Translations under genes and position numbers: made by a program
Assembly: GCA_043786385.1 (NCBI GenBank)
Contig: JAYVWC010000013.1
Span: 722 to 64,721, forward strand
DNA length: 64,000 bases
Reading direction: 5' to 3'
Source: Spongiibacteraceae bacterium
GTDB taxonomy: Bacteria > Pseudomonadota > Gammaproteobacteria > Pseudomonadales > CAMLJR01
Shown: in pieces, positions 1 to 64,000 of the stretch
How positions within the stretch are numbered: the first letter of the stretch is position 1
Layout of the letters: every line of letters begins with the position of its first letter
Notes under the pieces: model-generated
What the model saw: the letters and a program-made list of their open reading frames with translations, nothing else
What the model was told of the DNA's origin: nothing
Databases searched by the model: none

Positions 1-1556
1 ACTAGGTCGGGATCGAGAAACGGAACCCTCACTTCAACGCCAGCAGCCATAGAGGTTTTGTCGGTGTAATTAAAATTATGATCGATTAGAAAATATTTTT
101 GTTCCAGATACAGCATTTGGTTCAATGGTTCGCTGCCTGCAACGCCATCGGCAAGCGATGCGCGGAGTGGAGCAGTTATATCGGCTGCCGCTAAGTCCGC
201 GCGTATCGAGGGATGAAACAGTGCCAGGCTTTGCTGCGGTTTAATCCAAAAAAAATAGCTGATTAATCGATCGACCGTCGGCAAGCCCGCGTATGCAAAT
301 GCTTTGCTGATGCGGCGTAATAGCTGCGAATGCTGCGGCAGCGCCGCGCTGCCGGCGCTAAGCAGTTGTCGAGCTGGCGATGGCAGCCACGACCATAATT
401 CCTCTTGCAGCAGTGCGTAATGCCTTCTGTAGCCGGAGAAGATATCGTCGCCACCGGCACCTGATAACAGTACCTTGATATTCATCGCGCGCGCTTGCTC
501 GGCGATATACAGCGAATTGAGCGGCGCCGGATCGGCCTGGGGCTCATCCAGCGCAAATAACATGCGCGGCAAATCGTGCACTATATCGGGTGTGACTTGT
601 ACTATTTCTAATGGCACGCCGAGTTTGCTCGCCATCAATTTTGCATAGGGCAAATCCTCAGCCATGCCTTCCTGCTCGGCACCTTGCAGCTCAATGGTGA
701 AACACTGTAATTTTCGGTCGAGCGCCTTGGTGGCAAAATGACAAATCGCGCTGGAATCAACACCACCGGAAAGGAACGCACCGACCGGCACATCGGCGAC
801 CAGCTGACGCTGTACAGCTTGCTCAAGTCGTTGGCGCACACCGGTAACGCCTTGCTCAAGCGTGCCTGCGAAGGTTGGTGTAAATGCCGGATATTCTGCA
901 AACGATGCGTGTGTACGAATAGCTTTATTTTTAATCAGCAAATAATGGCCAGGTTCAAGTTTGCGTACTGCTTTGAGCGCAGTACGCGGCGTTGGTGTCC
1001 ATAAAAATGTCAGCGATTGCCACAGGGCGGTATGATCAAGATCGCGCGAAACATCGGGTGAGCAAAGAAGCGCTTTTAATTCGCTGGCAAAAATTACGCC
1101 TTTCGTGGTCGGCGCGTAATAAAGTGGTTTTACGCCAAATGGGTCGCGCGCAATCAGCAGCTCGCCTTGCAATTTATCCCAAATAGCAAACGCATAAATA
1201 CCATTGAGCTTACGCAGCGCGCTGATGCCTTCGCGAATATAGGCGTACAGAATAACTTCGCCGTCACCTTCAGAGTGAAAAGTGCAGCCCGCATCGACTA
1301 AGTTTTTTCGCAATGCTTTGTAGTTGTAAATTTCGCCATTGAAAACGATGGCGTAGCGACCGCTGCTATCCCATATAGGCTGATTGCTGCGCGGCGATAA
1401 ATCGATAATGGAAAGGCGGGCGTGGACAAGTCCTATTTGTTGCGATTCGTCGTGCCAGTGTGCCTGATGATCGGGGCCGCGCTGTTTAAGCATGTTGCTC
1501 ATGTGCGGCAGAATCGATTCTTTAAAGGCTCCTTGGAAGCCAGCAATGCCGCACAT
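1..1556 (-). CDS. asnB: Asparagine synthase (glutamine-hydrolysing) family amidotransferase, 3' end outside the window
   Basis: Translated by hand; absent from the ORF track because its stop is off-window. It starts MCGIAGF...RGPD (Ntn Cys2), and MAAGVEVRVPFLD lies in the same frame at positions 12-50. Confidence 0.93.
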   Translation of the reverse strand, partial: MCGIAGFQGAFKESILPHMSNMLKQRGPDHQAHWHDESQQIGLVHARLSIIDLSPRSNQPIWDSSGRYAIVFNGEIYNYKALRKNLVDAGCTFHSEGDGEVILYAYIREGISALRKLNGIYAFAIWDKLQGELLIARDPFGVKPLYYAPTTKGVIFASELKALLCSPDVSRDLDHTALWQSLTFLWTPTPRTALKAVRKLEPGHYLLIKNKAIRTHASFAEYPAFTPTFAGTLEQGVTGVRQRLEQAVQRQLVADVPVGAFLSGGVDSSAICHFATKALDRKLQCFTIELQGAEQEGMAEDLPYAKLMASKLGVPLEIVQVTPDIVHDLPRMLFALDEPQADPAPLNSLYIAEQARAMNIKVLLSGAGGDDIFSGYRRHYALLQEELWSWLPSPARQLLSAGSAALPQHSQLLRRISKAFAYAGLPTVDRLISYFFWIKPQQSLALFHPSIRADLAAADITAPLRASLADGVAGSEPLNQMLYLEQKYFLIDHNFNYTDKTSMAAGVEVRVPFLDPDL

Positions 1557-1640
1557 ATTAGAGTTTCCCCTCCCATTTAATTCAGGAATACGCTGTCATT
1601 GTAGTAAGTTGACCGGATACTTATATGGTTCTATCGCCAC

Positions 1641-2723
1641 TTAATTTTGATTTGGATACGTTAATTTTGGCGCTTGATATATTTTAATAATTCGATCTGC
1701 ATTTGAAGCCGGGCTATCAACCGGCTGCAGTGATTCGTGTTCGGAATTTATTTTACTAACCAATTTGAGTGCCAAGTCAGATGGATCGCCACATCGAAAA
1801 ATGGCGCAAAAATCTGGCCGTTCGCTTGAGTCTGAGGCAATAACAGGCACGTCAAAATGTGCCGCCTCCCGCACGGCCACTGCATCGCCATCGCTATCTG
1901 TAGCTCTGACATAGATGTCGCACTTACTCAACGTATACGCAAATTGTTCTGGAGTAAGGTCATACATAATTTCTGCCGAGCTGAGCTCTGACATCGAAGC
2001 TTTTAATTCCGCCATATAGGATGCGGTGAATGTATTGTATAAACACAGCAACAAACTAACTTTTTCTTTGAGCAGTGGGCTATCTTTAATGGCCGCTACG
2101 ATAGTGTGATAACCGTATAGCGGTTCACCATAACCAGAGCTGAGTATCACTAATCTGTTATCGATCCTTAATCGAGCAATCACCTGTTCGGCGGCTGGAA
2201 ATAATTCGATAGTTGGAGGTATATATGCGGGTATTACGTCGACAGCATTTTCTTCAATACCTAGCGATATCAGCAACAGTCGCTGCTCGTTATTTACCGT
2301 AATGATGTGATCGAATTTTTTAAAGAGTGCCCTCATTAGCCACCGCTTTGCGCTGGGGGAGGAACGATAATTATCCGAAAACTGCCCGGAATGAATAGTA
2401 AGAATCGATTTTATATGCGCAGGAATGGCAAGTAGAAGAATTAAGCCAGCATAGGCGAAACGATCCATCGCGGACACATGAAAGTGGATGACATCGTAGG
2501 GCTTTTTACGCATGATCACGATGGCTTTTAGCAGTGCGAAAATACCCGCTGGTCCTATCCGACAAACCCCCTCATCGGTGGGATGGGTTTCGCTAGGCAT
2601 CCCATAGATATCTACAACATCGCAGCTAAAGTCGTGTGCATGTATCTCCTCTCGCAAGCGTTTAATATGAACACTGTTACCTCCAATTGGCGGTGGATAT
2701 GCGCCCACAATTAATACTTTCAT
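1641..2723 (-). CDS. Glycosyltransferase, GT4/GT-B family
   Basis: N-terminal VLIVGAYPPPIGG and C-terminal DGDAVAVREA...PVIASD (EX7E-like region); lies in the EPS locus. Confidence 0.8.
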   Translation of the reverse strand: MKVLIVGAYPPPIGGNSVHIKRLREEIHAHDFSCDVVDIYGMPSETHPTDEGVCRIGPAGIFALLKAIVIMRKKPYDVIHFHVSAMDRFAYAGLILLLAIPAHIKSILTIHSGQFSDNYRSSPSAKRWLMRALFKKFDHIITVNNEQRLLLISLGIEENAVDVIPAYIPPTIELFPAAEQVIARLRIDNRLVILSSGYGEPLYGYHTIVAAIKDSPLLKEKVSLLLCLYNTFTASYMAELKASMSELSSAEIMYDLTPEQFAYTLSKCDIYVRATDSDGDAVAVREAAHFDVPVIASDSSERPDFCAIFRCGDPSDLALKLVSKINSEHESLQPVDSPASNADRIIKIYQAPKLTYPNQN

Positions 2724-3793
2724 GAAACGGCCTGATTACGTGAAGAAGGGTTTTTGAAGTTGATCTTGTATTTCTTTAGTCCAAGGGCTGGTTTTTCAAT
2801 TAGCATCCACGAAAACGTGGCTAGTAGAAAGGTGATGGCTAGTACGGCAAGGAAATAAGAGTAGGAGCCGATCAAGCCAAGTTCCACAAATATATTTATG
2901 GCAATCATATGATATATATATATACCATATGAAATATCATGCCCCCGCAGAATTTTCCTGGAAAGCCAGGGTTGTGTATGGGCCGCGCCGATCACTAAGC
3001 AGCCTAACAATATAGTTGAAGCTGGATTGATGCTGTTGCCACTTACAGGGATGCCAGCTTTATGCAAAATAAATGCTAGGAGGAGGTAGGTTACAGTTAT
3101 CGGAGCGATTTTTCCTGCTAGATATCGGGTTATTAGTTGCCTATTTCTCTGGAAGATGACGCCTATAAGAAACATATAGAAGTAAGGCGTAGCGGTCACC
3201 CCAAACAGCTTAACAAAAATAGTGTCGTGCACACCTGAAATGGCATTGTTTATTTGGTTGGCGCTTATAAGAAGTATAAAAATACCACTTATCAGCCACT
3301 TATTCCAGTTTGCTTTATCTAATGCTAGATAGGTGAGAGGCAATAAAATATAAAATTGTAGTTCTACAGGGATTGTCCATAAACTTCCATTGAGTACGCC
3401 GACGCCATACCCCCTTAAGAAGTCTGGATTGTAAAATTGCGCGATTGATATTTGTGAAAAAATCCAAGCAAATGAGTCGCGCCAAGGTATTCCTTGGCGA
3501 TAAAAAATCTCCACGCTGATTATCGATAAAAGAAAGCAAGCCCATAGTCCAGGATATATGCGCAAAACTCGATTTCTAGTATATGAAAATAAATTTTTTG
3601 ACTTTTCGTAGGAGGCAGATACTAAGAAGCCGCTAATGACAAAAAATATTGGCACACCGGGGAAGAGCTGTAGCCATTCGATGGCGGCCGCGTTTAATTT
3701 TAAATGTTCAAAAGCATGAATAATCACAACCTGCGTGGCGGCTATAAGTCGAATTAAATCGAAATTATTCTCTCGTCGTGCTTCACCGATCAT
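2720..3793 (-). CDS. Membrane O-acyltransferase (Acyltransferase_3/OafA family)
   Basis: NNFDLIRL, VPIFFVISGF, RVLRIYP, NGSLWTIPVELQFY and DISYGIYIYH motifs; many hydrophobic segments. Confidence 0.9.
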   Translation of the reverse strand: MIGEARRENNFDLIRLIAATQVVIIHAFEHLKLNAAAIEWLQLFPGVPIFFVISGFLVSASYEKSKNLFSYTRNRVLRIYPGLWACFLLSIISVEIFYRQGIPWRDSFAWIFSQISIAQFYNPDFLRGYGVGVLNGSLWTIPVELQFYILLPLTYLALDKANWNKWLISGIFILLISANQINNAISGVHDTIFVKLFGVTATPYFYMFLIGVIFQRNRQLITRYLAGKIAPITVTYLLLAFILHKAGIPVSGNSINPASTILLGCLVIGAAHTQPWLSRKILRGHDISYGIYIYHMIAINIFVELGLIGSYSYFLAVLAITFLLATFSWMLIEKPALGLKKYKINFKNPSSRNQAVS

Positions 3794-4001
3794 GGTCGCG
3801 TTCAGCCCCTAAATATGCTTGCCTTAACGTGGAGGCAGAGTAGCTTTTGTCCGCGAATCCTCCCGGTGTCTGCGGCGTAAGATAATGCTCATTTGTGCTC
3901 AATTTGGCTCCGGATCAAATGCTTCTGATTTCAGTATTTGAGTTTTTAGGGTATAAGGCGCGCCCCGATAAACCACTATCAGCGTAAGTTCTTGTCACGC
4001 G

Positions 4002-6233
4002 CTATTGCGTTTGCTGAGTGCTGAGATTTCTTAGTCGCAGTAACGCCTGCTTGCGTGCCACTTCGATTTTATTCGTATCATATTGTTCAGGGCTTAAAAT
4101 GCTGGCGCGATCTATTCCTGCAGCCGCTAGCAAATGGTAATCTTGAATGCCCTGCTTAAATGCTTCCCACCGGCGACTCGATTCAACTCCATTGCCATCG
4201 CCCCCTTCATAAACCACCGCATAATCTGGTCGGCGCCCATCAAGGTCATCGCGAGCGGTAGAGTTACCCGTATCGCTATACGACCAAAAACCGATACCGG
4301 TTGCGCCGAATCGCCATGCTTGCCAAGGCAGTGTACGGTAAAACTGTACTGGCGAAGCTAATTTTGCAGGTTCTGGTGGTACGGCATAAAGCCACCACGG
4401 TCGCCCTAGTTGGCGAAATAATACGCCTTCCGCATCAGACATTAATTGCAAGTTTGGTTGCCACAACGTTATTTGCTTCTGCATTTCGATAATTTTCGTA
4501 GTTTGTCCCAAAATGCTATCTGCTACGATAGGGTTGGCGTAAGTACGAATGGTGGGGTCGTGCTCGCGTACGACGTTTAGAATGCTTTGAAGCAGGTCCA
4601 ATTGTTCGTCATGTGGCTCGTCAACTGGATATAATGCCCAGTTTTGTCGAGATATGCCGAGTGTTTCTAGATGTTTTGTAATTCGTGTTAGCCACTGCTT
4701 AAAAGCAAGTTTAGCTGCGTTCATGTCTTTCGGCTTACCGGGACTCACAATAAACGGATTCTTATTCTCATCCCAGCCCATGAAAAGTAGTAGTTGACCA
4801 TGAGGGCTGAACATTCGTACTTGACTGTCGAACTCTGTGTGTTGTCGTTGATCCCACGCTCCATCTAGAGATGCACCGGGAATCACACTTGGTGCAATCA
4901 CAAAAACATTGGTCCCGCTACTAAAGAGTTCGGCCGATGCCAAAGCACGATTACGCCAAATTGGGCCTGCATCTGGGTACGCCCAATTGACAACTTGCAG
5001 GGATGCTGCTGAATTATTATCAGTTACCACATCGACACTAACTGGGATCGTTGCTTGTTGTTGTAACGTTTTGGAGTCAACAATTTTCAAGTTGAATTGT
5101 TGGTGCGCGGGAAAGGTGGCTAGATTTACGTCGACCCATAAATATACCGGCTCTCCGGGCAATGGCTGAATTTTACCGTCATCTAGAGGCGCTAAACGAT
5201 CGTAGACACGTGCGCCATTGGCGGCTAATACTGGCATTAGCTGTCGTATTTTAATGTTTTGCTCCGCTGTTATATTAGTCGGGCTGATTTGTAACAGCGT
5301 TGTCGTGTCTGCCGAGTTTGCCAATAGACCAATACAGAAGGTCTGAGTTTCACGATTGGTGCCGTTAAGCTCGATTGTGGGCATTGGTAAGTTCGCAGCC
5401 ATAGACTCAAACCATTTCTCCACAGGAAGCCACGGATCCTGTTGCCATATCACTAGCGTTTGATTCGAGGTGGGGATGTGGCTAACCTGCGCTTGAAGCT
5501 TCTGGTTGGCGTTTAATTGCTGAGCCATTTGTAACCGATGTCTACTATCGCTCACTGCGGCTGTTACGTCCGCTAATTCTGATGGTTGACTGGCAGGTTG
5601 ATTATCTTTGTTTGGTCCCTCTAGCTTGGTTGTACCGCTTTGCGTGCCAGATGAGACACGTGTCATATTAATAGTAGGGGCTACTGGAGCGGAGATGTGG
5701 CCGGCATCATTGGCTAGCTGCATTTCATCGAAAAAAATAAAGCGGCCGTTGCCTTGAACGACTAGAAGGAGCTTTTTTGCTGCATTAACTATCGGAATTT
5801 CAATCCACTGCGCGCGGTTACAATTTGCTTCGGTATTAATTTCCGATTTGTTGAGGTGGCGCCAGCCGCCAGGCACGATGCTGTAAACATCGATGCGTTG
5901 TGGAAATGAGACGCCTGCACCCGATCCGCAAGCGGTATGGAGCTTTAAAATACCGGTAGTTGCTTCACGCGAAATATCGACTTGAAAGCTAACGGTGGCA
6001 TGGTCTTTCCAGCCGATAGCCCCACGATATAACCACATTGGATGTTTTTCGATATTGCCGTCAGTTAATGTTGCACTGTTGTTACCGGTTAGAGGGTAAT
6101 CAGCGCCAATATCGGTATTGGAAACATGCAATAATGGTTCAGCCGGTAATGCTTGCGTAAGCGAGCCCATTATTATTAAAAGCAGCGTCGTAATCAGGTT
6201 CTGCGTTATAACACTTCCACCCGGTTTGCTCAT
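4002..6233 (-). CDS. Secreted multidomain protein with C-terminal DUF4091/GH123-like glycoside hydrolase region
   Basis: Signal-peptide-like N-terminus; YPVDEP acidic pair; GFWSY...DYAVVY...SSRRWEAFKQGIQDY tail typical of DUF4091 proteins. Confidence 0.6.
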   Translation of the reverse strand: MSKPGGSVITQNLITTLLLIIMGSLTQALPAEPLLHVSNTDIGADYPLTGNNSATLTDGNIEKHPMWLYRGAIGWKDHATVSFQVDISREATTGILKLHTACGSGAGVSFPQRIDVYSIVPGGWRHLNKSEINTEANCNRAQWIEIPIVNAAKKLLLVVQGNGRFIFFDEMQLANDAGHISAPVAPTINMTRVSSGTQSGTTKLEGPNKDNQPASQPSELADVTAAVSDSRHRLQMAQQLNANQKLQAQVSHIPTSNQTLVIWQQDPWLPVEKWFESMAANLPMPTIELNGTNRETQTFCIGLLANSADTTTLLQISPTNITAEQNIKIRQLMPVLAANGARVYDRLAPLDDGKIQPLPGEPVYLWVDVNLATFPAHQQFNLKIVDSKTLQQQATIPVSVDVVTDNNSAASLQVVNWAYPDAGPIWRNRALASAELFSSGTNVFVIAPSVIPGASLDGAWDQRQHTEFDSQVRMFSPHGQLLLFMGWDENKNPFIVSPGKPKDMNAAKLAFKQWLTRITKHLETLGISRQNWALYPVDEPHDEQLDLLQSILNVVREHDPTIRTYANPIVADSILGQTTKIIEMQKQITLWQPNLQLMSDAEGVLFRQLGRPWWLYAVPPEPAKLASPVQFYRTLPWQAWRFGATGIGFWSYSDTGNSTARDDLDGRRPDYAVVYEGGDGNGVESSRRWEAFKQGIQDYHLLAAAGIDRASILSPEQYDTNKIEVARKQALLRLRNLSTQQTQ

Positions 6234-6262
6234 GATGACCTCTGATATTGCGAGTTATTAGA

Positions 6263-7408
6263 TCAAACTACGTTTGACGCAGCGAACTTAGCAATAACTT
6301 TCAGTTTTTCCGGTGCAGCGATAAGTGTTGCTAATCCCGCCGCTAACTGATGAATGTCGTTGGCTTCAACCAATATGCCATTTTGCCCCGGTTTAACAAC
6401 GTCGCCTTCCAGAGCGCCAACATTGCTAGCAATTATCGGAATACCGTACGCAACAGCCATCATTCCGACCCCGGACTGCGTCGCAGTTCGATAGGGGAGT
6501 ACTAATACATCAAGATTAGCCATTAGTTGATGGAATTCTTGATCAGTGACAAAGTCATTATATATTTCTGTTTTGATCGGTAGCGATAACCAGTTCTCCT
6601 TAGAGAAGTGACCTTGGCCGACGATAAAAATTTCGATCTGATCGGATTGAATCACTTTATCACGGAGTAGCTCTTTAAGAGCGTTATATAATACGTCCAG
6701 TCCTTTATAGGGCTCTATCCTTCCCATAAATCCAACACGTATAGGCGACAAGCTTATACGCTCAAAAATCCACGGGCGCTGTCTTTTACAGATTGTCTTT
6801 GGTACGGGATGAGGAATTTCGATTAAACGCTGAATATTTGAAAAAGGAGTATCTTTAGTTAGCTCATATTTGTGGACATGTATAAAAACATTGACGTTCC
6901 TTGCCGCATTCAGAATCCTACTATCGTTTATCTTAATTAATACCCTCCTATACCAGGAAATTTTTTCCTCATGTCTTTTGGGGTCATGAATAGTACATAT
7001 AAAAAAGATGGTGGGGAATGCTTGTGATAGTTCGCTTAGTAAAAAGCCTGTATGTAAAGCCATATCGGAAATATGGACAATAGCGGGTTGGAAATTAGAT
7101 ATATGTTCAAATATTGACTGATAAAAGCGACGAGCACAGCCCGCTTTAAATAAGCTGGTGACGGCAAGCGCTTTGTAATAGTTTGATGCGCCATCTAACT
7201 CGCTAGGAGTTATATATTTATCCAGTTCGTCCACTTGTAAGTTCGTCACAGAGGCTGATCCGCAAAAGCCGACTTGCCAATTGTTGCGCGCCAGTAAATC
7301 CAGCCAAGCTTGAGCATATTCATACATGCCTCCCACTGGAGAAAATGTACCATTTAATACCAGTAGTATTCTCTTTTCACTGACTAAGCTACTAAAGTCA
7401 ACCTCCAT
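6263..7408 (-). CDS. Glycosyltransferase, GT4 family
   Basis: GFMGRIEPYKGLD and LPYRTATQSGV...PIIASNVGAL motifs. Start moved to ATG 7408 (MEVDF) to avoid a long overlap with wzy. Confidence 0.85.
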   Translation of the reverse strand: MEVDFSSLVSEKRILLVLNGTFSPVGGMYEYAQAWLDLLARNNWQVGFCGSASVTNLQVDELDKYITPSELDGASNYYKALAVTSLFKAGCARRFYQSIFEHISNFQPAIVHISDMALHTGFLLSELSQAFPTIFFICTIHDPKRHEEKISWYRRVLIKINDSRILNAARNVNVFIHVHKYELTKDTPFSNIQRLIEIPHPVPKTICKRQRPWIFERISLSPIRVGFMGRIEPYKGLDVLYNALKELLRDKVIQSDQIEIFIVGQGHFSKENWLSLPIKTEIYNDFVTDQEFHQLMANLDVLVLPYRTATQSGVGMMAVAYGIPIIASNVGALEGDVVKPGQNGILVEANDIHQLAAGLATLIAAPEKLKVIAKFAASNVV

Positions 7409-8627
7409 GATTATTGCTCCGTAGCAAAGCAGTAGTGGCAAGCCTATTGGTTTTGTTAAGCTCAGACGATGATTTATAGCGTTGCCACGCAACTAACAGC
7501 CCGATTAAGAAGTACATAAATGAGTTTTCAAAAATTCGACTGTAGGTATAGGGGTAAAGCGGTAGTTCACCAATCATTCCTACAATAGGCAAAAATAAAA
7601 CCACTCCAGGAGCTATACGCCAATTCTTATAAATAACATAACTAAGCATCCCCATGCCTATCAGAAGGCCCAACCCCCCTCCTATGAGCAATAAATGTAG
7701 GTAGGTATTGTGTGCCGAAGTAATGTAACCATTTATAGATGGCAGCAATGGGTAAGCAAAATAACCGCCACCAAATATCATGTTTTGCTCTTTGATGCGA
7801 TCTATAGCCGCGAGCCAAAGCGGGGATCGGTTATCGCTTAATAGCAATTGATACCGCTCTAGCAGTGCGTCAGCTCCTTCAGAATGAATGAAGTTTAAAT
7901 AAATATAAGCTACTATTCCTCCCAGCAACCCTAATACTACACCGCTCAATACCATTTGTTTGGGTTTTGCTGCTAGAAATCCAAAAAGCATCCAGATAAG
8001 CATAGTTCGTGTCCCGGATAAAATAATCAAGGACATAAGTAACAGAATACCAGCATATCGCAGCACTTTGGGCGTAGCCGTATCGATCTGAGCAATCCAA
8101 AATACATAAAATAGCAGCATATAATTAGACCAGCCGTATGGCCGCAGATAGAAAAAAAATCCACTTCCTCTAAGCGAGATAATTCCATATGCGGCGGTAA
8201 TACACGCGATTAGCGTTGTGATAATTAATACTCGTCGGCTAAAAGTGAATTGCGTCCCTATAATGTAAGATGCAATTGAAACAAGGCACACTAATAGTAG
8301 TTGGGCCATCAGCTTTAATGTTGCTTGCTCAGGGATGGTGTTAAAAGTAAAGGTGCAGATCAAAAGCATCACTGTGAGTGAGCCAAGCATAGTTAGCAGC
8401 ATGCTCCATCTTGGGTGTGGGCCTATTGAATAAAACTTCAGGCACAATAGAAAGCCACAAGCAAAACTAATATAAATTATCCAAAAATAGCCAAGCAGCG
8501 GCTTATAATTTCGAATATCCGCTTGTAGAGGATTCAAAAAAAAGAAAAGTGTAATAGGGATTAAGTATCCTAAATATAGAATGTCTTCAGCTGAAGTACT
8601 TCGTCTAGTTTTCATAGAATTAATCAA
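7398..8627 (-). CDS. O-antigen ligase/Wzy polymerase family membrane protein
   Basis: About 10 hydrophobic segments; SGTRT, RSPLW and AHNTYL motifs of Wzy_C. Confidence 0.8.
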   Translation of the reverse strand: MINSMKTRRSTSAEDILYLGYLIPITLFFFLNPLQADIRNYKPLLGYFWIIYISFACGFLLCLKFYSIGPHPRWSMLLTMLGSLTVMLLICTFTFNTIPEQATLKLMAQLLLVCLVSIASYIIGTQFTFSRRVLIITTLIACITAAYGIISLRGSGFFFYLRPYGWSNYMLLFYVFWIAQIDTATPKVLRYAGILLLMSLIILSGTRTMLIWMLFGFLAAKPKQMVLSGVVLGLLGGIVAYIYLNFIHSEGADALLERYQLLLSDNRSPLWLAAIDRIKEQNMIFGGGYFAYPLLPSINGYITSAHNTYLHLLLIGGGLGLLIGMGMLSYVIYKNWRIAPGVVLFLPIVGMIGELPLYPYTYSRIFENSFMYFLIGLLVAWQRYKSSSELNKTNRLATTALLRSNNHGG

Positions 8628-9771
8628 TTTTTGGCTTACGCCATTTCAAAAAGAAGCTGTATAGCATACTGAGCTCGTAAGCTATAGAGACTTGAATTGC
8701 GGTGATTAGTTTGCCGGGATGTCGCCAAAAAGGTGCGCCGAGCTTTAATTTATTCGTCTGGCTGTTGCATACCAGGTCGGGAAGGTAGTCTAAAAGATAT
8801 CCTTCGTAATAAAGGCGTCCACACATCTCCAGATCTTCGGCTTCTCCCCACGCAATATCGATATTGTAAGGGTCTCGCACGATGCTGCGCATATTAAATA
8901 GAGTGACGCCGCCATCTATATACGGAACCCTATTTCGGAATAGGTAGAGGTGCCGAACGCCAAAGTCACTGGAAGTGATAGCTTTTTGGGGGCTCGGTCT
9001 CGCCGTATCATAGCTGCCGATCAAAATATAGTCCAGGTAGGGGTGCTTGTTGGTGCCATCCTGGAATATTACTTTTGGCGAAGCAATTTCGAAGTCTTTA
9101 TTTTTTAGCGCGATCCAGAATCCCTCTGGAAATAATATTCGCGTATGCGAAATTGCAAGTAAATCACTTTCTGCAAGCTTAAAAATAAGAGATTTTTTTT
9201 TGCATGTTAGAATGCGTCCGGTGCCATCTACAGCATCCATTGCCTGATACTGTATCCTCAGCTTAGGGAAGCTGGCGAGCAATGGTTCAGGATTATATTG
9301 GCCGCCTCCGACGATGATTACTTGGCAGTTCTTTACAGTTAAGCCAGCAATTTTCGCTATGCTATCTAACGCTGCCCATAGCAGTGGTTCTTCGGTATTA
9401 TTGCCGGAAAATACAATGCCGAAGGAAATGCTTTCCGGATGTTCTTTGGGCGCCGTTTTTCGTAAGCGGATAAATCCTTGGGCATTATTAAGGTGTATTA
9501 CCTCAACATGCTTCCCTATTGATTTCATGCATTCATTGCGCACTTGCCAGAAACCAACTTGCTTTGTAGAGAGCCCATATCCTTCTGTAGGCGATGAAAA
9601 TATTTCTAGAAAACCATCTTTTTTTAATCGAAAAAGACAATATTTGAATGCGTGCCGGAGAAGGCCGCGCTGTTTGAAGTATCGGACATCGAGATAAATG
9701 GATTCATAGGTTTTTGAGTCGGTCTGGATCTTATATAAATCATTAATTGTTCTAATACTAAGTTGCGTCAT
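8620..9771 (-). CDS. Hypothetical protein with GT-A/GT2-like C-terminal domain
   Basis: ISFGIVF...ALDSI...QVIIVG, KKKSLI, SHTRI and WGEAED pattern resembles GT2. Start set to ATG 9771, which overlaps the wzx stop as ATGA. Confidence 0.5.
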   Translation of the reverse strand: MTQLSIRTINDLYKIQTDSKTYESIYLDVRYFKQRGLLRHAFKYCLFRLKKDGFLEIFSSPTEGYGLSTKQVGFWQVRNECMKSIGKHVEVIHLNNAQGFIRLRKTAPKEHPESISFGIVFSGNNTEEPLLWAALDSIAKIAGLTVKNCQVIIVGGGQYNPEPLLASFPKLRIQYQAMDAVDGTGRILTCKKKSLIFKLAESDLLAISHTRILFPEGFWIALKNKDFEIASPKVIFQDGTNKHPYLDYILIGSYDTARPSPQKAITSSDFGVRHLYLFRNRVPYIDGGVTLFNMRSIVRDPYNIDIAWGEAEDLEMCGRLYYEGYLLDYLPDLVCNSQTNKLKLGAPFWRHPGKLITAIQVSIAYELSMLYSFFLKWRKPKID

Positions 9772-11039
9772 TTGGCTTTCACCGAGAATGCTTTTTCTGA
9801 GATGAAATGGTAGAAGATCGCTCCAATTAAATAAATACAACCAGACAAAAGGACGGTCGTGCCGAGATTTATAGTGTACCAAGCGCTGGCTGTCATTACG
9901 AAGGCGATAGCACCAACTAAATAAAAGCTAAGATTGCGTATTGTCTGGAAGTAGCCACCAATAGATACCAGAAAGGTTCCGGCTACATGTTGTATCGAAT
10001 TTCCAATTAGCCAGGAAGCCAATCCAATCAATAGTAGAGTGTCAAATTGATATTTGTCATGTACCCATACCGCCATAATCCACCGGTGCAGCGTAGTGAA
10101 AACTCCTATCATGGTAAAAGACACGCAAAGGCTGAGCATAAGAGTATTTTTTTTCATAGTCCTGGCGGCATCATGCCGGTTTTGGAAAAAACTTTTAGTA
10201 ATGGTATGTATGGTTACGTCTGACACTGCTCGCATTACAGTTGCCATGCCTGAATAAATACGCATCCAAAGACCGTATACCACTACTTGTTTAATATCTA
10301 AAAAAACAGGAATAATTAAGTACCCCCAATTGTAGATTAAGGTTTCATTAACCATAAATAACAGATAGCTCAGCGTTTCTCGCCGGTACTGTAAGAAGTA
10401 TTTAATCAAAAAAGGTAGGCGTATCCGGCAGAGTGTTAACAAGTTGATGCCGCTGAGACGTAGTAGGCTACCCGTAACATAGCAATAGGTGCCAAGAAGG
10501 ATAGCTAATTGGCAGCAAACTGTGAGGAGGAGGCTGTGATCTAATACTAGAAGAAAACTAGTGGAGATATTGCCTACTCGTCTAATTAACTCGGTGACCT
10601 CAAAACTGATATATCGATCAATAGCATTAAATATATTTTTAAAGAATGAAATTGCAGTGTTAATGGCTAAATTGATGGCCATAATTATTACAACTGTGCT
10701 TGAAAGTGAGTTGCTAATTATGTTGGTCAAAATAATTACAGCTATAGTAAATAGGGCAACTGCTAGCATGCCGATCAAAATATAGAAATACAGAATGTAA
10801 CTAATGTCCGTGCTGATGTCGTCGCCATTGAGGTATTTTTTTCGTAAACTCGGATAGATAGGTCGACTTATACCGGCATCAATCCAACTAAGAAATACCG
10901 AATAACCGGATATTAGTACCAATAGCGCGAGATTCGATTGGTCAAAGTATTTTGCATATAACCAGATTTGCACAAAGCCGGTGACGGTTCCTACCGCTAT
11001 CGATGAATAACGAAGTAGTGCATAAGACTTAGGAATCAC
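9768..11039 (-). CDS. Polysaccharide flippase (Wzx-like)
   Basis: 423 aa with about 12 hydrophobic segments inside a Wzy-type locus. Confidence 0.7.
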   Translation of the reverse strand: MIPKSYALLRYSSIAVGTVTGFVQIWLYAKYFDQSNLALLVLISGYSVFLSWIDAGISRPIYPSLRKKYLNGDDISTDISYILYFYILIGMLAVALFTIAVIILTNIISNSLSSTVVIIMAINLAINTAISFFKNIFNAIDRYISFEVTELIRRVGNISTSFLLVLDHSLLLTVCCQLAILLGTYCYVTGSLLRLSGINLLTLCRIRLPFLIKYFLQYRRETLSYLLFMVNETLIYNWGYLIIPVFLDIKQVVVYGLWMRIYSGMATVMRAVSDVTIHTITKSFFQNRHDAARTMKKNTLMLSLCVSFTMIGVFTTLHRWIMAVWVHDKYQFDTLLLIGLASWLIGNSIQHVAGTFLVSIGGYFQTIRNLSFYLVGAIAFVMTASAWYTINLGTTVLLSGCIYLIGAIFYHFISEKAFSVKAK

Positions 11040-12645
11040 TTGCGACCACAGCGTTCAGAAGCTCTATGGCACGGCAAAACATCATAAGCTGTCTGCTTGG
11101 ATTGTCGGCATGTAAGGGGATCATACTTAAGAACAATGTGCCTTCTATTAGCTTTATTTGTTGAAGATCAAAGCGACTCCCTATTAGCTCATCAAATCGT
11201 TCACCTACTGCGCGATGATGCGGTTGGCAAAAAACTTCGTATTCTATGCTCTCATTACTTAAGTTAACGATGAATAGGTCGTTAACGATAAAGTCGTACA
11301 AGCCGCATATTGAATGCCGTAGTTTTGCAACATCGTATCGGATATCACCGCCAATGCTGCCTCCCCAAGATCCTCTTGGGTCTATTAAACGAATAACTCC
11401 GCCACTGACATCGTATAAAATGTTCGAGAAACAGAAATCACCGTGAACCAAACAGTTCATTTCTTCGGAATAAAGCTGATCCAGTTTAGAAAAAATGGAA
11501 TCACGAAGTCCCACCCAGTTGTAGTATGTGAGGCCGTTAATTTGAATTTCTGGTAGTTGTAGAAGCTCCTCAAAGAGCTTGTTTTCTGTAATGAGCTGAT
11601 GCATTCGTTGATTTGTTTTTTCTACATATACTTCGAAATATGACTTTCTACTAACGGGAATTGAATACTCCGTAAATATATAGAGGATACTCAGTATTTT
11701 TTGAATGATGGAGAGTAGACCGGCAGTTCCAAATGATGAGTAAAGCCAAATTTCAGAAACAGATTGGTAGCTATAATACTCCATAGTAATGAAAGGATTC
11801 CGACAGTGTATGTCGGTGGCAATTATGCGGGGAAAAAGCACCTCAACTCTGGGAGGTAAGTTCATTTGCCAGCGGATTTCTTCAACAAATTTTTTAGTGT
11901 CTTTGCTGCGTTTGGTGACAGTCCCTAAAAGATCATCAAACTCTAGTGTGTTAAAAAATCTGGAGCTCAACATTTTTTTCTTGCCGACTTGGTATTTATC
12001 AATATGTCCAAAGTCAAGCCATTCGCCAGCTTCGATTGCTGTAAATGACTCTGTGTTCATGGCAAAGCTGATAAGGTCAGATATTTGGGTTTTATCCTTC
12101 GTCGGCGAATAGTTCTTGAGGATGCCTACGTCGCGAAAAGAATACAGCCCTACGACACCATTCTTGGGCTCTGCATCGGCTTTCTTCTCGTGGAATGCCT
12201 GGATTTGTGCGGTATGTTCATCGATATCTACTAGACACCATCGCTCGGGGTTGTCTATTTCCTGAGAAATTAGAACTGCATTCTGTTGTTTGAGTTTATT
12301 TATTTCTATAGGAACGAGGGTGTCGGCAAGGTTGACTAAGGCCGGGCCGCTACCTATAGCGTGAAAGATTGTAATTAGAGAGTCGCCAGGCCCTTTAGTT
12401 TTGTCGACCTCAATAAAATGAAGATTGGCTTTTCTTTTGAAGAAAGTGTTTATTATTTTTTTTAGATATTCAGAGTCATGGTCAACACCAATATAAATGT
12501 CTTTTATATCGATTTTGAGGAAATTTTCGATAATAAAAAAAATGATAGGCTTGCCATTGACGGGGACTAATCCTGTTGGGATCTGGCCGAAAATAGGAAT
12601 CAGGGTGGCATCTGCGATACCTGCAGTTAATATTACGCCGTACAT
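11029..12645 (-). CDS. Fused NTP-transferase-like and APH/choline-kinase-like capsule biosynthesis protein (BcbE/KfoD-like)
   Basis: N-terminal VILTAG...PVNGKP...WLDFG nucleotidyltransferase fold; C-terminal HGDFCFSNI and LIDPRG kinase motifs. Start set to ATG 12645. Confidence 0.75.
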   Translation of the reverse strand: MYGVILTAGIADATLIPIFGQIPTGLVPVNGKPIIFFIIENFLKIDIKDIYIGVDHDSEYLKKIINTFFKRKANLHFIEVDKTKGPGDSLITIFHAIGSGPALVNLADTLVPIEINKLKQQNAVLISQEIDNPERWCLVDIDEHTAQIQAFHEKKADAEPKNGVVGLYSFRDVGILKNYSPTKDKTQISDLISFAMNTESFTAIEAGEWLDFGHIDKYQVGKKKMLSSRFFNTLEFDDLLGTVTKRSKDTKKFVEEIRWQMNLPPRVEVLFPRIIATDIHCRNPFITMEYYSYQSVSEIWLYSSFGTAGLLSIIQKILSILYIFTEYSIPVSRKSYFEVYVEKTNQRMHQLITENKLFEELLQLPEIQINGLTYYNWVGLRDSIFSKLDQLYSEEMNCLVHGDFCFSNILYDVSGGVIRLIDPRGSWGGSIGGDIRYDVAKLRHSICGLYDFIVNDLFIVNLSNESIEYEVFCQPHHRAVGERFDELIGSRFDLQQIKLIEGTLFLSMIPLHADNPSRQLMMFCRAIELLNAVVASDS

Positions 12646-12646
12646 T

Positions 12647-13369
12647 TTATAGTAGCCCTTGTGTTGCAATAATATCTTCTGGGGTTCCTAATGGGATGAA
12701 TTGCTCAACCTCATCAAGCACAAATTTTTTCCCCGCATGGATAAGGGCGTTATACATTGGGGCAACATAGTATTCATTCGAGGACATTTCTCCTTTATGA
12801 ATACAGTGCTTTGCGGCGGCAACAAAATCGCTACCTTTGCTGAAGTGATATAGTCCGGTTAACGCATTCTCAGATATTTTGACTTTTTCTGTTGTTCTTA
12901 TCACGATTCCGGTGTCATCTGTTTCTGCAAAGCTCCATTTGTCACCGCTAGCCTTAAATGAGCCCAAAAAGCCGTCTTTTTTTTTGTCGGTGTTGTCTAA
13001 AAGATAGGTTTGGTTTTTTGACTTATAAAGGGTGTCAATGTTAAAGATCATTAAGTCATAAGGGGTATCTATTTTTTCACCGCACGCTAAAACTGTTTCT
13101 GCTTGCCCCCTTGTTATGCTAGGTATGCTTATGATTTTGAATTGGGTTTTCCCCAGTATCGAAGATAAAGTGCCATGCAAATCGTATTTTTCGGTGTGAT
13201 CTTTTAGTGCGACAAAATAAATCATTTTTGCCCGATCAAGCGGCAAGCTGGAGAGGCTATACTCGATTAACGTCTTTCCTTTGACTTTGATCAGGTATTT
13301 TGGCTCGGTGTATCCAGCTTTTACAAAACGAGATCCCGCCCCGGCCATTGGTATAACTATGTTTAGCAT
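12647..13369 (-). CDS. Nucleotidyltransferase-fold capsule protein (BcbG/KfoE-like)
   Basis: IVIPMAGAGSRF...PKYLI, TRGQAETV, EKVKISENALTGLY, EYYVAPMYN and LGTPED motifs. Confidence 0.75.
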   Translation of the reverse strand: MLNIVIPMAGAGSRFVKAGYTEPKYLIKVKGKTLIEYSLSSLPLDRAKMIYFVALKDHTEKYDLHGTLSSILGKTQFKIISIPSITRGQAETVLACGEKIDTPYDLMIFNIDTLYKSKNQTYLLDNTDKKKDGFLGSFKASGDKWSFAETDDTGIVIRTTEKVKISENALTGLYHFSKGSDFVAAAKHCIHKGEMSSNEYYVAPMYNALIHAGKKFVLDEVEQFIPLGTPEDIIATQGLL

Positions 13370-13371
13370 TT

Positions 13372-13773
13372 CTATACTCCATCAAGCTCTTTTTTAGTTT
13401 CGCTAGACGGTTGAAAACTTGAGCCGTTTCCATTTATAGCGTCCCAGGATTCAAAGCGCTGAGCGTTGTCATCCAAGTACACGTCCGCCCAAGGTTTTCC
13501 AAAAATCAATTCATCATACGGAATTTCATGTTTTGCTAGCCAATCCAATGTGGTTTTTCCTTGGCGCGCAATCACCGCGCCAACGTTGCCTTCGCAAGTT
13601 TTCATATGTCTAGCGGTAAAAATTATAATGTAATGTCCATTTTTCTTTAGTTGCTTTATTTTTTCAGCAGCACCAGGAACGGGAATTATTTCCGCATAAG
13701 ACTCATTTTTTCCCTTTAGCTGAGCAATGACGCCGTCTAAGTCTATACAAATTCTCATTGATTTCTCGTACAT
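13372..13773 (-). CDS. HAD-family capsule biosynthesis phosphatase (EcbF/BcbF-like)
   Basis: ICIDLDG, FTARHM and PYDELIFGKPWADVYLDD motifs; 133 aa capless HAD. Confidence 0.85.
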   Translation of the reverse strand: MYEKSMRICIDLDGVIAQLKGKNESYAEIIPVPGAAEKIKQLKKNGHYIIIFTARHMKTCEGNVGAVIARQGKTTLDWLAKHEIPYDELIFGKPWADVYLDDNAQRFESWDAINGNGSSFQPSSETKKELDGV

Positions 13774-13793
13774 GATTATTGGTTGGCGCCGGT

Positions 13794-15002
13794 CTACCGG
13801 ATGATTCCCCTGGTGTCTATTACGACTTTTTCTTTCAAATCCGAAGCGGTAATGCGTTTAAATGACTTGTGATCAACTAACAGTAAAATAATATCCGCTT
13901 CTTTAATGACATTTTGTAGGCTCACCAGTTGAAATTCGACGTGTGACTTCAAATTCGGTTCACAAATAAGTAGCTCGCCGATATTTTCTTTTTGTAAATG
14001 ACGGACGATATCCATCGCAGGGCTTTCGCGCAGATCGTCGACATCGGCTTTAAATGCTAAGCCTAAACAGCCAATCACTGGTTGTTTGAATTTTGCAGCT
14101 TGTTTGCGCACGCGCTCCATGACCCATTCGGGCTTGTGGTCGTTGACTTCGCGCGCGGTGCGAATCAGTCTTGCGTATTCGGGCGAGCGGTGCACGATAA
14201 ACCACGGATCGACTGCAATGCAGTGTCCGCCGACGCCGGGACCCGGTTGCAAAATATTGACGCGTGGATGGCGGTTGGCTAGCGCGATTACTTCCCAGGT
14301 GTTGATGCCTTCGCCTTCGGCGATCATCGAAATTTCATTGGCGAAGGCGATGTTGACATCGCGGAACGAGTTTTCGGTTAACTTAACCATCTCTGCGGTT
14401 TTGGCTGTGGTCGCCAGTACTTCACCGCGTACAAAATCTTGATAAAATTCGACCGCTTTTTGCGTAGATGCTTCGTTGATACCGCCGACCACTCGATCGT
14501 TTTCAACCAGCTCGATGAGAATACGGCCCGGCAATACCCGCTCGGGGCAGTGCGCGACAAATACATCAGTGCCTACGGCATGACCGTATTCGCTCAGAAT
14601 TTTTGCGACCACTTCGTCGGTGGTACCGACGGGGCTGGTCGATTCGAGGATCACCAGATTGCCTGGTTTTACGAATGCGCATATCGAGCGGGTTGCTTTA
14701 TCGACGTAACTTAAATCCGGTTTTTTGCCATCGGTGAATGGGGTTGGCACCGCAATAATAAAAATATCGGCTTCAACGGGCTCTAACGCCGCAGTTAAGT
14801 TGCCGGACTGTACTGCGGATTTCACCAAAATATCGAGATCGGGTTCGACGATATGAATGCCGCCGCGGTTGATCGTTTCAACCACTTTGGCGGAGACATC
14901 TACGCCATGAACGCTGTAACCTTTAGTGCCGAGTAGCGAGGCGGTAGGTAAGCCGATATAGCCCAAACCGATGACACAGATTTTTTGTTTAATAGCGCTC
15001 AT
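13794..15002 (-). CDS. wecC: UDP-N-acetyl-D-mannosamine dehydrogenase
   Basis: GLGYIGLP, ESTSPVGTT, HCPERVLPG, NILQPGPGVGGHC and FKADVDDLRESP motifs. Confidence 0.95.
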   Translation of the reverse strand: MSAIKQKICVIGLGYIGLPTASLLGTKGYSVHGVDVSAKVVETINRGGIHIVEPDLDILVKSAVQSGNLTAALEPVEADIFIIAVPTPFTDGKKPDLSYVDKATRSICAFVKPGNLVILESTSPVGTTDEVVAKILSEYGHAVGTDVFVAHCPERVLPGRILIELVENDRVVGGINEASTQKAVEFYQDFVRGEVLATTAKTAEMVKLTENSFRDVNIAFANEISMIAEGEGINTWEVIALANRHPRVNILQPGPGVGGHCIAVDPWFIVHRSPEYARLIRTAREVNDHKPEWVMERVRKQAAKFKQPVIGCLGLAFKADVDDLRESPAMDIVRHLQKENIGELLICEPNLKSHVEFQLVSLQNVIKEADIILLLVDHKSFKRITASDLKEKVVIDTRGIIR

Positions 15003-15022
15003 GCGGTCACCCGTCCCATTTC

Positions 15023-16177
15023 CTATTTAGTGAGTTTGTTAAATTCTTGTTTGATGATTTTTACAATTTGCTGCGCAGCAGTGCCGTCGCCAAAAGGGTT
15101 GGTGGCGGTTGCCATCGCTCGATAGGCTTCTTCGTTGTGCAATAGTAGTTCAACTGCGTTCACTATTCGCTTTCGATCGGTGCCGACGAGCATTACGGTG
15201 CCTGCTTCTAGCGCTTCTGGGCGCTCGGTCACATCGCGCATCACCAATACCGGCTTGCCGAGCGATGGGCCTTCTTCCTGAATTCCACCGGAGTCGGTGA
15301 GGATTAAATCGCTTTGATCCATCAGCCATACGAATGGCAGGTACTCCAAGGGTTCAATCAGCTTGACATTGGCGAGGCCACACAGCACTTCGTTTACGGG
15401 CTGTTGTACATTGGGGTTCAAATGTACCGGATAGATGAATAACCAATCGGGGTGGGCGAGGGCGAGTTCGCGGATTGCGTTGCATAAATCGATAAAACCT
15501 TGGCCGAAATTTTCGCGGCGATGGCCGGTGATTAATATGAAGCGACCGCTGCGCTGCGTTATTTTTGCTACTAGCTCCGTGCCCAATAATTCCTGCCAGG
15601 TAGAGATTGGTAGTCGTTTAACTTTTTCTCGCGTAATCAACAATGCATCGATAACGGTATTGCCTGTCACATGGATTACATTTGCAGCGACATTTTCAGC
15701 GCGTAAATTTTGTGCGGCTTTGGTGGTTGGCGCAAAATGCAGGCGCGCGATGCGTCCGACCAATGAGCGATTGGCTTCTTCAGGAAACGGCGCGCGCAAA
15801 TCACCGGTACGCAAGCCAGCCTCGACATGGCCTACCGGAATATTTTGATAAAATGCTGCGAGCGCTGCGGCGAAACAAGTGGTGGTATCGCCATGCACTA
15901 ACACTATATCGGGCTGTGCTTTTTTTAATACATCGCGCATACCGAGTAAGACGCGGCTGGTGATATCGTAAAGGTCTTGTCCGGGTTGCATGAGATCGAG
16001 ATCAATATCCGCCTGCAAATCAAAAATTCGCATAACTTGATCGAGCATTTGACGATGTTGTGCGGTAACGCAAATCATCGCTTCAATGGCGGGGTCTGCA
16101 GTCAATGCCAGCGCTACCGGAGCCATTTTAATCGCTTCGGGGCGCGTACCGAATACTGTCATTACCCGTAAAGCCAT
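15023..16177 (-). CDS. wecB: UDP-N-acetylglucosamine 2-epimerase (non-hydrolysing)
   Basis: FGTRPEAIK, HGDTTT, HVEAGLRT, HRRENFG and DSGGIQEE motifs. Confidence 0.96.
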   Translation of the reverse strand: MALRVMTVFGTRPEAIKMAPVALALTADPAIEAMICVTAQHRQMLDQVMRIFDLQADIDLDLMQPGQDLYDITSRVLLGMRDVLKKAQPDIVLVHGDTTTCFAAALAAFYQNIPVGHVEAGLRTGDLRAPFPEEANRSLVGRIARLHFAPTTKAAQNLRAENVAANVIHVTGNTVIDALLITREKVKRLPISTWQELLGTELVAKITQRSGRFILITGHRRENFGQGFIDLCNAIRELALAHPDWLFIYPVHLNPNVQQPVNEVLCGLANVKLIEPLEYLPFVWLMDQSDLILTDSGGIQEEGPSLGKPVLVMRDVTERPEALEAGTVMLVGTDRKRIVNAVELLLHNEEAYRAMATATNPFGDGTAAQQIVKIIKQEFNKLTK

Positions 16178-16254
16178 GTTGTTGTGCGTCCATCGATTAA
16201 AAAATAAAGAGCAACAGATTCAGTCCCTACGCTCTGCGGGGGAGGGGTAGCATT

Positions 16255-17169
16255 TTAGATTGGCAATGGAAACAGCGCGTCTAAATCAATCCCTTCCTCG
16301 CTCGCCAACTTTGCGCCCACCTCGCGTCGTGCTGGGTGATGGCGGCCATGATGGTTAATGCCGCCAATACGCCGACCCTGTGCTGATTCAAGCAGCGATT
16401 TAAAGCTAATCTTGGTGATGCCATGCGCAAAGCCATACAACAGTGCGTAATCGCATAGCGTATTGATTAAGCGCGGCACGCCGCCGCTCAAATAATAAAT
16501 AACATCGACTGCTTTATCGGAAAATATTTCCGGATCGCCACCGGCAACTTCTAATCGGTGGCGGATATAGTGTCGAGTATCATCGAGATTAAGCGGCTCC
16601 AAGTGATATTCTACTGAAACTCGCTGTGCAATTTGCGATAACTCGGGTTTAGATAGAAGTGCCAGTAATTCGGGTTGACCGAGCAGTACGATTTTTAGTA
16701 GCTGATCGCGCTCGGCGTTAATATTCGTTAACAAGCGTAGCTCTTCTAGCGATTTCGCCAGCAGGTTTTGTGCTTCATCGACAATTAGCACGGTTTGTTT
16801 ACCGCGACTGTATTGATCGATTAAATATTGTTGAAATAAACGAAATAGCGCGATGTCATCTTTGTCTTCGTACGGTAATTTAAACGCCGAGGCTACCCAA
16901 CGAATTAAATGCTCTTCGAAGCCCATCGTGTTGTTGATGACTCCGACATTTAAGCGATCGTAATCGAGCGTTTGTAGCATTTTGCGAAGTAGGGTGGTTT
17001 TGCCTGCACCTACGTCACCGGTAATTACAGTTAAGCCGCCACCCGATTCCGAGAGGCCGTATTGCAGCATACTCAAGCCGACGCGATGTTTGCTCGAAAG
17101 ATACAAGCAATCGGGATCCGGCGCCAAATTAAAGGGCGCCTGCTTGAGGCCATAGTGCTCAAGGTACAT
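16255..17169 (-). CDS. ExeA-like AAA ATPase (PEP-CTERM locus type)
   Basis: MYLEHYGLKQAPF, GDVGAGKTT, VDEAQNL, LEELRLL and GGVPRLINTLCD motifs; short form with no C-terminal domain. Confidence 0.88.
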   Translation of the reverse strand: MYLEHYGLKQAPFNLAPDPDCLYLSSKHRVGLSMLQYGLSESGGGLTVITGDVGAGKTTLLRKMLQTLDYDRLNVGVINNTMGFEEHLIRWVASAFKLPYEDKDDIALFRLFQQYLIDQYSRGKQTVLIVDEAQNLLAKSLEELRLLTNINAERDQLLKIVLLGQPELLALLSKPELSQIAQRVSVEYHLEPLNLDDTRHYIRHRLEVAGGDPEIFSDKAVDVIYYLSGGVPRLINTLCDYALLYGFAHGITKISFKSLLESAQGRRIGGINHHGRHHPARREVGAKLASEEGIDLDALFPLPI

Positions 17170-17191
17170 ATCTTAAGTGCTCAAGGTACAT
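17154..17191. repeat. 16-bp direct repeat duplicating the ATPase start region
   Basis: AGTGCTCAAGGTACAT at 17154-17169 and 17176-17191. Confidence 0.9.
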
Positions 17192-17193
17192 GT

Positions 17194-18015
17194 TTATCTA
17201 ACCTTGTTTAGCACGGTGCCGAGTAATTGCCGACCTTCCAGCAATTGTTTGCAGCGTTCGATTTCGCTGCGTTTGCTGACGCCGTCTTCTACTACCAATA
17301 AAATCGCATCGGCGTAAGGTGCAAAGACTAGGGCATCGTCGTCGTCCAGCAGCGCGGGCAAATCGAAAATAATAAAGCGGTCTGGGTAGCGATTGATAAT
17401 ATCGCCCAGCAGTGCGCCCATTTGTGGTGACGACAACAGTTCTGAGCGGTGCTTGGCTTCTGGAATGTGCGGAAGAATAACAAGGCGTTCAAAGCCAGGG
17501 TTTACCAATGCATCGGCGAGTGCAACGCGGCCTTCGACGACATCGATCAGCCCATATTGCGCCTCGATACCCAGCTTTTCCAGAATGCTGCCATGGCGTA
17601 AATCTAAGTCGACCAGCATTACGGTTTGATTGACTTCCAGCGATAAACTGATCGCCAAATTTAACGCAGTTAACGATTTACCGGCTTGGCTATTCGGGCT
17701 GGTAATCGCCAATGTTCGCCAATTATTTTCGCGTAGTTTGCGCAAAATTTGCGTGCGTAATTGCCGATAACTTTCGGTGCGCTTGTCATCGTCGGTAGCG
17801 GCGATAACGCGCTCGCGACGCAAATGCTCGGCATTCAGTGTCGCTACGCGCGTTTGCGTGTATTCAATTTTTTGTGGTCTGGCTTCGGCGCTATTCGTTG
17901 CGCGCTGCTCTTGTGTCGCTGCGCGTTGCTCTTGTGGATTAGTCCCGGGCGGATTGGTGCCGGGCACTTGCCGTTGCTCGCGGGCTTTCTCGATCGCCTG
18001 CTGAATAAAATCCAT
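17194..18015 (-). CDS. BY-kinase (CpsD/CapB-type tyrosine kinase domain of split Wzc)
   Basis: ESYRQLRT, AITSP..AGKS, LVDLDLR, IIFDLPA and LGTVLN motifs. Confidence 0.88.
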   Translation of the reverse strand: MDFIQQAIEKAREQRQVPGTNPPGTNPQEQRAATQEQRATNSAEARPQKIEYTQTRVATLNAEHLRRERVIAATDDDKRTESYRQLRTQILRKLRENNWRTLAITSPNSQAGKSLTALNLAISLSLEVNQTVMLVDLDLRHGSILEKLGIEAQYGLIDVVEGRVALADALVNPGFERLVILPHIPEAKHRSELLSSPQMGALLGDIINRYPDRFIIFDLPALLDDDDALVFAPYADAILLVVEDGVSKRSEIERCKQLLEGRQLLGTVLNKVR

Positions 18016-18033
18016 AATTGCTGCTCCCCGGAT

Positions 18034-19797
18034 TTAGCCGATGCCCAATTTGCGTAATACGACAAACCACAACACATCCAGTGGCTTCACCGCGAAATGA
18101 AATATTGTTAAAACGATAATTACCGTCGTCGTAGTGCCTAAATAAATCCATTTATAACTCTTGCGCCCCTGTTCCTGTTCTTCGGTCAGCATAATGTAAG
18201 GAATGCTGCCGAGTGGGGTCGCAAGCAAGCTTGATAAATCGCCAATGCCGCGCACGCTTTCGTCTAGCATCTCTAGCGCACCGGCTGTTGCGGCAGCAGC
18301 GATAGTGGCCAGCACTAGACCGATGATCAAGATCGCTATGCGGTTAGGGCTGACGGGATTGTCGGGTAATATAGGCGGCTCGACCAATGCATAACGTTCA
18401 CCCTTGCGTTCGCTTTCGAGGCTTTGCGAAAGCTCAGCCTCCATTTGCTTGGCCTTGATTTCTTGGTATTTCAGTGTGTTGGTTTGTAGTTCGCGACTCA
18501 GCTCGGCATAAACCTTCTCAACGTTTGGCGCTTTGGACAGATTGCTTTCAAACTTGCTGATTTTACTTTGCAGCTCGGAGATTCTAGCAGTCAATGTTTT
18601 GATATCACTCTCGGTACCTTTCAGTTGCGTATCGAGTAATACGTAAGCAGGGTTATCTGCTTGGAAACCCTCGGGGGCGGCAGCAGTATTTTTCGCGGCA
18701 TTTTGTAGTGCTTGTACCACATGTTGCTGCTTGAGCACTTCGGGATGATCTACGGTATATGTTTGCTTAAGCTGGGCTAGTTTTTCTTGTTCGGTCTTTA
18801 GCTGTTTTGCGTAATCTTTGGCTGTGGTGCCGACGCCTAACGTATCTTCGAGGTGTGCTATTTCGCGCTGTAGGCGCACCACGTCGGGGTGGTCAGCGCT
18901 ATATAATGCGGATTTATTACGGAAATCAGATTGTAAGGCTTTCAGGCGGTCTTGGTTGCTGAGGGCGCGTTCGCCCGTTGGTAGTTCGGTGGCGGCGTAG
19001 GGGCTGAGTTGTGCTAAGTTGGCTTGCAGCTCAAGTTTACGCTGTTGGGCTTCGGCTAGCCGTATACGAGATTCGTTTAATTCCATATCGGAGCGCTCGA
19101 CGACGCTCATGTTGTATTGTGAGAGCTCAGGCAGCGCACCTTCGTTGGCTTGCTTAAATGCTGACAGTTTTTCTTCTATTTCCTTGATGTGGTTATTTAA
19201 CGCCTCGGCTTCGCTCTTCAAGAAATCGGCGGTCGTAGCTGATTTCTCAGTACGCGATTTTAAGTTTTCATTCATGTATAAGTTGACTAGTTCGTTGGCA
19301 ACTTTCTGCGCAATGGCTGGATTACGGTGATCAAACGAAAGCGTAAAAGCGATGGTCGCTTCCGTCGCGCGACCGAAGCGAGGATCCATAACCTCGGCAC
19401 TAATGACATCCAGCTTCATTTTCTTTTGGAATTTTTGCATTATCTCGGTACGTGGCGTGCGCTTTAACTCCGATTCGCTCCAAAGCGAATATTTCTGCAC
19501 AATATCCATGATATTAGATAGCGTAAATATACGCTGCGAAATGACTTTAATTTGCTGGTTCGCGAATCCGGTAATTGTTGAGCGTACAAGCTCCTGAGGA
19601 ATTTCCTGCTCCTCGATCAAAATAGTTGCGGAGGAGCGATAGGTCGGCGGCCACAGCAGTGCGGCTAACACCATCACACCCAGCGTTATCGCTGCCACAA
19701 TTTGCATCGGTTTTTTTCTGCGTTTTAAAATCTGCAGATATTCGGATAACGATTTAGTTTGTTCTTCCTGGTCGAGCGACATACTGGCCATATTCAT
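18034..19797 (-). CDS. Polysaccharide co-polymerase/chain-length determinant (GumC/Wzc N-terminal part)
   Basis: TM-LWPPTYRS, coiled coil with HPDV/HPEV motifs, PVSPNR followed by a TM segment. Confidence 0.9.
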   Translation of the reverse strand: MNMASMSLDQEEQTKSLSEYLQILKRRKKPMQIVAAITLGVMVLAALLWPPTYRSSATILIEEQEIPQELVRSTITGFANQQIKVISQRIFTLSNIMDIVQKYSLWSESELKRTPRTEIMQKFQKKMKLDVISAEVMDPRFGRATEATIAFTLSFDHRNPAIAQKVANELVNLYMNENLKSRTEKSATTADFLKSEAEALNNHIKEIEEKLSAFKQANEGALPELSQYNMSVVERSDMELNESRIRLAEAQQRKLELQANLAQLSPYAATELPTGERALSNQDRLKALQSDFRNKSALYSADHPDVVRLQREIAHLEDTLGVGTTAKDYAKQLKTEQEKLAQLKQTYTVDHPEVLKQQHVVQALQNAAKNTAAAPEGFQADNPAYVLLDTQLKGTESDIKTLTARISELQSKISKFESNLSKAPNVEKVYAELSRELQTNTLKYQEIKAKQMEAELSQSLESERKGERYALVEPPILPDNPVSPNRIAILIIGLVLATIAAAATAGALEMLDESVRGIGDLSSLLATPLGSIPYIMLTEEQEQGRKSYKWIYLGTTTTVIIVLTIFHFAVKPLDVLWFVVLRKLGIG

Positions 19798-19849
19798 CTA
19801 TGTAAATTCCGTGAAGTCTTTGTCAATAAAGTATGCAATATAAAGGGTG

Positions 19850-21244
19850 CTATCGCGACCAATGCCATTGTTGCGGCTGGTAACTGATACCCAGTGACAC
19901 AACATTGGAGTTCGCTTGGTTGTCGATTTGAGTATATTTTTGTTTGCTGAATGTATAGCCAGCGTTTAAAAACCATTGTTCACTGATTTGGTGTCGGTAG
20001 TTTAGTGAGGCATTCCCGTAATTGCGATCGGCGCTTGACGAATTCTGTATCGAATTGCTACCACCTATTGCACGGTTGCGTACCAGTGTTAGGCTGGTGG
20101 AGATCTGATCCAACTCCGTTAATGCGTAACTCCAGTTTGAGCCGATTTGCAATTGATCAACCGTGTAACCGCTGGAGGTGGGTTGCGAAGATTGCGTTGT
20201 ATTTAAGCCAAACTGTTGCCGTTCATTGTGCCAGGTCCAATCGAGCTCCGCAGTAAACAGTCGGTCGTTCTGATCGGGTAAATTACATATGCCGCCGACG
20301 GGGTACTGTGCTGCTTGTAAAGCAATGTAATATGGATTGGCGCAAAAATCTTGCGTCGAGCTGAGTGGGTAGGAGGTTGAGTTTTGCGAGCTACCCACGC
20401 GCGCCTGTAGCAATGATTCCTCGGACCATTGGTGATCGATGCCGACTTGAACCCCTTCGTTTTTAGTTCGAGTCGAGTAACTTTGTTGGCCAAAACGGTT
20501 TGCTGGAACAGTGCCATAGTCTCCAGAGACGTCTTGGTTTGGCACCCCAAAGGTCACATCGTCGGAATCAAAATCCGAATAATTTACGGCTGTAACCCAT
20601 TTTGTTCTTTCATTAAAAATATAAATCCAATCGACTTCAGCGCCGGTGTTTTTGTAGCCGGTATAGCCCGCGCTGTGGTAATCCTGAGTGCTGTAGGTGG
20701 CACTCAGTTGTAATTGATTAGTTTCATTCAGTATGTAGGTCCAGTTGGGAGAGATACGATATATTTCCGTTGGTTCAGCCTTGTCGCTGATATTGCCGCT
20801 GGTCAATAATTCACTGGTAATGGTGGATTCGCGTACGATGGCAGCATTTAATCCCACGCTGCTGTTTTCAAATTGATGCGCTAGCGCGAGCGCGATATTT
20901 TGATCGTCGCTATTAAATTCGTTCTTATCGTAACGATTAAATGAGAAGGTTGATGTCAGCGCCAGTTTTGAGGTTTCCGTGCTGGCATCGAGCGTCAAAA
21001 CCGGTGCGACTTGATATTTGGTGACTGCTGTTTTGTCGCTCTGCACCAGGCGTAAGTTGTCGTTATGGCTCGTATTTGCATTTATCACCGCACTGGCGGA
21101 ATAATCGGTGGCTGAGGCTATCGATGTAACGCTTGCAAAGATTAACGACAAAATAACTCGTTTGCTTTGGGGCGGCAGCGCTAACGAACTTTGAGTCGAC
21201 GACAGCAGTGCTTGACGAATAATGTTAAATCGCATTGAGTGCAA
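19850..21244 (-). CDS. Outer-membrane beta-barrel protein of the polysaccharide export locus
   Basis: Signal peptide, NDN motif near the N-terminus, alternating aromatic beta-strand pattern; lies between wza and wzc. Confidence 0.7.
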   Translation of the reverse strand: MHSMRFNIIRQALLSSTQSSLALPPQSKRVILSLIFASVTSIASATDYSASAVINANTSHNDNLRLVQSDKTAVTKYQVAPVLTLDASTETSKLALTSTFSFNRYDKNEFNSDDQNIALALAHQFENSSVGLNAAIVRESTITSELLTSGNISDKAEPTEIYRISPNWTYILNETNQLQLSATYSTQDYHSAGYTGYKNTGAEVDWIYIFNERTKWVTAVNYSDFDSDDVTFGVPNQDVSGDYGTVPANRFGQQSYSTRTKNEGVQVGIDHQWSEESLLQARVGSSQNSTSYPLSSTQDFCANPYYIALQAAQYPVGGICNLPDQNDRLFTAELDWTWHNERQQFGLNTTQSSQPTSSGYTVDQLQIGSNWSYALTELDQISTSLTLVRNRAIGGSNSIQNSSSADRNYGNASLNYRHQISEQWFLNAGYTFSKQKYTQIDNQANSNVVSLGISYQPQQWHWSR

Positions 21245-21247
21245 GCC

Positions 21248-21799
21248 TTACGGAACCACAACCACATCGCCACTTTGGAGTGGGATGTTGGTCTTTAACG
21301 CGTCGCCGGTTTTTACATCGCTATAGCTGAATTTAATGGCCTTTTGTGATCCATCCGGTTGGCGATGCAATACATTGATGCTGCTTTCAGCGGCGTAGGC
21401 ATTTAATCCGCCAGCAATTGCTAAAGCTTGCATAATGTCGGTGGGGCCATTGATGGGGTACATGCCGGGGCGATTCACTTTGCCCAACACGTATATTTGA
21501 TTGCCTGCGGTTTGTTTTATCGAGATGGTGACCGAAGGTTTGTCTTTCATAAACTTCGCCAGTCTTTCAGCCAAGCTCTCCTGCAATTCTTCCGCGGTTA
21601 GACCACCGGCCATTAGCTGGCCGGCCAGCGGTACGCTGATTTTGCCATCGGGGTGGACGAGTACTTCTTGGGAGAGATCTTTTTCGTTCCACACGTAAAC
21701 GATCAGAATATCGCCAGGATTCAAATGATAGGGCGCGATTTCCGCGCGCGCATACGTAGCTGATACAAGTAGTAGTACGATCAAAATAAAACGAGACAT
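21248..21799 (-). CDS. wza: Short polysaccharide export protein (OPX/Wza family; PES plus one SLBB domain)
   Basis: YHLNPGD, VHPDGKISVPLAG, IYVLGKVNRPG and LQSGDVVVVP motifs; no lipobox or C-terminal OM helix. Confidence 0.85.
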   Translation of the reverse strand: MSRFILIVLLLVSATYARAEIAPYHLNPGDILIVYVWNEKDLSQEVLVHPDGKISVPLAGQLMAGGLTAEELQESLAERLAKFMKDKPSVTISIKQTAGNQIYVLGKVNRPGMYPINGPTDIMQALAIAGGLNAYAAESSINVLHRQPDGSQKAIKFSYSDVKTGDALKTNIPLQSGDVVVVP

Positions 21800-22276
21800 G
21801 ACGCTCTCTTATCAATAAATGTTGAATGGTACTAACGGGTTCGACATTCAAGCTTTGGATGTTCCAGCTTAGTATGTCTGACGTTGACTGCAAATTTATG
21901 AAAACGCCTTAACGGCCAGTTATTTGTCTGTTTAGCAGGCCTTCACTTAGGGCAACAATTGCGTGCAATCGTTCCGCAATGTCTGTTTTTATTTCTACTT
22001 TTGCGGTTGAGGCCGCTTACGGTGACCGCTATCCAGCGCGGCGCTTAGTATACTATCGAAACGAGTAGTCAGCACTACGTTGAACATAAGAGAAGAGTCG
22101 GCCGTCGAGCCAGTTTTAAATTTTTATCGATTCCGCTATAGCCAGACGGCTTGTGTCTGCTTATCATGTGCCCGGTAAATAACAAGTCTAAAACACAAAT
22201 AATTTGTTGGCATGCTCCCGCGCGGCGGGGCAGCTTCGATAAACATAAGTTTAATAATAGATAATCACTCAAGGAG

Positions 22277-23617
22277 ATGCTTATGAAGAACTCAGCTGTA
22301 TTCGCGGCTATTCCATTTACCACCCTTTTATTGCTGGCCGGCTGTGGTGGTAGCAGTTCTGGGGGCGATCCATCTACTCCATCTACACCTACTCCACCCG
22401 TATATCCGCCTATTCCACCGGCTGAATTGCTCCCTGCGACGTCGGCGGGCATGTGGGATGGCACCACTGGCACGAACCGCACTATTTCAGGTGTTGTCAC
22501 GAAAGAGGGTAACTACTGGCTCGCGTACAGCTCAGTAGGCAATGCTGCCGTGCCGGCTGGGTTTTATGCGGGGCAGGCCGCCCCAGAGAGCGGTAGTTTT
22601 TCAGCGCCAGGTTTGCGGGAGTTTAATTTTGAGAGTGGTGGTGCCCAGCAGGGCACATTGACATCGACTTACACGCAGTCGCTGGGGTATACCAGTGCCA
22701 ACACGCTGGCAGGCTCGTTTGGGAGTGTGACTGTAGGTAACACCTACGGCCTGACAGCTACCGGCAAAATGGTCAACGCAACAGGCGGTGGCGATATTCT
22801 CCTCTCTTTTAGCGGAACCTGGGATGCTGACGCTAATGCTGGCACGTGGGCAGGTACAATCGCTGCACCTGCTCTGGCCAGTAGCGGGGATGGTCTTATA
22901 CATGTCCTAGGGCAAAGTTTTACAATGAACGAAGCTGATGGTAAAGGCCTTTTGGCGTCGGCACTCTTGACCAATTGTAGCGATCCGTTGGGTGGTGTGG
23001 GGTGTGCTAGCCTTATCCCCTCCTTCAAGGGCCAGCTTCGTAGCGGCGCTACCAACACCCCTTTTTATGATCCCGTAACGAACAACATTCCAAACGGTGC
23101 GCAGGCCGCTGCCTTCGTGCCAGTCGATGGTCTTAGCGTATCTTGGCTGCTTCGCATCACTGATGCTACTACTACTCCTATCACTTACACGTACAATCCG
23201 CTGACTGTGACGTTGACTGCGCAGTCGTTGCCATCGATAACCGCGGATACATTTACCAGCACTTATAACGTCGCATATGAAGCAGCGCCAACGTTGGCTG
23301 CTGTCGCGGGGGCTCATGCAGGCGTGAGTGGCGTGGGTAACGCGATGGATCTGACGGGCGCAGCATTTAATGTTGATGCTACAACGGGTGCGGTGACCGG
23401 TGGTAGTACCGGTACTGGCGGTTGCACGTTCTCTGGCTCGCTTGCTCCGCACTCCACAGGCAATGTTTACGACGTAACTTTTAATTTTACCCCTGGCGGA
23501 TCATGCACCTACACTGGCGCCTTTACCGGGGCAGCCTACTTGAGCGCGAGTAATAAGTTGACGGTTACGTTAGTGGATAGTGCTCGCAATAAGGGGTTTC
23601 TATTTGTAGCAAATTAA
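22277..23617 (+). CDS. Outer-membrane lipoprotein carrying an inserted domain homologous to the neighbouring PEP-CTERM protein
   Basis: RBS AAGGAG; lipobox LLAG-C23; Pro-rich linker; residues ~157-314 align by eye with the 24042-24710 product. Confidence 0.85.
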   Translation: MLMKNSAVFAAIPFTTLLLLAGCGGSSSGGDPSTPSTPTPPVYPPIPPAELLPATSAGMWDGTTGTNRTISGVVTKEGNYWLAYSSVGNAAVPAGFYAGQAAPESGSFSAPGLREFNFESGGAQQGTLTSTYTQSLGYTSANTLAGSFGSVTVGNTYGLTATGKMVNATGGGDILLSFSGTWDADANAGTWAGTIAAPALASSGDGLIHVLGQSFTMNEADGKGLLASALLTNCSDPLGGVGCASLIPSFKGQLRSGATNTPFYDPVTNNIPNGAQAAAFVPVDGLSVSWLLRITDATTTPITYTYNPLTVTLTAQSLPSITADTFTSTYNVAYEAAPTLAAVAGAHAGVSGVGNAMDLTGAAFNVDATTGAVTGGSTGTGGCTFSGSLAPHSTGNVYDVTFNFTPGGSCTYTGAFTGAAYLSASNKLTVTLVDSARNKGFLFVAN

Positions 23618-23655
23618 AAAAGAGAAGTGGTTGCGGGGTAGTTATTGCGCAACAT

Positions 23656-23689
23656 AAAAAAAAGGGGCTGCATTATGCAGCCCTTTTTT
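23656..23689. terminator. Bidirectional intrinsic terminator
   Basis: A8-G-GGGCTGCA-TTA-TGCAGCCC-T6, downstream of the lipoprotein gene. Confidence 0.85.
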
Positions 23690-23973
23690 ATGGGTGGCTT
23701 TTCTAGTGAGGCGAGAATCGGCGAGGGTGCGGCGAGCTGTGGCAATGGCACGCCGCATTGTGGGCTGGGCGATGGATGGCGGATGCCTCAGGCGCTTATC
23801 ACACTACACTGATGATGGCGATTGCACCATGCAAGCCCGGCGAAGGTTTGCTCCATCACCAGGAGTGGGCACCTTAGGCGTAGTGATCGCGGCAGCCAGT
23901 ACATGAGTAAGCGTTATCGAGTGAGGAGCGAGTGGGTCTGATGGGGGCGCGTGGGTATTTTTATGAGGGGTCT

Positions 23974-24004
23974 ATAAAGAACTAGCGCGGGATTGCCCCG
24001 CGCT
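23974..24004 (-). terminator. Probable intrinsic terminator of the PEP-CTERM gene
   Basis: AGCGCGGG/CCCGCGCT stem at 23984-24004, followed on the minus strand by AGTTCTTTAT. Confidence 0.55.
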
Positions 24005-24041
24005 GTACGCCATCCTTGGCGCTGTTAAGTCCGAGTACTGA

Positions 24042-24710
24042 TTAAGCTGCGCGACGGCGGCGAGCTGTACCAGCCAAGCCCAACAGGGCAGAGCCGAACA
24101 ACCATGCTGCTGCCGGTACTGGTACTTGCGAGAGTGTGACAGACAGCGGATTGTAAGTGTAGACGGTGTATCCTGCGGTGATGACCTCATCAGTCTCTGG
24201 ATCGATGACTGGTGCGACTGCAGTGGCTATGCGGAGCAGCCAACTTGTGGTGAGGCCATTAGATGGCACGAAGCCAACAGCTGGTGTAGTTGGGGTGGGT
24301 GTCAATACGGGGGCCCAAGCGGGGGTATTGGTGGCGCCATTTTGGAGGCTGCCCTTGAAGCCGGGGAGAGTGCCAGCACATCCTGGGCCACCCAATGGAT
24401 CAGTACAGTTCAATCCGCCGGCAGCCTGTGACAAAAGGCCTTTGCCATTGACTTCGTCCATAGTAAAGTTTTGGGTGGTGATATGGATAAGGCCATCGCC
24501 AACGCCTTCCAGCGCGGGCGGATCGATTGTTACGCCCCACGAGCCAGCATTTGTCGCATCATTCCAGGTGCCGACCATAGTGAAGAAGATGTCGCCGCCG
24601 CCTTCCGGATTAACTTGTTTGCCAGAAGCGTTGACGTCCCAGATGGCAGCGTTTGCAGCGCCAGCGCCGACCAGAACAGATACAGCCAATAAAGATTTAA
24701 TTGCGTTCAT
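24042..24710 (-). CDS. VPLPA/PEP-CTERM sorting-signal surface protein
   Basis: Signal peptide ending AANA; C-terminus VPVPAAAWLFGSALLGLAGTARRRRAA (motif, TM, Arg cluster). Confidence 0.93.
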   Translation of the reverse strand: MNAIKSLLAVSVLVGAGAANAAIWDVNASGKQVNPEGGGDIFFTMVGTWNDATNAGSWGVTIDPPALEGVGDGLIHITTQNFTMDEVNGKGLLSQAAGGLNCTDPLGGPGCAGTLPGFKGSLQNGATNTPAWAPVLTPTPTTPAVGFVPSNGLTTSWLLRIATAVAPVIDPETDEVITAGYTVYTYNPLSVTLSQVPVPAAAWLFGSALLGLAGTARRRRAA

Positions 24711-24717
24711 TATGTGT

Positions 24718-24849
24718 TTCCTCGAGGTTACTCGAGAAAGGTGGTGACCCGACTATCTTGGCAGCTCTTCACTTCAATGCCGCGACTGCTCAAGACTCGT
24801 AGTTTTCCGTCCCCAGCTCACACTGGGTTTGGCCTTTTACAGCTTTCCC
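24718..24849 (-). ncRNA. c-di-GMP-I (GEMM) riboswitch with translational expression platform
   Basis: Minus strand reads GGGAAAGCTGTAAAAGGCCAAACCCAGT-GTGA-GCTGGGGACGGAAAACTACGAGTCTTG...CAAGATAGTCGGGTCACCACCTTTCTC, matching the GEMM-I layout (AAACC, GNRA loop, GACG.AAA, AGATAG, ACC). Confidence 0.85.
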
Positions 24850-25279
24850 AAACAATGGTTATTAATTTTAGATTTACTTCCTCCGTTGCCCTCGCTAAAC
24901 CGCAGTACAGGACAACTGGTGCATAGAAATACTATATGCCCCTGTGCAATGCAACCACATAATAAGAACTTATGGAGCTAGATAGATATTTCATAGAGTT
25001 TTTAGTGCTAAGAAGTTAGATTGGCGCAGAAGAATTGATTTCTAACTATTTGTTTTTAATATATTTTTTAATTCAATAGCACTTTGTAGCTAGGCATGCC
25101 GACGTCATGGATAGTGCAACTTTATGGATCAAATAACCTTGAAATAGTTCCTCTGCGGGCGAAAATGATGCGGCAATAAACGCGGATGCGACACTAAACG
25201 CTTGCGGCAGCAAAGTCTGAGTCCATAGGTTAATGAAGTTGAAGGCCGTTGTTTGCGTCTATTAACTGGTCTGGCTGGA

Positions 25280-26884
25280 TCACAGCGCAAAACTATCCGC
25301 GCGCGCCATTTCCCAACTGGTCGCATAGAATTCATGTTCGATTTTTTCCTTGAGCAATTCGCCCGGTTTTAGATAGATGTGCAATTGCGAAAATAACTGA
25401 ATACGGGTGCTGCTGACGCGCCGTACCAAATGGTGCGGGCCGATGTCGCTCGGGTGTTGTAGTCCCGCTGCGGCGAGAATTTCAGCGAGCGCTTTCATCG
25501 TGTTGCGATGAAAGTTGTAAACCCGTTCCGCCTTCTCTGGCACCGCGAGCGCGCGCTGCCGCAACGCATCTTGCGTGGCTACCCCGGTGGGGCATGTATT
25601 GGTGTGGCAGTGCTGACTTTGAATGCAGCCGATGGCGAACATAAAACCGCGCGCGGCGTTGACCCAATCTGCGCCGATCGCCAATGTGCTGGCGATATCG
25701 AATGCACTAATGATTTTGCCGCTGGCGCCAATGCGAATGTGCTGCCGCAGATTTGCACCCACCAGCGTGTTGTGAACGAACAGCAGCCCGTCGCGCATCG
25801 GCACGCCGATATGATCGATAAACTCGACCGGCGCAGCACCGGTGCCGCCCTCCGCGCCATCGACAACGATAAAGTCCGGCATGATTCCGGTTTTCAGCAT
25901 CGCCTTGACCAGGCCCATAAATTCCCACGGATGGCCGAGACAACATTTGAAGCCGACCGGTTTGCCGCCGGACAATTCTCGCAGCTGTGCGATAAATTGC
26001 ATCATTTCAAGTGGTGTGGTGAATGCGGAATGCGAAGCCGGTGAAACGCAATCCTGCCCCATCGGCACACCGCGAGTCGATGCGATCTCCGCGCTGACTT
26101 TATTGGCGGGTAGAATGCCGCCGTGGCCGGGCTTGGCACCTTGGCTCAGCTTGATTTCAATCATTTTCACTTGCGGATCGCGTGCCTGCTCGGCAAAGCG
26201 CTCGGGGTCAAAGTGCCCATCGGCAGTTCGGCAACCAAAATAGCCACTGCCCAACTCCCAAGTTAAATCGCCACCATGCTCGCGGTGATAAGGGCTGATG
26301 CTGCCTTCGCCGGTGTCGTGCGCGAAGCCGCCGAGCTTTGCGCCTTTGTTTAATGCGCGAATTGCATTGGCGCTCAGCGCACCGAAGCTCATCGCTGAAA
26401 TATTGAATACCGATGCCGAATACGGTTGCGTGCAGCCAGGCCCGCCCACTTGAATTCGAAAGTTGCTCGGGTCGATATGCTGTGAAGGTCGCGTGGAATG
26501 GCCGATGAACTCGTAACCATCCTGATACACATCGAGCAGCGTACCGAAGGCTTTTTCCGACGCGACATTTTTGGCGCGCGCGTAGACTAACGAACGCTGG
26601 CTGCGCGAAAAAGGAAGTTTTTCATTATCGGCTTCGAGCAAATATTGGCGAATCTCGGGGCGAATAAACTCAACGAAATAGCGAATATGACCAAGGATTG
26701 GATAATTGCGGCGCACCGAGTGGTTGCGTTGCACAAGATCATATAACCCGACGAGGCTGAGTATTCCGGTGATCAGCGTCAGCGGCCACAACCAAATCCA
26801 CAAATGCAATAATGACAGCGTCAGTCCAGCAGTTAATAAGCAAATCACCAGCGTTGCATAGCGACTCAATAACGATAATTGCAT
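25280..26884 (-). CDS. FMN-binding glutamate synthase family protein with N-terminal TM segments
   Basis: ISAMSFGALS, DTGEG, EIKLSQGAKPG, DGAEGGTGAAP and CIQSQHCHTNTCPTG motifs. Confidence 0.92.
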   Translation of the reverse strand: MQLSLLSRYATLVICLLTAGLTLSLLHLWIWLWPLTLITGILSLVGLYDLVQRNHSVRRNYPILGHIRYFVEFIRPEIRQYLLEADNEKLPFSRSQRSLVYARAKNVASEKAFGTLLDVYQDGYEFIGHSTRPSQHIDPSNFRIQVGGPGCTQPYSASVFNISAMSFGALSANAIRALNKGAKLGGFAHDTGEGSISPYHREHGGDLTWELGSGYFGCRTADGHFDPERFAEQARDPQVKMIEIKLSQGAKPGHGGILPANKVSAEIASTRGVPMGQDCVSPASHSAFTTPLEMMQFIAQLRELSGGKPVGFKCCLGHPWEFMGLVKAMLKTGIMPDFIVVDGAEGGTGAAPVEFIDHIGVPMRDGLLFVHNTLVGANLRQHIRIGASGKIISAFDIASTLAIGADWVNAARGFMFAIGCIQSQHCHTNTCPTGVATQDALRQRALAVPEKAERVYNFHRNTMKALAEILAAAGLQHPSDIGPHHLVRRVSSTRIQLFSQLHIYLKPGELLKEKIEHEFYATSWEMARADSFAL

Positions 26885-27034
26885 GCCAGGAATCCCATTG
26901 TGGCTGGAGCTACGGTTGAATATCGAAGTGAAGAGTGTAGGGCGCGATGGGCGCTTTTGGTAGCATCCAGACGGCGCCTATAAATCGCATACGAGCTATG
27001 CTTACTTTAACAATAACTCGCTGGAGGATTTCTG

Positions 27035-28834
27035 ATGACAGACTACAAAGCGCCATTGCGCGACATCCGTTTTGTACGCAACGAGTTGTTCGATTTCGCC
27101 AGCCATTACCGCACGTTGCGGGGCGGTGAAAACGCGACGCCGGATATCGTCGATGCGGTGATTGAGGAGGGCGCCAAATTTTGCGAGCAAGAGTTAGGAC
27201 CGCTGCGCGGGGTTGGCGATAGCGAAGGCTGCCATTTAACTGAGAATGGCGTCGTAACGCCCAGCGGATTTCGCGCTGCGTACCAGCGCTATATCGAAGG
27301 CGGTTGGCCGTCGCTGAGTATGCCGGAGGCATTCGGCGGTCAGGGCTTGCCGGTGTCGCTCGATCTCACCATTATGGAAATGACCGGCGGCGCGAACTTT
27401 CCGTGGGCGATGTATCCCGGTTTGAGCGCGGGCGCGCGCAATACGTTGATGCAGCACGGCAGCGCCGAGCAGCAAAAAATTTACTTAACCAAACTGGTCG
27501 AAGGCCGTTGGACTGGCACCATGTGTCTAACCGAAGCGCATTGCGGTAGCGATTTAGGCATGTTGCGCACCAGCGCAGAGCCGCAAGCCGATGGCACCTA
27601 TCGAATTAGCGGCACTAAGATTTTTATTTCGTCGGGCGATCACGATCTCGCCGAAAATATTGTGCATATTGTTTTGGCGCGCTTACCCGATGCGCCGGCT
27701 GGCACCAAAGGTATTTCGTTGTTTGTGGTGCCAAAATATTTACCCGATGCCAACGGCGACAAAGGTGCGCGCAACGGTGTGAGTGTCGGCTCGCTCGAAG
27801 AAAAAATGGGCATTCACGGCAACGCGACCTGCGTGCTTAATTTCGACGGCGCTACCGGTTTTATGATCGGCGAACCAAATCACGGTTTGCATTATATGTT
27901 CACGTTTATGAACACTGCGCGCATTGGTACGTCGTTGCAGGGGCTTGGTCACGCCGAGGTGGCGATGCAAGGTGCGCTGCGGTATGCGCGCGAACGCTTG
28001 CAAATGCGCTCGCTGACCGGTGCGAAAAATCCGAGCGGGCCGGCCGATCCAATCATCGTACATCCCGATGTGCGACGCATGTTATTAACGATCAAATCAT
28101 TCGCCGAAGGCAATCGCGCATTTTTATATTATCTCGCGCAATTTGCCGATTTCGCTCGCGATGGCGACGATGCACAACGGCAACACGCCGAAGATTTATT
28201 GGCATTGCTGACGCCGATTGCGAAAGGTTTTATGACCGAAACCGGTTTGGAAGCCGCGAGCCTCGGCATGCAAATCTTCGGTGGCCACGGTTATATTCGC
28301 GCGTGGGGCATGGAGCAAAATATGCGCGATGCGCGCATCGCAACGATTTATGAAGGCACCACCGGTATCCAGGCGCTCGATTTATTGGGCCGCAAAGTAT
28401 TGGGTAGCGGCGGTAAATTGTTGATCAACTTTATCGAGCAGATCAATGCGTACACGGGCGCGCAAGCTAACAATGCGGCATTGCAAGAGTTTATCGGCCC
28501 GCTCGCGACGATCACACAGCAGTGGGGCGAGCTGACCGCAGCGATCGGCGGTCGCGCGATGCAAAACGCCGACGAGGCCGGTGCGGCATCGGTGGATTAT
28601 CTGATGTACTCGGGCTATGTAGTGCTGGCATTTTTCTGGGCGCGCATGGCAGAGGTGGCGCAGCGCGCATTGGCGCAGCCAGGCGCCGAAGCCGAGTTTT
28701 ATAGCGCGAAATTAAAAACCGCACGCTTTTTCTATCAACGTATTTTGCCACGCACCGCGGCTCATAAATTGGCGATGGATGCCGGCGCCGATAGTTTGAT
28801 GGCGATGACTGCAGCGGAGTTCGGCGTGTTGTAG
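27035..28834 (+). CDS. Acyl-CoA dehydrogenase (long form with C-terminal domain)
   Basis: GTMCLTE, GTKIFIS, EEKMGIHGNAT, QIFGGHGY and IYEGTTGIQA motifs. Confidence 0.95.
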   Translation: MTDYKAPLRDIRFVRNELFDFASHYRTLRGGENATPDIVDAVIEEGAKFCEQELGPLRGVGDSEGCHLTENGVVTPSGFRAAYQRYIEGGWPSLSMPEAFGGQGLPVSLDLTIMEMTGGANFPWAMYPGLSAGARNTLMQHGSAEQQKIYLTKLVEGRWTGTMCLTEAHCGSDLGMLRTSAEPQADGTYRISGTKIFISSGDHDLAENIVHIVLARLPDAPAGTKGISLFVVPKYLPDANGDKGARNGVSVGSLEEKMGIHGNATCVLNFDGATGFMIGEPNHGLHYMFTFMNTARIGTSLQGLGHAEVAMQGALRYARERLQMRSLTGAKNPSGPADPIIVHPDVRRMLLTIKSFAEGNRAFLYYLAQFADFARDGDDAQRQHAEDLLALLTPIAKGFMTETGLEAASLGMQIFGGHGYIRAWGMEQNMRDARIATIYEGTTGIQALDLLGRKVLGSGGKLLINFIEQINAYTGAQANNAALQEFIGPLATITQQWGELTAAIGGRAMQNADEAGAASVDYLMYSGYVVLAFFWARMAEVAQRALAQPGAEAEFYSAKLKTARFFYQRILPRTAAHKLAMDAGADSLMAMTAAEFGVL

Positions 28835-28959
28835 CTGTTTACAACTCGTGCAACCTGTCTTTGAATCGATAGGCGACAGCGCTAAAACCGGGTAAAATCG
28901 CGACCCCTCGCGGCCATGCCTGGCGCGCCCGCCATCGTCTCAGATAGGATTTACTCGCA

Positions 28960-30591
28960 GTGTTAGTCGCATCCAATATCACCATGCAATTCGGCGCCAA
29001 GCCTCTGTTTGAAAATGTCTCGGTCAAGTTCGGCGAGGGCAACCGCTATGGCTTGATCGGCGCCAACGGTGCCGGTAAATCGACGTTTATGAAAATTTTG
29101 GCCGGCGAGCTGGAGGCTTCGGCCGGCAATATATCGCTCGATAGTGGCGAGCGCATGGTGTTCTTACGGCAGGATCAATTTGGTTACGAAGAGCAGCGCG
29201 TGCTGGATGTGGTGATGATGGGGCATGAACAAATGTGGGCCTGCATGAGCACCAAGGATGCGATTTACGCCAACCCTGACGCTACCGAAGCCGACTACAT
29301 GCACGCCGCCGAACTCGAAGAAAAATTTGCCGAATACGATGGTTACACCGCCGAATCGCGCGCTGGCGAATTATTGATGGGCGTCGGTATTCCGATCGAA
29401 CAACACAATGGGCCGATGCGCGAGGTTGCACCGGGCTGGAAATTGCGCGTGTTACTGTGTCAGGCGCTGTTCGCGAATCCGAATATTTTGTTGCTCGACG
29501 AACCGACCAACAACCTCGATATCAACACGATTCGCTGGCTAGAAAACGTGCTCAACGATCGCGACAGCACGATGATTATCATCTCGCACGATCGCCACTT
29601 CTTGAATCAAGTGTGCACGCATATGGCCGATCTCGATTACGGTCGCATCCAAATTTATCCGGGCAATTACGACGATTACATGGAGGCATCGATTCAGGCG
29701 CGTAATCGTCTGATAACGGCCAATGCCAAAGCGAAAGAAAAAGTTGCCGATTTACAGGAGTTCGTGCGCCGGTTCTCGGCCAACAAATCGAAGGCTCGGC
29801 AAGCGACTTCGCGCGCTAAGTTGATCGAAAAAATTAAAGTTGAAGATATGAAACCGTCGTCGCGGCAATATCCGTGGATGCGTTTTGAATACGACGATAA
29901 GGATAAGTTGCATCGGCTCGCGTTGACGACCGAGCACATGATGTTTGGTTACGACAGCGCCACTCCGATCATCAAAAATTTTTCGACCACTATCGATGCC
30001 GGTGAAAAAGTGGCGATCATCGGCGAGAACGGCGTCGGTAAAACCACGCTGTTGCGTTTGTTGGCGGGCGAGGCGCTCGGCGGTTTGACGCCACAAAAAG
30101 GCGAAGTGAAATGGGCCGAAAAAGCCAAGCTCGGTTATTTCGGGCAGGATCACAGCGCCGATTTTGCCGACGATAGCAGCCTTACCGAATGGATTTGGCA
30201 GTGGGTGCGCGAAGGCGGTTTTGAAGGCGCTGATGTTGAAACACTGGTGCGCGGCACACTGGGTCGTTTGTTATTTTCCGGCGACGATGTAAAGAAATCA
30301 GTGAAGGTAATTTCCGGTGGCGAGCAGGGCCGTATGTTATTCGGCAAACAGATGTTGCTGCGCCGCAACGTATTGTTGCTCGATGAACCGACCAACCACC
30401 TCGATATGGAATCGATAGAATCGTTGAATACCGCGGTGGAAAAGTTTCCGGGTACCGTTATTTTTGTATCGCACGATCGTGAGTTCGTGTCGTCGTTGGC
30501 GACGCGGATTATCGACCTGAAAACCGATCGCAGCATTGTCGATTACCGTGGCAGCTACGAGGAATATCTGAGCAGTCTCGGCATCGAATAA
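28960..30591 (+). CDS. ABC-F family ATPase (YbiT-like)
   Basis: Two ABC cassettes ([24 protein letters not shown]; [13 protein letters not shown]) with an [15 protein letters not shown] linker and no TM segments. Confidence 0.92.
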
Positions 30592-31213
30592 CCACGCTAC
30601 AGTGGTTTTAGCTGCACCATCACCCATGCGGCTTACGCAAAGTTGCTGCTAGCGCAGTCGCAGTCGGTAAATTTTCAAACACATTCCGCAAATATCGATA
30701 CAGTCAATCCCGGCAGCGGCACGTTCTGTTGTTGGCGAATCCGATGGCGTGCTTTGCTGCCGACACAGTTATCGCGCCTTGTAACGTTGCAAGTTCCATG
30801 TGTGATGTATGCCGCATAAATTATTTTTAATGCGGCGATAACTAATACATATTTTTCGAAGTGGTTGTAATGCGTTTTTTAAAGGAGTACAAATGGCTGC
30901 GTTAGTTTATGGTTATTATTTTAATAAAGTATTTTATTTTAGCTAGGCCATAAAAATAATATTACGGTTTAAAACAAGGCCTATCTTCAGTTTATTCAGT
31001 GGGTGCATTCCTATAAGAGGGATTATAGAAGGAATTCAGTCTGCTGAATGAGCGGTTACATTTTAATAAATTTAACAATAGTGTATTTAGGCTCCCAAGC
31101 CTTATTGATTTAGGCTCAATTGCACCACTGTAAGGTGGTAGTGCGCGGCATTTACTCGGCCGAATTGATAGGTTTTGCCTGAATTTATGAAACATTAAAT
31201 CAGGAGAATAGCG

Positions 31214-34200
31214 ATGCCAAATCATGCGCTAAATCAACCAGCAGCAATCGATTTATCCGTATCCAATAGCGATTCCCTGATGCAGGAAAATTTTCGCCTG
31301 CTGGGCATTACGCCGTTTGAGTTTGCCGATTTGGCATTGGCACAGGCATTTATCCGCCACGGCGGTGCTGCGGCAATCGATATCGGCCGCGATACCGCGC
31401 AATGGCCGCAATTATTTGCACAGCTCGAACGAGCGCACTCGCCGTTTCTCGGTGTGCGTATTCCCGATCGCGTGCCGATGACTGCAGTACTATTGCCGCA
31501 AACAGTCGGCTTTGTTGTCATCGATGCCGGTGCGAATATCGCTGCGTGGAGTTCGCAATTCGCCGTCATCGTACAAGTGACTTCGGTGACGCAGGCATTA
31601 ACCGCGCTGAAAGCCGGTGCGCGTGCATTGATCGCCAAAGGTCAGGAGAGCGGTGGCTTAATCGGCGACGAGAGCAGTTTTATTTTATTGCAGCGCATTC
31701 TGAGTTTGCCGGAGGCGCGCGATATTCCGGTGTGGTGTCAGGGCGGTATCGGTTTACACACAGCGGCGGGTGCGATTGCCGGTGGTGCGTTCGGCGTGGT
31801 GCTCGATAGTCAATTGGCGTTGTTGAACGAAAGTCGCATCGGCGATGACATTAAAAATGCGGTGCGTGCGATGGATGGCAGCGAGACCTGTGTGATCGCT
31901 GGTTATCAACTTTACAGTCGACCGGGTTTGCCGGTTGCTGAAAGCCATGCGTTGAACGCCGATGAAGTGCGTGCGCGGTTGGCCGGCAGTCATCTCTTGG
32001 GCAATAGTAATTTGCAACAAAATAGTAATTTGCAACAATTTTTACCGCTCGGTCAGGATGCGGCGTTGGCGCATGCGCTCGCTGCGCAATGCCCGAATGT
32101 CGAAGCATTGCTGAATAGTTTGCGCGCGAGTATCGCCGGTCATATTCGCCAGGCGCAGGCGTTGCAATCGCTACAGGAAAATAGTCCGCTGGCACTCGCA
32201 CATGGTACGCGCTTGCCGATTGCGCAAGGGCCGATGACGCGCGTCAGCGATACCGCTGCGTTTGCCGCTGCAGTTGCTGAGCAGGGTGCGCTGCCGTTTC
32301 TCGCGTTATCTCTGATGAATGCCAGCACCGCGCGCAAACTACTTGAAGAGACCCGCGCCAGTATCGGTCAGCACAGTTGGGGCGTCGGCGTGTTGGGTTT
32401 TGCCAATGCAGAAATTTTAAATCCGCAACTCGAATTGATTCGCGAATTTCGACCGTCGGTGGTGTTGTTAGCCGGTGGACGTCCGGCGCAGGCGCGGCCG
32501 CTGATCGAACTCGGCATCACCACGTATTTGCATGTGCCGTCGCCAGGTTTACTCGAATTATTTTTGAAAGATGGTGCGCGGCATTTCGTATTCGAAGGCC
32601 GTGAATGCGGTGGCCACGTTGGCCCGCGTTATAGTTTTGTACTGTGGGAACAACAGCTGCAATTGCTGCTTAATTTCGAACACGCCGAAGAGTTGCATAT
32701 TTTATTTGCCGGCGGCATTCACGACGAGCGCTCGGCGGCGATGGTCGCGACGATGGCCGCACCATTGGCCGCGCGCGGCGCAAAAATTGGCGTGTTGATG
32801 GGCACTGCATATATCGCCACGCAAGAAGCTGTCGATTGCGGTGCGATCGTGCGCAGTTTTCAACAGCAGGCGGTTGGCAGCGGCGAAACGGTGTTGATCG
32901 AAACAGCACCGGGACATGCGGTGCGGTGTTTGCCGTCGAATTTCGTGCAGCAATTCAACGCCGAAAAAGCGAATTTGCAAGCGCGCGGTTTGGATCGCCA
33001 AGAAATTTGGAAGCAACTCGAAGAATTGAATATCGGCCGCTTGCGTATCGCCACCAAAGGCGTCGAGCGCGGCGACGATGGCTTGATCGAAGTCGATCAA
33101 CGCCAGCAAAACGATGCCGGCATGTACATGATCGGCCAGCTGATCGCATTGCGCAGCAGCATCGGCAATATCGCCGAATTGCATCGCGCCGTCAGCGGCG
33201 GTGCGATCGAATTTTTAAATAATGTCGAAGTGCCATTGATGCCGCGTGCAAAAAATGCCGAGCCAATTGCAATCGTCGGCATGGAATGCATTTATCCCGG
33301 TTCGCCCGATCTCGAAGCGCTGTGGGCGAATATTCTCGCCGGCAACGATTTGATCACCGAAGTACCGGCCGAGCGCTGGAACACCGATTTATATTATCGC
33401 GAAGGCGCCGCGCAAAAAGGTAAATCGCCGAGCAAGTGGGGCGGCTTTATCGATGCGATTGCGTTCGATCCGCTCGAATACGGTATTCCACCGCAATCGC
33501 TCGCGGCGATCGAGCCGGTGCAATTGCTCAGTTTGGAAGTGGCGAAGCGCGCACTGGTCGATGCCGGTTACGGCGCGCAGCAGCGCTTTTTCGATCGCGA
33601 AAAAACTGCGGTGATTTTTGGTGCCGAAGCGGGCATGGATCTCGCGAACAGTTATGCGTTCCGCAATTTGTATCCACATTATCTCGGCGAATTGCCGCCG
33701 GAACTCGATGCCGTATTGCCCGATTTAACCGAGGATTCGTTCCCCGGTGTATTGGTCAATGTGATCTCGGGTCGCATCGCCAATCGTTTGGGTTTGAGTG
33801 GCGTTAATTATTCGGTCGATTCGGCATGCGCCAGCTCGCTCACCGCGATCGAATTGGCTGTGAAAGAATTGCGCGCCGGTAGCAGCGATATGGTGTTGGC
33901 TGGCGGCGCGGATTTCCACAACAGCATCAACGATTTTTTAATGTTCGCGAGCGTCGGTGCGCTGTCATCGCAGGGTCGTTGTCGCTCGTTCGATAGCAGC
34001 GCCGATGGTATTTGCTTGGGCGAAGGCGTCGGCGTCGTCGTGTTGAAACGGCTCGAAGATGCACAGCGCGATGGCGATCGCATTTATGCGTTGATCGACG
34101 GCATCGCCGGTTCCAGCGATGGCAAAGGTTTAGGTTTAACCGCGCCGCGCAAAGACGGACAAAAACGCGCGCTCGAACGCGCGTATTGGCAAGCGGGTAT

Positions 34201-37200
34201 TCTGCCGGCGGAAATCGGCTTGGTCGAAGCGCACGGCACCGGCACCGTGGTCGGCGATAAAACCGAATTGCAAACGATGACCGAAATTTTCACTGCGGGT
34301 GGCGCATTGCCTGCGCAGGCGGCGTTGGGCTCCGTCAAAAGTCAGATCGGTCACACCAAATGCGCCGCCGGTATCGCCGGTTTTATCAAAATCAGCAAGG
34401 CGCTGTATCACCAAGTGTTGCCGCCGACCTTGCATATCGAAACACCGAATAGCGCGTATCGCGCCGCCAGCAGTCCGTTCACGTTGAATAGCACCGCACG
34501 GCCGTGGCTACAAAATCAATATGGCGTGCCGCAACAAAAATTGCGCGCGGCAGTCAGCGCGTTCGGTTTCGGCGGCGCGAATTTTCACGCGGTGCTATCC
34601 AATTATGTCGGTGATCACGCGAATTACATGGGCGATCCTGCGAATTATCTTGGCAATCAAGCGCATTGCGGCGCGGTGCAATGGGCCGCTGAATTATTTA
34701 TTTTTCGCGGCGAGCAATTCGCGCATGCCGCGCAGACGATGCAGCAGCTGCTTAACTTTATCGAAGCCAGCGACGCCACGCTCGCGTTACGCGATTTGAG
34801 TTTTACTGCGGCGCAGGCCGGCAGCGGCGCGTTGCAATGCGCGTTTGTTGCGCACGATCGCGCTGAATTGTTCGCGAAATTAACGATGGCGCTACAGCGC
34901 GAAATCAATTCGGCGCTTTGCTATCGCGACGCCGATGTGAACACTGGGAAAATCGCGTTTGTGTTTCCGGGCCAAGGCAGTCAAACGCCGGGCATGCTGC
35001 ACGAATTATTTATCGCGTTTCCGCAATTGCACGATGTGTTGGCGATCGATCCGGCGTGTGCGGCGATTTTATTTCCGCCGACCGCGTACGCACGCGCCGA
35101 GCAGCAAGCGCAGCAGCGTGCGATCACCGACACGCGCATTGCGCAGCCCGCGCTCGGCATGGTCGAGCTGAGCGCGATGACGTTACTGAAAGCGCTCGGC
35201 ATCGTGCCGGCGATGGCGGCCGGTCACAGCTACGGTGAATTAGCTGCATTGGCGAGCGCCGGTTGTTTTGATGCCGCGACGTTATTGCAAGTGAGCCGCC
35301 AGCGCGGCGAAGCGATTCTCGCCGCAGCGGGTAACGATCCCGGCAAAATGGCGGCGGTGAATTGCGGTTACACCGAGCTGCAAAAATTATTCGGCGACGA
35401 TGCGGCTGTGGTACTCGCCAATCAAAACAGCGCGACGCAGACGGTAATTTCGGGTCCGACGCTCGCGATCGATGCGGCGCTGGTGTTTCTGAAAGAGCAG
35501 GGCATTGCTGCGAAAGCGATCGAAACCGCGTGTGCATTTCACTCGCCGGTGGTGGCGCGCGCCGCGGTGTTATTTTCCGGCGTGTTGCAAAACGTCGAAA
35601 TCGCAGCTCCGAGTTTTCCAGTGTATTCAAATACCACGACGCTGCCGTATCAAAGCGATACTGATGCGATCAAACATCAATTGGCGCAACACGTGGTTAG
35701 CCCGGTGCGCTTCGTCGAACAAATCGAAAAAATGTACGCCGACGGCGCGCGCGTGTTTGTCGAAGTCGGACCGAAGCGCGTGCTTAGCGGCTTTATCGAT
35801 AATATTCTGCAAGGCAAAGCGCATCGCGCGATTGCAATCGAGCCTGCGGGCCAAACCGGCATCGGCGCATTTTTGCACGCGGTGGCACAGCTCGCGGTGC
35901 TTGGCGATACGCTGGATATGGCGGTGTTGTTCGCGGGACGAAAACCGCGCGTGCTTGATTTAACCACGCCGCAAAAATTATCGGCCGCGTGCTGGATGGT
36001 CGATGGTGGTCGTGCATGGCCGCGCACCGGCCGCGCGCCGCAACACGCTGGCAAAGCGATTACCGCGCCGTTGCAACTCAGTGTTAACAGCGCCGCGCTG
36101 CCCGCATCGCTCGAAGAAAATGCCGTGGTCGGTTATCTCGACAATATGCGCGAATTAGTGCGCGCGCAGCGCGATGTACTGCTCGGTTTTCTCGGCCAAG
36201 CGCCGACACCGATGGCAGCGAGAAATGAAATCGCGACGCCGCGCATTGCTGCTCCAAACTCAACGCGCAACGAATCGATCGCCAGCGTTAAAGTTGACGA
36301 GCCGGAGCCAGTAGCAGATGCCGCGCCGCACGCCGTCGATTTTCAAGCGACGTTGCTTGCGATCGTCAGCGAGCGCACCGGTTATCCGATCGAGATGCTC
36401 GATCTCGATCTCGATTTAGAAGCCGATCTATCGATCGATTCGATAAAGCGCGTCGAAATTATTGGTGAGCTGGCGGCGCGGTTGGATTTTCGCCAGCAAC
36501 TCGGCGCCGATGCCGATGCGCTGCTCGAACAATTATCGACGCAGAAAAATTTGCGCGCGATTATCGACTGGCTTAACGAATATGCCGGAGATCGCAATGC
36601 GAATATGAATTTAGCGACCGGCACTGTAGCGGTTGACGAACAAACCGACACCGAGCAAAAAATAGAAATTCCACTCGGCCGCTACGTATTGAAAAGTGTA
36701 CTCGTCCCGGCTGTGATTCAGGGCGTGCGCGAATTGCACGGCAAACAATTCGTGCTCACCGACGATAGCCTCGGCATTGCAGCGCAATTAGCGGCGCGGT
36801 TAACGGCGCGCGGCGCGCTGGTGCGGGTAATTAATTTCAGCGAAGACGAAGCATTCCCTGCCGATTTGCAACACGTCGATGGCTTGATTCATCTGTGGTG
36901 TTTGAATCCCGACAATCGCGTGCGCGATGTCAAACGCTTTTTCGATTTGGTACGCGAAACACTGCTGCACCAAACGCGCTCGGTATTGGTGGCCAGCGGT
37001 CTCGGCGGCGATTTCGGTTATCACGTGCCCGCCGCGAATGAAATCGCGTCGGACTTTGGCCGCGGCGCGGGCTTGGCGGGCATGATCAAATCGATCGATA
37101 AAGAATGGCCCGAAGTGCGCGCGCATTGGGTCGATCTCGATTTGCGCGAAGCACCGGAGCAATTGGCCGCGCATCTTGAAGACGAGCTGTTGGCGCAAAA

Positions 37201-38155
37201 TGATTTGACCGAAGTCGGCTATCGCGATGGCGCGCGGCGGCGTCTCGAGTTTATCGAGGTTGCATTGCCGCAGCTGACGACGCTGCCGTTGGATTTAAGC
37301 GTCGATAGCGTCGTATTGTTGACTGGCGGCGCACGCGGTATCACCGCAGGTCTTGCGATCGAATTGGCGAAGCGTTATCGCTGCCGCTTGGAATTGGTCG
37401 GGCGCTCAGCATTGCCGTTGGCACCGGAGTCTGCGAAAACTGCAACGATTACCGATATCAAACAATTGCGACAGACGGTGATCGCCAGCGAACCAACGTT
37501 GAAGCCGTTGGAAATTGAACGCCGCTGCGCGCAAATTCTCGCCGAGCGCGAGATGCGCAATACCATTGCTGCAATCGAGGCAGCCGGTGCGCGCGTCGCA
37601 TACACGCAACTCGATGTGCGCGACATCGATGCGTTCGCGGCGTTTATCGAAAATCTGTACGCGCGCTACGGTTCGATCGACGGCGTGATTCACGGCGCCG
37701 GGGTGATCGAAGACAAATTGATGCGCGATAAATCGCCGGAAAGTTTTCAACGCGTGTTCGATACCAAAGTGCGTGGCGCGTTGATGCTCGATAAATTATT
37801 GCGCGCTGATTGTAAATTCGTCGTATTTTTTTCCAGCGTTGCGAGTGCGTTCGGCAATCGCGGTCAAGTGGATTACGCGGCGGCCAACGATGTGCTCGAT
37901 AAACTCGCGCTGACGTTGCGCACGCGTTTACGCGGCCGCGTGTTGTCGGTGAACTGGGGGCCGTGGGCCGATACCGGCATGGTGTCGCCGCAACTCGAAC
38001 GCGAATATGCGCAGCAAGGCATCGGTTTGATTCCGTTGGCAGTGGGCATCGATGCGTTGTTGCACGAATTAACGGCGGGCAGTCGCGATGATGCACAGGT
38101 GGTTTTGATGTGTGGCACACCGGCAAGTTTCGGCGCGCCGAGCAGCGCGGGGTAA
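31214..38155 (+). CDS. Type I PKS/PUFA-synthase-like protein: FMN-dependent enoyl reductase (NMO/FabK/PfaD-like)-KS-AT-ACP-KR
   Basis: PIAQGPM, EGRECGGH and FAGGIHD (ER); DSACASS, EAHGTGT and GHTK (KS); FPGQG, GHSYG and AFHS (AT); DLSIDSI (ACP); TGGARGI and YAAAN (KR). Confidence 0.92.
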   Translation: MPNHALNQPAAIDLSVSNSDSLMQENFRLLGITPFEFADLALAQAFIRHGGAAAIDIGRDTAQWPQLFAQLERAHSPFLGVRIPDRVPMTAVLLPQTVGFVVIDAGANIAAWSSQFAVIVQVTSVTQALTALKAGARALIAKGQESGGLIGDESSFILLQRILSLPEARDIPVWCQGGIGLHTAAGAIAGGAFGVVLDSQLALLNESRIGDDIKNAVRAMDGSETCVIAGYQLYSRPGLPVAESHALNADEVRARLAGSHLLGNSNLQQNSNLQQFLPLGQDAALAHALAAQCPNVEALLNSLRASIAGHIRQAQALQSLQENSPLALAHGTRLPIAQGPMTRVSDTAAFAAAVAEQGALPFLALSLMNASTARKLLEETRASIGQHSWGVGVLGFANAEILNPQLELIREFRPSVVLLAGGRPAQARPLIELGITTYLHVPSPGLLELFLKDGARHFVFEGRECGGHVGPRYSFVLWEQQLQLLLNFEHAEELHILFAGGIHDERSAAMVATMAAPLAARGAKIGVLMGTAYIATQEAVDCGAIVRSFQQQAVGSGETVLIETAPGHAVRCLPSNFVQQFNAEKANLQARGLDRQEIWKQLEELNIGRLRIATKGVERGDDGLIEVDQRQQNDAGMYMIGQLIALRSSIGNIAELHRAVSGGAIEFLNNVEVPLMPRAKNAEPIAIVGMECIYPGSPDLEALWANILAGNDLITEVPAERWNTDLYYREGAAQKGKSPSKWGGFIDAIAFDPLEYGIPPQSLAAIEPVQLLSLEVAKRALVDAGYGAQQRFFDREKTAVIFGAEAGMDLANSYAFRNLYPHYLGELPPELDAVLPDLTEDSFPGVLVNVISGRIANRLGLSGVNYSVDSACASSLTAIELAVKELRAGSSDMVLAGGADFHNSINDFLMFASVGALSSQGRCRSFDSSADGICLGEGVGVVVLKRLEDAQRDGDRIYALIDGIAGSSDGKGLGLTAPRKDGQKRALERAYWQAGILPAEIGLVEAHGTGTVVGDKTELQTMTEIFTAGGALPAQAALGSVKSQIGHTKCAAGIAGFIKISKALYHQVLPPTLHIETPNSAYRAASSPFTLNSTARPWLQNQYGVPQQKLRAAVSAFGFGGANFHAVLSNYVGDHANYMGDPANYLGNQAHCGAVQWAAELFIFRGEQFAHAAQTMQQLLNFIEASDATLALRDLSFTAAQAGSGALQCAFVAHDRAELFAKLTMALQREINSALCYRDADVNTGKIAFVFPGQGSQTPGMLHELFIAFPQLHDVLAIDPACAAILFPPTAYARAEQQAQQRAITDTRIAQPALGMVELSAMTLLKALGIVPAMAAGHSYGELAALASAGCFDAATLLQVSRQRGEAILAAAGNDPGKMAAVNCGYTELQKLFGDDAAVVLANQNSATQTVISGPTLAIDAALVFLKEQGIAAKAIETACAFHSPVVARAAVLFSGVLQNVEIAAPSFPVYSNTTTLPYQSDTDAIKHQLAQHVVSPVRFVEQIEKMYADGARVFVEVGPKRVLSGFIDNILQGKAHRAIAIEPAGQTGIGAFLHAVAQLAVLGDTLDMAVLFAGRKPRVLDLTTPQKLSAACWMVDGGRAWPRTGRAPQHAGKAITAPLQLSVNSAALPASLEENAVVGYLDNMRELVRAQRDVLLGFLGQAPTPMAARNEIATPRIAAPNSTRNESIASVKVDEPEPVADAAPHAVDFQATLLAIVSERTGYPIEMLDLDLDLEADLSIDSIKRVEIIGELAARLDFRQQLGADADALLEQLSTQKNLRAIIDWLNEYAGDRNANMNLATGTVAVDEQTDTEQKIEIPLGRYVLKSVLVPAVIQGVRELHGKQFVLTDDSLGIAAQLAARLTARGALVRVINFSEDEAFPADLQHVDGLIHLWCLNPDNRVRDVKRFFDLVRETLLHQTRSVLVASGLGGDFGYHVPAANEIASDFGRGAGLAGMIKSIDKEWPEVRAHWVDLDLREAPEQLAAHLEDELLAQNDLTEVGYRDGARRRLEFIEVALPQLTTLPLDLSVDSVVLLTGGARGITAGLAIELAKRYRCRLELVGRSALPLAPESAKTATITDIKQLRQTVIASEPTLKPLEIERRCAQILAEREMRNTIAAIEAAGARVAYTQLDVRDIDAFAAFIENLYARYGSIDGVIHGAGVIEDKLMRDKSPESFQRVFDTKVRGALMLDKLLRADCKFVVFFSSVASAFGNRGQVDYAAANDVLDKLALTLRTRLRGRVLSVNWGPWADTGMVSPQLEREYAQQGIGLIPLAVGIDALLHELTAGSRDDAQVVLMCGTPASFGAPSSAG

Positions 38156-38160
38156 GCGCG

Positions 38161-41100
38161 GTGGAACCGATTGCCATCGTCGGCATGGCCGGAATTTTCC
38201 CCGGCGCACCCGATATAACTTGCTACTGGCGCAATATCGTCGCGGCGGTCGATGCGATCAGCGATGTGCCCGCGCAGCGTTGGGATCCATTGTTTTACGA
38301 TCCCGAGTCGAGCGCGATCGATCGCTTTTATTGCAAGCGCGGCGGCTTCGTCGACGACTATGTCGATTTCGATCCGCTGCAATTCGGCGTGATGCCGAAG
38401 GCCGCGCAATCAGCCGATCCCGATCAATTGCTGAGTTTGCGCGTCGGCGTCGATGCATTGACCGATGCCGGTTACAAAACACGAGAGTTTGCGCGCGTGC
38501 GCACCGGCGTGATTATTGGTCGCGGCAATTATTTGAGTGCCGGCACCTTGCGTCTCGAGCAGCATGTGCGGTTGGTGCAACAAACATTGCAAACGCTGCA
38601 AGATTTATTGCCCGATATCGGCGCTGAACAACTCGCGCAAGTACGCACGCAACTTGAAAATAAATTGGATTATTACGGCCCCGATGTCGCAGTCGGCATG
38701 ATTCCAAATTTAGTTGCATCGCGCTTAGCAAATCGACTCGATTTGCAAGGCCCTGCGTACACCGTCGATGCCGCGTGCGCAAGTTCGCTGCTGGCGATCG
38801 AGCAAGCGTGTCAATTATTGGCGCACGGCGACTGCGACATGATGCTCACTGGCGGTTTGCATTTCACTCACGATTTAACTTTCTGGGCGACGTTCTGTCA
38901 GCTCGGTGCGTTGTCGCGCGCGCAGAAAATAAAACCGTTTGCGCACGATGCCGACGGTATTCTCGCTGGCGAAGGTATCGGTATCGTCGTACTAAAACGC
39001 TTAGCCGATGCCGAGCGCGACGGCGATCGCATTTACGCATTGATACAAGGTGTCGGCAGCGCCAGCGATGGCCGCGGCAGCAGTTTGTTGGCACCAGCGG
39101 TCGGCGGCCAATTATTGGCGCTGCAACGTGCGTGGCAACACAGCGCGCTAAAGCCTGAGCAAATCGGTTTGGTCGAGGCGCATGGCACTGGCACGCCGGC
39201 TGGCGATCAAGCCGAATTGGAAACGATGCGCCAGTTTTTCGGCGAACGAGTTTTTGGCGATCACATTTTTGATAAACAGGCGAGCGCCTATCAGCGCCCT
39301 GTGATCGGCTCGGTTAAATCGATGATCGGCCACGCGATGCCGGCCGCCGGTGTTGCCGGATTAATCAAAGCCGCGTTGTCGGTATATCACGGCGTATTGC
39401 CGCCAACGCTGCACTGCGAACAACCGCATGCATTGCTGGCACGCACGCGCTTTCGCACAATATCGAAGTCCGAACCGTGGCACGCCAAGCAGCGCATCGC
39501 AGCGGTGAATGCATTTGGCTTCGGCGGTATCAATGCGCATATCGTGTTGTCTTCGCATCGCGCACAGCCCGTATCGTTTAATCATGCATCGATGGCTGCG
39601 GTTTCGGTTAATTCAATTTCCGTTCAATCCACACATGTAGCGCCACCACCGGTCGTGGTGATCGCCGCTGCATCGCAAGCCGAATTGCTCGAAAAATTAC
39701 AGCGCGCGCAGTGGGATCGAGCGCCCGGCAACGGCACTTGGCGCTTGGCGATTATCGAACCCGATGCGAAGCGTATCGAGTTGGCAAAAAAAGTGGTTGC
39801 GAATGGCAAGGTCTGGCACGGCCGCAGCCAAATTTATTTTTCCTGCGAGCCGCTGCTTAACAATACAAATACGCCGTCAGCAAAAGTTGCGTTTTTATTT
39901 CCCGGTGTCGATAGCGCATTCGAGCCGCGCGCCACCGATGTCGCCGACTATTTTCAATTGCCACTACCGGAACATTGCGAATCGTTGGATCCCGCTCAAT
40001 CGCTGCTAAAAGTAGTGCAGGGTTTATCGGGTTTTAATCAATTTACGTTTAGCGTGTTGAATCGCTTGGCGGTGCACGCCGATGGCATGGCGGGGCACAG
40101 CATCGGCGAGTGGAGCGCGATGGTCGCGGGCGGCATGTTGGCGCGCGAGCGCGCGGAGGCTGCATTATCAAAACTCGATTTCGATGGCGTTAGCTTTCCA
40201 GATTTAATTTTTCTTGCTGCCGCGTGCGATTTAAGCATGGTGCAATCAGCATTGGCTAGCTTAGCCGATGTTGCGCTATCGCACGATAACTGTCCGCATC
40301 AAACGATCGTCTGCGGCAGTTCGGCATCGATTGCGCAGGTCGAAGCGCGCTTGCGCGAACAGAGCGTATTGATGCAGCGGCTGCCGATTGTGTCGGGCTT
40401 CCACACGCCATTTTTTGTCGAACATTTGCCGCATTACCGCGATTTCTTTTTGCAGACCGAGTTAACCGAGTCGAGCGTTCCGGTTTGGTCTGCGACGACG
40501 GCGCAGCCATTTCCGAATTCGGTTGCAGCGAAACAGCAATTGGCGCTCGATCATTTGGTACAGCCGGTGCGCTTTCGACAAATGATCGAAAACATGTACG
40601 TAGCAGGTTATCGCGTATTCATTCAATTGGGCACCGGCAGCCTCAGTGGTTTTGTGCAGGATACGTTGAAAGGCAAGCCGCATTTGGCGATCAACGTCAA
40701 CAGCGACAAACACAGCGGGCTGCAGCAACTAACGCAGCTCAGTGCGGCGCTATGGGTTGAAGGTTTGCAATTTGATTATCGCTTATTGGGTTTTGCCGAT
40801 GCGGTAGAAAACGTTTCATCAAAAAAAACGGCACCCAGCGCGAATTCAATCAAATTGCGCTTAGGAGTGCCGTTGATCCGCATGGAGCCAGCGATGACAT
40901 TGCATGCACCGCGGCTCGGTGTGCTAGATAACGGTTCGCTTAGCGATGATCCGATTCAGCGTTTATTTCACGACACGTTGGTCGATATTCAACAGGTCAG
41001 CGATGAAGTCGCGCAGTTGTATCGACAACGGCAGCAGCGTCGCGATCAATCGCCGCATTTACCACAGCCATCGCAAGCAACTCGCGAAACGCTGCAGTCT

Positions 41101-42639
41101 CAACAAGCGCATCTGACACCACAATCGACCGGCGAGCGTCGTGGTGTGCAATTAGATGAATCAGTGCCAGCGCCGTTTGAACAACGCATCGTGCAGCGGC
41201 TCGATATCGATACCAATATCGCCGACGTGATCGATCATACGTTTTATCCGCAGCCGGTCGGTTGGCCGGTGCTTGCCGATCGTCATCCGGTAATTCCGTT
41301 GACGATGGAAATTACATTGCTGCGGCGCGCGATCGAACAGCGCATGCCCGGTTACGTCGTGATCGGTTTTGAAGATGTTAGCGCGTTCAATTGGTTGGTG
41401 GTTTCAAAACCGGTCGATATCGAAATCGTGTTGCAGATGAAAACTTTTCCGCTGCTTGAAGTCGGCATCGAAGGCTATATGCATGCGAAGGCGATCGTCG
41501 CGCGCGATTATCCGCAGGCACCGGTGGCGCATACCGATCAATTGGTTAATTTGCGCGCGGCGGCAATCGATGCCGAAGCGCTGTATCGCGATAATTGGAT
41601 GCTGCACGGCCCTGCGTATCAAGGTGTGATTGCGCTCGGACCGATCGCCGATAACGGCATTCGCGGTCGTCTGCGCGTGTCGCGCGGCGTTGGCGCGCTA
41701 CTCGACAACATGGGCCAGCTCGCAGGCTATTGGGTGATGGAACAGGACGACAATTGCCTCGCGATGCCGATCGGCGTCGAGCAAATTTGTTTTTACGGCC
41801 CGGAGCCGGTGCTCGATCAACAATTCGATTGCGAAATCACCGTGCGCAATATCGATGTGCTCGGTTGTGTCACCGATCAACAGTTGTACACCGGTGATGG
41901 TCGCGTCGAAATCGCGATGCACGGTTGGCAAACGCGCCGTTATCAAATGGATCGCGATTTTTGGGTAGCCAGCAAACAGCTGCAGAAATATATCGTCAGC
42001 GAAAAACTCGGTGCGAATGTCGTACTGTTTAACGATCGCTACGATACCGCGATTTTGCGCGATTATTTGGCGCGTCGCTATTTGAATCAATTGGAATTCG
42101 CGCAGTACGAAGCGCAGGCGCCGCGGCGTCGGCGCAGTTGGTTGAATGGGCGCGTCGCGGTGAAAGATGCGGTGCGTGCGTACTGTTGGGCGCAGCGCGG
42201 CGCATTCGATTTTTTCCCGAAAGAAATGCGTATCGATAACGCCGCCAGCGGTCAACCGCTGTTGACCACGCATATCACGCAGCCGTTCAGCGAGCATCTG
42301 CACATCTCGATTGCGCACAAGGATTTGCTGGCGGTGGCGATGGTCGGCGTGAATCCGGTCGGCGTCGATATCGAAGCGATCGTCGAGCGCGAAGCGAGTT
42401 TTATCGATCTCGCCTTCAGCGCCAGTGAGCAGAAATTACTGCCGACTAACAATCGCAACGAATGGATTGCGCGTTGTTGGGCCGCCAAAGAAGCGCTGGC
42501 GAAAATGCGCGGCACCGGGCTGCAAGGCAAGCCGAAACAATTTCAAATCGATGCGATCGACGCGCAACGCATTCGCGTCGATGGTCAGTGGATCGAAACG
42601 CAGCGTTATCGTGATTACGCAATAGGATGGACAATTTAA
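38161..42639 (+). CDS. Type I PKS: KS-AT-DH fused to a 4'-phosphopantetheinyl transferase
   Basis: GTG start at VEPIAIVGM; DAACASS, EAHGTGT and GHAM (KS); GHSIG and GFHT (AT); HGPAYQ and LLDNMGQ (DH); ISIAH, VGVDIE and WAAKEA (PPTase). Confidence 0.9.
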   Translation: MEPIAIVGMAGIFPGAPDITCYWRNIVAAVDAISDVPAQRWDPLFYDPESSAIDRFYCKRGGFVDDYVDFDPLQFGVMPKAAQSADPDQLLSLRVGVDALTDAGYKTREFARVRTGVIIGRGNYLSAGTLRLEQHVRLVQQTLQTLQDLLPDIGAEQLAQVRTQLENKLDYYGPDVAVGMIPNLVASRLANRLDLQGPAYTVDAACASSLLAIEQACQLLAHGDCDMMLTGGLHFTHDLTFWATFCQLGALSRAQKIKPFAHDADGILAGEGIGIVVLKRLADAERDGDRIYALIQGVGSASDGRGSSLLAPAVGGQLLALQRAWQHSALKPEQIGLVEAHGTGTPAGDQAELETMRQFFGERVFGDHIFDKQASAYQRPVIGSVKSMIGHAMPAAGVAGLIKAALSVYHGVLPPTLHCEQPHALLARTRFRTISKSEPWHAKQRIAAVNAFGFGGINAHIVLSSHRAQPVSFNHASMAAVSVNSISVQSTHVAPPPVVVIAAASQAELLEKLQRAQWDRAPGNGTWRLAIIEPDAKRIELAKKVVANGKVWHGRSQIYFSCEPLLNNTNTPSAKVAFLFPGVDSAFEPRATDVADYFQLPLPEHCESLDPAQSLLKVVQGLSGFNQFTFSVLNRLAVHADGMAGHSIGEWSAMVAGGMLARERAEAALSKLDFDGVSFPDLIFLAAACDLSMVQSALASLADVALSHDNCPHQTIVCGSSASIAQVEARLREQSVLMQRLPIVSGFHTPFFVEHLPHYRDFFLQTELTESSVPVWSATTAQPFPNSVAAKQQLALDHLVQPVRFRQMIENMYVAGYRVFIQLGTGSLSGFVQDTLKGKPHLAINVNSDKHSGLQQLTQLSAALWVEGLQFDYRLLGFADAVENVSSKKTAPSANSIKLRLGVPLIRMEPAMTLHAPRLGVLDNGSLSDDPIQRLFHDTLVDIQQVSDEVAQLYRQRQQRRDQSPHLPQPSQATRETLQSQQAHLTPQSTGERRGVQLDESVPAPFEQRIVQRLDIDTNIADVIDHTFYPQPVGWPVLADRHPVIPLTMEITLLRRAIEQRMPGYVVIGFEDVSAFNWLVVSKPVDIEIVLQMKTFPLLEVGIEGYMHAKAIVARDYPQAPVAHTDQLVNLRAAAIDAEALYRDNWMLHGPAYQGVIALGPIADNGIRGRLRVSRGVGALLDNMGQLAGYWVMEQDDNCLAMPIGVEQICFYGPEPVLDQQFDCEITVRNIDVLGCVTDQQLYTGDGRVEIAMHGWQTRRYQMDRDFWVASKQLQKYIVSEKLGANVVLFNDRYDTAILRDYLARRYLNQLEFAQYEAQAPRRRRSWLNGRVAVKDAVRAYCWAQRGAFDFFPKEMRIDNAASGQPLLTTHITQPFSEHLHISIAHKDLLAVAMVGVNPVGVDIEAIVEREASFIDLAFSASEQKLLPTNNRNEWIARCWAAKEALAKMRGTGLQGKPKQFQIDAIDAQRIRVDGQWIETQRYRDYAIGWTI

Positions 42640-42947
42640 TGTCGGGACATGGTCAACAACAAATACTCAATAAACCGGAAATACTATCGCAAGTGATCGA
42701 CGCGATTCGTAGCGCGATCGCCGAGGATTGGGTGATGGATTTCGATATCGATGCCGATACGCGCTTCAACGACGATTTGGAGTTGGAGAGCATCGAATTT
42801 GTCGCGATCGCCGAAGCGCTACAAAAATTATTCGGCGATCGGGCCGATGTGATCGGTTGGCTGTCGAGCAAAGATATTCACGAACTGATCGGCTTAACCG
42901 TCGGCGATTTAGCCGATTTTATCGAACAAGATAGACAGCGCGGGTAA
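42639..42947 (+). CDS. Stand-alone acyl carrier protein
   Basis: Acidic ~100-aa protein with DTRFNDDLELESIEFV and LTVGDL; ATG overlaps the PKS2 stop (TAATG). Confidence 0.88.
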   Translation: MSGHGQQQILNKPEILSQVIDAIRSAIAEDWVMDFDIDADTRFNDDLELESIEFVAIAEALQKLFGDRADVIGWLSSKDIHELIGLTVGDLADFIEQDRQRG

Positions 42948-42952
42948 AGAGC

Positions 42953-44185
42953 GTGGCAAAAATTTTGATAACTGCGCCGCCGTTGGCGGGTCATTTGAAT
43001 CCCGCGCTCGCGGTTGCCGAGCGGTTACAGGCGCGCGGTCACGAAATCGCGTGGGCAGTGCAGGATGAAGCGATCGGCGATTTGCTGCCAGCGCACGCGC
43101 AACGTTTTGCATTACCGCTCGATGCGGCGCTGCCATCGAAACAAAATGCAGGCGCAGTGCGCGGTTTGGAGAGCGTGCGCTTTTTTTATGAAGATTTCTG
43201 TCTACCGATGGCACGCATCACGCTGCGGCCGTTGGAGCGAATCGCGCGCGCATACGAGCCCGATTTTATGCTGTGCGATCATCAAATGCTGGCCGGTGCG
43301 TTGGTCGCGCGCCAATTGAATATTCCGTGGTTGTCGTCGGTTACCACCACTGCATCGCTGCTGAAAATGACACCGGTAATGGAGGAGTGGCTGGCCTCGC
43401 AGTTGCACGAGCTGCAGCTGCTGTATCGCGCAACGCAGTGCGTGGAGCGCCCCGATATTTCGCCGCACGGCGCGTTGGTATTTTCGTCCGAGCAATTGCT
43501 CGGCGATAAATTCGAGCGCATCGGCGGCACGCATCATTTTGTCGGGCCAGCGTTTTCGGGGCGCGTGCCGAACGCGCCGTTCGATTGGCAATTGCTCGAT
43601 ACCCACAAGCGTAAAATTTTGATTTCGCTTGGCACCGTTAGTCGCGATCGCGGCGTGCGGTTTTATGAAGTGATGATGCAGGCGCTGGCCGATCTTGATG
43701 TGCAGGTGATTATGGTGGCGCCGCCGGAAATGGCCGCGAGTGCGCCGCGCAATTTTATCGTGCGCTCGCGCGTGCCGCAGGTGGAATTGCTGCCGCATCT
43801 CGACGCGGTAATTTGTCACGCCGGCCACAATACCGTCTGCGAAGCACTGTCGTTCGGTTTGCCGTTAATCGTCGCACCGATTCGCGACGATCAGCCGGTG
43901 ATTGCCCGGCAAGTGATCGATGCCGGTGCCGGTTTATTTATGCGCTTCGGCAAAGTGACGCCAGCGACCGCGCGTGCAACGATCGAACAATTGCTCAGCG
44001 ATACGAGTTTCAAAACCAATGCGCAGCAACTCGCGCAATCGTTTCCCGGTCTCGGTGGTGCGGCGCGCGCGGCGGTGTTGATCGAGCAGTTATTGAACGA
44101 GCAACCGATTAAGCAGATGCCAAATAAACAACAGCCCGATACTGCAATGTTAGCCGGGGATCGGGGCCGCCATGTATTTCATTGA
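42953..44185 (+). CDS. GT1/MGT-family glycosyltransferase
   Basis: GHLNP, ISLGT and VPQVELL...ICHAGHNTVCEAL...DDQ (UDP-sugar binding box). Confidence 0.9.
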   Translation: MAKILITAPPLAGHLNPALAVAERLQARGHEIAWAVQDEAIGDLLPAHAQRFALPLDAALPSKQNAGAVRGLESVRFFYEDFCLPMARITLRPLERIARAYEPDFMLCDHQMLAGALVARQLNIPWLSSVTTTASLLKMTPVMEEWLASQLHELQLLYRATQCVERPDISPHGALVFSSEQLLGDKFERIGGTHHFVGPAFSGRVPNAPFDWQLLDTHKRKILISLGTVSRDRGVRFYEVMMQALADLDVQVIMVAPPEMAASAPRNFIVRSRVPQVELLPHLDAVICHAGHNTVCEALSFGLPLIVAPIRDDQPVIARQVIDAGAGLFMRFGKVTPATARATIEQLLSDTSFKTNAQQLAQSFPGLGGAARAAVLIEQLLNEQPIKQMPNKQQPDTAMLAGDRGRHVFH

Positions 44186-44951
44186 ACACGACGGCGTGCG
44201 CTTGCATTGCAGCAGCATGGGCAGCGGGCCGCCGTTGGTGCTGTGTCACGGCTTGGTGTTTGGCAGCATGGCGAGTTGGTATTTTTCGATCGCGACCAAA
44301 TTAGCGCAGCGCTATCGCGTAATTTTGTACGATCAACGCGGCCACGGTAAAAGTACGTTGGCAGCTAACGGTTACGATGTGGCGACGTTGGCCGGCGATC
44401 TGGCTGCGGTGATCGCGCACGAAATAAAAGGCGACGAAGCGGTGGGGCTGATCGGGCACAGCTACGGCGCGTTGGTTGCGTTGCAATATTGTTTAGAACG
44501 ACAGGCGACACCACAAAAAACCCAACGCGTGCGCAGTTTGGTATTGATCGATGCGCCGTTACCAGCCGCGCATTATGTGCTGCCGAGTATCGCCAACGTG
44601 ACGTCGAGTGCTGCGCTAACGGCGCAGTTTCCCGACGCATTGCGCGCACAATTGGCCAGCGGTGGGCGGCGCGCCGAGCAGCTGCAAAAACGCTTGGAAT
44701 TTTTATTATTGCAGAGCAGCTTGCGCGCCGATGTGGCGGCGGCTGGCGATGTAGCCGATGCGCAATTGCGCGATCTCGCGCTGCCGGTGTTGTGCGTTTA
44801 CGGACGCGAGTCCGATTGCACGGCGGCCGGTGTGCGGCTCGCACAACAATTGCCGCAAGCAACATTGGAATGGTTGGATTGCGGCCATTACATTTTGCAA
44901 GAGGCACCGAGCAAATTGCTGAACACGTTAAATAATTTTGCGGATTTATAA
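44172..44951 (+). CDS. Alpha/beta hydrolase (possible thioesterase)
   Basis: LCHGL, YDQRGHGKS, GHSYG nucleophile elbow and C-terminal GH. Confidence 0.85.
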   Translation: MYFIEHDGVRLHCSSMGSGPPLVLCHGLVFGSMASWYFSIATKLAQRYRVILYDQRGHGKSTLAANGYDVATLAGDLAAVIAHEIKGDEAVGLIGHSYGALVALQYCLERQATPQKTQRVRSLVLIDAPLPAAHYVLPSIANVTSSAALTAQFPDALRAQLASGGRRAEQLQKRLEFLLLQSSLRADVAAAGDVADAQLRDLALPVLCVYGRESDCTAAGVRLAQQLPQATLEWLDCGHYILQEAPSKLLNTLNNFADL

Positions 44952-44976
44952 ATAGAGAGATAGATAGAGAGCGGCG

Positions 44977-45804
44977 ATGGATACCAATAAAGATAATATT
45001 CCGGTTTCGGCCCTGTACACCTCGGCGACTTGGCATTGGGGGCAACTGCCATGCACCGAGCTGGTGTTGCCCGACGGCGCCACCGGGCTGTTTAAAGTGG
45101 TGAATGCCTATATGGTGTTTTACCGCTGGTTAAATCCGGAAAAATTTTCGTTGCAACACACGTTGCTGCATCGCCATACCGCGATTAATCATTTGTTAGA
45201 GCAAGCCGCCTGCCCGCAAGTGATCGAAGTCGCCGCCGGGTTTTCGCCACGCGGCAGTATGGTTAGCGAAAATACGGCGGTGCAGTATTACGAAGTCGAT
45301 CTGCCCGATGTGGTTGCGCTGAAGCGACGCCGTTTGAGCGAAACCGAGGCGGGGCGCGTGGTGTTAGCGCGTCCGAATTTTGCGCTGCTGCCGGGCGATA
45401 TTACCCAGATTGATTTCCTTGCCGCATTTCCGGTACGGCGCTCATTTATTATCACCGAAGGGTTGATGATGTATTTCAAGCGCGCCGAGCAATTGAAAAT
45501 TTGGCAAAAAATTGCGCGCTACATCGCGGCCAATGGCGGCGAATACGTGTTCGATTATATTCCGCTCGACGACGAACCGCCGCGCAGCGCGCTCGGCAAT
45601 GCGCTGAGTAATTTTAAAAATTTCTGTTCGTCGAAAGAACCCACGTATGCGTACGATGAACGCACGCGCATGCAGGTCGCCGACGATTTACGCGCCGCGG
45701 GTTTTCGCGAGGTCGATGTGTATAGCAGCGCCGATATTGCGCGCGATTGGCGGCTGCCGCACAGCGACATTGCAACTCGCGTCATTGTTTATCGCTGCCG
45801 GTAG
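44977..45804 (+). CDS. Class I SAM-dependent methyltransferase (LCM/O-methyltransferase-like)
   Basis: SALYT, VIEVAAGFSPRG, EVDLPDVV and ITEGLMMY motifs. Confidence 0.82.
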   Translation: MDTNKDNIPVSALYTSATWHWGQLPCTELVLPDGATGLFKVVNAYMVFYRWLNPEKFSLQHTLLHRHTAINHLLEQAACPQVIEVAAGFSPRGSMVSENTAVQYYEVDLPDVVALKRRRLSETEAGRVVLARPNFALLPGDITQIDFLAAFPVRRSFIITEGLMMYFKRAEQLKIWQKIARYIAANGGEYVFDYIPLDDEPPRSALGNALSNFKNFCSSKEPTYAYDERTRMQVADDLRAAGFREVDVYSSADIARDWRLPHSDIATRVIVYRCR

Positions 45805-45811
45805 CCATCGC

Positions 45812-47050
45812 ATGTCGCAAGCTGCCGCTGGTAATTATCGTCGCCGATTGTCCGGCGTCGAGCGCTATTCATTAGTGATCAACGAACTCTGTCGCTACAA
45901 CGTCGACGGCGTGGTTGAAGGCAATGGCGTGCTGGAAGAAGATGCGGTGCGAACTGCGGTTGCGCTTGCAGCCGCGGCGAATCCCGGCGTGCGCGTGCGG
46001 CTAACAGGCTGGCTGGGTTTTTCGCAGTGGGTCGATAGCGGTATTCCACCCGCGGTGCGTACCGTGTTGGCACCGGCTTGGGATGGTTGCTCCGAACTCG
46101 GCACCGAGTTTATGCAGCAGCGTTTCGATGCGCTCGGCGGCGGCCCGATCGCCGATGTTCTGATCGTGCGCAGCAAAAAAACGCATTTGATTTTTCGCGG
46201 TTTGCACGCGGCAATGGATGGTCGCGGTATGTTGCACTGGCAGCAGGAGGTGTTTCGCGCGCTGCGCGGCGAGCCATTGCAAGGCAGCAATTCGACATTG
46301 ACCGATTTCGATGTTGCGGTGCGCTTTCGCGAACAGCTCGAAGCGACTAAAAAAACAATTAATAAATCGCTGCCACCCGCTATATACATTCCGGTGGTGC
46401 CGCCTAGCGAGCAGCGCGAGCCGGGCTTGGATTATATGTGGCGGATGTTGGTGCTGCCGAAAAATATCAGCAATATTCTTGCGCAAGCGGCGATTTTTCT
46501 TGCGCAGTACGCGCGTCGCGATGGAGCGCGCGCAGACGAAGCAGACGGTGTCGTCGGCTTTACCGTACCGGTCGATTTTCGCGGTTTGCGCGTAGCAGCC
46601 GATAGTACCGGCAATCTCACCGGCTATCTGCGCATTCAAGTATCCGCCACCGACTCCAGCAAAAATATCATGTTGCAAATTGGCCGGCAGATTCGCGCCT
46701 GCGTCGATTGCCAAACGCCGCTGGGTGCGAATGTGTTGCGTTGGATTCCGATTGGGTTGTTGCTGAAATTGTTAAAACGAAAAGCCGAGCCGCTGCTGTA
46801 TGCGGTCAACAAGGATTTGCCGAGCGGTGGTTTGGTATCGATCGGGCAGCTCGATACGATAGATTTTTGCTGCCCCGGTTTTACCGCCGAGCGTAATTTT
46901 GGTATTCCCGGCTCGGTCGGTAAATTGAATGTGGTGATGGTCAATCAACCAACTGCAACGACGGTAATTTTTTCAGCGCCAAAAAATTACAATCGCGAAG
47001 GCCAAATCGATAATTTGGTACGGGATTTTGCGGCGGCATTTTCGGTATGA
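45812..47050 (+). CDS. Stand-alone condensation/CoA-dependent acyltransferase-fold protein 1
   Basis: HAAMDG (HxxxDG) and VPVDFR...TGNLTG motifs; paralogous to 47837-49171. Start set to ATG 45812. Confidence 0.72.
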   Translation: MSQAAAGNYRRRLSGVERYSLVINELCRYNVDGVVEGNGVLEEDAVRTAVALAAAANPGVRVRLTGWLGFSQWVDSGIPPAVRTVLAPAWDGCSELGTEFMQQRFDALGGGPIADVLIVRSKKTHLIFRGLHAAMDGRGMLHWQQEVFRALRGEPLQGSNSTLTDFDVAVRFREQLEATKKTINKSLPPAIYIPVVPPSEQREPGLDYMWRMLVLPKNISNILAQAAIFLAQYARRDGARADEADGVVGFTVPVDFRGLRVAADSTGNLTGYLRIQVSATDSSKNIMLQIGRQIRACVDCQTPLGANVLRWIPIGLLLKLLKRKAEPLLYAVNKDLPSGGLVSIGQLDTIDFCCPGFTAERNFGIPGSVGKLNVVMVNQPTATTVIFSAPKNYNREGQIDNLVRDFAAAFSV

Positions 47051-47844
47051 ACGCGGTCGCGAAACAGAGTAATGAATATCTTTTTCGTGGTGCCAGGAAA
47101 ACACTGCTGCTGATCTTTGTTCTCGTACTGAGTGGTTGCGCGGTATTTTCGTCGAGCAAACCGGTGCTGCCATTGCAGGATGGATTAACTGTCTATCGCA
47201 CCGAGCACTCGCCGGCGCGCACGGTATTATTGGTGCCCGGCTGTGGCGGCATCAATACCAATGGTTCGAGCGAATTTTATTCGCGCGTTGCTCGGCAATT
47301 AAATGCGAACGGCTTTAACGCGATTATTTTGGATTACGTAAAACTGATGGGGCAGAAAAATGCCTGCCTTGGACAAATCAAGTTTGAAGCGGTGCTGGCG
47401 TTGATTAACTCGGCGTTGGCTTACACCGCGCAGCAACCGTTTGTCGATCCGCAGCACATAAGTTTATTGGGTTGGTCGTTGGGCGGCTCCGGCGTGTTGA
47501 CAGTGGCGAGTAAAAGTACGCAGCCGTCGATCAGCGCGGTGGCAGCCTATTATCCCGGCTGTTACGACGGCTTGCAGTTCTCAATGCATCCGACCTTGCT
47601 AATGTTAGGTCTCGCCGACAACGTGGTGAATCCGCAAGACTGCATTGCGCTGGCGCGGCAATTTCCACAGGCCCCGCTGACGATTAAAACGTATCCCGGC
47701 GCACACCACGGCTTCGATGTCGACGAATTACAGCCAGCGCAACAAATGCATTTTTTTTGGAAAACATTTACCGCCGAATATCAGCAGCAGGCTAGCGAGG
47801 ATGCGATGCAGGTGCTGCTCAATTTTTTAAAAGAGAATGGTTAA
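47047..47844 (+). CDS. Dienelactone hydrolase-family alpha/beta hydrolase, probable lipoprotein
   Basis: Lipobox LSG-C; GWSLGG, AYYPGC and YPGAHHGFD motifs. Confidence 0.8.
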   Translation: MNAVAKQSNEYLFRGARKTLLLIFVLVLSGCAVFSSSKPVLPLQDGLTVYRTEHSPARTVLLVPGCGGINTNGSSEFYSRVARQLNANGFNAIILDYVKLMGQKNACLGQIKFEAVLALINSALAYTAQQPFVDPQHISLLGWSLGGSGVLTVASKSTQPSISAVAAYYPGCYDGLQFSMHPTLLMLGLADNVVNPQDCIALARQFPQAPLTIKTYPGAHHGFDVDELQPAQQMHFFWKTFTAEYQQQASEDAMQVLLNFLKENG

Positions 47845-49171
47845 AGTGAACTCCTCCGTAGATGATTTGCACTCGCGTGCTCAGTCGAAAAAATTGCAAT
47901 CGCCGAAAGCGCCGTCGCTGCCCTTGGCGCCACAAACTGATGTGCTGCGTAAACTTAGCACGCCCGAGTATTACCACGCGGCGGTTGGCCGCAGTGCTAA
48001 CACTTTAGAGCAGGCGCGCATCAGTATCATGATGGTCGAAGGCATCAGTCGCATTACACCGCTGCGTTGGGAGACGGCGCTGCGCCGTGTGGCGGCTGCG
48101 AACCCCGGCACGCGCATGCGTTTGCTCGGACAGCGGCAGCGTGCGCGCTGGAGTACCGAAGGCGCGTGCTATCCGCGGCTGCGCTTCGTCGATAATTGCA
48201 GCTGGGATGGTCGCTCGCAGCACGGTGCCGAGTTTATCGATGCCACGCCGCTCGATCTGGAGACCGGGCCGGTAGTCGAATTGATTATCGCCAACGGCGC
48301 CACGACGTTGGTTATTTTGCGTGCGCATCACGCGGTGATGGACGGCATGGGCATGCTGCATTTTTTTCGCGAGCTATTTCGCGCGCTACGCGACGAACCG
48401 TTGCAAGGCTGCAACGCCGCGTTCAGCGATGTCGAATTAATGCGCGAGGTTACGCAGTCGGCGCAACGTACTGAAAAGGAAAGTAGCGAAAATCAAAGCA
48501 GCGATAAGCAAAGCGGCGATAAACTCAAAAAAAATTCGCCGATTCCTCTTACTGGCGGAGCGCAGGGCACCGAGTTCGGCGATGTCTGGCAGCGGCTGAC
48601 ATTGCCGCTGACGCCGCAGCAGAATGTGATGGGGCGCATCGCGGAGCTGGCAGCGCGCTATGCCCGCAATTTTGGCAGCGGCACCGTGCGCTTCGCGGTG
48701 CCGGTCAGCCTGCGTCGGCATCTGCCTGGCCTGTTATCGACGCTGAATTTTACCGGCCTGCTGCATATCGATTTAGAACCCAACGGAAACGCTGAAGATT
48801 TTCGCCGCAAATTGCGCACCGCACTCGATGAGAAACGCGATGCCGCGTATCACCCGATTCTTAATTGGGTGCGCTATCTGCCATTCAGCTGGGTCGATTG
48901 GATCAGTGGCCGACGGCCAAGTAATTATCTACAGCGCAAATTGGTCGAGACGGTGCTGATCACCAATTTCGGCGTGGTCGACCTGCGCGAGCTTGCATGC
49001 ACCGATTTCGATCCCAGCAATTTTTTTAGTCTGCCGATCGCCGGCAATTCGTTTATTTCGCTGTACGCCAGTGGCGATCATCTGAACATCATCGTCGGCA
49101 TGCCGACGGTTTATGCGGTCGGCGGCCGCATGGATCGATTTGTGGAACAGTTGCAGCAAATGCTGGGCTGA
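47837..49171 (+). CDS. Stand-alone condensation/CoA-dependent acyltransferase-fold protein 2
   Basis: Canonical HHAVMDG motif and VPVSLRR; shares AAANPG, WDG and FRALR.EPLQG with protein 1. Confidence 0.78.
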   Translation: MVKVNSSVDDLHSRAQSKKLQSPKAPSLPLAPQTDVLRKLSTPEYYHAAVGRSANTLEQARISIMMVEGISRITPLRWETALRRVAAANPGTRMRLLGQRQRARWSTEGACYPRLRFVDNCSWDGRSQHGAEFIDATPLDLETGPVVELIIANGATTLVILRAHHAVMDGMGMLHFFRELFRALRDEPLQGCNAAFSDVELMREVTQSAQRTEKESSENQSSDKQSGDKLKKNSPIPLTGGAQGTEFGDVWQRLTLPLTPQQNVMGRIAELAARYARNFGSGTVRFAVPVSLRRHLPGLLSTLNFTGLLHIDLEPNGNAEDFRRKLRTALDEKRDAAYHPILNWVRYLPFSWVDWISGRRPSNYLQRKLVETVLITNFGVVDLRELACTDFDPSNFFSLPIAGNSFISLYASGDHLNIIVGMPTVYAVGGRMDRFVEQLQQMLG

Positions 49172-49190
49172 TGTTGCAATGCGAGCGTTC

Positions 49191-49215
49191 AAAAAAAAGC
49201 CCGCACGGGGCGGGC
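49191..49215 (-). terminator. Intrinsic terminator oriented for minus-strand transcription
   Basis: GCCCGC/GCGGGC stem with an A8 tract on the left only (U8 on the minus strand). Confidence 0.75.
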
Positions 49216-49249
49216 ACAAGGGGACTACCTAGGAGAAATCATGAACACG
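49191..49249 (-). ncRNA. Candidate ~58-nt sigmaE-dependent small RNA
   Basis: Lies between a sigmaE-like promoter and an orphan minus-strand terminator; contains an anti-SD/anti-AUG seed, CAUGAUUUCUCCU. Confidence 0.55.
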
Positions 49250-49254
49250 GAGAG

Positions 49255-49281
49255 TTAGTGCGTGGCAACTCGAATTAGTTC
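49255..49281 (-). promoter_or_regulatory. RpoE/AlgU-like promoter
   Basis: GAACTA-16 nt-ACTAA on the minus strand; consensus is GAACTT-N16/17-TCnnA. Confidence 0.5.
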
Positions 49282-49313
49282 AACTTTTTTGTTCGCGGCT
49301 AACGATGCGCCAT

Positions 49314-49412
49314 TTGACAGCCCCGCTTTCGCCATATACTGTATATAACAACTGTATATAACTACAGTATAATTAAGCGCAGTGTAATTAAACGCAATGT
49401 AATTAAATACAG
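49314..49412 (+). promoter_or_regulatory. sigma70 promoter with LexA (SOS) boxes
   Basis: TTGACA(49314)-17-TACTGT(49337); perfect CTGT-N8-ACAG at 49352-49367; one-mismatch boxes at 49339-49354 and 49397-49412; upstream of dinB. Confidence 0.85.
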
Positions 49413-49430
49413 TATTGGGTGGGGTGAGAC

Positions 49431-49682
49431 ATGCACGAAGTTCTTTTACTACGCTGGTGCCAAGCCGGCATTATCCTCTGCGGCATATTGCTGATCCTGA
49501 TCGGCAGCGGCGTGCAAATACGCTGGCTGCACGCGGCAGTGCTGGTGGTGGCGAGCGGCGTGATCGCCGGGCTGCTGTACGAAGGCCGCCGCCGGTTGCG
49601 CGGTGAAGGCGATGGTCTAGTGGCGATGTTATTACCGCTGGCCGGTGGTCTCTCCGGCATGTTTGCGCTGCTGCATGCCTAG
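49431..49682 (+). CDS. Small hydrophobic protein (~3 TM segments), first gene behind the SOS promoter
   Basis: G-rich RBS-like GGGGTGAG; three hydrophobic stretches; ends 55 nt before the dinB ATG. Confidence 0.55.
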   Translation: MHEVLLLRWCQAGIILCGILLILIGSGVQIRWLHAAVLVVASGVIAGLLYEGRRRLRGEGDGLVAMLLPLAGGLSGMFALLHA

Positions 49683-49721
49683 CTTGTTCATGCCTAGCTT
49701 GCCCATGCCTAGTTTGTACAT
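49674..49721. repeat. Three 15-bp tandem repeats
   Basis: CATGCCTAGCTTGTT / CATGCCTAGCTTGCC / CATGCCTAGTTTGTA. Confidence 0.85.
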
Positions 49722-49737
49722 AGGGAGTTTTAGAGCG

Positions 49738-50820
49738 ATGACCGACGTCGGTAGCAACGCGAATCCGCCGCAGCGGAAAATTATCCACTGCGATTGCGAT
49801 TGTTTTTATGCAGCAGTCGAGATGCGCGACGATCCCTCGCTGCGCGAGCGTCCCGTTGCGGTTGGCGGCCAGCCGCAGCAGCGCGGCGTGATCGCAACCT
49901 GCAACTATGTGGCGCGGCGCTTCGGCGTGCATTCGGCGATGGCCACTGCGCAGGCGTTGAAGCGCTGCCCGGGGCTGATCGTATTGCCGCCCGCGATGGA
50001 TAAATACCGCGCTGCCTCGGCGCAAATTCTAGCGATTTATCGCGATTATACTGATCGGGTCGAGCCGCTATCGCTCGACGAAGCGTTTCTCGATGTCACG
50101 CATTCGCCAAACTTAAAAGGCAGCGCCACGCTGATGGCGCAGGAGATTCGCGCGCGCATCGAGCGTAGCGTCGGCATCACCGCATCGGCCGGCGTGGCGC
50201 CCAATAAATTTCTCGCGAAAATCGCCAGCGAGTGGCATAAGCCGAACGGTCAGCTCGTCATTAAACCCGAGCAGATCGATACCTTTGTCGCCGCGTTGCC
50301 GATTGAAAAATTATTCGGTGTCGGCCGCGTCACTGCCGAAAAACTCAAACAATTAGGCGCGCACACCTGCGCTGATTTGCGGTGCTGGTCGATGCTCGAA
50401 CTGCAGCGTAATTTCGGCAAATTTGGCGAGCGCTTGTTCGAGCTATGTCGCGGCATCGATCGGCGCGAAGTGTGCTCGCTGCGCGAACCGAAATCGATCA
50501 GCGTCGAGCAAACCTATGCAGTCGATATTCCGACGGTAGACCGCTGCAAACAATATCTCCCGCAATTGATCGAGCAATTGTCGGCGCGCGTACAGCGCGC
50601 AAATACCGAGCGCACCGCCAATAAATTATTTCTCAAAATCCGCTTTGCAAATTTTCAACAAACGACGGTCGAGTGCAGCGGCGCGCCATCGCAATCGGCA
50701 CTATTCGAAAAATTGTTGGAAACCGGTTTCGAGCGTGGCCGCCAACCCGTGCGGTTGCTCGGCGTCGGCGTGCGTTTGAGTGAAGATAATGCGACACGAC
50801 AATTACCGTTGTTTGGCTAA
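49738..50820 (+). CDS. dinB: DNA polymerase IV
   Basis: RKIIHCDCDCFYAAVE, TCNYVARRFGV, SLDEAFLD and NKFLAKIAS...KPNG motifs; ATG 49738 follows AGGGAG. Confidence 0.96.
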   Translation: MTDVGSNANPPQRKIIHCDCDCFYAAVEMRDDPSLRERPVAVGGQPQQRGVIATCNYVARRFGVHSAMATAQALKRCPGLIVLPPAMDKYRAASAQILAIYRDYTDRVEPLSLDEAFLDVTHSPNLKGSATLMAQEIRARIERSVGITASAGVAPNKFLAKIASEWHKPNGQLVIKPEQIDTFVAALPIEKLFGVGRVTAEKLKQLGAHTCADLRCWSMLELQRNFGKFGERLFELCRGIDRREVCSLREPKSISVEQTYAVDIPTVDRCKQYLPQLIEQLSARVQRANTERTANKLFLKIRFANFQQTTVECSGAPSQSALFEKLLETGFERGRQPVRLLGVGVRLSEDNATRQLPLFG

Positions 50821-50905
50821 CTGCCAAGAAATGACGCTGTCGGCAGCGCAATCGAAAACGCACGATAGCTGTAGCTAGGATTCCCGCGTAACAAGCATTT
50901 GTTCT

Positions 50906-50932
50906 TAATGCGCAGCGAGCGCCGGCCGCTAT
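50906..50932 (+). promoter_or_regulatory. Possible FliA (sigma28) promoter
   Basis: TAAT-N15-GCCGCTAT versus consensus TAAA-N15-GCCGATAA, 30 nt before the DUF5610-like ORF. Confidence 0.3.
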
Positions 50933-50962
50933 TAGGGGTACTTTGCGCGGGAGTTCGCCATT

Positions 50963-52279
50963 ATGCATATCAATACACCTCACTTCGGCAGCGGTCGTTT
51001 TCATACCACCGACTTTGAACCACGTAATCGCCAGGTTTCGTCCGAGCAAGCTTCGTTGCTCAATGCATCGAACAATCAGGCGCCGACTACGCTCGCGCCG
51101 GTCGATGCGGTCGCCACAGTGGCGAAGCCGACGTTCGATGACGCAGCGGTTTCCAAATCGATACTCTCCTTTGTGCAGCAAAGGCTCAGCAAAGCGGCCG
51201 AGCAGGGCGCCTCGAAGGAGCAGCTCGGCAACTTGTTGGCGCAGGCGCGCGATGGTGTTGCTGCCGGGTTTGATCAGGCGATCAAGCAACTTAACGATAC
51301 CGGTGCGCTCAATGACGTCTTGAGCAGCGGCATCAGTGCCGCATTACAGAAAGTCGATAGCGGGCTCGATAATCTGGCAAAAGAGTTTGGCTTGTCGAGC
51401 AATGCCGATACCGCAGCGAACACCGTGTCGAGTGTTGCGCCGAATACCACATCGAATACAACGCAGAGCGCGCCGTCTAATACCGCGACTAATACGGTGG
51501 CAACTTCGCAGGCCGATTCACTGGGTCAATTGGCCGCTTCGTATCAGGCCAGTTTTTCCAGCAACCAAAGTGTCGATCTAATCGTGCAAACGGCCGACGG
51601 CGATACCGTGCATTTGCAGTTGGGCGTGCGCGATAAGCAATCGATTAGCGCCAGCTATCAAGCCAACGCCGATGGCCAGCAACTGACGATTTCCACGCGC
51701 GAAAAAAGCAGTGCGCGCTTAAATATTTCGGTGGACGGCAACTTGGATGCCGGCGAGCTGAAGGCGCTCAGCGATTTACTCGATAAAGTCGGCAGCTTGG
51801 CCGATAGTTTTTTCAGCGGCGATGTCGGCAGTGCGCTGCAACAGGCCGGATCGCTCGATTTCAGCAATCCCGAATTGAGTTCATTGTCGTTGAATTTGCA
51901 CAGCGAAGTGCGCAGCAAAGCGCAAGTGGCTGCGTATCAACAAGTGCAGTCGTTAGATGATAATGCGTCGAGCAAAACTACCGCTGCGCCAGCTTTATCC
52001 GGGCCATCTACTGTAGGGCTCTCTACAGTAGGGCTCTCTACAGTAGAGCTTGGCGATTTAGCCAATGCGTTAACGTCGCTGGTGCCGAAAGCAACGCTGG
52101 CAAATAATTCCGCGAGTTTATTGAAGCAATTATTGGCGGCGCAACTCGGCGCGACGAATCAACAAAATAATCCGCTGTTACATTTTGCCAATCGGTTGTT
52201 GAGCGCGTTGGGGGCCGATGCGGCGCCATCGGTGAGCACGCCCGTCGCGAGTAACGCAGCGGTTGATTCTTCGGTTTAA
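50963..52279 (+). CDS. DUF5610-like protein
   Basis: SILSFV...ARDGVAAGFDQA N-terminal motif; TADGDTV and VDGNLDAGEL..L..LADSFFSGD C-terminal region; Ser/Thr/Ala-rich. Confidence 0.7.
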   Translation: MHINTPHFGSGRFHTTDFEPRNRQVSSEQASLLNASNNQAPTTLAPVDAVATVAKPTFDDAAVSKSILSFVQQRLSKAAEQGASKEQLGNLLAQARDGVAAGFDQAIKQLNDTGALNDVLSSGISAALQKVDSGLDNLAKEFGLSSNADTAANTVSSVAPNTTSNTTQSAPSNTATNTVATSQADSLGQLAASYQASFSSNQSVDLIVQTADGDTVHLQLGVRDKQSISASYQANADGQQLTISTREKSSARLNISVDGNLDAGELKALSDLLDKVGSLADSFFSGDVGSALQQAGSLDFSNPELSSLSLNLHSEVRSKAQVAAYQQVQSLDDNASSKTTAAPALSGPSTVGLSTVGLSTVELGDLANALTSLVPKATLANNSASLLKQLLAAQLGATNQQNNPLLHFANRLLSALGADAAPSVSTPVASNAAVDSSV

Positions 52280-52378
52280 TTAATCGATTGTGTGTTCATA
52301 ATAAATTTTTGGATATTGTATTTTAGGGTGTAGGTGGGTAAGGTCGATGCCATAAGAGCAGGCTGAGTGCAGCCGGTT

Positions 52379-52409
52379 GCTGGCGGTGAGTTGCAAACTC
52401 ACAGCCAGC
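52379..52409. other. 31-bp imperfect inverted repeat just upstream of the WYL gene
   Basis: GCTGGC-G-GTGAGTT-GCA-AACTCAC-A-GCCAGC; no U-tract. Confidence 0.6.
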
Positions 52410-52427
52410 GATGTTGCCGACTACTGA

Positions 52428-53399
52428 ATGGAAGCCATGGCTAAACTCGACCACCTACAGCAATTACATCGCCTATTGAAAAGCCACCGGCGCCCCGTCC
52501 CTCTGGCGAAGTTAGCCGAGCGTATGGAGTGCTCCGAACGCACCGTACGGCGCACCATCGATAACATGAAAGATTTTTTCGATGCGCCGATCGAGTATGT
52601 TGCGGAGGCCAATGGCTGGCAGTATGCCGCACAAAACGGCGATCAATTCGAACTGCCGGGGTTGTGGTTGACCAGTGCCGAATTGCAATCGCTGACGTTA
52701 TTGCTGCACGTGCTCGAAAGTTTTGGCAACGGTCTGTTGAATCAAGAGCTGGCCACGGTTGAGAAGCAAATTAATCAGCTGCTGGAAGCCCGGCAGATCA
52801 GCCCAAGCGCCTTTGCCGAGCATATTAAGGTGTTGCCTCTTGGCAATCGTCAGGTGCCTGGCAAAATATTTCAGCAAGTCGGCGAGGCCTTGTTGCAGCG
52901 GCGGCAATTGACCATTCGCTACAAAAGTTATTCGCATCAAATCAGCAATCGCAGTATCAGCCCGCAGACGTTGGTATATTACCGCGAGAATTGGTACCTC
53001 GATGCGTGGTGTCATTTGCGCAACGATCTGCGTACCTTCTCGCTCGCACGTATCGAAACCACAGAAAAATCCGACGCCAAAGCCAGCACGATTTCACGCG
53101 AACAACTGCAACAGCATTTCAGCGAAAGTTACGGCATCTTTGCCGGTAAAGGCGGCCACACCGCCAAGCTGCGCTTTTTGCCCGAAATCGCCCGCGAAAT
53201 TGCGCTACAACAATGGCATCCGCAGCAACAAGGCGAATGGGACGGCAACGATTATCTGCTCAGCTTTCCCTACAGCGATGCGCGCGAATTGATCGGCGAT
53301 ATTCTGCGCCATCTACCCAACGTAGTCGTAGAGGCACCGTCAAGCCTGAAAAATGCCATCTACCGCCGGCTACAAAGTGCGCTGGAGTTGTATAAATAG
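52428..53399 (+). CDS. HTH-WYL-WCX transcriptional regulator (YafY/PafC-like)
   Basis: N-terminal wHTH (LAERMECSERTVRR); RSISPQTL...NWYLDAWC...RTFSLARI WYL domain; C-terminal VVEAPSSL. Confidence 0.93.
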   Translation: MEAMAKLDHLQQLHRLLKSHRRPVPLAKLAERMECSERTVRRTIDNMKDFFDAPIEYVAEANGWQYAAQNGDQFELPGLWLTSAELQSLTLLLHVLESFGNGLLNQELATVEKQINQLLEARQISPSAFAEHIKVLPLGNRQVPGKIFQQVGEALLQRRQLTIRYKSYSHQISNRSISPQTLVYYRENWYLDAWCHLRNDLRTFSLARIETTEKSDAKASTISREQLQQHFSESYGIFAGKGGHTAKLRFLPEIAREIALQQWHPQQQGEWDGNDYLLSFPYSDARELIGDILRHLPNVVVEAPSSLKNAIYRRLQSALELYK

Positions 53400-53418
53400 C
53401 GAAGTGAAAAATAAATAG

Positions 53419-53434
53419 CTGGATAAACAGCCAG
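53419..53434. promoter_or_regulatory. Putative LexA box upstream of cas3
   Basis: CTGGATAAACAGCCAG fits CTG-N10-CAG with CTGG/CCAG arms. Confidence 0.5.
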
Positions 53435-53447
53435 GACAGCTTTTGTC
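53435..53447. promoter_or_regulatory. Palindrome GACA-N5-TGTC, putative WYL regulator site
   Basis: GACAGCTTTTGTC, between the WYL stop and cas3. Confidence 0.45.
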
Positions 53448-53488
53448 AGGGCGGCGATATACAGTGCTCCGCAATGAGATGAACAACC

Positions 53489-53567
53489 GTAGGGGCAGAC
53501 CTATGTGTCTGCCCGGATATTCAAGCGCACGACAATCATTCGTAGGGGCAGGCCCCCGTGCCTGCCC
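53489..53567 (+). repeat. Two GTAG-family REP-like palindromes in direct orientation
   Basis: GTAGGGGCAGACCTATGTGTCTGCCC (53489-53514) and GTAGGGGCAGGCCCCCGTGCCTGCCC (53542-53567), with a compensatory stem change. Confidence 0.75.
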
Positions 53568-53585
53568 ATTTTGGTGGAAAAGAGT

Positions 53586-56057
53586 ATGACGGATCAATTT
53601 ATTGCGCATCCAGGGCAATCGCTGGAAGACCATTTGCGTGGCGTGGGTGACAAAGCAAAAGGTTTTGCGGCCAAGCTGGGTCTAGCTGAGCAAGGCGAAC
53701 TGATTGGTCTGTTGCATGACTTGGGTAAATACAGTCAGGAGTTCCAGAGCTATATCGGGTCGGCGACCGGTTTGATTAATCCAGACGAAGACGATTACGT
53801 TGATGCTGGCGTACTAAAAGGCAAGGTTGATCACTCGACTGCTGGCGCGCAATACATCTGGGAAGCTCTTTCTGCTAAGGGTGAGCTGGAGAAAATTGTT
53901 GCCCAAATACTCGCTCTATGTATTGCTTCCCATCACTCTGGGTTAATTGATTGCATATCGGCAGAAACCAATAATTTTGGTGAAGACACTTTTAACAAGC
54001 GCATGCGAAAAATTCGAGAAAAAACTCATATTGACGAAGTTTCTCAAGTTGTCGATCCGAATATTAATTCTCGATGTCAGCATTTGCTTGAAAACAGCGA
54101 AACAATTGAGGGAATAAAGAGTTTAATCGGTCAACTGATGCGCGCTAATACAAAGAATGGTCAGATGAACATGTGCGTGGCGCAGCAGCAAATTGGACTC
54201 GCTGTCAGATTTCTGTTCAGCTGTTTGATCGATGCGGATAGGATCGATACAGCAGATTCCGAACGAAAAAAAGTGCGGAATTATCGTCCGCTAGGTATTT
54301 ATACGGCGTGGTCTGTATTGGTTGAGCGTTTAGAGAGTCATTTGCAACGGCTTTCCCCTCGAAATCCCATTGACGGACTTCGCAACGATATATCTCAGCA
54401 CTGCCTTTCCGCTGCGTCGCGTAGCAACGGGGTCTTTACGCTGACAGTGCCAACGGGTGGTGGTAAAACATTGGCGAGCTTGCGTTTCGCTCTGCATCAT
54501 GCGGCTCGGAGAAAGTTGGACCGAGTAATTTATATCATCCCGTTTACATCAATCATCGACCAAAATGCGCGCGTGGTACGGGATATTTTGGAGCCAAAGG
54601 GGGCTGAAGGCGATTTAGGTAAGATGGTTTTGGAGCATCATTCAAGTTTGACACCGGAGCAGCAAACATGGCGTGAAAAGATTCTGTGTGAAAGTTGGGA
54701 TGCGCCAGTTATCTATACAACGATGGTCCAATTTCTTGAAACATTATTCGGGTCTGGTACGCGTGGCGCGAGAAGGATGCATCAATTGGCAAATTCCGTT
54801 CTGATATTCGATGAAATTCAGACGCTGCCAATAAATTGTGTTCATCTTTTCAATAACGCGATTAATTTTCTTGCAGAGCAATGCAATAGTACCGTTGTGC
54901 TTTGCACAGCGACACAGCCATTACTAAATAAGGTTAACCCGCTAAAAGGCGCAATTCGCCTGCACGAACAGCATGAAATAATGCCCGACGTGCATCAATT
55001 GTTTGAACAATTAAAACGGGTTGATGTGCGCGATCAACGTAAACCTGGCGGATGGAGTTATATCGAAGCCGCACAGCTGGCATTGAGTGAAGTCGAGCGC
55101 GCGGGTAGCTGCCTCGTCATTGTTAATACCAAAGATGCAGCCAAGGAGGTGTATGCCGTAGCGAGAGAGTGCTTGCCGAGTAAGGAAATTTATCATCTCA
55201 GCACCGATATGTGCCCACGGCATAGAAAACTAATACTTGCTCTCGTTAGGCGGCGCTTGAGGCGTAAGCAGCGCACATTGTGTGTTAGTACTCAGCTAAT
55301 CGAAGCCGGAGTTGATATTGATTTTGACGTAGTGATTCGTTCCTTGGCCGGACTGGACTCGATTGCACAAGCCGCTGGTCGCTGTAATCGAAATGGCATT
55401 CATGAGGCCGGTGTTGTGCATGTGATTAATTTACCGAGTGAGCGATTGGAGAAGTTGCCAAGTATTTTACAGGGACAAAACAATGCGCAACGGGTCATTG
55501 ATGACTACAGAGATGCACCCTTGCGCTACGGTAGAAATTTACTAGGGCCAGAGGCTTTGCGTGATTATTACCAATACTATTTTTTTGACAGGCAGAATGA
55601 GATGTCATATTCGATTTCTCCGCCAGTGGTAGGCGAGACTGACACTCTACTCAATTTATTGGCCGAGAATGGGCAGGCAGTAAACGAGTACGGATCACGC
55701 CAAGGAGCAAAGCCGGATATCTTCTTGAAGCAGGCTTTTATGACGGCGGCTAAAGCATTTAAATCGATTGATGCACCAACTCAAGGTGTGATTGTTCCGT
55801 ATGGAAGGGAAGGAAAAAAGCTGATTGGTGATCTTGGTGCTGCTTTTGAGGTTGAAAAACAATACGATTTATTAAAGGTGGCGCAGCAGTATACGGTTAA
55901 TGTTTTTCCGCACGTGATGGAAAAACTACGGAAGGAAAAAGCAATTTACCCGATACAAGAAGGTGTAAATATCATGCACCTAGATTCGCGTTACTACAGT
56001 AATGAGTTCGGTCTATCGGCTGATCCAGTTTCAAAAATGCAAAATGGAGTTGTGTAA
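53586..56057 (+). CDS. cas3: CRISPR-associated helicase/nuclease Cas3 (type I-C)
   Basis: EDHL and LHDLGK (HD domain), PTGGGKT, DEIQ, TATQP, STQLIEAGVD and QAAGRCNRNG. Start set to ATG 53586, after the REPs. Confidence 0.96.
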   Translation: MTDQFIAHPGQSLEDHLRGVGDKAKGFAAKLGLAEQGELIGLLHDLGKYSQEFQSYIGSATGLINPDEDDYVDAGVLKGKVDHSTAGAQYIWEALSAKGELEKIVAQILALCIASHHSGLIDCISAETNNFGEDTFNKRMRKIREKTHIDEVSQVVDPNINSRCQHLLENSETIEGIKSLIGQLMRANTKNGQMNMCVAQQQIGLAVRFLFSCLIDADRIDTADSERKKVRNYRPLGIYTAWSVLVERLESHLQRLSPRNPIDGLRNDISQHCLSAASRSNGVFTLTVPTGGGKTLASLRFALHHAARRKLDRVIYIIPFTSIIDQNARVVRDILEPKGAEGDLGKMVLEHHSSLTPEQQTWREKILCESWDAPVIYTTMVQFLETLFGSGTRGARRMHQLANSVLIFDEIQTLPINCVHLFNNAINFLAEQCNSTVVLCTATQPLLNKVNPLKGAIRLHEQHEIMPDVHQLFEQLKRVDVRDQRKPGGWSYIEAAQLALSEVERAGSCLVIVNTKDAAKEVYAVARECLPSKEIYHLSTDMCPRHRKLILALVRRRLRRKQRTLCVSTQLIEAGVDIDFDVVIRSLAGLDSIAQAAGRCNRNGIHEAGVVHVINLPSERLEKLPSILQGQNNAQRVIDDYRDAPLRYGRNLLGPEALRDYYQYYFFDRQNEMSYSISPPVVGETDTLLNLLAENGQAVNEYGSRQGAKPDIFLKQAFMTAAKAFKSIDAPTQGVIVPYGREGKKLIGDLGAAFEVEKQYDLLKVAQQYTVNVFPHVMEKLRKEKAIYPIQEGVNIMHLDSRYYSNEFGLSADPVSKMQNGVV

Positions 56058-56788
56058 TGATTGAATTACCAAAAAATACCATTGAGTTCAGGGTGTGGGC
56101 GCGGCATGCGTTATTTACCGATCCGTTGACAAAGGTTGGTGGTGAAAAGTGTTCGTACCATGTTCCTACCTATGAGGCCCTTAAAGGGATTGCAAAATCC
56201 ATTTACTGGAAGCCAACTTTGATTTGGGTAATTGATGAAGTGCGAGTGATGAAGCGTATTCGCACACAAACCAAGGGCACCAAGCCACTTAAATATAGTG
56301 GTGGTAATGATTTATCCATTTATACCTTCTTGGCCGATGTTGAGTATCAAGTAAGAGCTCATTTTGAATGGAATATGCAGCGTCAAGAGTTATCAGCAGA
56401 TCGAGTTGATGGCAAGCATTTCGCTATAGCCAAGCGAACCTTAGAGCGCGGAGGTCGGCAGGATATATTTTTAGGTACGCGCGATTGTCAGGGTTATGTC
56501 GAGCCTTGTGAGTTTGGCTCGGGTGCTGGCCACTACGATGATGCAGGAGAGTTGAGTTTTGGTCTGATGTTTCATGGGTTTGATTATCCCGATGAGTGTG
56601 GTGGCAAGGCTTTGTATAAACGCCTTTGGCGGCAAACCATGATAAATGGCGCGATTAAATTTTCGCGACCAGAGGCAGATTGCATGGTCAAATCTGCGGT
56701 GCGTGACATGGGTGTTAAGTCCTTCGGTGTGGAGAGTAATCTTCGCTCTGTGGATGAGGAATTGAGTGAGTTGGGAGCGTTGCTATGA
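56057..56788 (+). CDS. cas5: Cas5c (Cas5d) crRNA-processing subunit
   Basis: ALFTDP, SYHVPTYEALKGI..IYWKP and FLGTRDC motifs. Confidence 0.95.
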   Translation: MIELPKNTIEFRVWARHALFTDPLTKVGGEKCSYHVPTYEALKGIAKSIYWKPTLIWVIDEVRVMKRIRTQTKGTKPLKYSGGNDLSIYTFLADVEYQVRAHFEWNMQRQELSADRVDGKHFAIAKRTLERGGRQDIFLGTRDCQGYVEPCEFGSGAGHYDDAGELSFGLMFHGFDYPDECGGKALYKRLWRQTMINGAIKFSRPEADCMVKSAVRDMGVKSFGVESNLRSVDEELSELGALL

Positions 56789-58722
56789 GCTGGATGCAAA
56801 AGCTGTATGAAACTTATGAGCAGTGTGCCGGTAATGAACCAGATGGCACCGAGCGATTAATGCCGGTCAGTCATACCACGCAACAAGCACATATCGAAGT
56901 TGTTATTGATGGTGAAGGCAATTTTCGTAGGGCTACCGTTATTAAAAAAGAAGACACGGTTATTCCGGCAACAGAAAAGTCAGCGGGACGCAGTAGTGGC
57001 GAGGCTGCACATGCTTTGTGCGAAAAAATTCAATATTGTGCCAAAGATTATACGGACGATTTGTCCGGCTTTGGTGGAAAAAAACCATCCTATTTTTCCA
57101 GCTATCAAGTGCAGCTTCAACAGTGGTGCGAATCGCAGTTTAGCCACCCAAAGGCTAGGGCGATACTCAAGTACGTTAATGGCGGCAGGGTAGTTGCTGA
57201 TCTACTTGACTCCAAAGTTTTGCAGGTTTTGGATGGTGTATTGGAGGTTCAACGCAAGGAGGATGGAGTTAAAAAAGAGGTAATTTCTAATCGGCAGGAG
57301 GAAAAAAGTCAGTCGGTAGATATTTTTAAGCAATTAACCTTTAACGATAAGGGCATTAAAGATCAAGGTGATGCCATGATTCGCTGGCGTGTAGAGGAGT
57401 TGAATAATCCAATATCTGCTACATGGCAGGATCAATCTCTGGCTGAGGCGTGGACGAATTACTATGCCAGTACTCAAAATAAATACGGCTTATGTATGGT
57501 CAGCGGTATTGAAACGACATTAGCTCTTCAGCATCCAGCCAAGCTGCGTCATGGTGGTGATAAAGCTAAACTTATTTCATCTAATGATGCGAGTGGCTAT
57601 ACCTATCGCGGGCGTTTTATTGATTCAGACGAAGCCGTCGGTCTTGGTTTTGATGTCAGTCAAAAAGCGCACAATGCTTTGCGTTGGCTTATCAAACGGC
57701 AGGCGTATAAAAGTGGCGATCAGGTGATTGTTAGCTGGGTTGTTTCGGGCAAGCCTTTACCTGATCCATTTGCCAATAGTCTTGCATTATTTGGTATGAG
57801 CGACGCGGTTGTCATGGAAACTCAGCATCTTGATACTGCGCAGGCCTTCGCTCTTCGATTAAATAAAGCTATTGCGGGTTATCGTGCTCGACTCGATCCG
57901 CGTACTGATGTTGTGGTGATGGGTCTCGATTCGGCAACGAAGGGAAGAATGGCAATTTCTTTTTATCGTGAATTAAAAGGTTCCGATTTTTTGCAGCGAG
58001 TTGAGGAGTGGCATGCTCAATGTGCGTGGCCGCAAAACTTTGGAAAGGACAGTAAATTTACCGGTGCCCCGGCGCCACAGGATATTGCTGAAGCGGCATT
58101 TGGTCGACGATTAGACGAAAAATTGCGGAAAACGACAGTTGAGAGATTATTGCCTTGCATTATTGACGGGCAATTAATCCCAAAAGATTTAGTTGAATCT
58201 ACTAAACGACGGGCTTGTAATCGCGTCGGACTAGAAAACTGGGAGTGGGAGAAATGCCTTGGTATTGCCTGCTCCCTTCATAAAGCTTTTTACCCCCAAA
58301 GGAATTATCAAATGAGCTTGGAGACTGACCGAATAACTCGCGATTATCTATATGGTCGCCTGTTGGCGATCGCGGAAAAAATTGAAGCTATAGCGCTGTC
58401 GGTGGCTGGTGAGAAGCGCGATACAACAGCAGCACGGCTAATGCAACGCTTTTCGGACAGACCATTTTCGACGTGGAAAACGATTGAGTTGGCGCTGGTT
58501 CCCTACAAAACGCGGTTACGTTCAAGACGAGCCGGTTTTTTAGTCAATATGGAGAAGTTGCTAGATGAAATTAGCTGCGCTTTTCAAGCCGATGACTACA
58601 CCAGTGATCGACCGCTGTCCGGTGAGTTTTTGCTGGGCTATCACTGTCAGCGGCAAGCACTAAAACCTTCCGATGCTACAGGATCGGATATTCAATCAAA
58701 CCAAGATAAAGACGGAATTTAA
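56785..58722 (+). CDS. cas8c: Cas8c (Csd1) large subunit
   Basis: MSWMQKLYETY start; AKLISSND, KAHNALRWL and YLYGRLLA...FLLGY.CQ motifs. Confidence 0.94.
   Translation: MSWMQKLYETYEQCAGNEPDGTERLMPVSHTTQQAHIEVVIDGEGNFRRATVIKKEDTVIPATEKSAGRSSGEAAHALCEKIQYCAKDYTDDLSGFGGKKPSYFSSYQVQLQQWCESQFSHPKARAILKYVNGGRVVADLLDSKVLQVLDGVLEVQRKEDGVKKEVISNRQEEKSQSVDIFKQLTFNDKGIKDQGDAMIRWRVEELNNPISATWQDQSLAEAWTNYYASTQNKYGLCMVSGIETTLALQHPAKLRHGGDKAKLISSNDASGYTYRGRFIDSDEAVGLGFDVSQKAHNALRWLIKRQAYKSGDQVIVSWVVSGKPLPDPFANSLALFGMSDAVVMETQHLDTAQAFALRLNKAIAGYRARLDPRTDVVVMGLDSATKGRMAISFYRELKGSDFLQRVEEWHAQCAWPQNFGKDSKFTGAPAPQDIAEAAFGRRLDEKLRKTTVERLLPCIIDGQLIPKDLVESTKRRACNRVGLENWEWEKCLGIACSLHKAFYPQRNYQMSLETDRITRDYLYGRLLAIAEKIEAIALSVAGEKRDTTAARLMQRFSDRPFSTWKTIELALVPYKTRLRSRRAGFLVNMEKLLDEISCAFQADDYTSDRPLSGEFLLGYHCQRQALKPSDATGSDIQSNQDKDGI
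58312..58722 (+). CDS. cas11: Cas11c small subunit from an internal in-frame start in cas8c (136 aa)
   Basis: AAGGA RBS then in-frame ATG 58312 (MSLETDRITRDYLYGRLLA); internal translation of Cas11 from cas8c is established for type I-C. Confidence 0.75.
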   Translation: MSLETDRITRDYLYGRLLAIAEKIEAIALSVAGEKRDTTAARLMQRFSDRPFSTWKTIELALVPYKTRLRSRRAGFLVNMEKLLDEISCAFQADDYTSDRPLSGEFLLGYHCQRQALKPSDATGSDIQSNQDKDGI

Positions 58723-58732
58723 GGATAGAGCC

Positions 58733-59578
58733 ATGACTAGCTTGCAAAACAAAATTGATTTCGCAGTAATTTTTTCCGTAAAAAATGCCAATCCAAATGG
58801 CGACCCTCTTAATGGGAATCGTCCGCGTACCGACTATGCGGGTTTGGGCGAAATAACCGATGTTTGTCTCAAACGAAAAATTCGTGATCGTTTGATGGAG
58901 AGCGGTCACGCCATTTTCGTGCAGTCAGATGATCGAAAAAATGATGATGCCACCAGTCTTAGAGATAGGGCTGAAAAAGCACTGGGTAAGCTTGACGCAA
59001 AAGATTTAGCAAAGAAGGCTTGTGCAACGTGGTTGGATGTTCGATCTTTCGGTCAATTATTTGCATTAAAGGCTGATAAGAAAAAGAAGGACTCAGCCGA
59101 AGATTCAGGTGATACAGGTATTTCCATCGGTATACGTGGGCCAGCAAGTATTCAATCGGCGTTCAGTGTCGAGCCTATAGATGTCACCAGTACGCAAATT
59201 ACCAAGAGTGTTAATGGCGAGGATTCCGATGCGGGGAAACGATCATCGGACACTATGGGTATGAAGCATAGAGTTGATGGCGGTGTATATGTCGCCTTTG
59301 GCGCGATGAATCCGCAACTTGCTGTGCGCACAGAATTTAGCGACGACGATGCAGCCGCTATCAAATCCATTCTGCCAAAGATTTTTGAAAATGACGCTTC
59401 GTCTGCACGTCCAGAAGGCAGTATGAGGGTCATCAAGGTCATCTGGTGGAAACATAATTGTAAGCCCGGTCAGTATTCTTCAGCGAAGGTACACGGCTCG
59501 CTGAAAGTAAATCCAGATGGGAGCTATGATTTGGATCCAATTGATGGGCTTGTGCCAGAAGAGATCGATGGCTTCTGA
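58733..59578 (+). CDS. cas7: Cas7c (Csd2) backbone subunit
   Basis: NANPNGDP..NRPR, TDVCLKRKIR, DVRSFG, DTMGMKH and NDASSARP motifs; ATG 58733 follows AAGGA. Confidence 0.95.
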   Translation: MTSLQNKIDFAVIFSVKNANPNGDPLNGNRPRTDYAGLGEITDVCLKRKIRDRLMESGHAIFVQSDDRKNDDATSLRDRAEKALGKLDAKDLAKKACATWLDVRSFGQLFALKADKKKKDSAEDSGDTGISIGIRGPASIQSAFSVEPIDVTSTQITKSVNGEDSDAGKRSSDTMGMKHRVDGGVYVAFGAMNPQLAVRTEFSDDDAAAIKSILPKIFENDASSARPEGSMRVIKVIWWKHNCKPGQYSSAKVHGSLKVNPDGSYDLDPIDGLVPEEIDGF

Positions 59579-59714
59579 AATAGACGAAACCTACCTCGCC
59601 ATTTCCGCCCTGCAACACTACGCCTATTGCCCTCGGCAATTCGCGTTGATTTATGTGGTGCTGCTATGGGCGGAATTTAAAAATGCTCAGTGCCTTTCGT
59701 TAATTAAGAGGTGA
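59568..59714 (+). pseudogene. cas4: Truncated 5' copy of cas4 (48 codons)
   Basis: MASEIDETYLAISALQHYAYCPRQFALIYVVLLWAE matches the N-terminus of intact Cas4, then diverges and stops. Confidence 0.85.
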
Positions 59715-59717
59715 TAC

Positions 59718-59918
59718 ATGAACATTCAACAACTCAGCTCCAGCGAAAAAATTCTGCTTGCCGAAGAGCTTTGGGAAAGCGTTCGTGCCGACGCAGCCAA
59801 TAGTGAGCTGACCGATGCTCAGCGCCGGGAGCTGGATAGCAGATTGGCCGCTTTTGATCTTGATCGGGATATTGGCGACAGCTGGGATGCGGTAAAAAGC
59901 CGCATTACGTCGCTGTGA
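59718..59918 (+). CDS. Addiction-module antitoxin (TIGR02574-like)
   Basis: LSSSEKILLAEELWES...ELDSRL...SWDAVKSRI; acidic 66 aa; overlaps the toxin start (GTGA). Confidence 0.88.
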   Translation: MNIQQLSSSEKILLAEELWESVRADAANSELTDAQRRELDSRLAAFDLDRDIGDSWDAVKSRITSL

Positions 59919-60211
59919 GTTATCAGCTGACGATCCGCAGGGATGCGGAAGCTGATATTCGGGAAGCATTCGACTATTACGAATCATGTCGAGAGGGTTT
60001 GGGCCACGAATTTCTGTTGTGTATAGAGGCAGGGCTCGAAAATATCCGACGTAATCCATTGTTGTTTCGTACGATATACAAGAGCGTGATGCGCAGCATG
60101 ATCCATCGATTTCCTTACGGAATTTATTTTCTAATAAGGGACGAAAAAATTATCGTATTTGCCGTCATGCATGCCCGTCGCGCCTCTACACGCTGGCAAG
60201 AGCGCACTTGA
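59915..60211 (+). CDS. RelE/ParE-superfamily toxin
   Basis: AEADIREAFDYY...GLGHEF...RFPYGIYF...AVMHARR motifs. Confidence 0.9.
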   Translation: MSYQLTIRRDAEADIREAFDYYESCREGLGHEFLLCIEAGLENIRRNPLLFRTIYKSVMRSMIHRFPYGIYFLIRDEKIIVFAVMHARRASTRWQERT

Positions 60212-60892
60212 GTGGAAGACGAAACCTACCTCGCCATTTCCGCATTGCAACATTACGCCTATTGCCCTCGGCAATTCGCGTTGATTCATGTCGAGCAGGC
60301 GTGGGCGGAAAATCGCTTCACGGCGGAAGGCAAAGTGTTGCACGAGCGCGTCGATTCCGGTGTGGCGGAGCAGCGACGCGGTACGCGTTATGAACGCGGC
60401 GTGTCGCTGATTTCGCAGCGCTACAAAATCACCGGGAAAATGGATTTACTGGAAATCGAAGTTGCTAGTTCTGAAGCTGAAACGCCGCCGCGTTACTTTC
60501 CGGTTGAATACAAGCGCGGTAAACCGAAAGTGGAAGATTGGGATCGTATCCAGGTCTGTGCGCAAGCGTTGTGTATTGAAGAAATGCGCGCGGAGATGTT
60601 GCATGGCACGCAAATTACAGAAGGCGCTATCTGGTATTGGGAGGTGCGTCGGCGCGAGCCGTTATTGATCGATGAGGCGTTACGTGCCGCGACTATCGAA
60701 GTAATCGCCGGTGCGCACGCTATTCTGGCAAGCGGAAAAACACCACCACCCATTAATAATAAAAAACGCTGTCGTGGTTGCTCGCTGGTGGATTTGTGCG
60801 AGCCGCATACGTTTATCCGCGACAAGACTGCGGCGTATATCGAGGGGATATTTTCCGAGCGCGATTTGACCGCGCTGGGTGGTGAGGAATGA
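60212..60892 (+). CDS. cas4: Cas4
   Basis: YCPRQ, GKMD, PVEYKRGK, QVCAQALC and CRGCSLVDLC (Fe-S cysteines). Confidence 0.95.
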   Translation: MEDETYLAISALQHYAYCPRQFALIHVEQAWAENRFTAEGKVLHERVDSGVAEQRRGTRYERGVSLISQRYKITGKMDLLEIEVASSEAETPPRYFPVEYKRGKPKVEDWDRIQVCAQALCIEEMRAEMLHGTQITEGAIWYWEVRRREPLLIDEALRAATIEVIAGAHAILASGKTPPPINNKKRCRGCSLVDLCEPHTFIRDKTAAYIEGIFSERDLTALGGEE

Positions 60893-61905
60893 AAAAGTTA
60901 CTAAACACACTCTACATCACCCGTCAGGAAAGCTATCTGCACAAGGAGCGGGAAACCATCATCGTAAAAAATGGCGATGATAAGCTCGGTCAGTTTCCGG
61001 CGCTGACGGTCGGCAATATTTTGTGTTTCGGCCAAATATCGGTGTCGCCATTTTTGATGGGGTATTGTGCGGAGCAGGGTATCGGCTTGGCGTTTTACAC
61101 CGAATATGGTCGTTTTCTCGCGCGCGTGCAGGGTCGGCAAACCGGCAATGTGCTGCTGCGGCGCGAGCAATATCGCTGGGCCGATAATGCCGATCAATCC
61201 GTCGCCGTCGCTAGGTTGATGGTCGCGGCAAAAATTGCTAACAGTCGCGCAGTGCTGCAACGAGAAATTCGTAACCACGGTGCCAATGCGGCGCTGGATG
61301 AAGCGGCCCAACGTTTGGCGGTGAGCATGCGTCGTGCGCGTCACGCCCGCACAGTGGCAGAGGCGATGGGCATCGAGGGCGATGCGGCTAGCACTTACTT
61401 TGCGGTATTTAATGAGTTGTTGCGCGGCAGCGGTTTTGCGTTTGGCGGCAGAGTACGTCGCCCTCCAACCGATCCGGTCAATGCGTTGCTATCGTTTGTC
61501 TATTCATTGATCACGCAGGAATGCGCATCCGCGTTGCAAGGCGTCGGGCTCGATCCGTTCGTGGGTTTTTTGCACAAGGATCGTCCGGGTCGAGTTAGCC
61601 TTGCACTCGATTTACTCGAAGAGTTTCGCGCATCGTGGGCCGATCGCTTTGTGTTGACACTAATCAACCGACGCCAAGTGCAGCTCAGCGATTTCGTAAC
61701 CGAAGCCAGTGGTGCGGTACGTTTGAAGGACGATGCGCGCAAGGCGCTGTTGGTTGCATATCAAGAGCGCAAGCAGGTGGAAATTTTGCATCCTTATCTT
61801 GAAGAACAAATCCCCATCGGTTTGTTACCACATTGTCAGGCCATGCTATTGGCACGCCATATTCGCGGCGATACGCAATATTACCCCCCTTATCTTGTTA
61901 AATAA
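60889..61905 (+). CDS. cas1: Cas1 (type I-C)
   Basis: KLLNTLY, GNVLLRREQY, GIEG, RRPPTDPVNALLSF and SLALDLLEEFR motifs. Confidence 0.97.
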   Translation: MKKLLNTLYITRQESYLHKERETIIVKNGDDKLGQFPALTVGNILCFGQISVSPFLMGYCAEQGIGLAFYTEYGRFLARVQGRQTGNVLLRREQYRWADNADQSVAVARLMVAAKIANSRAVLQREIRNHGANAALDEAAQRLAVSMRRARHARTVAEAMGIEGDAASTYFAVFNELLRGSGFAFGGRVRRPPTDPVNALLSFVYSLITQECASALQGVGLDPFVGFLHKDRPGRVSLALDLLEEFRASWADRFVLTLINRRQVQLSDFVTEASGAVRLKDDARKALLVAYQERKQVEILHPYLEEQIPIGLLPHCQAMLLARHIRGDTQYYPPYLVK

Positions 61906-61919
61906 GTGGTTAAATAATT

Positions 61920-62213
61920 ATGTTGGTACTCGTTACCTATGATGTCAGCGTGGTGAGCGTGGGAGGGCAACGCCGGTTACGCAATATTGCCAAAACCTGC
62001 CTCGATTATGGTGTGCGCGTACAAAATTCTGTGTTTGAATGCGAACTAGACCCCGCCCATTTTGTGGCACTGAAAAACCGGCTGATGGAAATATACGATC
62101 CAGCGGAAGACAGTTTGCGATTTTACTTTCTCGGTAAAAAAGGTCGTCAAAAAGTCGAACACGTCGGCGCTAAGCCGGTAGCCGATCCGCTCCGCGATGT
62201 AATCATCCTATAA
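61920..62213 (+). CDS. cas2: Cas2
   Basis: MLVLVTYDV, GVRVQNSVFEC and DSLRFY motifs. Confidence 0.96.
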   Translation: MLVLVTYDVSVVSVGGQRRLRNIAKTCLDYGVRVQNSVFECELDPAHFVALKNRLMEIYDPAEDSLRFYFLGKKGRQKVEHVGAKPVADPLRDVIIL

Positions 62214-62388
62214 CCCGCTAATCCGTCGCTCTCATAAAATCCCTGGGTGTTAGCGCAAGCCTAATTCGTTGTTATTGCGGATCTATTTTTTTGATCGCTG
62301 AAATAGACGCTTATTTTTTTGCTGAGCTTGGTAGGTTAGCGGAACAAATTAGTTTTTTCCTCTGCCATCATCGGGTTACAATTAAACG
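62214..62388 (+). promoter_or_regulatory. CRISPR leader
   Basis: 175-bp non-coding segment between cas2 and the first repeat, with T-tracts and CGCTAA...TTAGCG inverted motifs. Confidence 0.8.
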
Positions 62389-64000
62389 GTCGCGCTCTTC
62401 GCGAGCGCGTGGATTGAAACGATATTTATATTGGCCGATGCCGCCAACACCGTGACGTCGCGCTCTTCGCGAGCGCGTGGATTGAAACTCCGTCAACGGC
62501 GCTACGCATCGAGCAAAGCGCGTCGCGCTCTTCGCGAGCGCGTGGATTGAAACACTTTTTTCATGCGCAACTGTCGCAAGTCGATGTAAGTCGCGCTCTT
62601 CGCGAGCGCGTGGATTGAAACTACGTGCTCTGTATTGATTCGCGATGCGCGATTGGTCGCGCTCTTCGCGAGCGCGTGGATTGAAACGCGCCGTTAACGT
62701 TGGTGCCCGTCACCGCTTGCGTGTCGCGCTCTTCGCGAGCGCGTGGATTGAAACGCTGGAACGCATGAGCAACACGTATTGGTGTTGGTCGCGCTCTTCG
62801 CGAGCGCGTGGATTGAAACTATGTCAGTAGCGTCGATGGATGCGCGGGTCACTTGTCGCGCTCTTCGCGAGCGCGTGGATTGAAACTTGCTCAATCATTG
62901 AAATGAATCGGCGTATGCAGTCGCGCTCTTCGCGAGCGCGTGGATTGAAACCAGCCAGACTCACCGTTTGATAGCCGGATAAGCGGTCGCGCTCTTCGCG
63001 AGCGCGTGGATTGAAACCAGCCAGACTCACCGTTTGATAGCCGGATAAGCGTGTCGCGCTCTTCGCGAGCGCGTGGATTGAAACGCAAAATCGTGCGCGT
63101 GGATTGCTTCATCATGAAGTCGCGCTCTTCGCGAGCGCGTGGATTGAAACTTCGATACCAGCACCCAGTCCGCAATAATTGATGTCGCGCTCTTCGCGAG
63201 CGCGTGGATTGAAACCCCGCTTACTGGCCGCAAAAGTTCGCCATCGTAAGTCGCGCTCTTCGCGAGCGCGTGGATTGAAACGCTTCGCGCACGAGCCATT
63301 TGTTTACCGAGATAGGTCGCGCTCTTCGCGAGCGCGTGGATTGAAACATACCGGGAGCATTCGCGATTGCCGTCGCAACGCGTCGCGCTCTTCGCGAGCG
63401 CGTGGATTGAAACCAAGTGCGGCGGCAAGAGTTTGCGGTTAAACACAAGTCGCGCTCTTCGCGAGCGCGTGGATTGAAACTCGATTTCCCCGGGCCAATC
63501 AATGTGAGCTTAACGCGTCGCGCTCTTCGCGAGCGCGTGGATTGAAACGATTCAACGCATCGTCAGGTGCTAATAACTTCCAGGTCGCGCTCTTCGCGAG
63601 CGCGTGGATTGAAACAAGCGTGGCTTGCAGGCCGGTGAAGTTTTGCCAGGTCGCGCTCTTCGCGAGCGCGTGGATTGAAACTCGATGCGCTGAGTCTTGC
63701 CGGTGATCATTTGTGTCGCGCTCTTCGCGAGCGCGTGGATTGAAACTTGCAGTAGTGCCATGCCTTTCGGTAAAACTAAACGTCGCGCTCTTCGCGAGCG
63801 CGTGGATTGAAACGGCTCGTCAATCGGCAGCAAAGCAAAAGACAAATCGTCGCGCTCTTCGCGAGCGCGTGGATTGAAACTAAATCACTCAGCAAACGCT
63901 CCGCATCGTTAGAGTGTCGCGCTCTTCGCGAGCGCGTGGATTGAAACAACGGAAATGCATCGATCAACCGTTGCCACGTTTGTCGCGCTCTTCGCGAGCG
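62389..64000 (+). CRISPR. Type I-C CRISPR array: 24 complete repeats plus 1 partial, 24 spacers of 33-36 nt; continues beyond the window
   Basis: Invariant 32-nt repeat GTCGCGCTCTTCGCGAGCGCGTGGATTGAAAC with an internal hairpin and ATTGAAAC 3' end. Confidence 0.99.

What the first reader, a model, noticed from the sequence alone, without database searches (positions are those of the whole stretch)
22277..24710. One passenger domain, two surface anchors: a PEP-CTERM domain grafted inside a convergent lipoprotein
Seen: lipoprotein residues ~157-314 (nt 22745-23218) align with the whole mature PEP-CTERM protein. Matching blocks are GKMVNATGGGDI/GKQVNPEGGGDI, GTW..NAG.W, PAL...GDGLIH, FTM.E..GKGLL, NCSDPLGGVGC/NCTDPLGGPGC, FKG.L..GATNTP, SWLLRI and YTYNPL.VTL, including a conserved Cys pair. 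The flanks (GMWDGTT...TLAGSF and TFTSTYN...GCTFSG...GNVYDV...GFLFV) look like two halves of a beta-rich lipoprotein family that I recall as contiguous in other proteobacteria, so the domain appears inserted into a loop. Inference: a lipid-anchored copy could nucleate or tether a lattice or fibre built from the exosortase-processed subunit, next to the EPS export locus. I know of no described system with this paired design.
Basis: partly seen in the sequence, partly recalled or inferred. Interest (0 to 1): 0.78.

Follow-up and report, generated by a model that had tools for sequence, protein, structure and literature searches.

The report
Matched barrel domain on two anchors
An outer-membrane lipoprotein carries, spliced into its own fold, a copy of the variable domain of the neighbouring exosortase-sorted surface protein, and in related genomes too the two copies stay more alike within a genome than between genomes, hinting that they work as a matched pair.

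Summary
Lipoprotein residues 157-320 match residues 24-200 of the convergent 222-aa VPLPA/PEP-CTERM protein (48% identity, E 1e-48).

The insertion idea holds. About 100 lipoproteins of ~250 aa have the two flanks contiguous. In a flank-only tree all 23 insert-bearing members form one clade. The model shows three 8-stranded beta-barrels, the middle one apparently sitting before the last strand of the first.

New here: the insert co-varies with the same genome's PEP-CTERM protein.
- In four genomes of one genus, 6 of 6 lipoprotein inserts are most similar to their own genome's partner (53-88% against 27-68%).
- A single clade of lipoprotein inserts is rejected (p-AU 8e-72).
- Synonymous divergence is unsaturated in four of six within-genome pairs and saturated between genomes.

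This points to repeated DNA exchange between the two genes. Adjacency is special to this window.

Function is inferred, not shown: probably one recognition module displayed on two anchors at an EPS locus. The genome encodes XrtD, the VPLPA-CTERM exosortase. No described equivalent was found in three literature searches.

The parts
22277..23617 (+). Lipoprotein gene (446-aa ORF; probable start ATG at 22283, giving 444 aa)
   Evidence: ORF. RBS AAGGAG lies 6 nt before 22283. The database copy P0001 has 444 aa. No Pfam or NCBIfam hit.
22283..22345 (+). Signal peptide and lipobox (MKNSAVFAAIPFTTLLLLAG|C); Gly at +2
   Evidence: Read from the translation. The lipobox rule and the +2 sorting rule are recalled knowledge.
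22346..22432 (+). Gly/Ser/Pro/Thr-rich tether (residues 24-52), low model confidence
   Evidence: Translation. Block mean pLDDT rises from 52 to 71 across residues 21-50; only residues 1-11 and 17-20 fall below 50.
22433..22726 (+). N-terminal flank of the scaffold (residues 53-150): strands 1-7 of the first beta-barrel
   Evidence: Matches the N halves of ~250-aa lipoproteins. Strands E58-E150 in the model. VIA matches to OmpW (Z 11.1) and YceI-like (Z 8.0) span 53..336 while aligning only ~105 residues, i.e. skipping the insert.
22745..23236 (+). Inserted 8-stranded barrel (residues 157-320), homologous to the mature PEP-CTERM protein
   Evidence: BLASTP 48% identity, E 1e-48. Absent from 39 of 39 aligned base-family members. 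VIA Z 10.8 (6x9z), 10.6 (OprF barrel) and 8.7 (ToxS) over 154..316.
23249..23614 (+). C-terminal flank (residues 325-446): closing strand of barrel 1 (324-330), then the second scaffold barrel (337-446)
   Evidence: Matches the C halves of the base family. VIA Z 12.4 (6czj_B) and 12.3 (8ah9_A) over 337..446.
23665..23683 (.). GC-rich hairpin flanked by an A-run and a T-run, 48 nt after the lipoprotein stop; terminator-like on both strands
   Evidence: Sequence. The scan listed it on the - strand; the T-run on the + strand is read directly.
23984..24004 (-). Terminator-like hairpin (9 pairs, 7 GC) 38 nt after the PEP-CTERM gene stop
24042..24710 (-). VPLPA/PEP-CTERM protein gene (222 aa)
   Evidence: NCBIfam TIGR03370 VPLPA-CTERM scores 24.9 bits (cut-off 25.35). 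PF07589 scores 14.1 (cut-off 20.7). It belongs to a family of ~30 full-length relatives.
24648..24710 (-). Sec signal peptide (residues 1-21, ...GAANA|A), near-invariant in the family
   Evidence: Alignment A3.
24126..24647 (-). Mature hypervariable 8-stranded barrel (residues 22-195) with the invariant Cys pair C102/C111
   Evidence: AF2 model pLDDT 81. VIA Z 9.9 (OprF barrel) and 8.4 (ToxS). Mean column identity across the whole 29-protein family alignment is 41%, with both ends near-invariant.
24045..24125 (-). C-terminal sorting tag VPVPAAAWLFGSALLGLAGTARRRRAA (residues 196-222)
   Evidence: XrtD is present in the same genome on contig C28 (592.9 bits, cut-off 400).
21248..21799 (-). First gene of the XrtA/PEP-CTERM-type EPS export locus (Wza-like exporter); the locus continues to position 3 on the - strand
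   Evidence: TIGR03027 E 1e-37 (below its cut-off). Downstream genes match the chain-length determinant, tyrosine autokinase and ATPase models. In G009, G010 and G011 the PEP gene sits directly upstream of this gene with no lipoprotein between them.

Best explanation
SHOWN. The 446-aa protein belongs to an unnamed, widespread family of ~250-aa two-barrel lipoproteins. One branch of that family acquired a third domain spliced in between the two halves. In this gene the spliced-in domain is an 8-stranded barrel with a disulfide-type Cys pair. It is homologous to the whole mature part of the neighbouring VPLPA-CTERM (PEP-CTERM class) protein. That protein is a predicted substrate of the genome's XrtD exosortase, and its gene heads the EPS export locus across the genus. 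The barrel is hypervariable between genomes, yet within each genome the lipoprotein copy and the PEP-CTERM copy resemble each other most.

INFERRED, evolutionary mechanism. The two genes repeatedly exchange this segment by gene conversion or domain replacement. After each exchange both copies evolve under purifying selection (dN/dS about 0.3).

INFERRED, function. The same strain-specific recognition module is displayed on two anchors. One copy is lipid-anchored to the outer membrane on a ~30-residue flexible tether. The other is handed by XrtD to the cell surface or EPS matrix. Because both copies share one specificity, the cell envelope is coupled to its own matrix. This could work through barrel-to-barrel (homotypic) contact or through both copies binding the same strain-specific polysaccharide. 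I cannot separate these two sub-variants.
For: Homology: BLASTP 48% identity, E 1e-48.

Insertion:
- phmmer against 1.84 billion representatives gave 536 hits at E<=1e-3. Many ~250-aa proteins match query 12-140 and 323-445 contiguously.
- In 39 of 39 aligned base members, query 150-324 is absent.
- Of the 153 proteins listed are <=330 aa without the domain (87 with a lipobox by my regex), and 14 of the 47 long ones carry it.
- In the flank-only tree the 23 insert-bearing rows form one clade (SH-aLRT 99) against 39 base rows.

Structure: lipoprotein model pLDDT 86, pTM 0.74. Three barrels are seen, and the N-barrel alignments span 53..336 while skipping the insert. The PEP model has the same barrel.

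Co-variation:
- The domain tree of 23 inserts and 29 PEP proteins interleaves the two architectures. At least 9 label changes are forced by starred branches, and the window pair is sister at SH-aLRT 100.
- The AU test rejects one clade of 13 inserts against 29 PEP proteins (delta lnL 712, p 8e-72).
- In the genome-resolved matrix, same-genome partners score 53, 54, 57, 84, 78 and 88% identity. Cross-genome insert-to-PEP values are 27-68%, and insert-to-insert values across different lipoproteins are 26-67%. So 6 of 6 inserts have their best PEP match in their own genome.

DNA-level ancestry: 85% over 480 nt in G011 and 66% over 381 nt in the window. dS is 0.49-1.1 in four within-genome pairs, while between-genome orthologues are saturated.

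Sorting: XrtD scores 592.9 bits (cut-off 400) in the same genome.

Context: the PEP gene heads the EPS export locus in 4 of 4 genomes examined. In Aquincola, overexpressing the unrelated PEP-CTERM protein PepA raised cell-bound EPS and lowered soluble EPS (PMC9850573, passages read).
Against: No result here shows binding, surface exposure or expression.
- The two type-1 pairs in G009 and G010 are saturated at synonymous sites (pS 0.81 and 0.86).
- Their protein margin is small (54 against 50 and 57 against 50).
- In the larger tree the G009 insert (P0020) pairs with a PEP protein from an unplaced metagenome contig (P0157), not with its own genome's protein (P0167).
- The four genomes belong to one genus and are not independent.
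- Sister pairs among metagenome proteins cannot be assigned to genomes.
- PEP family members exist without a lipoprotein partner. Examples are two further G010 paralogues, one in G011, and two in G005, where no lipoprotein was found at 82% completeness.
- Ten insert-bearing lipoproteins carry other or very divergent inserts with no PEP counterpart. The 800-aa G003 protein has no paralogue in its 93%-complete genome.
- Fold matches are to generic 8-stranded barrels, and Foldseek found nothing at E<=1e-3.
- The strand topology at the insertion point is read from secondary structure and alignment ranges, not from coordinates.
Confidence: 0.55

Rival explanations
1. Neutral paralogue exchange. The insert and the PEP-CTERM gene are simply homologous segments in one genome that occasionally recombine. 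The resemblance has no functional meaning, and the two proteins act independently.
For: Gene conversion between dispersed paralogues needs no selection. The pairs sit at very different stages: 88% down to 53% identity, and two are saturated at synonymous sites. PEP paralogues exist without a lipoprotein partner. Adjacency is not conserved.
Against: All 6 of 6 genome-resolved lipoproteins with this insert have a matching partner in their genome. This holds for two distinct barrel types present side by side in G009 and G011, which do not cross-match (type-1 against type-2 is 27-42%). G010 has three further PEP paralogues, yet its insert matches the one that heads the EPS locus (57% against 49% and 46%). 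Both copies are under purifying selection (dN/dS about 0.3).
Confidence: 0.22
2. Periplasmic escort. The lipoprotein faces the periplasm from the inner leaflet of the outer membrane. Its matching barrel captures or templates the PEP-CTERM protein on its way from XrtD to the outer-membrane exit, acting as a dedicated chaperone or hand-off factor.
For: No Slam-type lipoprotein flippase (PF04575) was found in G000 or in three 95-99%-complete relatives, although the control genomes were silent too. The long flexible tether could span the periplasm. A requirement for matching would explain the co-variation.
Against: There is no precedent for a chaperone that copies its client's whole fold. PEP paralogues without a lipoprotein partner would then lack an escort. 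The scaffold weakly resembles surface lipoproteins such as TbpB, hemophilin and HpuA (Z 7-8).
Confidence: 0.1
3. Variation reservoir. The lipoprotein insert serves mainly as a donor (or recipient) copy for recombinational diversification of a surface-exposed, phage- or grazer-targeted PEP-CTERM protein, analogous to pilE/pilS-type systems.
For: The mature barrel is hypervariable between conserved ends. DNA-level exchange tracts cover exactly the barrel. The arrangement is convergent (inverted) in the window and in G009 pair 2.
Against: There is only one donor per recipient, which gives no repertoire. The insert sits in an intact gene under purifying selection. DNA identity in the window (66%) is too low for ongoing homologous exchange. 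The two runs laid showed no variant or inverted forms.
Confidence: 0.06

Closest known systems
VPLPA-CTERM / XrtD branch of the PEP-CTERM-exosortase sorting system (NCBIfam TIGR03370, TIGR04152)
   Same: It has a Sec signal peptide, a passenger domain, then VP[VL]PA, a hydrophobic helix and an Arg cluster. A dedicated XrtD is in the genome (592.9 bits). The gene sits at an XrtA-type EPS export locus.
   Different: No lipoprotein that carries the same passenger domain, and no within-genome co-variation, is described for this system. The window protein scores 0.45 bits under the TIGR03370 cut-off.
Flocculation-associated PEP-CTERM protein PepA (Zoogloea/Aquincola; NF033554)
   Same: It is a small PEP-CTERM protein encoded near EPS genes. 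Overexpressing PepA raised cell-bound EPS and lowered soluble EPS (PMC9850573, passages read). It is a plausible functional analogue.
   Different: The passenger domain is unrelated. NF033554 matches only the last ~55 residues (37.1 bits, cut-off 80). No sigma-54 -24/-12 site with up to 2 mismatches lies upstream of the gene. No lipoprotein twin is reported.
Slam-dependent surface lipoproteins (TbpB, LbpB, HpuA, hemophilin)
   Same: They are lipoproteins with a long N-terminal tether and an all-beta, two-domain body ending in an 8-stranded barrel. VIA gives Z 8.1 (TbpB 3v8u_A, 145 aligned), 7.8 (hemophilin 7re4_A) and 7.9 (HpuA barrel 5ee2_A). The top Foldseek rows are LbpB and TbpB.
   Different: The scores lie in the range the tool calls common for any barrel. 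There is no sequence similarity. No Slam (PF04575) was found in four genomes, and the controls were silent. No inserted third barrel is known in those proteins (recalled).
Myxococcus TraA: polymorphic, C-terminal-tag-sorted (MYXO-CTERM) receptor for homotypic kin recognition
   Same: It is a hypervariable passenger domain on a sortase-like C-terminal tag, and allele matching decides cell-cell interaction. This is recalled knowledge; PMC3325183 and PMC11980579 were seen only as search listings with abstract openings.
   Different: The fold and tag differ. TraA matches a copy on another cell, not a differently anchored copy encoded in the same genome. No gene-conversion partner is known.
Nucleator/subunit paralogue pairs (curli CsgB/CsgA)
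   Same: These are two paralogous proteins, one cell-associated and one secreted, whose likeness underlies templated assembly (recalled).
   Different: Curli are amyloid repeats, not globular barrels. The pair is co-operonic and does not show strain-specific concerted hypervariation. Nothing here indicates polymerisation.

Membership tests
Bacterial lipoprotein (Lgt/LspA substrate) | N-terminal signal peptide ending in a lipobox [LVI][ASTVI][GAS]C | tested here: met
   MKNSAVFAAIPFTTLLLLAG-C is read. The feature is conserved in homologues: 87 of the 102 short members without the domain pass my lipobox regex. The motif definition is recalled.
Unnamed ~250-aa two-barrel lipoprotein family (no Pfam/NCBIfam model) | Both halves present (N half ...GxWxGTTxxxR...; C half ...TFTSTYxxxYE...GNVYDV...GFxFxG) | tested here: met
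   phmmer matches query 12-140 and 323-445 to contiguous halves of many ~250-aa proteins, with E down to 1e-26. Alignment. The query falls in a clade with those members in the flank tree. Pfam and NCBIfam give 0 hits.
VPLPA-CTERM sorting domain (TIGR03370) | HMM score at or above the curated cut-off of 25.35 bits | tested here: inconclusive
   The window protein scores 24.9 bits. The G010 orthologue P0178 scores 25.7 bits. The tag sequence is near-invariant across the family.
VPLPA-CTERM sorting domain (TIGR03370) | Cognate exosortase XrtD encoded in the same genome | tested here: met
   G000 contig C28 holds a 527-aa protein scoring 592.9 bits on TIGR04152 (cut-off 400).
PEP-CTERM motif (Pfam PF07589) | Score at or above the gathering threshold of 20.7 bits | tested here: not met
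   14.1 bits, E 0.051. The motif here is VPVPA rather than PEP.
floc_PepA (NF033554) | Full-length match at or above 80 bits | tested here: not met
   37.1 bits, matching profile positions 208-261 only.
Slam-dependent surface lipoproteins | C-terminal 8-stranded barrel preceded by a beta-rich handle domain | tested here: inconclusive
   The model has a C-terminal 8-stranded barrel (Z 12.4 to designed barrels). Matches to TbpB, hemophilin and HpuA reach only Z 7-8.
Slam-dependent surface lipoproteins | Slam translocon (PF04575/DUF560) in the genome | tested here: inconclusive
   Not found in G000 (82% complete) or in G009, G010 and G011 (95-99% complete). The family matched none of the 14 control genomes either.

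The most novel reading that the evidence does not exclude
A self-matching surface code. The hypervariable barrel is a strain-specific homotypic adhesion module. The lipoprotein copy marks the cell's outer membrane, and the XrtD-sorted copy decorates its EPS matrix. Gene conversion keeps the two alleles matched while lineages diversify. As a result, only cells carrying the same allele are held in a given floc or biofilm matrix. This would be kin discrimination built from the Lol and exosortase sorting pathways together, and it would give the first defined molecular role for a PEP-CTERM passenger domain.
Probability: 0.15. Interest if true: 0.88.

Novelty: new variant of a known kind. Interest (0 to 1): 0.66.

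Why it matters
What PEP-CTERM proteins do, and where exosortases leave them, is still largely open. This pair gives a concrete handle on that question: one passenger domain kept matched on a lipid anchor and on an exosortase tag. Three predictions follow and can be tested directly:
- cognate-specific binding of the two barrels, or a shared glycan ligand;
- co-localisation of the two proteins at the cell surface;
- loss of matrix retention when the lipoprotein is deleted.

The work also defines an uncharacterised, widespread two-barrel lipoprotein scaffold that accepts different inserted domains at one junction. It further documents concerted evolution between genes that use different sorting pathways. 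The limits are that the evidence comes from one genus of uncultured sediment bacteria plus metagenome fragments, and that it is entirely computational.

Tried and rejected
- Complex prediction, insert 150-325 against mature PEP 22-196: score 0.00 in both runs, controls not run, no verdict. This is neither for nor against binding.
- Foldseek against PDB for both models: no hit at E<=1e-3.
- Slam (PF04575) search: nothing in G000, G009, G010 or G011, but the controls were silent.
- Sigma-54 consensus scan: 45 matches in the window against 41 expected, and none upstream of the PEP gene.
- RNA evidence: no RNA holder listed.
- Pairs outside the genus: the genome-contig scan with the PEP alignment returned mostly tag-only matches. 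In the three more distant genomes with full-length-like matches (G041-G043), no lipoprotein homologue was found with the window protein beyond a signal-peptide match.
- 'Longer' search with the PEP barrel: it recovered only the window's own lipoprotein. The word prefilter limits what this shows.
- Orthologue of the cardiolipin-synthase-like neighbour of the relatives' lipoproteins: only a 29%-identical paralogue exists in G000, so the ancestral position of the lipoprotein gene in this genome could not be traced.
- G003's 800-aa lipoprotein: no paralogue of its insert in that genome.
- Rows dropped: the ten very divergent 'other' inserts were left out of the AU test. They were kept in the trees.
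- Rejected readings: chance similarity (E 1e-48) and assembly chimera.
Full report
**What is there**

The region holds two convergent genes.
- 22277..23617 (+) encodes a 446-aa protein with a lipoprotein signal peptide ending LLLLAG-C. The AAGGAG box lies 6 nt before the ATG at 22283, and the database copy has 444 aa, so 22283 is the probable start.
- 24042..24710 (-) encodes a 222-aa protein. It has a Sec signal peptide (...GAANA|A) and ends VPVPAAAWLFGSALLGLAGTARRRRAA.

Each gene is followed by its own hairpin.

To the left, on the minus strand from 21799 down to position 3, lies an XrtA/PEP-CTERM-type exopolysaccharide (EPS) locus. It encodes a Wza-like exporter, an outer-membrane protein and a chain-length determinant. 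It also encodes a tyrosine autokinase, an ATPase, sugar-nucleotide enzymes, glycosyltransferases, a Wzy-like protein and an amidotransferase.

The genome is a MAG of 2.58 Mb in 89 contigs, 82% complete. Two single-run assemblies of sediment metagenomes each hold 21700-24900 in one contig without any difference. They come from one study and may be the source sample.

**The observation**

BLASTP aligns lipoprotein residues 157-320 with PEP-CTERM residues 24-200: 86 of 178 identical, E 1e-48. The PEP span runs from just behind the signal peptide into the start of the tag, so it covers the whole mature protein. These are the only two copies in the genome.

**Is it an insertion?**

Neither protein's body has a Pfam or NCBIfam family. 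A full phmmer scan of 1.84 billion representatives with the lipoprotein gave 536 hits at E<=1e-3. Most of the 150 listed are ~250-aa proteins that match query ~12-140 and ~323-445 back to back.
- In an alignment with 39 such proteins (237-276 aa), query residues ~150-324 have no counterpart in any of them.
- Of the 153 proteins listed are <=330 aa and lack the barrel. Of these, 87 have a lipobox by my regex.
- 47 are longer than 330 aa. Fourteen of them carry the PEP-like barrel. The other 33 do not at E<=1e-3.
- That last group includes a tandem duplication of the scaffold (P0014) and proteins with other material at the same junction, such as P0018.
- A tree from the flanks alone puts all 23 insert-bearing rows in one clade (SH-aLRT 99), apart from the 39 base rows. 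This fits one ancestral insertion event.

The AlphaFold model (pLDDT 86, pTM 0.74) shows three all-beta units.
- Residues 337-446 form an 8-stranded barrel (Z 12.4, rmsd 2.6, 100 aligned to 6czj_B).
- Residues 154-316 form another (Z 10.8 to 6x9z_A, 10.6 to the OprF barrel, 8.7 to ToxS).
- Matches to OmpW and YceI-like barrels span 53..336 while aligning only ~105 residues.

I read the last result as showing that strand 324-330, which follows the insert, closes the first barrel. I could not inspect coordinates, so this remains an inference.

**The PEP-CTERM protein**

The tag scores 24.9 bits on TIGR03370 (VPLPA-CTERM, cut-off 25.35) and 14.1 on PF07589 (cut-off 20.7). The G010 orthologue passes TIGR03370 at 25.7 bits. 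The genome encodes XrtD, the VPLPA-CTERM-specific exosortase (592.9 bits, cut-off 400), plus XrtB-like and XrtA-like enzymes. The match to floc_PepA covers only the last ~55 residues (37 bits, cut-off 80), so this protein is not PepA.

About 30 full-length relatives of 185-244 aa exist. Their signal peptides and tags are almost invariant. Mean column identity over the whole alignment is only 41%, so the variation lies in the mature part, apart from two invariant cysteines. The model of the mature part is the same 8-stranded barrel (pLDDT 81; Z 9.9 to OprF and 8.4 to ToxS). Foldseek finds nothing at E<=1e-3 for either model. The fold is therefore a generic small barrel with no close solved relative.

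**Co-variation**

A tree of the barrel from 23 lipoprotein inserts and 29 PEP-CTERM proteins does not separate the two architectures. At least 9 changes of label are forced by well-supported branches.

Lipoprotein/PEP sister pairs in that tree, with SH-aLRT support:

| Pair | Support |
|---|---|
| window lipoprotein + window PEP | 100 |
| P0002 + P0170 | 100 |
| P0029 + P0180, in one group with P0015 and P0019 | 99 |
| P0016 + P0178 | 97 |
| P0007 with P0179 and P0185 | 96 |
| P0020 + P0157 | 96 |
| P0003 + (P0160, P0165) | 95 |
| P0013 + P0162 | 88 |

Ten very divergent inserts sit apart and have no PEP counterpart. With those ten left out, forcing the 13 inserts into one clade costs 712 log-likelihood units (p-AU 8e-72).

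I then resolved pairs by genome in the genus. G000 and G010 each have one pair. G009 and G011 each have two, of two distinct barrel types.

Insert-against-PEP identity for same-genome partners:

| Pair | Identity |
|---|---|
| G000 | 53% |
| G009-1 | 54% |
| G010 | 57% |
| G011-1 | 84% |
| G009-2 | 78% |
| G011-2 | 88% |

All off-diagonal cells of that matrix are 27-68%. Insert-to-insert identity between different lipoproteins is 26-54%, or 67% for the type-2 orthologues. So 6 of 6 inserts find their best PEP protein in their own genome.

At DNA level the G011 type-1 pair is 85% identical over 480 nt, exactly the barrel. The window pair is 66% identical over 381 nt. Synonymous divergence within genomes is 0.49 and 0.51 for the type-2 pairs. 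It is about 1.0 for G011-1 over an alignment that ran past the domain, and 1.1 for the window. Between-genome orthologues are saturated (pS 0.73-0.85). dN/dS is 0.30-0.35.

Results against this reading:
- The type-1 pairs of G009 and G010 are saturated at synonymous sites.
- Their protein margins are small (54 against 50; 57 against 50).
- In the larger tree the G009 insert pairs with a metagenome protein (P0157) about as close as its own genome's protein (52% against 53%).
- The four genomes are of one genus and are not independent.

Scaffold and insert trees also disagree. The scaffolds of P0003 and P0013 are sisters (SH-aLRT 97), but their inserts lie in different major barrel clades. The simplest account is repeated exchange of the barrel segment between the lipoprotein gene and the PEP-CTERM gene of the same genome, followed by purifying selection on both copies.

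**Gene order**

In G009, G010 and G011 the type-1 PEP gene lies directly upstream of the Wza-like exporter gene, as in the window, but with no lipoprotein between them. In G003, G009, G010 and G011 the lipoprotein lies elsewhere, beside a cardiolipin-synthase-like gene. Only in the window is the lipoprotein gene wedged between the PEP gene and the EPS operon, on the opposite strand. G009's second pair is convergent and ~2.4 kb apart with one gene between. Adjacency is therefore not the rule, but sequence matching is.

**How it probably works**

Shown: the architecture, the homology, the within-genome matching and the presence of XrtD.

Inferred: the lipoprotein is outer-membrane-anchored (Gly at +2; the sorting rule is recalled) on a ~30-residue Pro/Ser/Thr tether. 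The PEP protein is processed by XrtD and ends up at the surface or in the EPS. Both present the same strain-specific barrel. That would couple the envelope to the cell's own matrix, either by barrel-to-barrel contact or by both copies binding the same polysaccharide.

The nearest experimental analogy is PepA of Aquincola. Its overexpression raised cell-bound EPS and lowered soluble EPS (PMC9850573, passages read), but its passenger domain is unrelated.

Weak structural likeness of the scaffold to TbpB, hemophilin and HpuA (Z 7-8) hints at surface display. However, no Slam was found, and the controls for that search were silent.

I rate the shown parts at about 0.9 and the functional reading at about 0.35-0.4.

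Rivals:
- neutral paralogue exchange (0.22);
- a periplasmic escort (0.10);
- a recombinational variation reservoir (0.06).

**Novelty**

Full-text searches gave the following.
- PEP-CTERM + exosortase + floc: 15 papers.
- VPLPA-CTERM: 1 paper, unrelated.
- PEP-CTERM + lipoprotein + 'gene conversion': 0 papers.
- PEP-CTERM + exosortase + surface + anchor since 2022: 15 papers.

None of the titles or abstract openings describes a lipoprotein twin of a PEP-CTERM passenger domain. I read passages of PMC9850573 only, and saw the others as listings. Subscription journals are not covered by these searches.

I class this as a new variant of known kinds: exosortase substrates, domain insertion and concerted evolution. 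It is of real interest but functionally untested.

Noticed in passing
P0018, P0049, P0010; L006:1489-3891 (G003): The same lipoprotein scaffold occurs with other, apparently unrelated and often larger inserts at the same junction, and with an Ig-like N-terminal extension. The 800-aa G003 member has no paralogue of its insert in its 93%-complete genome. The junction looks like a general display site for passenger domains.
   Followed up: partly
P0014 (466 aa): A tandem duplication of the whole ~230-aa two-barrel scaffold within one lipoprotein.
   Followed up: no
Alignment A3: Across 29 PEP-family proteins the signal peptide (MKAIKTLLAVSVLAAAGAANA) and the tag (VPVPAAAWLFGSGLLGLAGTARRRR) are nearly invariant, while mean column identity over the whole alignment is only 41%. 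This conserved-ends, variable-core pattern would itself ease recombination.
   Followed up: partly
G009:C9:109218-113562 (L035, L010): The second pair in G009 (204-aa PEP protein and 455-aa lipoprotein, 78% identical barrels) is also convergent. A single TPR/O-GlcNAc-transferase-like gene lies between the two genes.
   Followed up: partly
G010:C1:1065478-1066864 (L024): Two tandem PEP-family paralogues (222 and 228 aa, 52% identical barrels) carry a variant tag (VPLPSTALLLGSGLVGLVG) and have no lipoprotein partner.
   Followed up: no
window 31214-49171: A PfaA-like polyketide/PUFA-synthase pair (2313 and 1509 aa, the second ending in a phosphopantetheinyl-transferase domain). It is followed by a glycosyltransferase, alpha/beta hydrolases and a methyltransferase, which suggests a glycolipid or hydrocarbon-type biosynthetic cluster.
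   Followed up: no
window 4002-6233 (-): A 743-aa ORF inside the EPS locus has only a weak GH123 catalytic-domain match (26.7 bits). Neighbouring ORFs 8620-9882 and 9768-11039 have no family hit at all.
   Followed up: no
window 19850-21244 (-): A 464-aa protein directly after the Wza-like exporter gene has no Pfam or NCBIfam hit at E<=1e-5. I take it to be an outer-membrane protein from its position and sequence character only. Orthologues follow the exporter gene in G009, G010 and G011.
   Followed up: no

Follow-up and report, generated by a model that had tools for sequence, protein, structure and literature searches.

The operon in the window (the 64,000-nucleotide stretch of Spongiibacteraceae DNA analyzed here) is a proteobacterial version of the Types M/N/O secondary lipid synthase cluster catalogued by Shulse and Allen in 2011 (PMC3098273), and this copy, which comes from a metagenome-assembled genome, is a reduced member of its type. 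On balance, the gene content suggests that the product is a glycosylated long-chain hydroxy-acyl lipid that is further acylated and methyl-esterified. The core of the cluster is among the more widespread orphan lipid synthases and has been without an assigned product since 2011.

Organization of the operon

All nine ORFs (31214-49171) lie on the same strand, contain no internal stops, and are separated by intergenic gaps of -14 to +25 nucleotides. The tight packing and domain content claimed by a first-pass annotation of the sequence were borne out by ORF analysis and by the Pfam/NCBIfam profile searches used for all domain assignments.

Table 1. Genes of the operon with their positions in the window and predicted functions.
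Gene	Position	Strand	Features
PKS1	31214..38155	+	2313 aa; degenerate ER, active FabK/PfaD-type ER, KS1, malonyl-type AT1, one ACP, KR
PKS2	38161..42639	+	1492 aa; catalytic KS2, AT2, PKS-type DH, ACPS-type PPTase
Free-standing ACP	42639..42947	+	third gene; Ser55 kept
GT1 glycosyltransferase, MGT/YjiC-like, UDP-sugar type	42953..44185	+	core gene
Alpha/beta hydrolase, candidate chain-releasing thioesterase	44172..44951	+	core gene
LCM-family SAM methyltransferase, candidate carboxyl methyltransferase	44977..45804	+	optional
C1, free-standing condensation-like putative acyltransferase	45812..47050	+	marker of proteobacterial clade
Predicted lipoprotein serine hydrolase, DLH fold	47047..47844	+	only in the window's genus
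C2, free-standing condensation-domain protein	47837..49171	+	C-domain fold by AlphaFold/Foldseek

Judging by spacing and by the lengths of relatives, three genes should start downstream of the longest ORF. PKS2 probably begins at GTG 38161 (longest ORF, 38110), the ACP at ATG 42639, which shares one base with the PKS2 stop (longest ORF, 42627), and C1 at ATG 45812. Because synteny is kept in relatives, a chance origin of the nine-gene arrangement is excluded. The operon shows no sign of recent horizontal transfer: its GC content (0.558) is near that of the genome (0.536), and the four members of the genus fall in a single clade. The genes flanking the operon vary among these members. A promoter and terminator scan returned motif counts at chance level (10 versus 15.0 expected; 39 versus 35.0) and no usable operon promoter. 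Among the listed sequencing runs, no RNA run matched the operon; the two runs that did may be the source sample.

Relation to the Types M/N/O cluster

As in Types M/N/O, the first gene has the order ER-KS-MAT-ACP(1-3)-KR, a KS-AT...PPTase gene follows directly, a free ACP stands third, and the PPTase carries a P1b' motif instead of P1b. The two-PKS plus ACP layout is not new: it is that of Types M/N/O. The first-pass annotation had set the fused ER, fused PPTase, single ACP, and missing chain-length factor (CLF) against pfaA-E; these traits are present but belong to the catalogued layout rather than to this locus. Novelty of the single ACP and the two fusions was rejected, one in-line ACP being found in 46/64 loci. 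Differences lie in the in-line ACPs (two in the Type M entries of Table S1, one in PKS1 of the window), in the second gene, for which the 2011 table annotates no DH whereas PKS2 has one, and in the glycosyltransferase, which stands ahead of the hydrolase; "glycosyl" is absent from the main text of the 2011 paper. Moreover, C1, C2, and the esterase are added in the window, and an exporter in its relatives.

Type M was described from Frankia, Actinosynnema, Renibacterium, and S. avermitilis, Type N from Chitinophaga and Chryseobacterium, and Type O from Dinoroseobacter, Parvularcula, and Gloeobacter (PMC3098273). Related clusters are called "fused pfaDA + pfaBC-PPTase" in PMC13291983. The Types M/N/O product is still termed uncharacterised in a 2026 paper, in keeping with the earlier remark that the products of actinomycete-type clusters are poorly defined, and full-text literature searches, which covered few subscription papers, found no paper naming one.

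The core operon occurs in six phyla (Actinomycetota, Myxococcota, Chloroflexota, Acidobacteriota, Gemmatimonadota, and Proteobacteria). PKS2 is found in 14/14 Frankia genomes, and the Frankia loci contain full-length syntenic orthologues at about 39-50% identity, confirming the similar two-PKS core that had been suspected in actinomycetes. At least 601 stretches in the genome collection match, which may include PKS1 and other paralogues. The distribution is patchy, with 4/15 family genomes carrying the genes and 2/400 class genomes the full operon. Carriers in culture include Solimonas soli DSM 21787 (locus L018), with the full proteobacterial operon, and Streptomyces avermitilis, with the core only. 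In a PKS2 tree of 75 sequences (Frankia loci included, the named Type N/O references absent), the window copy sits among sequences of the Myxococcota side and outside the actinomycete branch.

PKS1 and PKS2

PKS1 opens with a tandem of NMO/FabK-type ER domains, followed by KS, AT, one ACP, and KR. The ER is fused as first annotated, but as a pair of which only the second copy has the FabK-type histidine (His468, 64/64 loci); the first has Leu at this position in the window and Arg in 42/64 loci. The KS1 triad (Cys872/His1007/His1047) is complete in 64/64 loci. AT1 carries the malonyl-binding Gln/Arg pair (Gln1254, 63/64; Arg1364, 64/64; His1443, 64/64), and Ser1743 of the ACP and Tyr2221 of the KR are kept in 62/64 loci. 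Counted by BLAST HSPs, which may undercount, 46 of the 64 loci have one in-line ACP, 16 have two, and 2 have three; the genus relatives G010 and G011 have two, versus one in the window. The KS domain is PfaA-type and the ER FMN-type, and PKS1 scores 954 bits against the PfaA model TIGR02813, under the cut-off of 1010.

PKS2 consists of KS, AT, PS-DH (25.7 bits; cut-off 23.7), and ACPS-type PPTase domains and has no KR of its own. KS2, 43% identical to KS1, keeps its triad (Cys206/His341/His391) in 75/75 sequences, so that the Cys-His-His claimed for both KSs holds throughout. The operon has no KS domain beyond KS1 and KS2, each with its triad complete, and no CLF domain was detected, in line with the earlier reading. 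The DH residues His1026/Asp1182/Gln1186 are invariant (75/75), and the domain matches PS-DH and PpsC, not FabA; the PS-DH hit is the only DH match in the nine genes, and no FabA-type DH was found among them. In the PPTase, Ser1400 and His1403 (P0001 numbering) are kept in 22/22 sequences. The free ACP scores below the Pfam cut-off; its Ser55 is present in 85/85 aligned sequences, directly preceded by Glu in 83/85.

Both ATs have the GHSxG motif reported in the first-pass annotation, and their serines are invariant in relatives. In AT2, Ser647 and His748 are found in 75/75 PKS2 sequences. At the malonyl-binding Gln/Arg positions, AT2 has Val583 and Lys671, and neither Gln nor Arg is conserved there across the PKS2 family. 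According to PMC12895367, the transfer of long-chain acyl groups by PfaB goes with the loss of these two residues. The same loss in AT2 points to a PfaB-like domain, predicted as likely to suit long acyl groups while KS2 stays catalytic. Since the single DH is of the PKS type and both a FabA-type DH pair and a CLF are missing, the chain is probably saturated and not polyunsaturated.

Hydrolase and glycosyltransferase as part of the core

The conserved core takes in the hydrolase and GT1 beside the PKSs and the ACP. Among the 58 loci with enough DNA downstream of PKS2, the ACP is found in 58/58, the hydrolase in 58/58, GT1 in 56/58, and all three together in 56/58. The hydrolase matches Pfam Thioesterase at 41.6 bits (cut-off 26.4) and retains Ser97 in 87/88 and His239 in 80/88 sequences. 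The GT1 active site is nearly invariant across phyla (His14 and Asp109 in 81/81). Its best subfamily model is the macrolide-GT, although at 186 bits versus a cut-off of 260, and its nearest solved relatives are promiscuous small-molecule glycosyltransferases such as YjiC and OleI.

Alternative head-group cassettes occur on the same engine. One locus (G200) has PKS1 and a free DH-PPTase without KS2-AT2, together with ABC genes and a reductase; another (G241) has a sulfotransferase. Unsupervised neighbor clustering revealed no further conserved gene; its output was noisy, with shadow ORFs from high-GC loci prevailing, and an accessory gene may be missed.

Accessory genes

The methyltransferase and the lipoprotein esterase are optional in the operon type: the former is present in 9/80 genome loci and the latter in 0/80 other loci. 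Methylation and envelope remodeling, as first proposed, are represented by genes but are not general features. The LCM type of the methyltransferase hints at a free carboxylate. The lipoprotein hydrolase is DLH-like, with an N-terminal hydrophobic stretch ending at Cys31, and is found in 4/15 family genomes, exactly those with the PKSs. It occupies the spot where relatives have exporter genes just upstream. In close relatives, a four-gene MacAB-type exporter lies between C1 and the hydrolase, whereas the window copy is without it; the proteobacterial C1 clade usually has this exporter. Elsewhere in the 82%-complete assembly of the window genome, only a generic paralogue was found (best MFP match, 25%).

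C1 and C2 are 27-28% identical to each other. C1 has no Pfam match, and C2 scores 20.7 bits against Pfam Condensation (cut-off 30.6). The catalytic His and Asp are invariant (His132/Asp136 in 38/38 C1 sequences; His165/Asp169 in 27/27 C2 sequences), and the first His of HHxxxDG is replaced by Leu in 30/38 C1 and kept in 14/27 C2 sequences. The AlphaFold model of C2 (pLDDT 87) shows the two-lobed C-domain fold; Foldseek places NRPS C domains at the top of its matches (E about 3e-17, TM about 0.6), and nearly all of the 40 matches listed are NRPS C, E, or Cy domains. By this model C2 is assigned to the NRPS C-domain superfamily, to which C1 is assigned by homology. A PapA5/WS-DGAT-type assignment was rejected: 3/14 members gave a sub-threshold Pfam hint (best E 0.024), and Foldseek favors NRPS domains.

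The C1/C2 family shares fold and catalytic His/Asp with the C domains of LgrA, Txo2, and SrfA-C, the starter C of RzmA, and the C-terminal C of MokA, and matches C1 of the CDA synthetase weakly in sequence. Unlike these domains, C1 and C2 are free-standing and paired, are 11-18% identical to solved domains, and have no adenylation domain in their operon. Fusions of family members with amino-acid-type adenylation/PCP modules also occur (3 of 150 representatives among the matches listed, and G413), which makes an amide as plausible as an ester for C1/C2 chemistry.

C1-bearing loci form one clade in the 75-sequence PKS2 tree (support 1.00). C1 occurs in 6/80 and C2 in 4/80 genome loci, most operon-family members having neither; because of this rarity, the core product would not depend on them. 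Within the family, PKS2 is accompanied by C1, C2, and the esterase in the same 4/15 genomes, also where C2 is unlinked. No C-family match turned up in the Frankia and Streptomyces genomes examined (2/2). Among metagenome C-family loci, 14/42 showed no cluster gene; 10 of these are ≤5.1 kb, and one (L111) is 17.7 kb.

Comparison with other lipid synthases

Several better-known systems share parts of the architecture. PUFA synthases (Types A/B) have the same PfaA-type KS domains and FMN-type ER, and AT2 shares the loss of the Gln/Arg pair with PfaB. However, PUFA synthases have a KS-CLF, a FabA-type DH pair, and 4-6 tandem ACPs, all three absent from the window, and the KS of Type B PfaB lacks the cysteine, whereas KS2 keeps its full triad. 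With the TIGR02813 score also below cut-off, membership was rejected; the original label "PUFA-like" holds for ancestry, but not for the PKS-type DH or the missing KS-CLF and FabA-type pair. The heterocyst glycolipid synthase (Hgl, Type F) also uses a Pfa-like engine, and its long hydroxy chain ends up glycosylated. Membership was rejected, as the operon has no KS-CLF-AT gene, separate KR and ER, or ACP-TE gene. The Hgl glycosyltransferase belongs to another family than GT1. Enediyne PksE has all of KS-AT-ACP-KR-DH-PPTase on a single polypeptide and is accompanied by a hotdog thioesterase; it was rejected because the window domains lie on two proteins, with an ER and a second KS-AT.

The Ars system of Azotobacter vinelandii (Type P) is similar in domain order, ArsA having the ER-KS-MAT-ACP-KR arrangement of PKS1. 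A free DH-PPTase partner resembling the PKS2 tail occurs in G200. Membership was rejected, as Ars uses a type III PKS; none is found among the nine genes, which have a type I KS-AT, free ACP, hydrolase, and GT1 instead. ArsA makes C22-C26 chains, and known relatives of the window synthase make C22-C32 chains (PMC3098273).

Proposed pathway and alternatives

The complete KS/AT/KR/DH/ER/ACP/PPTase set with conserved catalytic residues argues for an iterative machine resembling a fatty acid synthase. The genes, domains, residues, synteny, and C-domain fold are established directly; from them we infer the pathway that follows, including all of its reactions, the sequence in which they occur, and the end product. 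The PPTase of PKS2 would arm both ACPs. Elongation with full reduction in each cycle would fall to PKS1 (malonyl-type AT1, KS1, KR, ER) together with the dehydratase of PKS2. AT2 may shuttle long acyl groups between the in-line and free ACPs, with KS2 performing the first or last extensions, and a hydroxyl would remain where a cycle is not processed to completion. Release of the acid would be the task of the hydrolase, and GT1 would add a UDP-sugar; C1 and C2 would each use acyl-ACP or acyl-CoA to acylate a hydroxyl (or an amine), with the carboxyl capped by the LCM enzyme. The resulting glycolipid, with its long and mostly saturated chain, would be cell-surface or secreted, exported in relatives by the MacAB-type pump and perhaps trimmed outside the cytoplasm by the lipoprotein esterase. 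Of the originally proposed glycosylated, methylated, ester- or amide-linked long-chain lipid, the glycosylated and acylated long chain stands as the best reading, with methylation as an option. In a broader and distinctly tentative reading, the five-gene core could make one conserved glycolipid class over six phyla by a two-KS, two-ACP hand-off through the PfaB-like AT, one proteobacterial clade having recruited paired NRPS-type condensation domains and a pump to yield a surface glycolipid with several acyl groups, such as is associated chiefly with mycobacterial envelopes.

A diffusible acyl polyketide acting as a secreted antibiotic or surfactant, rather than an envelope component, is rather unlikely. 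C1/C2 would then link a small amine or polyol, with GT and pump serving self-protection and export, as the macrolide-GT model (albeit at 186 versus 260 bits), the MacAB-type exporter of relatives, the patchy presence (4/15 and 2/400 genomes), and the C-family members inside NRPSs would allow; Pfa-like synthases also feed zeamines and chitinimines (PMC13291983). However, the operon has no adenylation domain or NRPS, GT1 is almost invariant across phyla, and the presence of PKS2 in all 14 Frankia genomes looks more like a structural trait. We consider it unlikely that KS2 and the free ACP replace type III PKSs, adding unreduced malonyl units to a chain made by PKS1 and the DH to give an alkyl-pyrone or alkyl-resorcinol that is then glycosylated, methylated, and acylated. 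The ArsA-like domain order, the absence of a KR from PKS2, and the G200 locus fit such a phenolic lipid, and YjiC-type glycosyltransferases accept phenols; against it, the malonyl-binding residues are missing from AT2, Pfam searches of the nine genes revealed neither a cyclase nor a product-template domain, and the methyltransferase family points to a free carboxylate.

The operon has two catalytic KSs, a pair of carrier proteins, and an AT that suits long acyl groups, and these could also serve a mycolate/corynomycolate-style Claisen condensation, in which KS2 joins two long acyl chains to a branched hydroxy acid esterified to sugar. This is improbable, as AT2 lacks the Arg for a carboxylated extender, GT1 enzymes mostly make glycosides and not sugar esters, and no acyl-CoA carboxylase was found among the nine genes or, by the noisy neighbor clustering, as a recurring neighbor. 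A PUFA synthase for membrane phospholipids with unrelated neighbors is very improbable: the 954-bit PfaA score favors it, but lies under the 1010 cut-off, the KS-CLF, FabA-type DH pair, and ACP array are missing (one ACP), and the small genes are conserved together with the PKSs.

New here are the inclusion of hydrolase and GT1 in the core, the AT2 residue loss, the PKS-type DH, the C1/C2 fold and clade, the exporter in relatives, and the optional methyltransferase and esterase. This comparative anatomy makes the preferred glycolipid pathway testable through the core genes, the long-acyl preference of AT2, the saturated chain, and a C1/C2 acyl mass expected only in the proteobacterial clade. 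If correct, it would add a new class to the bacterial glycolipids, one that might be a biomarker or biosurfactant, and would reveal condensation domains serving as free lipid-tailoring enzymes. Cultured carriers of the operon type exist.

Organization and class of the operon

The operon comprises nine intact ORFs, spaced by −14 to +25 nt, free of internal stops, and with domains assigned by Pfam and NCBIfam, which bears out the tightly packed nine-gene operon described in the first-pass annotation. Its neighbors are unrelated (an ABC-F ATPase on the upstream side and dinB on the downstream side). The closest named relatives of PKS2, the second of its two large synthases, carry the label Spongiibacteraceae.

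Features of the operon and of the surrounding window
Feature	Position	Strand	Description	Basis
Exopolysaccharide locus	1641–24710	−	Large; includes Wzz-type chain-length protein and AAA_22 ATPase	
Operon	31214–49171	+	Nine ORFs	
PKS1		+	ER-ER-KS-AT-ACP-KR	Pfam, NCBIfam
PKS2		+	KS-AT-DH-PPTase	Pfam, NCBIfam
Small genes after PKS2		+	ACP, GT1, alpha/beta hydrolase, LCM-type methyltransferase	Pfam, NCBIfam
C1		+	Without Pfam or NCBIfam match	
DLH-like hydrolase		+	Lipoprotein-type N terminus	
C2		+	Condensation match, below threshold	
SOS box	49352–49367		Perfect LexA-type, upstream of dinB	
Small ORF	49431–49682		Hydrophobic, 83 aa, without Pfam match; between SOS box and dinB	
DUF5610 protein	50963–52279		Low-complexity Ser/Thr/Ala stretches; between dinB and WYL regulator	
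Type I-C CRISPR-Cas	52428–63813		Complete: cas3, cas5d, cas8c/csd1, cas7, cas4, cas1, cas2	
CRISPR repeat array	from ~62457		Part of the type I-C locus	

The differences from pfaA–E listed in the first-pass annotation are present, but they are not particular to this operon and correspond to the layout of Types M, N, and O of Shulse and Allen 2011 (PMC3098273). These "secondary lipid synthases" are given there as ER-KS-MAT-ACPn-KR/KS-AT-PPTase/ACP, all under "uncharacterized products." The core layout itself is already catalogued. According to the same paper, Type M is kept in all three Frankia genomes finished by 2011; the DH is left unannotated in Types M, N, and O, and a keyword look-up of the main text returns no "glycosyl." Whereas its Table S1 gives two in-line ACPs for Type M, as also seen in two genus relatives, the window has one. 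Because this number departs from strict Type M and our tree is without N and O references, we filed the window at the level of the M/N/O group.

The fused pfaDA and pfaBC-PPTase of Renibacterium are still called an uncharacterised secondary lipid synthase in a 2026 JACS Au paper (PMC13291983). A full-text search, whose coverage excludes most subscription papers, returned no named product for this operon type, and in the literature searched we found no description of three results reported below: the five-gene core, the AT2 of non-malonyl type, and the clade with C1/C2 and the exporter. The layout is unsurprising, yet the core is a long-standing orphan open to concrete tests in cultured strains.

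Distribution and conserved core

Scanning a genome collection with a PKS2 alignment matched at least 603 stretches, at least 601 of them confirmed. The best 80 loci, which we kept, are titled Gamma- and Betaproteobacteria, Myxococcota, Actinomycetota (Streptomyces, Amycolatopsis, Frankia, Kutzneria, and others), Gemmatimonadota, Chloroflexota, and Acidobacteriota. The PPTase end was scored in 67 of these 80, and the PKS1 KR end was seen in 63 of the 67. Among the 58 of the 67 with at least 3.5 kb available downstream, all have the free ACP and the hydrolase, and 56 have the GT. The conserved unit therefore consists of five genes. Counted over all 80, the methyltransferase occurs in nine loci, C1 in six, C2 in four, and the lipoprotein hydrolase in none. 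The PKS2 tail matched in 14/14 Frankia genomes. One 1949-aa protein joins PKS2 to a GT1 domain, which may be a genuine fusion or sequencing read-through.

Synthase enzymes

Both ketosynthases keep their triads (KS1 in 64/64 and KS2 in 75/75 aligned sequences) and are 43% identical, which leaves no chain-length factor. Judged by its residues, AT1 is a canonical malonyl transferase (Gln-1254 in 63/64, Arg-1364 in 64/64). AT2 keeps Ser and His in 75/75, with Val-583 at the expected Gln position (Leu in 39/75, Val in 31/75) and Lys-671 opposite the FabD Arg in an unconserved column (most often Ser, 20/75, or Gly, 17/75). The same Gln/Arg pair is missing from PfaB, described as transferring palmitoyl rather than malonyl (2026 Protein Science, PMC12895367). 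In the DH, which matches PS-DH and weakly PpsC, His-1026, Asp-1182, and Gln-1186 are invariant. The FabK-type His of the ER pair is kept in the second copy only, the GT1 active site is almost invariant (n = 81), and 87/88 sequences retain the hydrolase Ser. As the sequences are kin and not independent, these counts describe conservation, not repeated origin.

The condensation-like proteins and the exporter clade

The AlphaFold model of C2 (pLDDT 87) matches NRPS condensation domains at E values of ~1e-17 to 1e-15 and TM scores of ~0.5–0.6, including LgrA, Txo2, the RzmA starter domain, and the MokA terminal domain. The C family is sizeable, with 463 representatives matching at E values of 1e-30 or lower; among the 150 listed, three are fused to A and PCP domains in long proteins, and a match in genome G413 (L139:7044–10094) is likewise fused in a small NRPS-like protein, unrelated to the PKS cluster. 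The fusion layouts are A-PCP-C, C-C-A-PCP, and C-A-PCP; the window operon has no adenylation domain. Because of the fold match, these fusions, and the catalytic His and Asp kept in C1 and C2, both are credible carrier-dependent acyltransferases with ester or amide chemistry.

All PKS2 sequences with a nearby C1 form a single proteobacterial clade (support 1.00, FastTree, midpoint root), usually ordered PKS1, PKS2, ACP, GT, hydrolase, optional methyltransferase, C1, MFP, ABC ATPase, two FtsX/MacB permeases, C2. The four exporter genes are absent from the window operon, in which C1 and the lipoprotein gene overlap by four bases; C1 also adjoins C2, with the pump missing, at two other loci (L016, L017). 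In the source assembly, which is 82% complete, an MFP orthologue was not found, the best match being a 25% paralogue versus 67–100% identity to the query in the three genus relatives.

Four of 15 family genomes have a full-length PKS2, and those four are also the ones with C1, C2, and the esterase. In two of the relatives, C2 lies outside the operon beside suf Fe-S assembly genes (G011, L137:6333–7577; G010, L138:7489–8700), and unlinked C2 is kept only in family genomes with the PKSs. Among 42 metagenome C-family loci, 21 have a core gene, 7 exporter genes alone, and 14 neither, 10 of these 14 being ≤5.1 kb. One 7-kb contig holds three divergent C-family members in tandem (L112:101–3777) and no PKS gene.

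Proposed pathway

We lean toward a glycosylated, long, mostly saturated hydroxy-acyl lipid, in this clade also acylated, methyl-esterified, and exported, and infer each chemical step. PKS1 with the PKS2 dehydratase would build the chain, which would be handed on via AT2, KS2, and the free ACP, then released and glycosylated. In the C1/C2-bearing clade, C1 and C2 would acylate the product, which would also be methyl-esterified and exported.

Other products carry less weight. That the operon makes a secreted antibiotic or surfactant seems unlikely, and an analogue of phenolic lipids slightly more so; a condensation of two chains is improbable. The operon encodes no FabA-type isomerase, without which a polyunsaturated product is unlikely, and a PUFA synthase is the least probable reading.

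Of 400 scored genomes sampled from the class (one more was unscored), four gave a match to the PKS2 tail. The full operon is present in G047. In G200 (L141:366–17435), a PKS1-like gene precedes a free DH-PPTase, ABC genes, and a reductase, and the 20 kb read there shows neither KS2-AT2 nor a free ACP or GT. In G241 (L142:6905–19999), a degenerate KS-AT-DH-PPTase precedes a sulfotransferase, and the locus is a candidate sulfolipid pathway. Together with the Ars system, which employs type III PKSs (PMC3098273), the G200 and G241 loci suggest that a single long-chain engine is combined with head-group cassettes that can be exchanged; we infer that in the window this cassette consists of KS2-AT2, the free ACP, the hydrolase, and GT1.

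Other features of the window

The exopolysaccharide locus has a GC content of 0.463 (genome, 0.536) and is, from its gene content, possibly of the PEP-CTERM-associated kind. LexA-type SOS boxes match twice in the window versus 0.34 expected. An HTH-WYL-WCX regulator directly precedes the CRISPR-Cas locus.

Follow-up and report, generated by a model that had tools for sequence, protein, structure and literature searches.

A ParE-type toxin–antitoxin pair at the interference–adaptation seam of a chimeric type I-C CRISPR-cas operon

In the window (the whole 64,000-nt stretch of DNA that was analysed), a ParE-type toxin–antitoxin (TA) pair lies at the seam between the interference and adaptation genes of a chimeric type I-C CRISPR-cas operon. 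The explanation that we prefer, and to which we give a roughly even chance, is that the pair is transcribed by read-through and acts as a generic addiction module that does not sense Cascade; the observations behind it are the gene families, the junctions, a stub-less arrangement in two other families, the chimeric ancestry of the locus and the repeated presence of TA pairs at this seam. The persistence of costly CRISPR-Cas loci and their possible functional coupling to type II TA pairs have been discussed mainly on the basis of loose proximity in defence islands. The association described here has a fixed address, one junction that is used by many TA families in two subtypes, and this address provides matched alleles with and without a TA pair.

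Operon layout and identity of the TA pair

The locus has the gene content of type I-C, cas3-cas5c-cas8c-cas7c-cas4-cas1-cas2 followed by an array (Table 1) of which 27 repeats were counted on the contig. GC3 is 0.40–0.44 in the cas3-cas5c-cas8c block (53586..58722) and 0.57 in cas4 and cas1. The first-pass annotation had placed the TA pair between cas7 and cas4, bracketed by a 94-bp direct repeat of the cas4 5' end and tightly coupled throughout, and these coordinates and junctions hold: the ATG of a cas4 stub (59568) falls within the final 11 nt of cas7, the stub ends 3 nt before the antitoxin ATG (59718), antitoxin and toxin overlap as GTGA (59915–59918), and the toxin TGA (60209–60211) abuts the GTG of cas4 (60212).

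Table 1. Features of the cas operon and its insert in the window
Feature	Position	Strand	Basis or remark
HTH-WYL-WCX regulator gene, 5' of cas3	52428..53399	+	Pfam WYL E 8e-21, HTH_11, WCX
cas3	53586-56057	+	Interference gene; family models
cas5c	56057-56788	+	Interference gene; abuts cas3
cas8c	56785-58722	+	Interference gene
cas7c	58733..59578	+	TIGR02589 E 2e-92; final gene of interference block
cas4 5' stub ORF, 48 aa	59568..59714	+	TIGR00372 E 0.008, below cut-off
Direct repeat copy 1 (cas4 5' end)	59582..59675	+	94 nt
Shine-Dalgarno-like AAGAGGTG before antitoxin, overlaps stub stop	59706..59713	+	Sequence
Antitoxin, 66 aa, PF09720 / TIGR02574 addiction-module component	59718..59918	+	Profile matches
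RelE/ParE-family toxin, 98 aa, GTG start	59915..60211	+	PF05016; PDB 8c26_A
Full-length cas4, GTG start	60212..60892	+	Family models
Direct repeat copy 2 (within cas4)	60217..60310	+	94 nt
cas1c	60889-61905	+	Family models
cas2	61920-62213	+	Family models
CRISPR array, 32-nt type I-C repeat	62389..64000	+	Extends beyond window end

The assignment of the pair to the ParE type is upheld by profile matches above the curated cut-offs for both genes: the antitoxin matches PF09720 (E 1.8e-13, 50.7 bits, cut-off 23.3) and TIGR02574 (E 7.8e-16, 57.8 bits, cut-off 31.9), and the toxin matches PF05016 (E 1.1e-9, 39.1 bits, cut-off 23). The nearest solved structure to the toxin is ParE2 (PDB 8c26_A, E 4e-5), the antitoxin has no significant match among PDB sequences, and PADLOC holds no model for either gene. 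As in ParDE-family type II systems, two small adjoining genes overlap, with the antitoxin first, and homologues on plasmids carry the annotations RelE/ParE toxin and addiction module protein; the pair in the window differs in being embedded in a cas operon, and gyrase targeting and autoregulation are putative here. The toxin keeps all seven invariant residues of the family alignment, with the near-invariant P91 replaced by serine. A C-terminal proline substitution reduced the toxicity of the related ParE2 (PMC4906023, excerpt), and Ser91 is a candidate, rather than an established, equivalent of the substituted position. The predicted antitoxin–toxin complex scored 0.82, against 0.00 for the best of three controls, with contact agreement of at least 92% and partner pLDDT of at least 81; the mark applied to such scores is attained by 116 of 157 solved pairs and 2 of 215 mismatched ones. 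Since it resembles a ParDE complex that has already been solved, the prediction indicates likeness and not binding. From family knowledge and this predicted complex we infer that the toxin may poison gyrase and be restrained by a labile antitoxin; ParE2 is described as trapping the gyrase cleavage complex (PMC10899793, excerpt).

Relatives and chimeric ancestry

Two loci from other families of the same order, G051 and G055, have this gene arrangement, with a closely related TA pair (antitoxin 65–67% and toxin 59–60% identical) directly between cas7 and cas4 and no stub. The toxin–cas4 junction TGA|GTG is common to the window and G055. Synonymous sites in the TA genes are saturated in comparison with these two relatives (pS 0.81–0.86) and pN is low (0.21–0.31), a pattern that shows apparent long-term constraint on the pair. 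The AU test rejects a grouping of the window with G051 and G055 for Cas7 (p 0.0037) and Cas8 (p 4e-8) and does not reject it for Cas1 (p 0.20); the best Cas4 tree contains the grouping (64/91, not starred), and the nearest relative of the window Cas1 is G016. By these sequence comparisons the locus is shown to be chimeric, its cas7 belonging to a different lineage from the cas7 genes that accompany the related TA pair. An RHH-ParE pair precedes similar cas4-cas1-cas2 genes in both G016 and G387, of which the former has a Cas7 67% identical to that of the window and the latter one of only 32%. In the ParE tree the three cas-embedded toxins do not form an exclusive clade, and the non-cas homologue G103 falls among them, so that separate capture of similar TA pairs is possible.

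Direct repeat and cas4 stub

The two repeat copies are 89% identical (BLASTN against the genome, E 3e-29) at a spacing of 635, and differ at 10 of 94 sites, three of them, all synonymous, in the first 70 nt and seven in the last 24; in the stub core pS is 0.19 and pN 0. Because the core differs only synonymously and two families carry the related TA pair without a stub, the repeat looks like a recombination scar, and a fresh tandem duplication is disfavoured on the same grounds. The TA pair looks like part of an older cas4-linked unit rather than a simple insertion between two fresh copies of cas4. At the plain cas7–cas4 junction of the TA-less locus G644 the order is TGA-A-ATG-GAC, and at that place the window has TGA-A-ATA-GAC; the ancestral cas4 start, at 59580, therefore appears to have been lost. 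At three synonymous sites, on which the allele argument for exchange turns, the stub copy carries the alleles of the G644 junction and the full-length copy those of the TA-bearing G055. The overlapping stub ATG is not evidence of design, since an ATG in this position arises from the C-terminal codons of Cas7 in 27 of 81 related loci; on this count and on the G644 comparison, a designed coupling was rejected.

A layout of cas7, cas4 stub, TA gene(s) and cas4 also occurs in L031 and L144, with the L031 stub beginning directly after cas7 in a protein comparison; a repeat test for stubs among relatives with a cas7–cas4 gap above 150 nt, a set to which L031 does not belong, found none. The repeat, with its length, divergence and synonymous bias, does not resemble the short, identical target-site duplication of a transposon: no transposase or recombinase gene accompanies it, and of 37 inverted-repeat pairs listed, the 25 longest include none that flanks the insert.

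We consider it hardly credible that the duplication arose in assembly, through the collapse of two strains in a metagenome bin. The genome is 82% complete in 89 contigs, and no single Logan contig covers the whole stretch, as might be expected of such an artefact; against it stand the divergence of the repeat copies, the similar stubs in L031 and L144, and overlapping contigs of two runs that tile cas7-stub-TA-cas4 with 0 differences at depths of 18.3/18.2/17.2 and 16.4/17/16. Both runs come from a single study, and the window DNA may itself derive from them; the even depth and the lack of a joint skipping the 635 bp make an artefact unlikely.

These features would be accounted for if the TA pair had arrived together with the cas4 allele of a related locus. 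The recipient would be an operon with cas7 directly adjoining cas4, recombination would have run through the conserved 5' end of cas4, and the resident cas4 start would have stayed behind as the stub. The stub would then record a likely route by which adaptation modules and their cargo are exchanged. The first-pass annotation proposed that recombination between the repeats would remove 635 bp and restore a plain cas7–cas4 junction, and deletion in silico does leave cas4 as a single open frame that begins with the ATG at 59568. Since this removes the TA pair and leaves cas4 in frame, the locus has a built-in pair of TA-bearing and TA-less states. The joint of the excised allele was absent from the contigs of three runs, and contigs drop rare variants.

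Occurrence at the seam in related operons

That related I-C loci use the same insertion point was borne out by a survey in which 19 of 74 had TA pairs between cas7 and cas4, representing eight different toxin–antitoxin pairings. TA-family genes also precede cas1 in 10 of 27 I-E loci. Among the related operons surveyed, roughly one in four to one in three carried TA pairs at this spot. Gaps above 200 nt occur at cas7–cas4 in 27 of 74 loci and at cas4–cas1 in 14 of 69, and at the four other tight junctions in 0/70, 0/71, 0/79 and 0/69. As one of two insert-bearing places in the operon, the seam appears to have captured and swapped TA pairs repeatedly. The remaining 55 of the 74 loci have no TA pair at the seam, and across 301 genomes cas genes are absent within 1.5 kb of 17 of the 20 top-scoring toxin matches, which indicates that the pair is dispensable. 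Six distant loci came up in a metagenome scan with the toxin, and cas genes accompanied none of them.

TA pairs in cas cassettes are already known for archaea: vapBC pairs are interspersed in those of Sulfolobales and were suggested to help maintain CRISPR-Cas (PMC4390879, section 8). The present case is likewise one of protein TA pairs within cas cassettes, and differs in concerning bacterial I-C and I-E operons, eight pairings, a fixed interference–adaptation seam and cas4 stubs as exchange scars; the section cited gives no positional rule or test. We found no positional rule at the seam in the literature searched: none of the titles and beginnings of abstracts listed describes the cas7–cas4 position of TA pairs, and no paper was returned on ParE paired with a PF09720 antitoxin; subscription papers and supplements may hold such loci. 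The CRISIS genes, also non-cas and potentially toxic genes within an I-C cas operon, occupy the cas3–cas5c interval, and the solitary repeat unit that comes after them targets their own promoter (bioRxiv 10.1101/2024.12.27.630466, excerpt). The insert in the window differs in its position at cas7–cas4 and in having no solitary repeat unit; cas3 and cas5 abut, and an insert between them was found in none of 70 related loci.

Transcription and links to Cascade

The first-pass annotation saw no promoter or terminator separate from the operon. As to the terminator this stands, no such site being found between cas7 and cas4; as to the promoter it stands at the consensus level (8 promoter-like sites in 53300–62400, against 12.7 expected from shuffling), one of them a weak site (9/12, + strand) inside the cas7 3' end at 59501–59530. 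For the related ParDE2 operon no promoter was predicted, yet a real one lies 103 bp upstream (PMC4906023, excerpt), so a promoter here can be missed too. In G051 and G055 about 20–30 nt separate the cas7 stop from the start of the related TA pair. Of 11 stand-alone homologues, 10 have a TANNNT hexamer between -55 and -20 relative to the antitoxin start; of three cas-embedded ones, none does (a small and related set). By this spacing and hexamer loss, co-expression of the pair with the cas genes through read-through from the cas promoter is likely, and generic addiction is in turn plausible.

The further claim, that co-expression would make the pair an analogue of CreTA safeguarding, does not hold at the level of mechanism. 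In CreTA/CrePA a crRNA-like RNA serves as the antitoxin, directing Cascade to the toxin promoter and so repressing it (PMC12737573, excerpt). Both arrangements link a toxin locus with a type I CRISPR operon and may have a safeguarding outcome; here the antitoxin is a protein, and we found neither a crRNA-like antitoxin from a degenerate repeat nor a PAM-flanked target in a toxin promoter. An ungapped scan of 52000–62380 gave no repeat-like unit, the closest having 14 mismatches in 32 (a heavily gapped remnant could escape it), and no seed match (10 of 11) was found between 26 spacers and the insert, the cas3 or wyl upstream regions or the leader. Rfam gave no match, and a guide–target scan of the stub tail, a candidate spacer-like stretch, found no cas-proximal target besides the stretch itself; the other hits were four 12-position matches dispersed over other contigs. 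A solitary-repeat or crRNA-like control was therefore rejected, and with a protein antitoxin nothing visible ties the toxin to Cascade activity.

Alternative explanations

Under the preferred reading, read-through from the cas promoter would transcribe the TA pair, and loss or silencing of this stretch of the operon would be penalised without Cascade being sensed; the 635-bp deletion route exists, but any cell that followed it would be left without the antitoxin gene and would face whatever toxin remained. Such an effect follows plausibly from general type II TA biology, by which TA pairs likely help to keep themselves and neighbouring CRISPR DNA from loss. A possible, if somewhat doubtful, alternative is that the pair is a selfish or neutral passenger at a recombination-prone, tolerant boundary, keeping itself from its own weak promoter and contributing nothing to CRISPR immunity or retention. 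Non-TA cargo (Bro-N, RhuM, HEAT-repeat and IVP genes) makes up 8 of the 27 inserts at the junction, the pair is antisense in 7 of the 19 TA-bearing loci, where cas transcription cannot drive it, and several forward pairs have their own -10-like hexamers, all of which suits a passenger. So do the at least 27 toxin-family matches in the host genome, the IS elements, integrases and housekeeping genes that adjoin close TA homologues, and a response by authors who see no strong TA–CRISPR link (PMC2701414, excerpt). The cas-embedded relatives, however, lack a -10-like hexamer, the toxin–cas4 junction was kept while synonymous sites became saturated, and about one toxin match per 96 kb in this genome compares with 19 of 74 at one junction (a rough comparison across different genomes). 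Were the pair a mere passenger, the junction would still be a defined hot spot for accessory defence genes.

Readings that give the pair a closer part in immunity fare less well. It is doubtful that bacterial type I operons have at this seam an exchangeable TA slot under selection, one that is occupied in roughly a quarter to a third of the loci in this group, swapped by way of the conserved cas4 5' end, and wired to cas transcription so as to release a toxin when the operon is lost or shut off, making it a widespread dormancy arm or RNA-free safeguard of CRISPR immunity. Tight coupling at every junction, the lack of a terminator-like site from cas7 to cas4, the probable loss of an own promoter, the WYL regulator upstream and the recurrence in I-C and I-E would all suit a protein-based safeguard, in which a phage that silences cas transcription would set ParE free and so trigger abortive infection, much as CreTA does when Cascade is lost. 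We regard this as unlikely, given the failed searches for an RNA-based link and the presence at the same site of antisense pairs and of toxin families with different targets. Anti-CRISPR proteins, moreover, block Cascade or Cas3 post-translationally, so that such a block would leave the supply of antitoxin intact. It is quite improbable that the toxin, freed in infection, helps adaptation by slowing growth or making gyrase-linked breaks that provide time and substrate for spacer acquisition by Cas4-Cas1-Cas2. In I-C and I-E operons alike, TA pairs do occur immediately ahead of the adaptation genes or interspersed with them, and they remain with cas4-cas1-cas2 through interference swaps, in line with a 'buy time' coupling hypothesis (PMC3632139, excerpt); module boundaries explain the position equally well, and most loci have no TA pair.

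A minor observation, which plays no part in the readings above, concerns the RNA of the stub region (59575–59720), which folds with a z of -2.63 (3 of 200 shuffles) through a stem inherited mostly from cas4. The observed energy is -34.1, against -31.8 with a cas4-type tail. An equally good result came from 1019 of 3000 trials in which bases were drawn at random for the same positions, and from 127 of 3000 in which the positions were random.

A toxin-antitoxin pair inside the type I-C operon

In the window the type I-C locus is complete (wyl, cas3, cas5c, cas8c, cas7c, cas4, cas1, cas2 and a CRISPR array), and the toxin-antitoxin (TA) insert between cas7 and cas4 is a real feature of it. The four tight junctions reported around the pair in the first-pass annotation are exactly as described there, and the 94-nt direct repeat shared by the cas4 5' end and the cas4-like stub is real (89% identity, spacing 635). 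The arrangement is reproduced with 0 differences and even depth by overlapping contigs of two runs, which come from one study and are possibly the source of this assembly; a skip joint indicative of a 635-bp excised allele was not seen in these contigs.

Features of the cas locus in the window
Feature	Position	Description
wyl	52428-53399	HTH-WYL-WCX regulator upstream of cas3
GTAG-initiated palindromes	53488-53567	two, between wyl and cas3; 27 nt, 81% alike
cas7 end	59578	stub, antitoxin and toxin lie between this and cas4 start
cas4-like stub		between cas7 and antitoxin; 48 codons
Stub, folded part	59602-59675	predicted long imperfect stem of doubtful significance, formed between the diverged tail and the 5' part of the stub itself
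Stub fold	59575-59720	z -2.63; stem mostly inherited from cas4
Antitoxin		between stub and toxin; 66 aa; PF09720/TIGR02574
Toxin		directly before cas4; 98 aa; PF05016, ParE family
cas4 start	60212	
CRISPR array		after cas2; 27 repeats on contig
Spacers 9 and 10	62920-63052	tandem duplicate, 34 and 35 nt

Judged from its sequence, the module is an ordinary TA. Both genes are above curated family cut-offs, and in an alignment of the toxin with 34 relatives (32 of 95 other search matches plus two loci) 7 of 7 invariant columns are kept, with Ser at the near-invariant Pro91. The sole PDB match of the toxin is ParE2 (8c26_A, E 4e-5), a gyrase poison according to the available text of PMC10899793. 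The antitoxin-toxin complex is predicted with a score of 0.82, where the best of 3 controls reaches 0.00, and with contact agreement of at least 92% and partner pLDDT of at least 81; the score mark is reached by 116 of 157 solved pairs and 2 of 215 mismatched pairs, and because a like complex has already been solved, the prediction conveys likeness only.

TA pairs at the border of interference and adaptation genes

The cas7-cas4 junction is the seam between the interference genes (cas3 to cas7) and the adaptation genes (cas4-cas1-cas2). Among the 80 best of 538 cas7 relatives, 74 show cas7 and cas4. The cas7-cas4 junction has a gap longer than 200 nt in 27 of 74 loci and the cas4-cas1 junction in 14 of 69, with none at cas3-cas5 (0/70), cas5-cas8 (0/71), cas8-cas7 (0/79) or cas1-cas2 (0/69). 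The 27 cas7-cas4 gaps contain 18 TA pairs, one orphan antitoxin and eight other inserts; with a further pair behind a stub in locus L031, the insertion point seen in the window is occupied by TA pairs in 19 of 74 related loci, 13 of them in sense orientation (one with both) and 6 antisense only. The pairings comprise HicA with a small partner (HicB-like by position only, without Pfam match), PIN with three antitoxin types (counted as one), RHH-ParE, ParD-ParE, PF09720-ParE, Gp49/HI1420, DUF4258 with an MqsA/YokU-like partner, and DUF433/DUF5615, all of which we take to be TA pairs from family annotation or general knowledge.

A class-wide sample, drawn evenly, gave matches in 35 of 400 genomes, and the 30 best loci were taken from it; TA-family genes are present at cas7-cas4 in 10 of the 25 non-self loci showing both genes, 8 with both partners; three of these TA-bearing loci look the same as, or near-identical to, loci of the first set. 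In type I-E loci, used as a subtype control, TA-family genes lie in the 1.5 kb before cas1 in 10 of 27, a count that excludes three partial loci; both partners are recognised in 7, cas6e is visible upstream in 7, and one locus (L179) has a PF09720-ParE pair. Loci with a TA cluster on both trees, where supported branches force at least 8-10 changes, and kin loci are not independent. The window's genome (2.58 Mb) has 12 ParE, 10 PIN, 2 HicA and 3 Gp49 toxin-family matches, about 1 per 96 kb. By these counts, which are compatible with selection as well as with tolerance, the seam is a TA hot spot.

Other cargo was also observed. RhuM-family genes directly follow cas7 in L084, L086, L088, L138 and L139 (Pfam match in four; L084 by eye). 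Gaps at cas4-cas1 (L048, L056, L057, L061, L069, L074, L076, L088; several are Neisseria and Pasteurellaceae records) carry diverse defence-like genes: reverse transcriptase, Mrr-like nuclease, DUF1643, Fic, KilA-N, Bro-N and two ORFs without Pfam match. In L026:4924-7313, TA genes flank cas4 (HicA pair, antisense PF09720-ParE, cas4, antisense RHH-MazF), and L038:2583-4769 resembles it, an antisense PIN gene following cas4. Among the I-E genes directly before cas1e (L171-L197) are MNT-like nucleotidyltransferase genes in L178 and L184.

Origin of the insert and of the stub

A Cas4 search of 401 genomes of the order matched 19. Genomes G051 and G055, from two other families, have a closely related TA directly between cas7 and cas4, without a stub (antitoxin identity 67% and 65%, toxin 59% and 60%); G055 has the window's TGA/GTG toxin-cas4 junction, and in comparisons with both relatives synonymous sites are saturated, with pN of 0.21-0.31. 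Of the 20 toxin matches ranking best across 301 genomes, only those of the window, G051 and G055 have cas genes within 1.5 kb; the surroundings of 12 of the 17 others were scanned and contain housekeeping genes, further TA genes, integrases and IS elements. In the toxin tree the three fall into a single group of six with weak support, whose other members are G103, which is not cas-linked, and two proteins with no known context. A single origin of the three cas-embedded TAs is likely, and the comparison indicates that the TA predates the stub.

Stub and cas4 differ at 3 sites in the first 23 codons, all synonymous, followed by 7 changes in the next 8 codons, 4 residues being altered; such a pattern is in keeping with divergence between two functional cas4 alleles rather than with decay of a duplicate. 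For the three synonymous sites, a thin basis, the stub has the alleles of G644 and the full cas4 those of the TA-bearing G055. The plain cas7-cas4 junction of G644 reads TGA-A-ATG-GAC, and the window reads TGA-A-ATA-GAC at the same place. The layout recurs in L031 (cas4 breaks off near codon 130, at a palindrome-like GTAG sequence, and DUF433/DUF5615 and a full cas4 follow) and in L144 (a stub of ~70 nt with only synonymous differences, a DUF433 gene, full cas4). TA-cas4 units have thus probably recombined into resident operons via the conserved cas4 5' end, either by circle integration or by one homologous and one illegitimate join. The overlap of the stub ATG with the cas7 end, previously read as tight coupling, is a by-product, seen in 27 of 81 loci.

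The window's cas locus itself is, on composition and phylogeny, a chimera. GC3 is 0.40-0.44 for cas3 to cas7 and 0.57 for cas4 and cas1. With 26-27 rows picked by hand for each tree, the AU test rejected a window-G051-G055 grouping for Cas7 (p 0.0037) and Cas8 (p 4e-8) and did not reject it for Cas1 (p 0.20), where G016 is nearest to the window; the group was picked because its members share the TA, and the Cas7 split was already apparent before testing. The best Cas4 tree recovers the grouping with support of 64/91 (91 by FastTree), which neither establishes nor rejects it. In G016 and G387 an RHH-ParE pair precedes similar cas4-cas1-cas2 genes despite differing Cas7 (67% and 32% identical to the window's); TA pairs thus seem to move together with the adaptation part of the operon.

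A wyl-type regulator precedes cas3 in G016 and G387 too, although their interference genes differ; the window's wyl has a GC3 of 0.62, like the adjoining dinB-like gene and unlike cas3 to cas7. The second palindrome behind wyl scores terminator-like, and a similar sequence marks the L031 truncation point; presumably these are REP sequences.

Expression and possible roles

The pair had been described as lacking a separate promoter or terminator. No terminator-like site was found between cas7 and cas4; promoter-like sites are fewer than expected by chance, with one weak candidate inside cas7, which tempers the promoter half of the statement. The ParDE2 operon, in the accessible part of PMC4906023, illustrates that a real promoter can escape such scans. 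Of 11 stand-alone homologues, 10 have a TANNNT hexamer at -55 to -20 of the antitoxin start, against 0 of the 3 that are embedded in cas operons, which favours read-through from the cas operon. In type II TA systems the toxin is freed when the antitoxin is depleted; under read-through, the antitoxin would be depleted and the toxin set free once the segment was lost or the cas promoter shut off.

We rank generic addiction at the module seam ahead of its rivals and give it about an even chance of being the role of the pair. That the pair is a pure passenger we consider rather unlikely. An infection-sensing safeguard is improbable: the proposed analogy with CreTA safeguarding finds no backing, as a search for a link to Cascade activity returned no repeat-like unit, spacer seed match or RNA family. 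Least credible, and very improbable, is a helper of adaptation. Known systems differ, in the portions of the sources available: the antitoxins of CreTA and CrePA are crRNA-like (PMC12737573), and CRISIS cassettes, which come with a solitary repeat, are located between cas3 and cas5c (bioRxiv 10.1101/2024.12.27.630466).

That TA pairs may maintain cas loci is an old idea. Within the text available for each source, TA pairs border CRISPR modules, yet none is enriched at type III modules (PMC6546367), a strong TA-CRISPR link was not seen (PMC2701414), immunity-dormancy coupling is a hypothesis (PMC3632139), and PMC6452270 adds nothing further on TA position. Our literature search, which lay outside supplements and most subscription papers, found no description of TA pairs at bacterial cas7-cas4 or cas6e-cas1 junctions; neither the regular position in I-C and I-E nor the scars left as cas4 stubs seem to have been described, and they make the TA-maintenance question testable. 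Elsewhere in the window's genome (G000:C1:81000-89700), at least 7 PIN, ParE and Gp49 toxin matches lie within ~9 kb.
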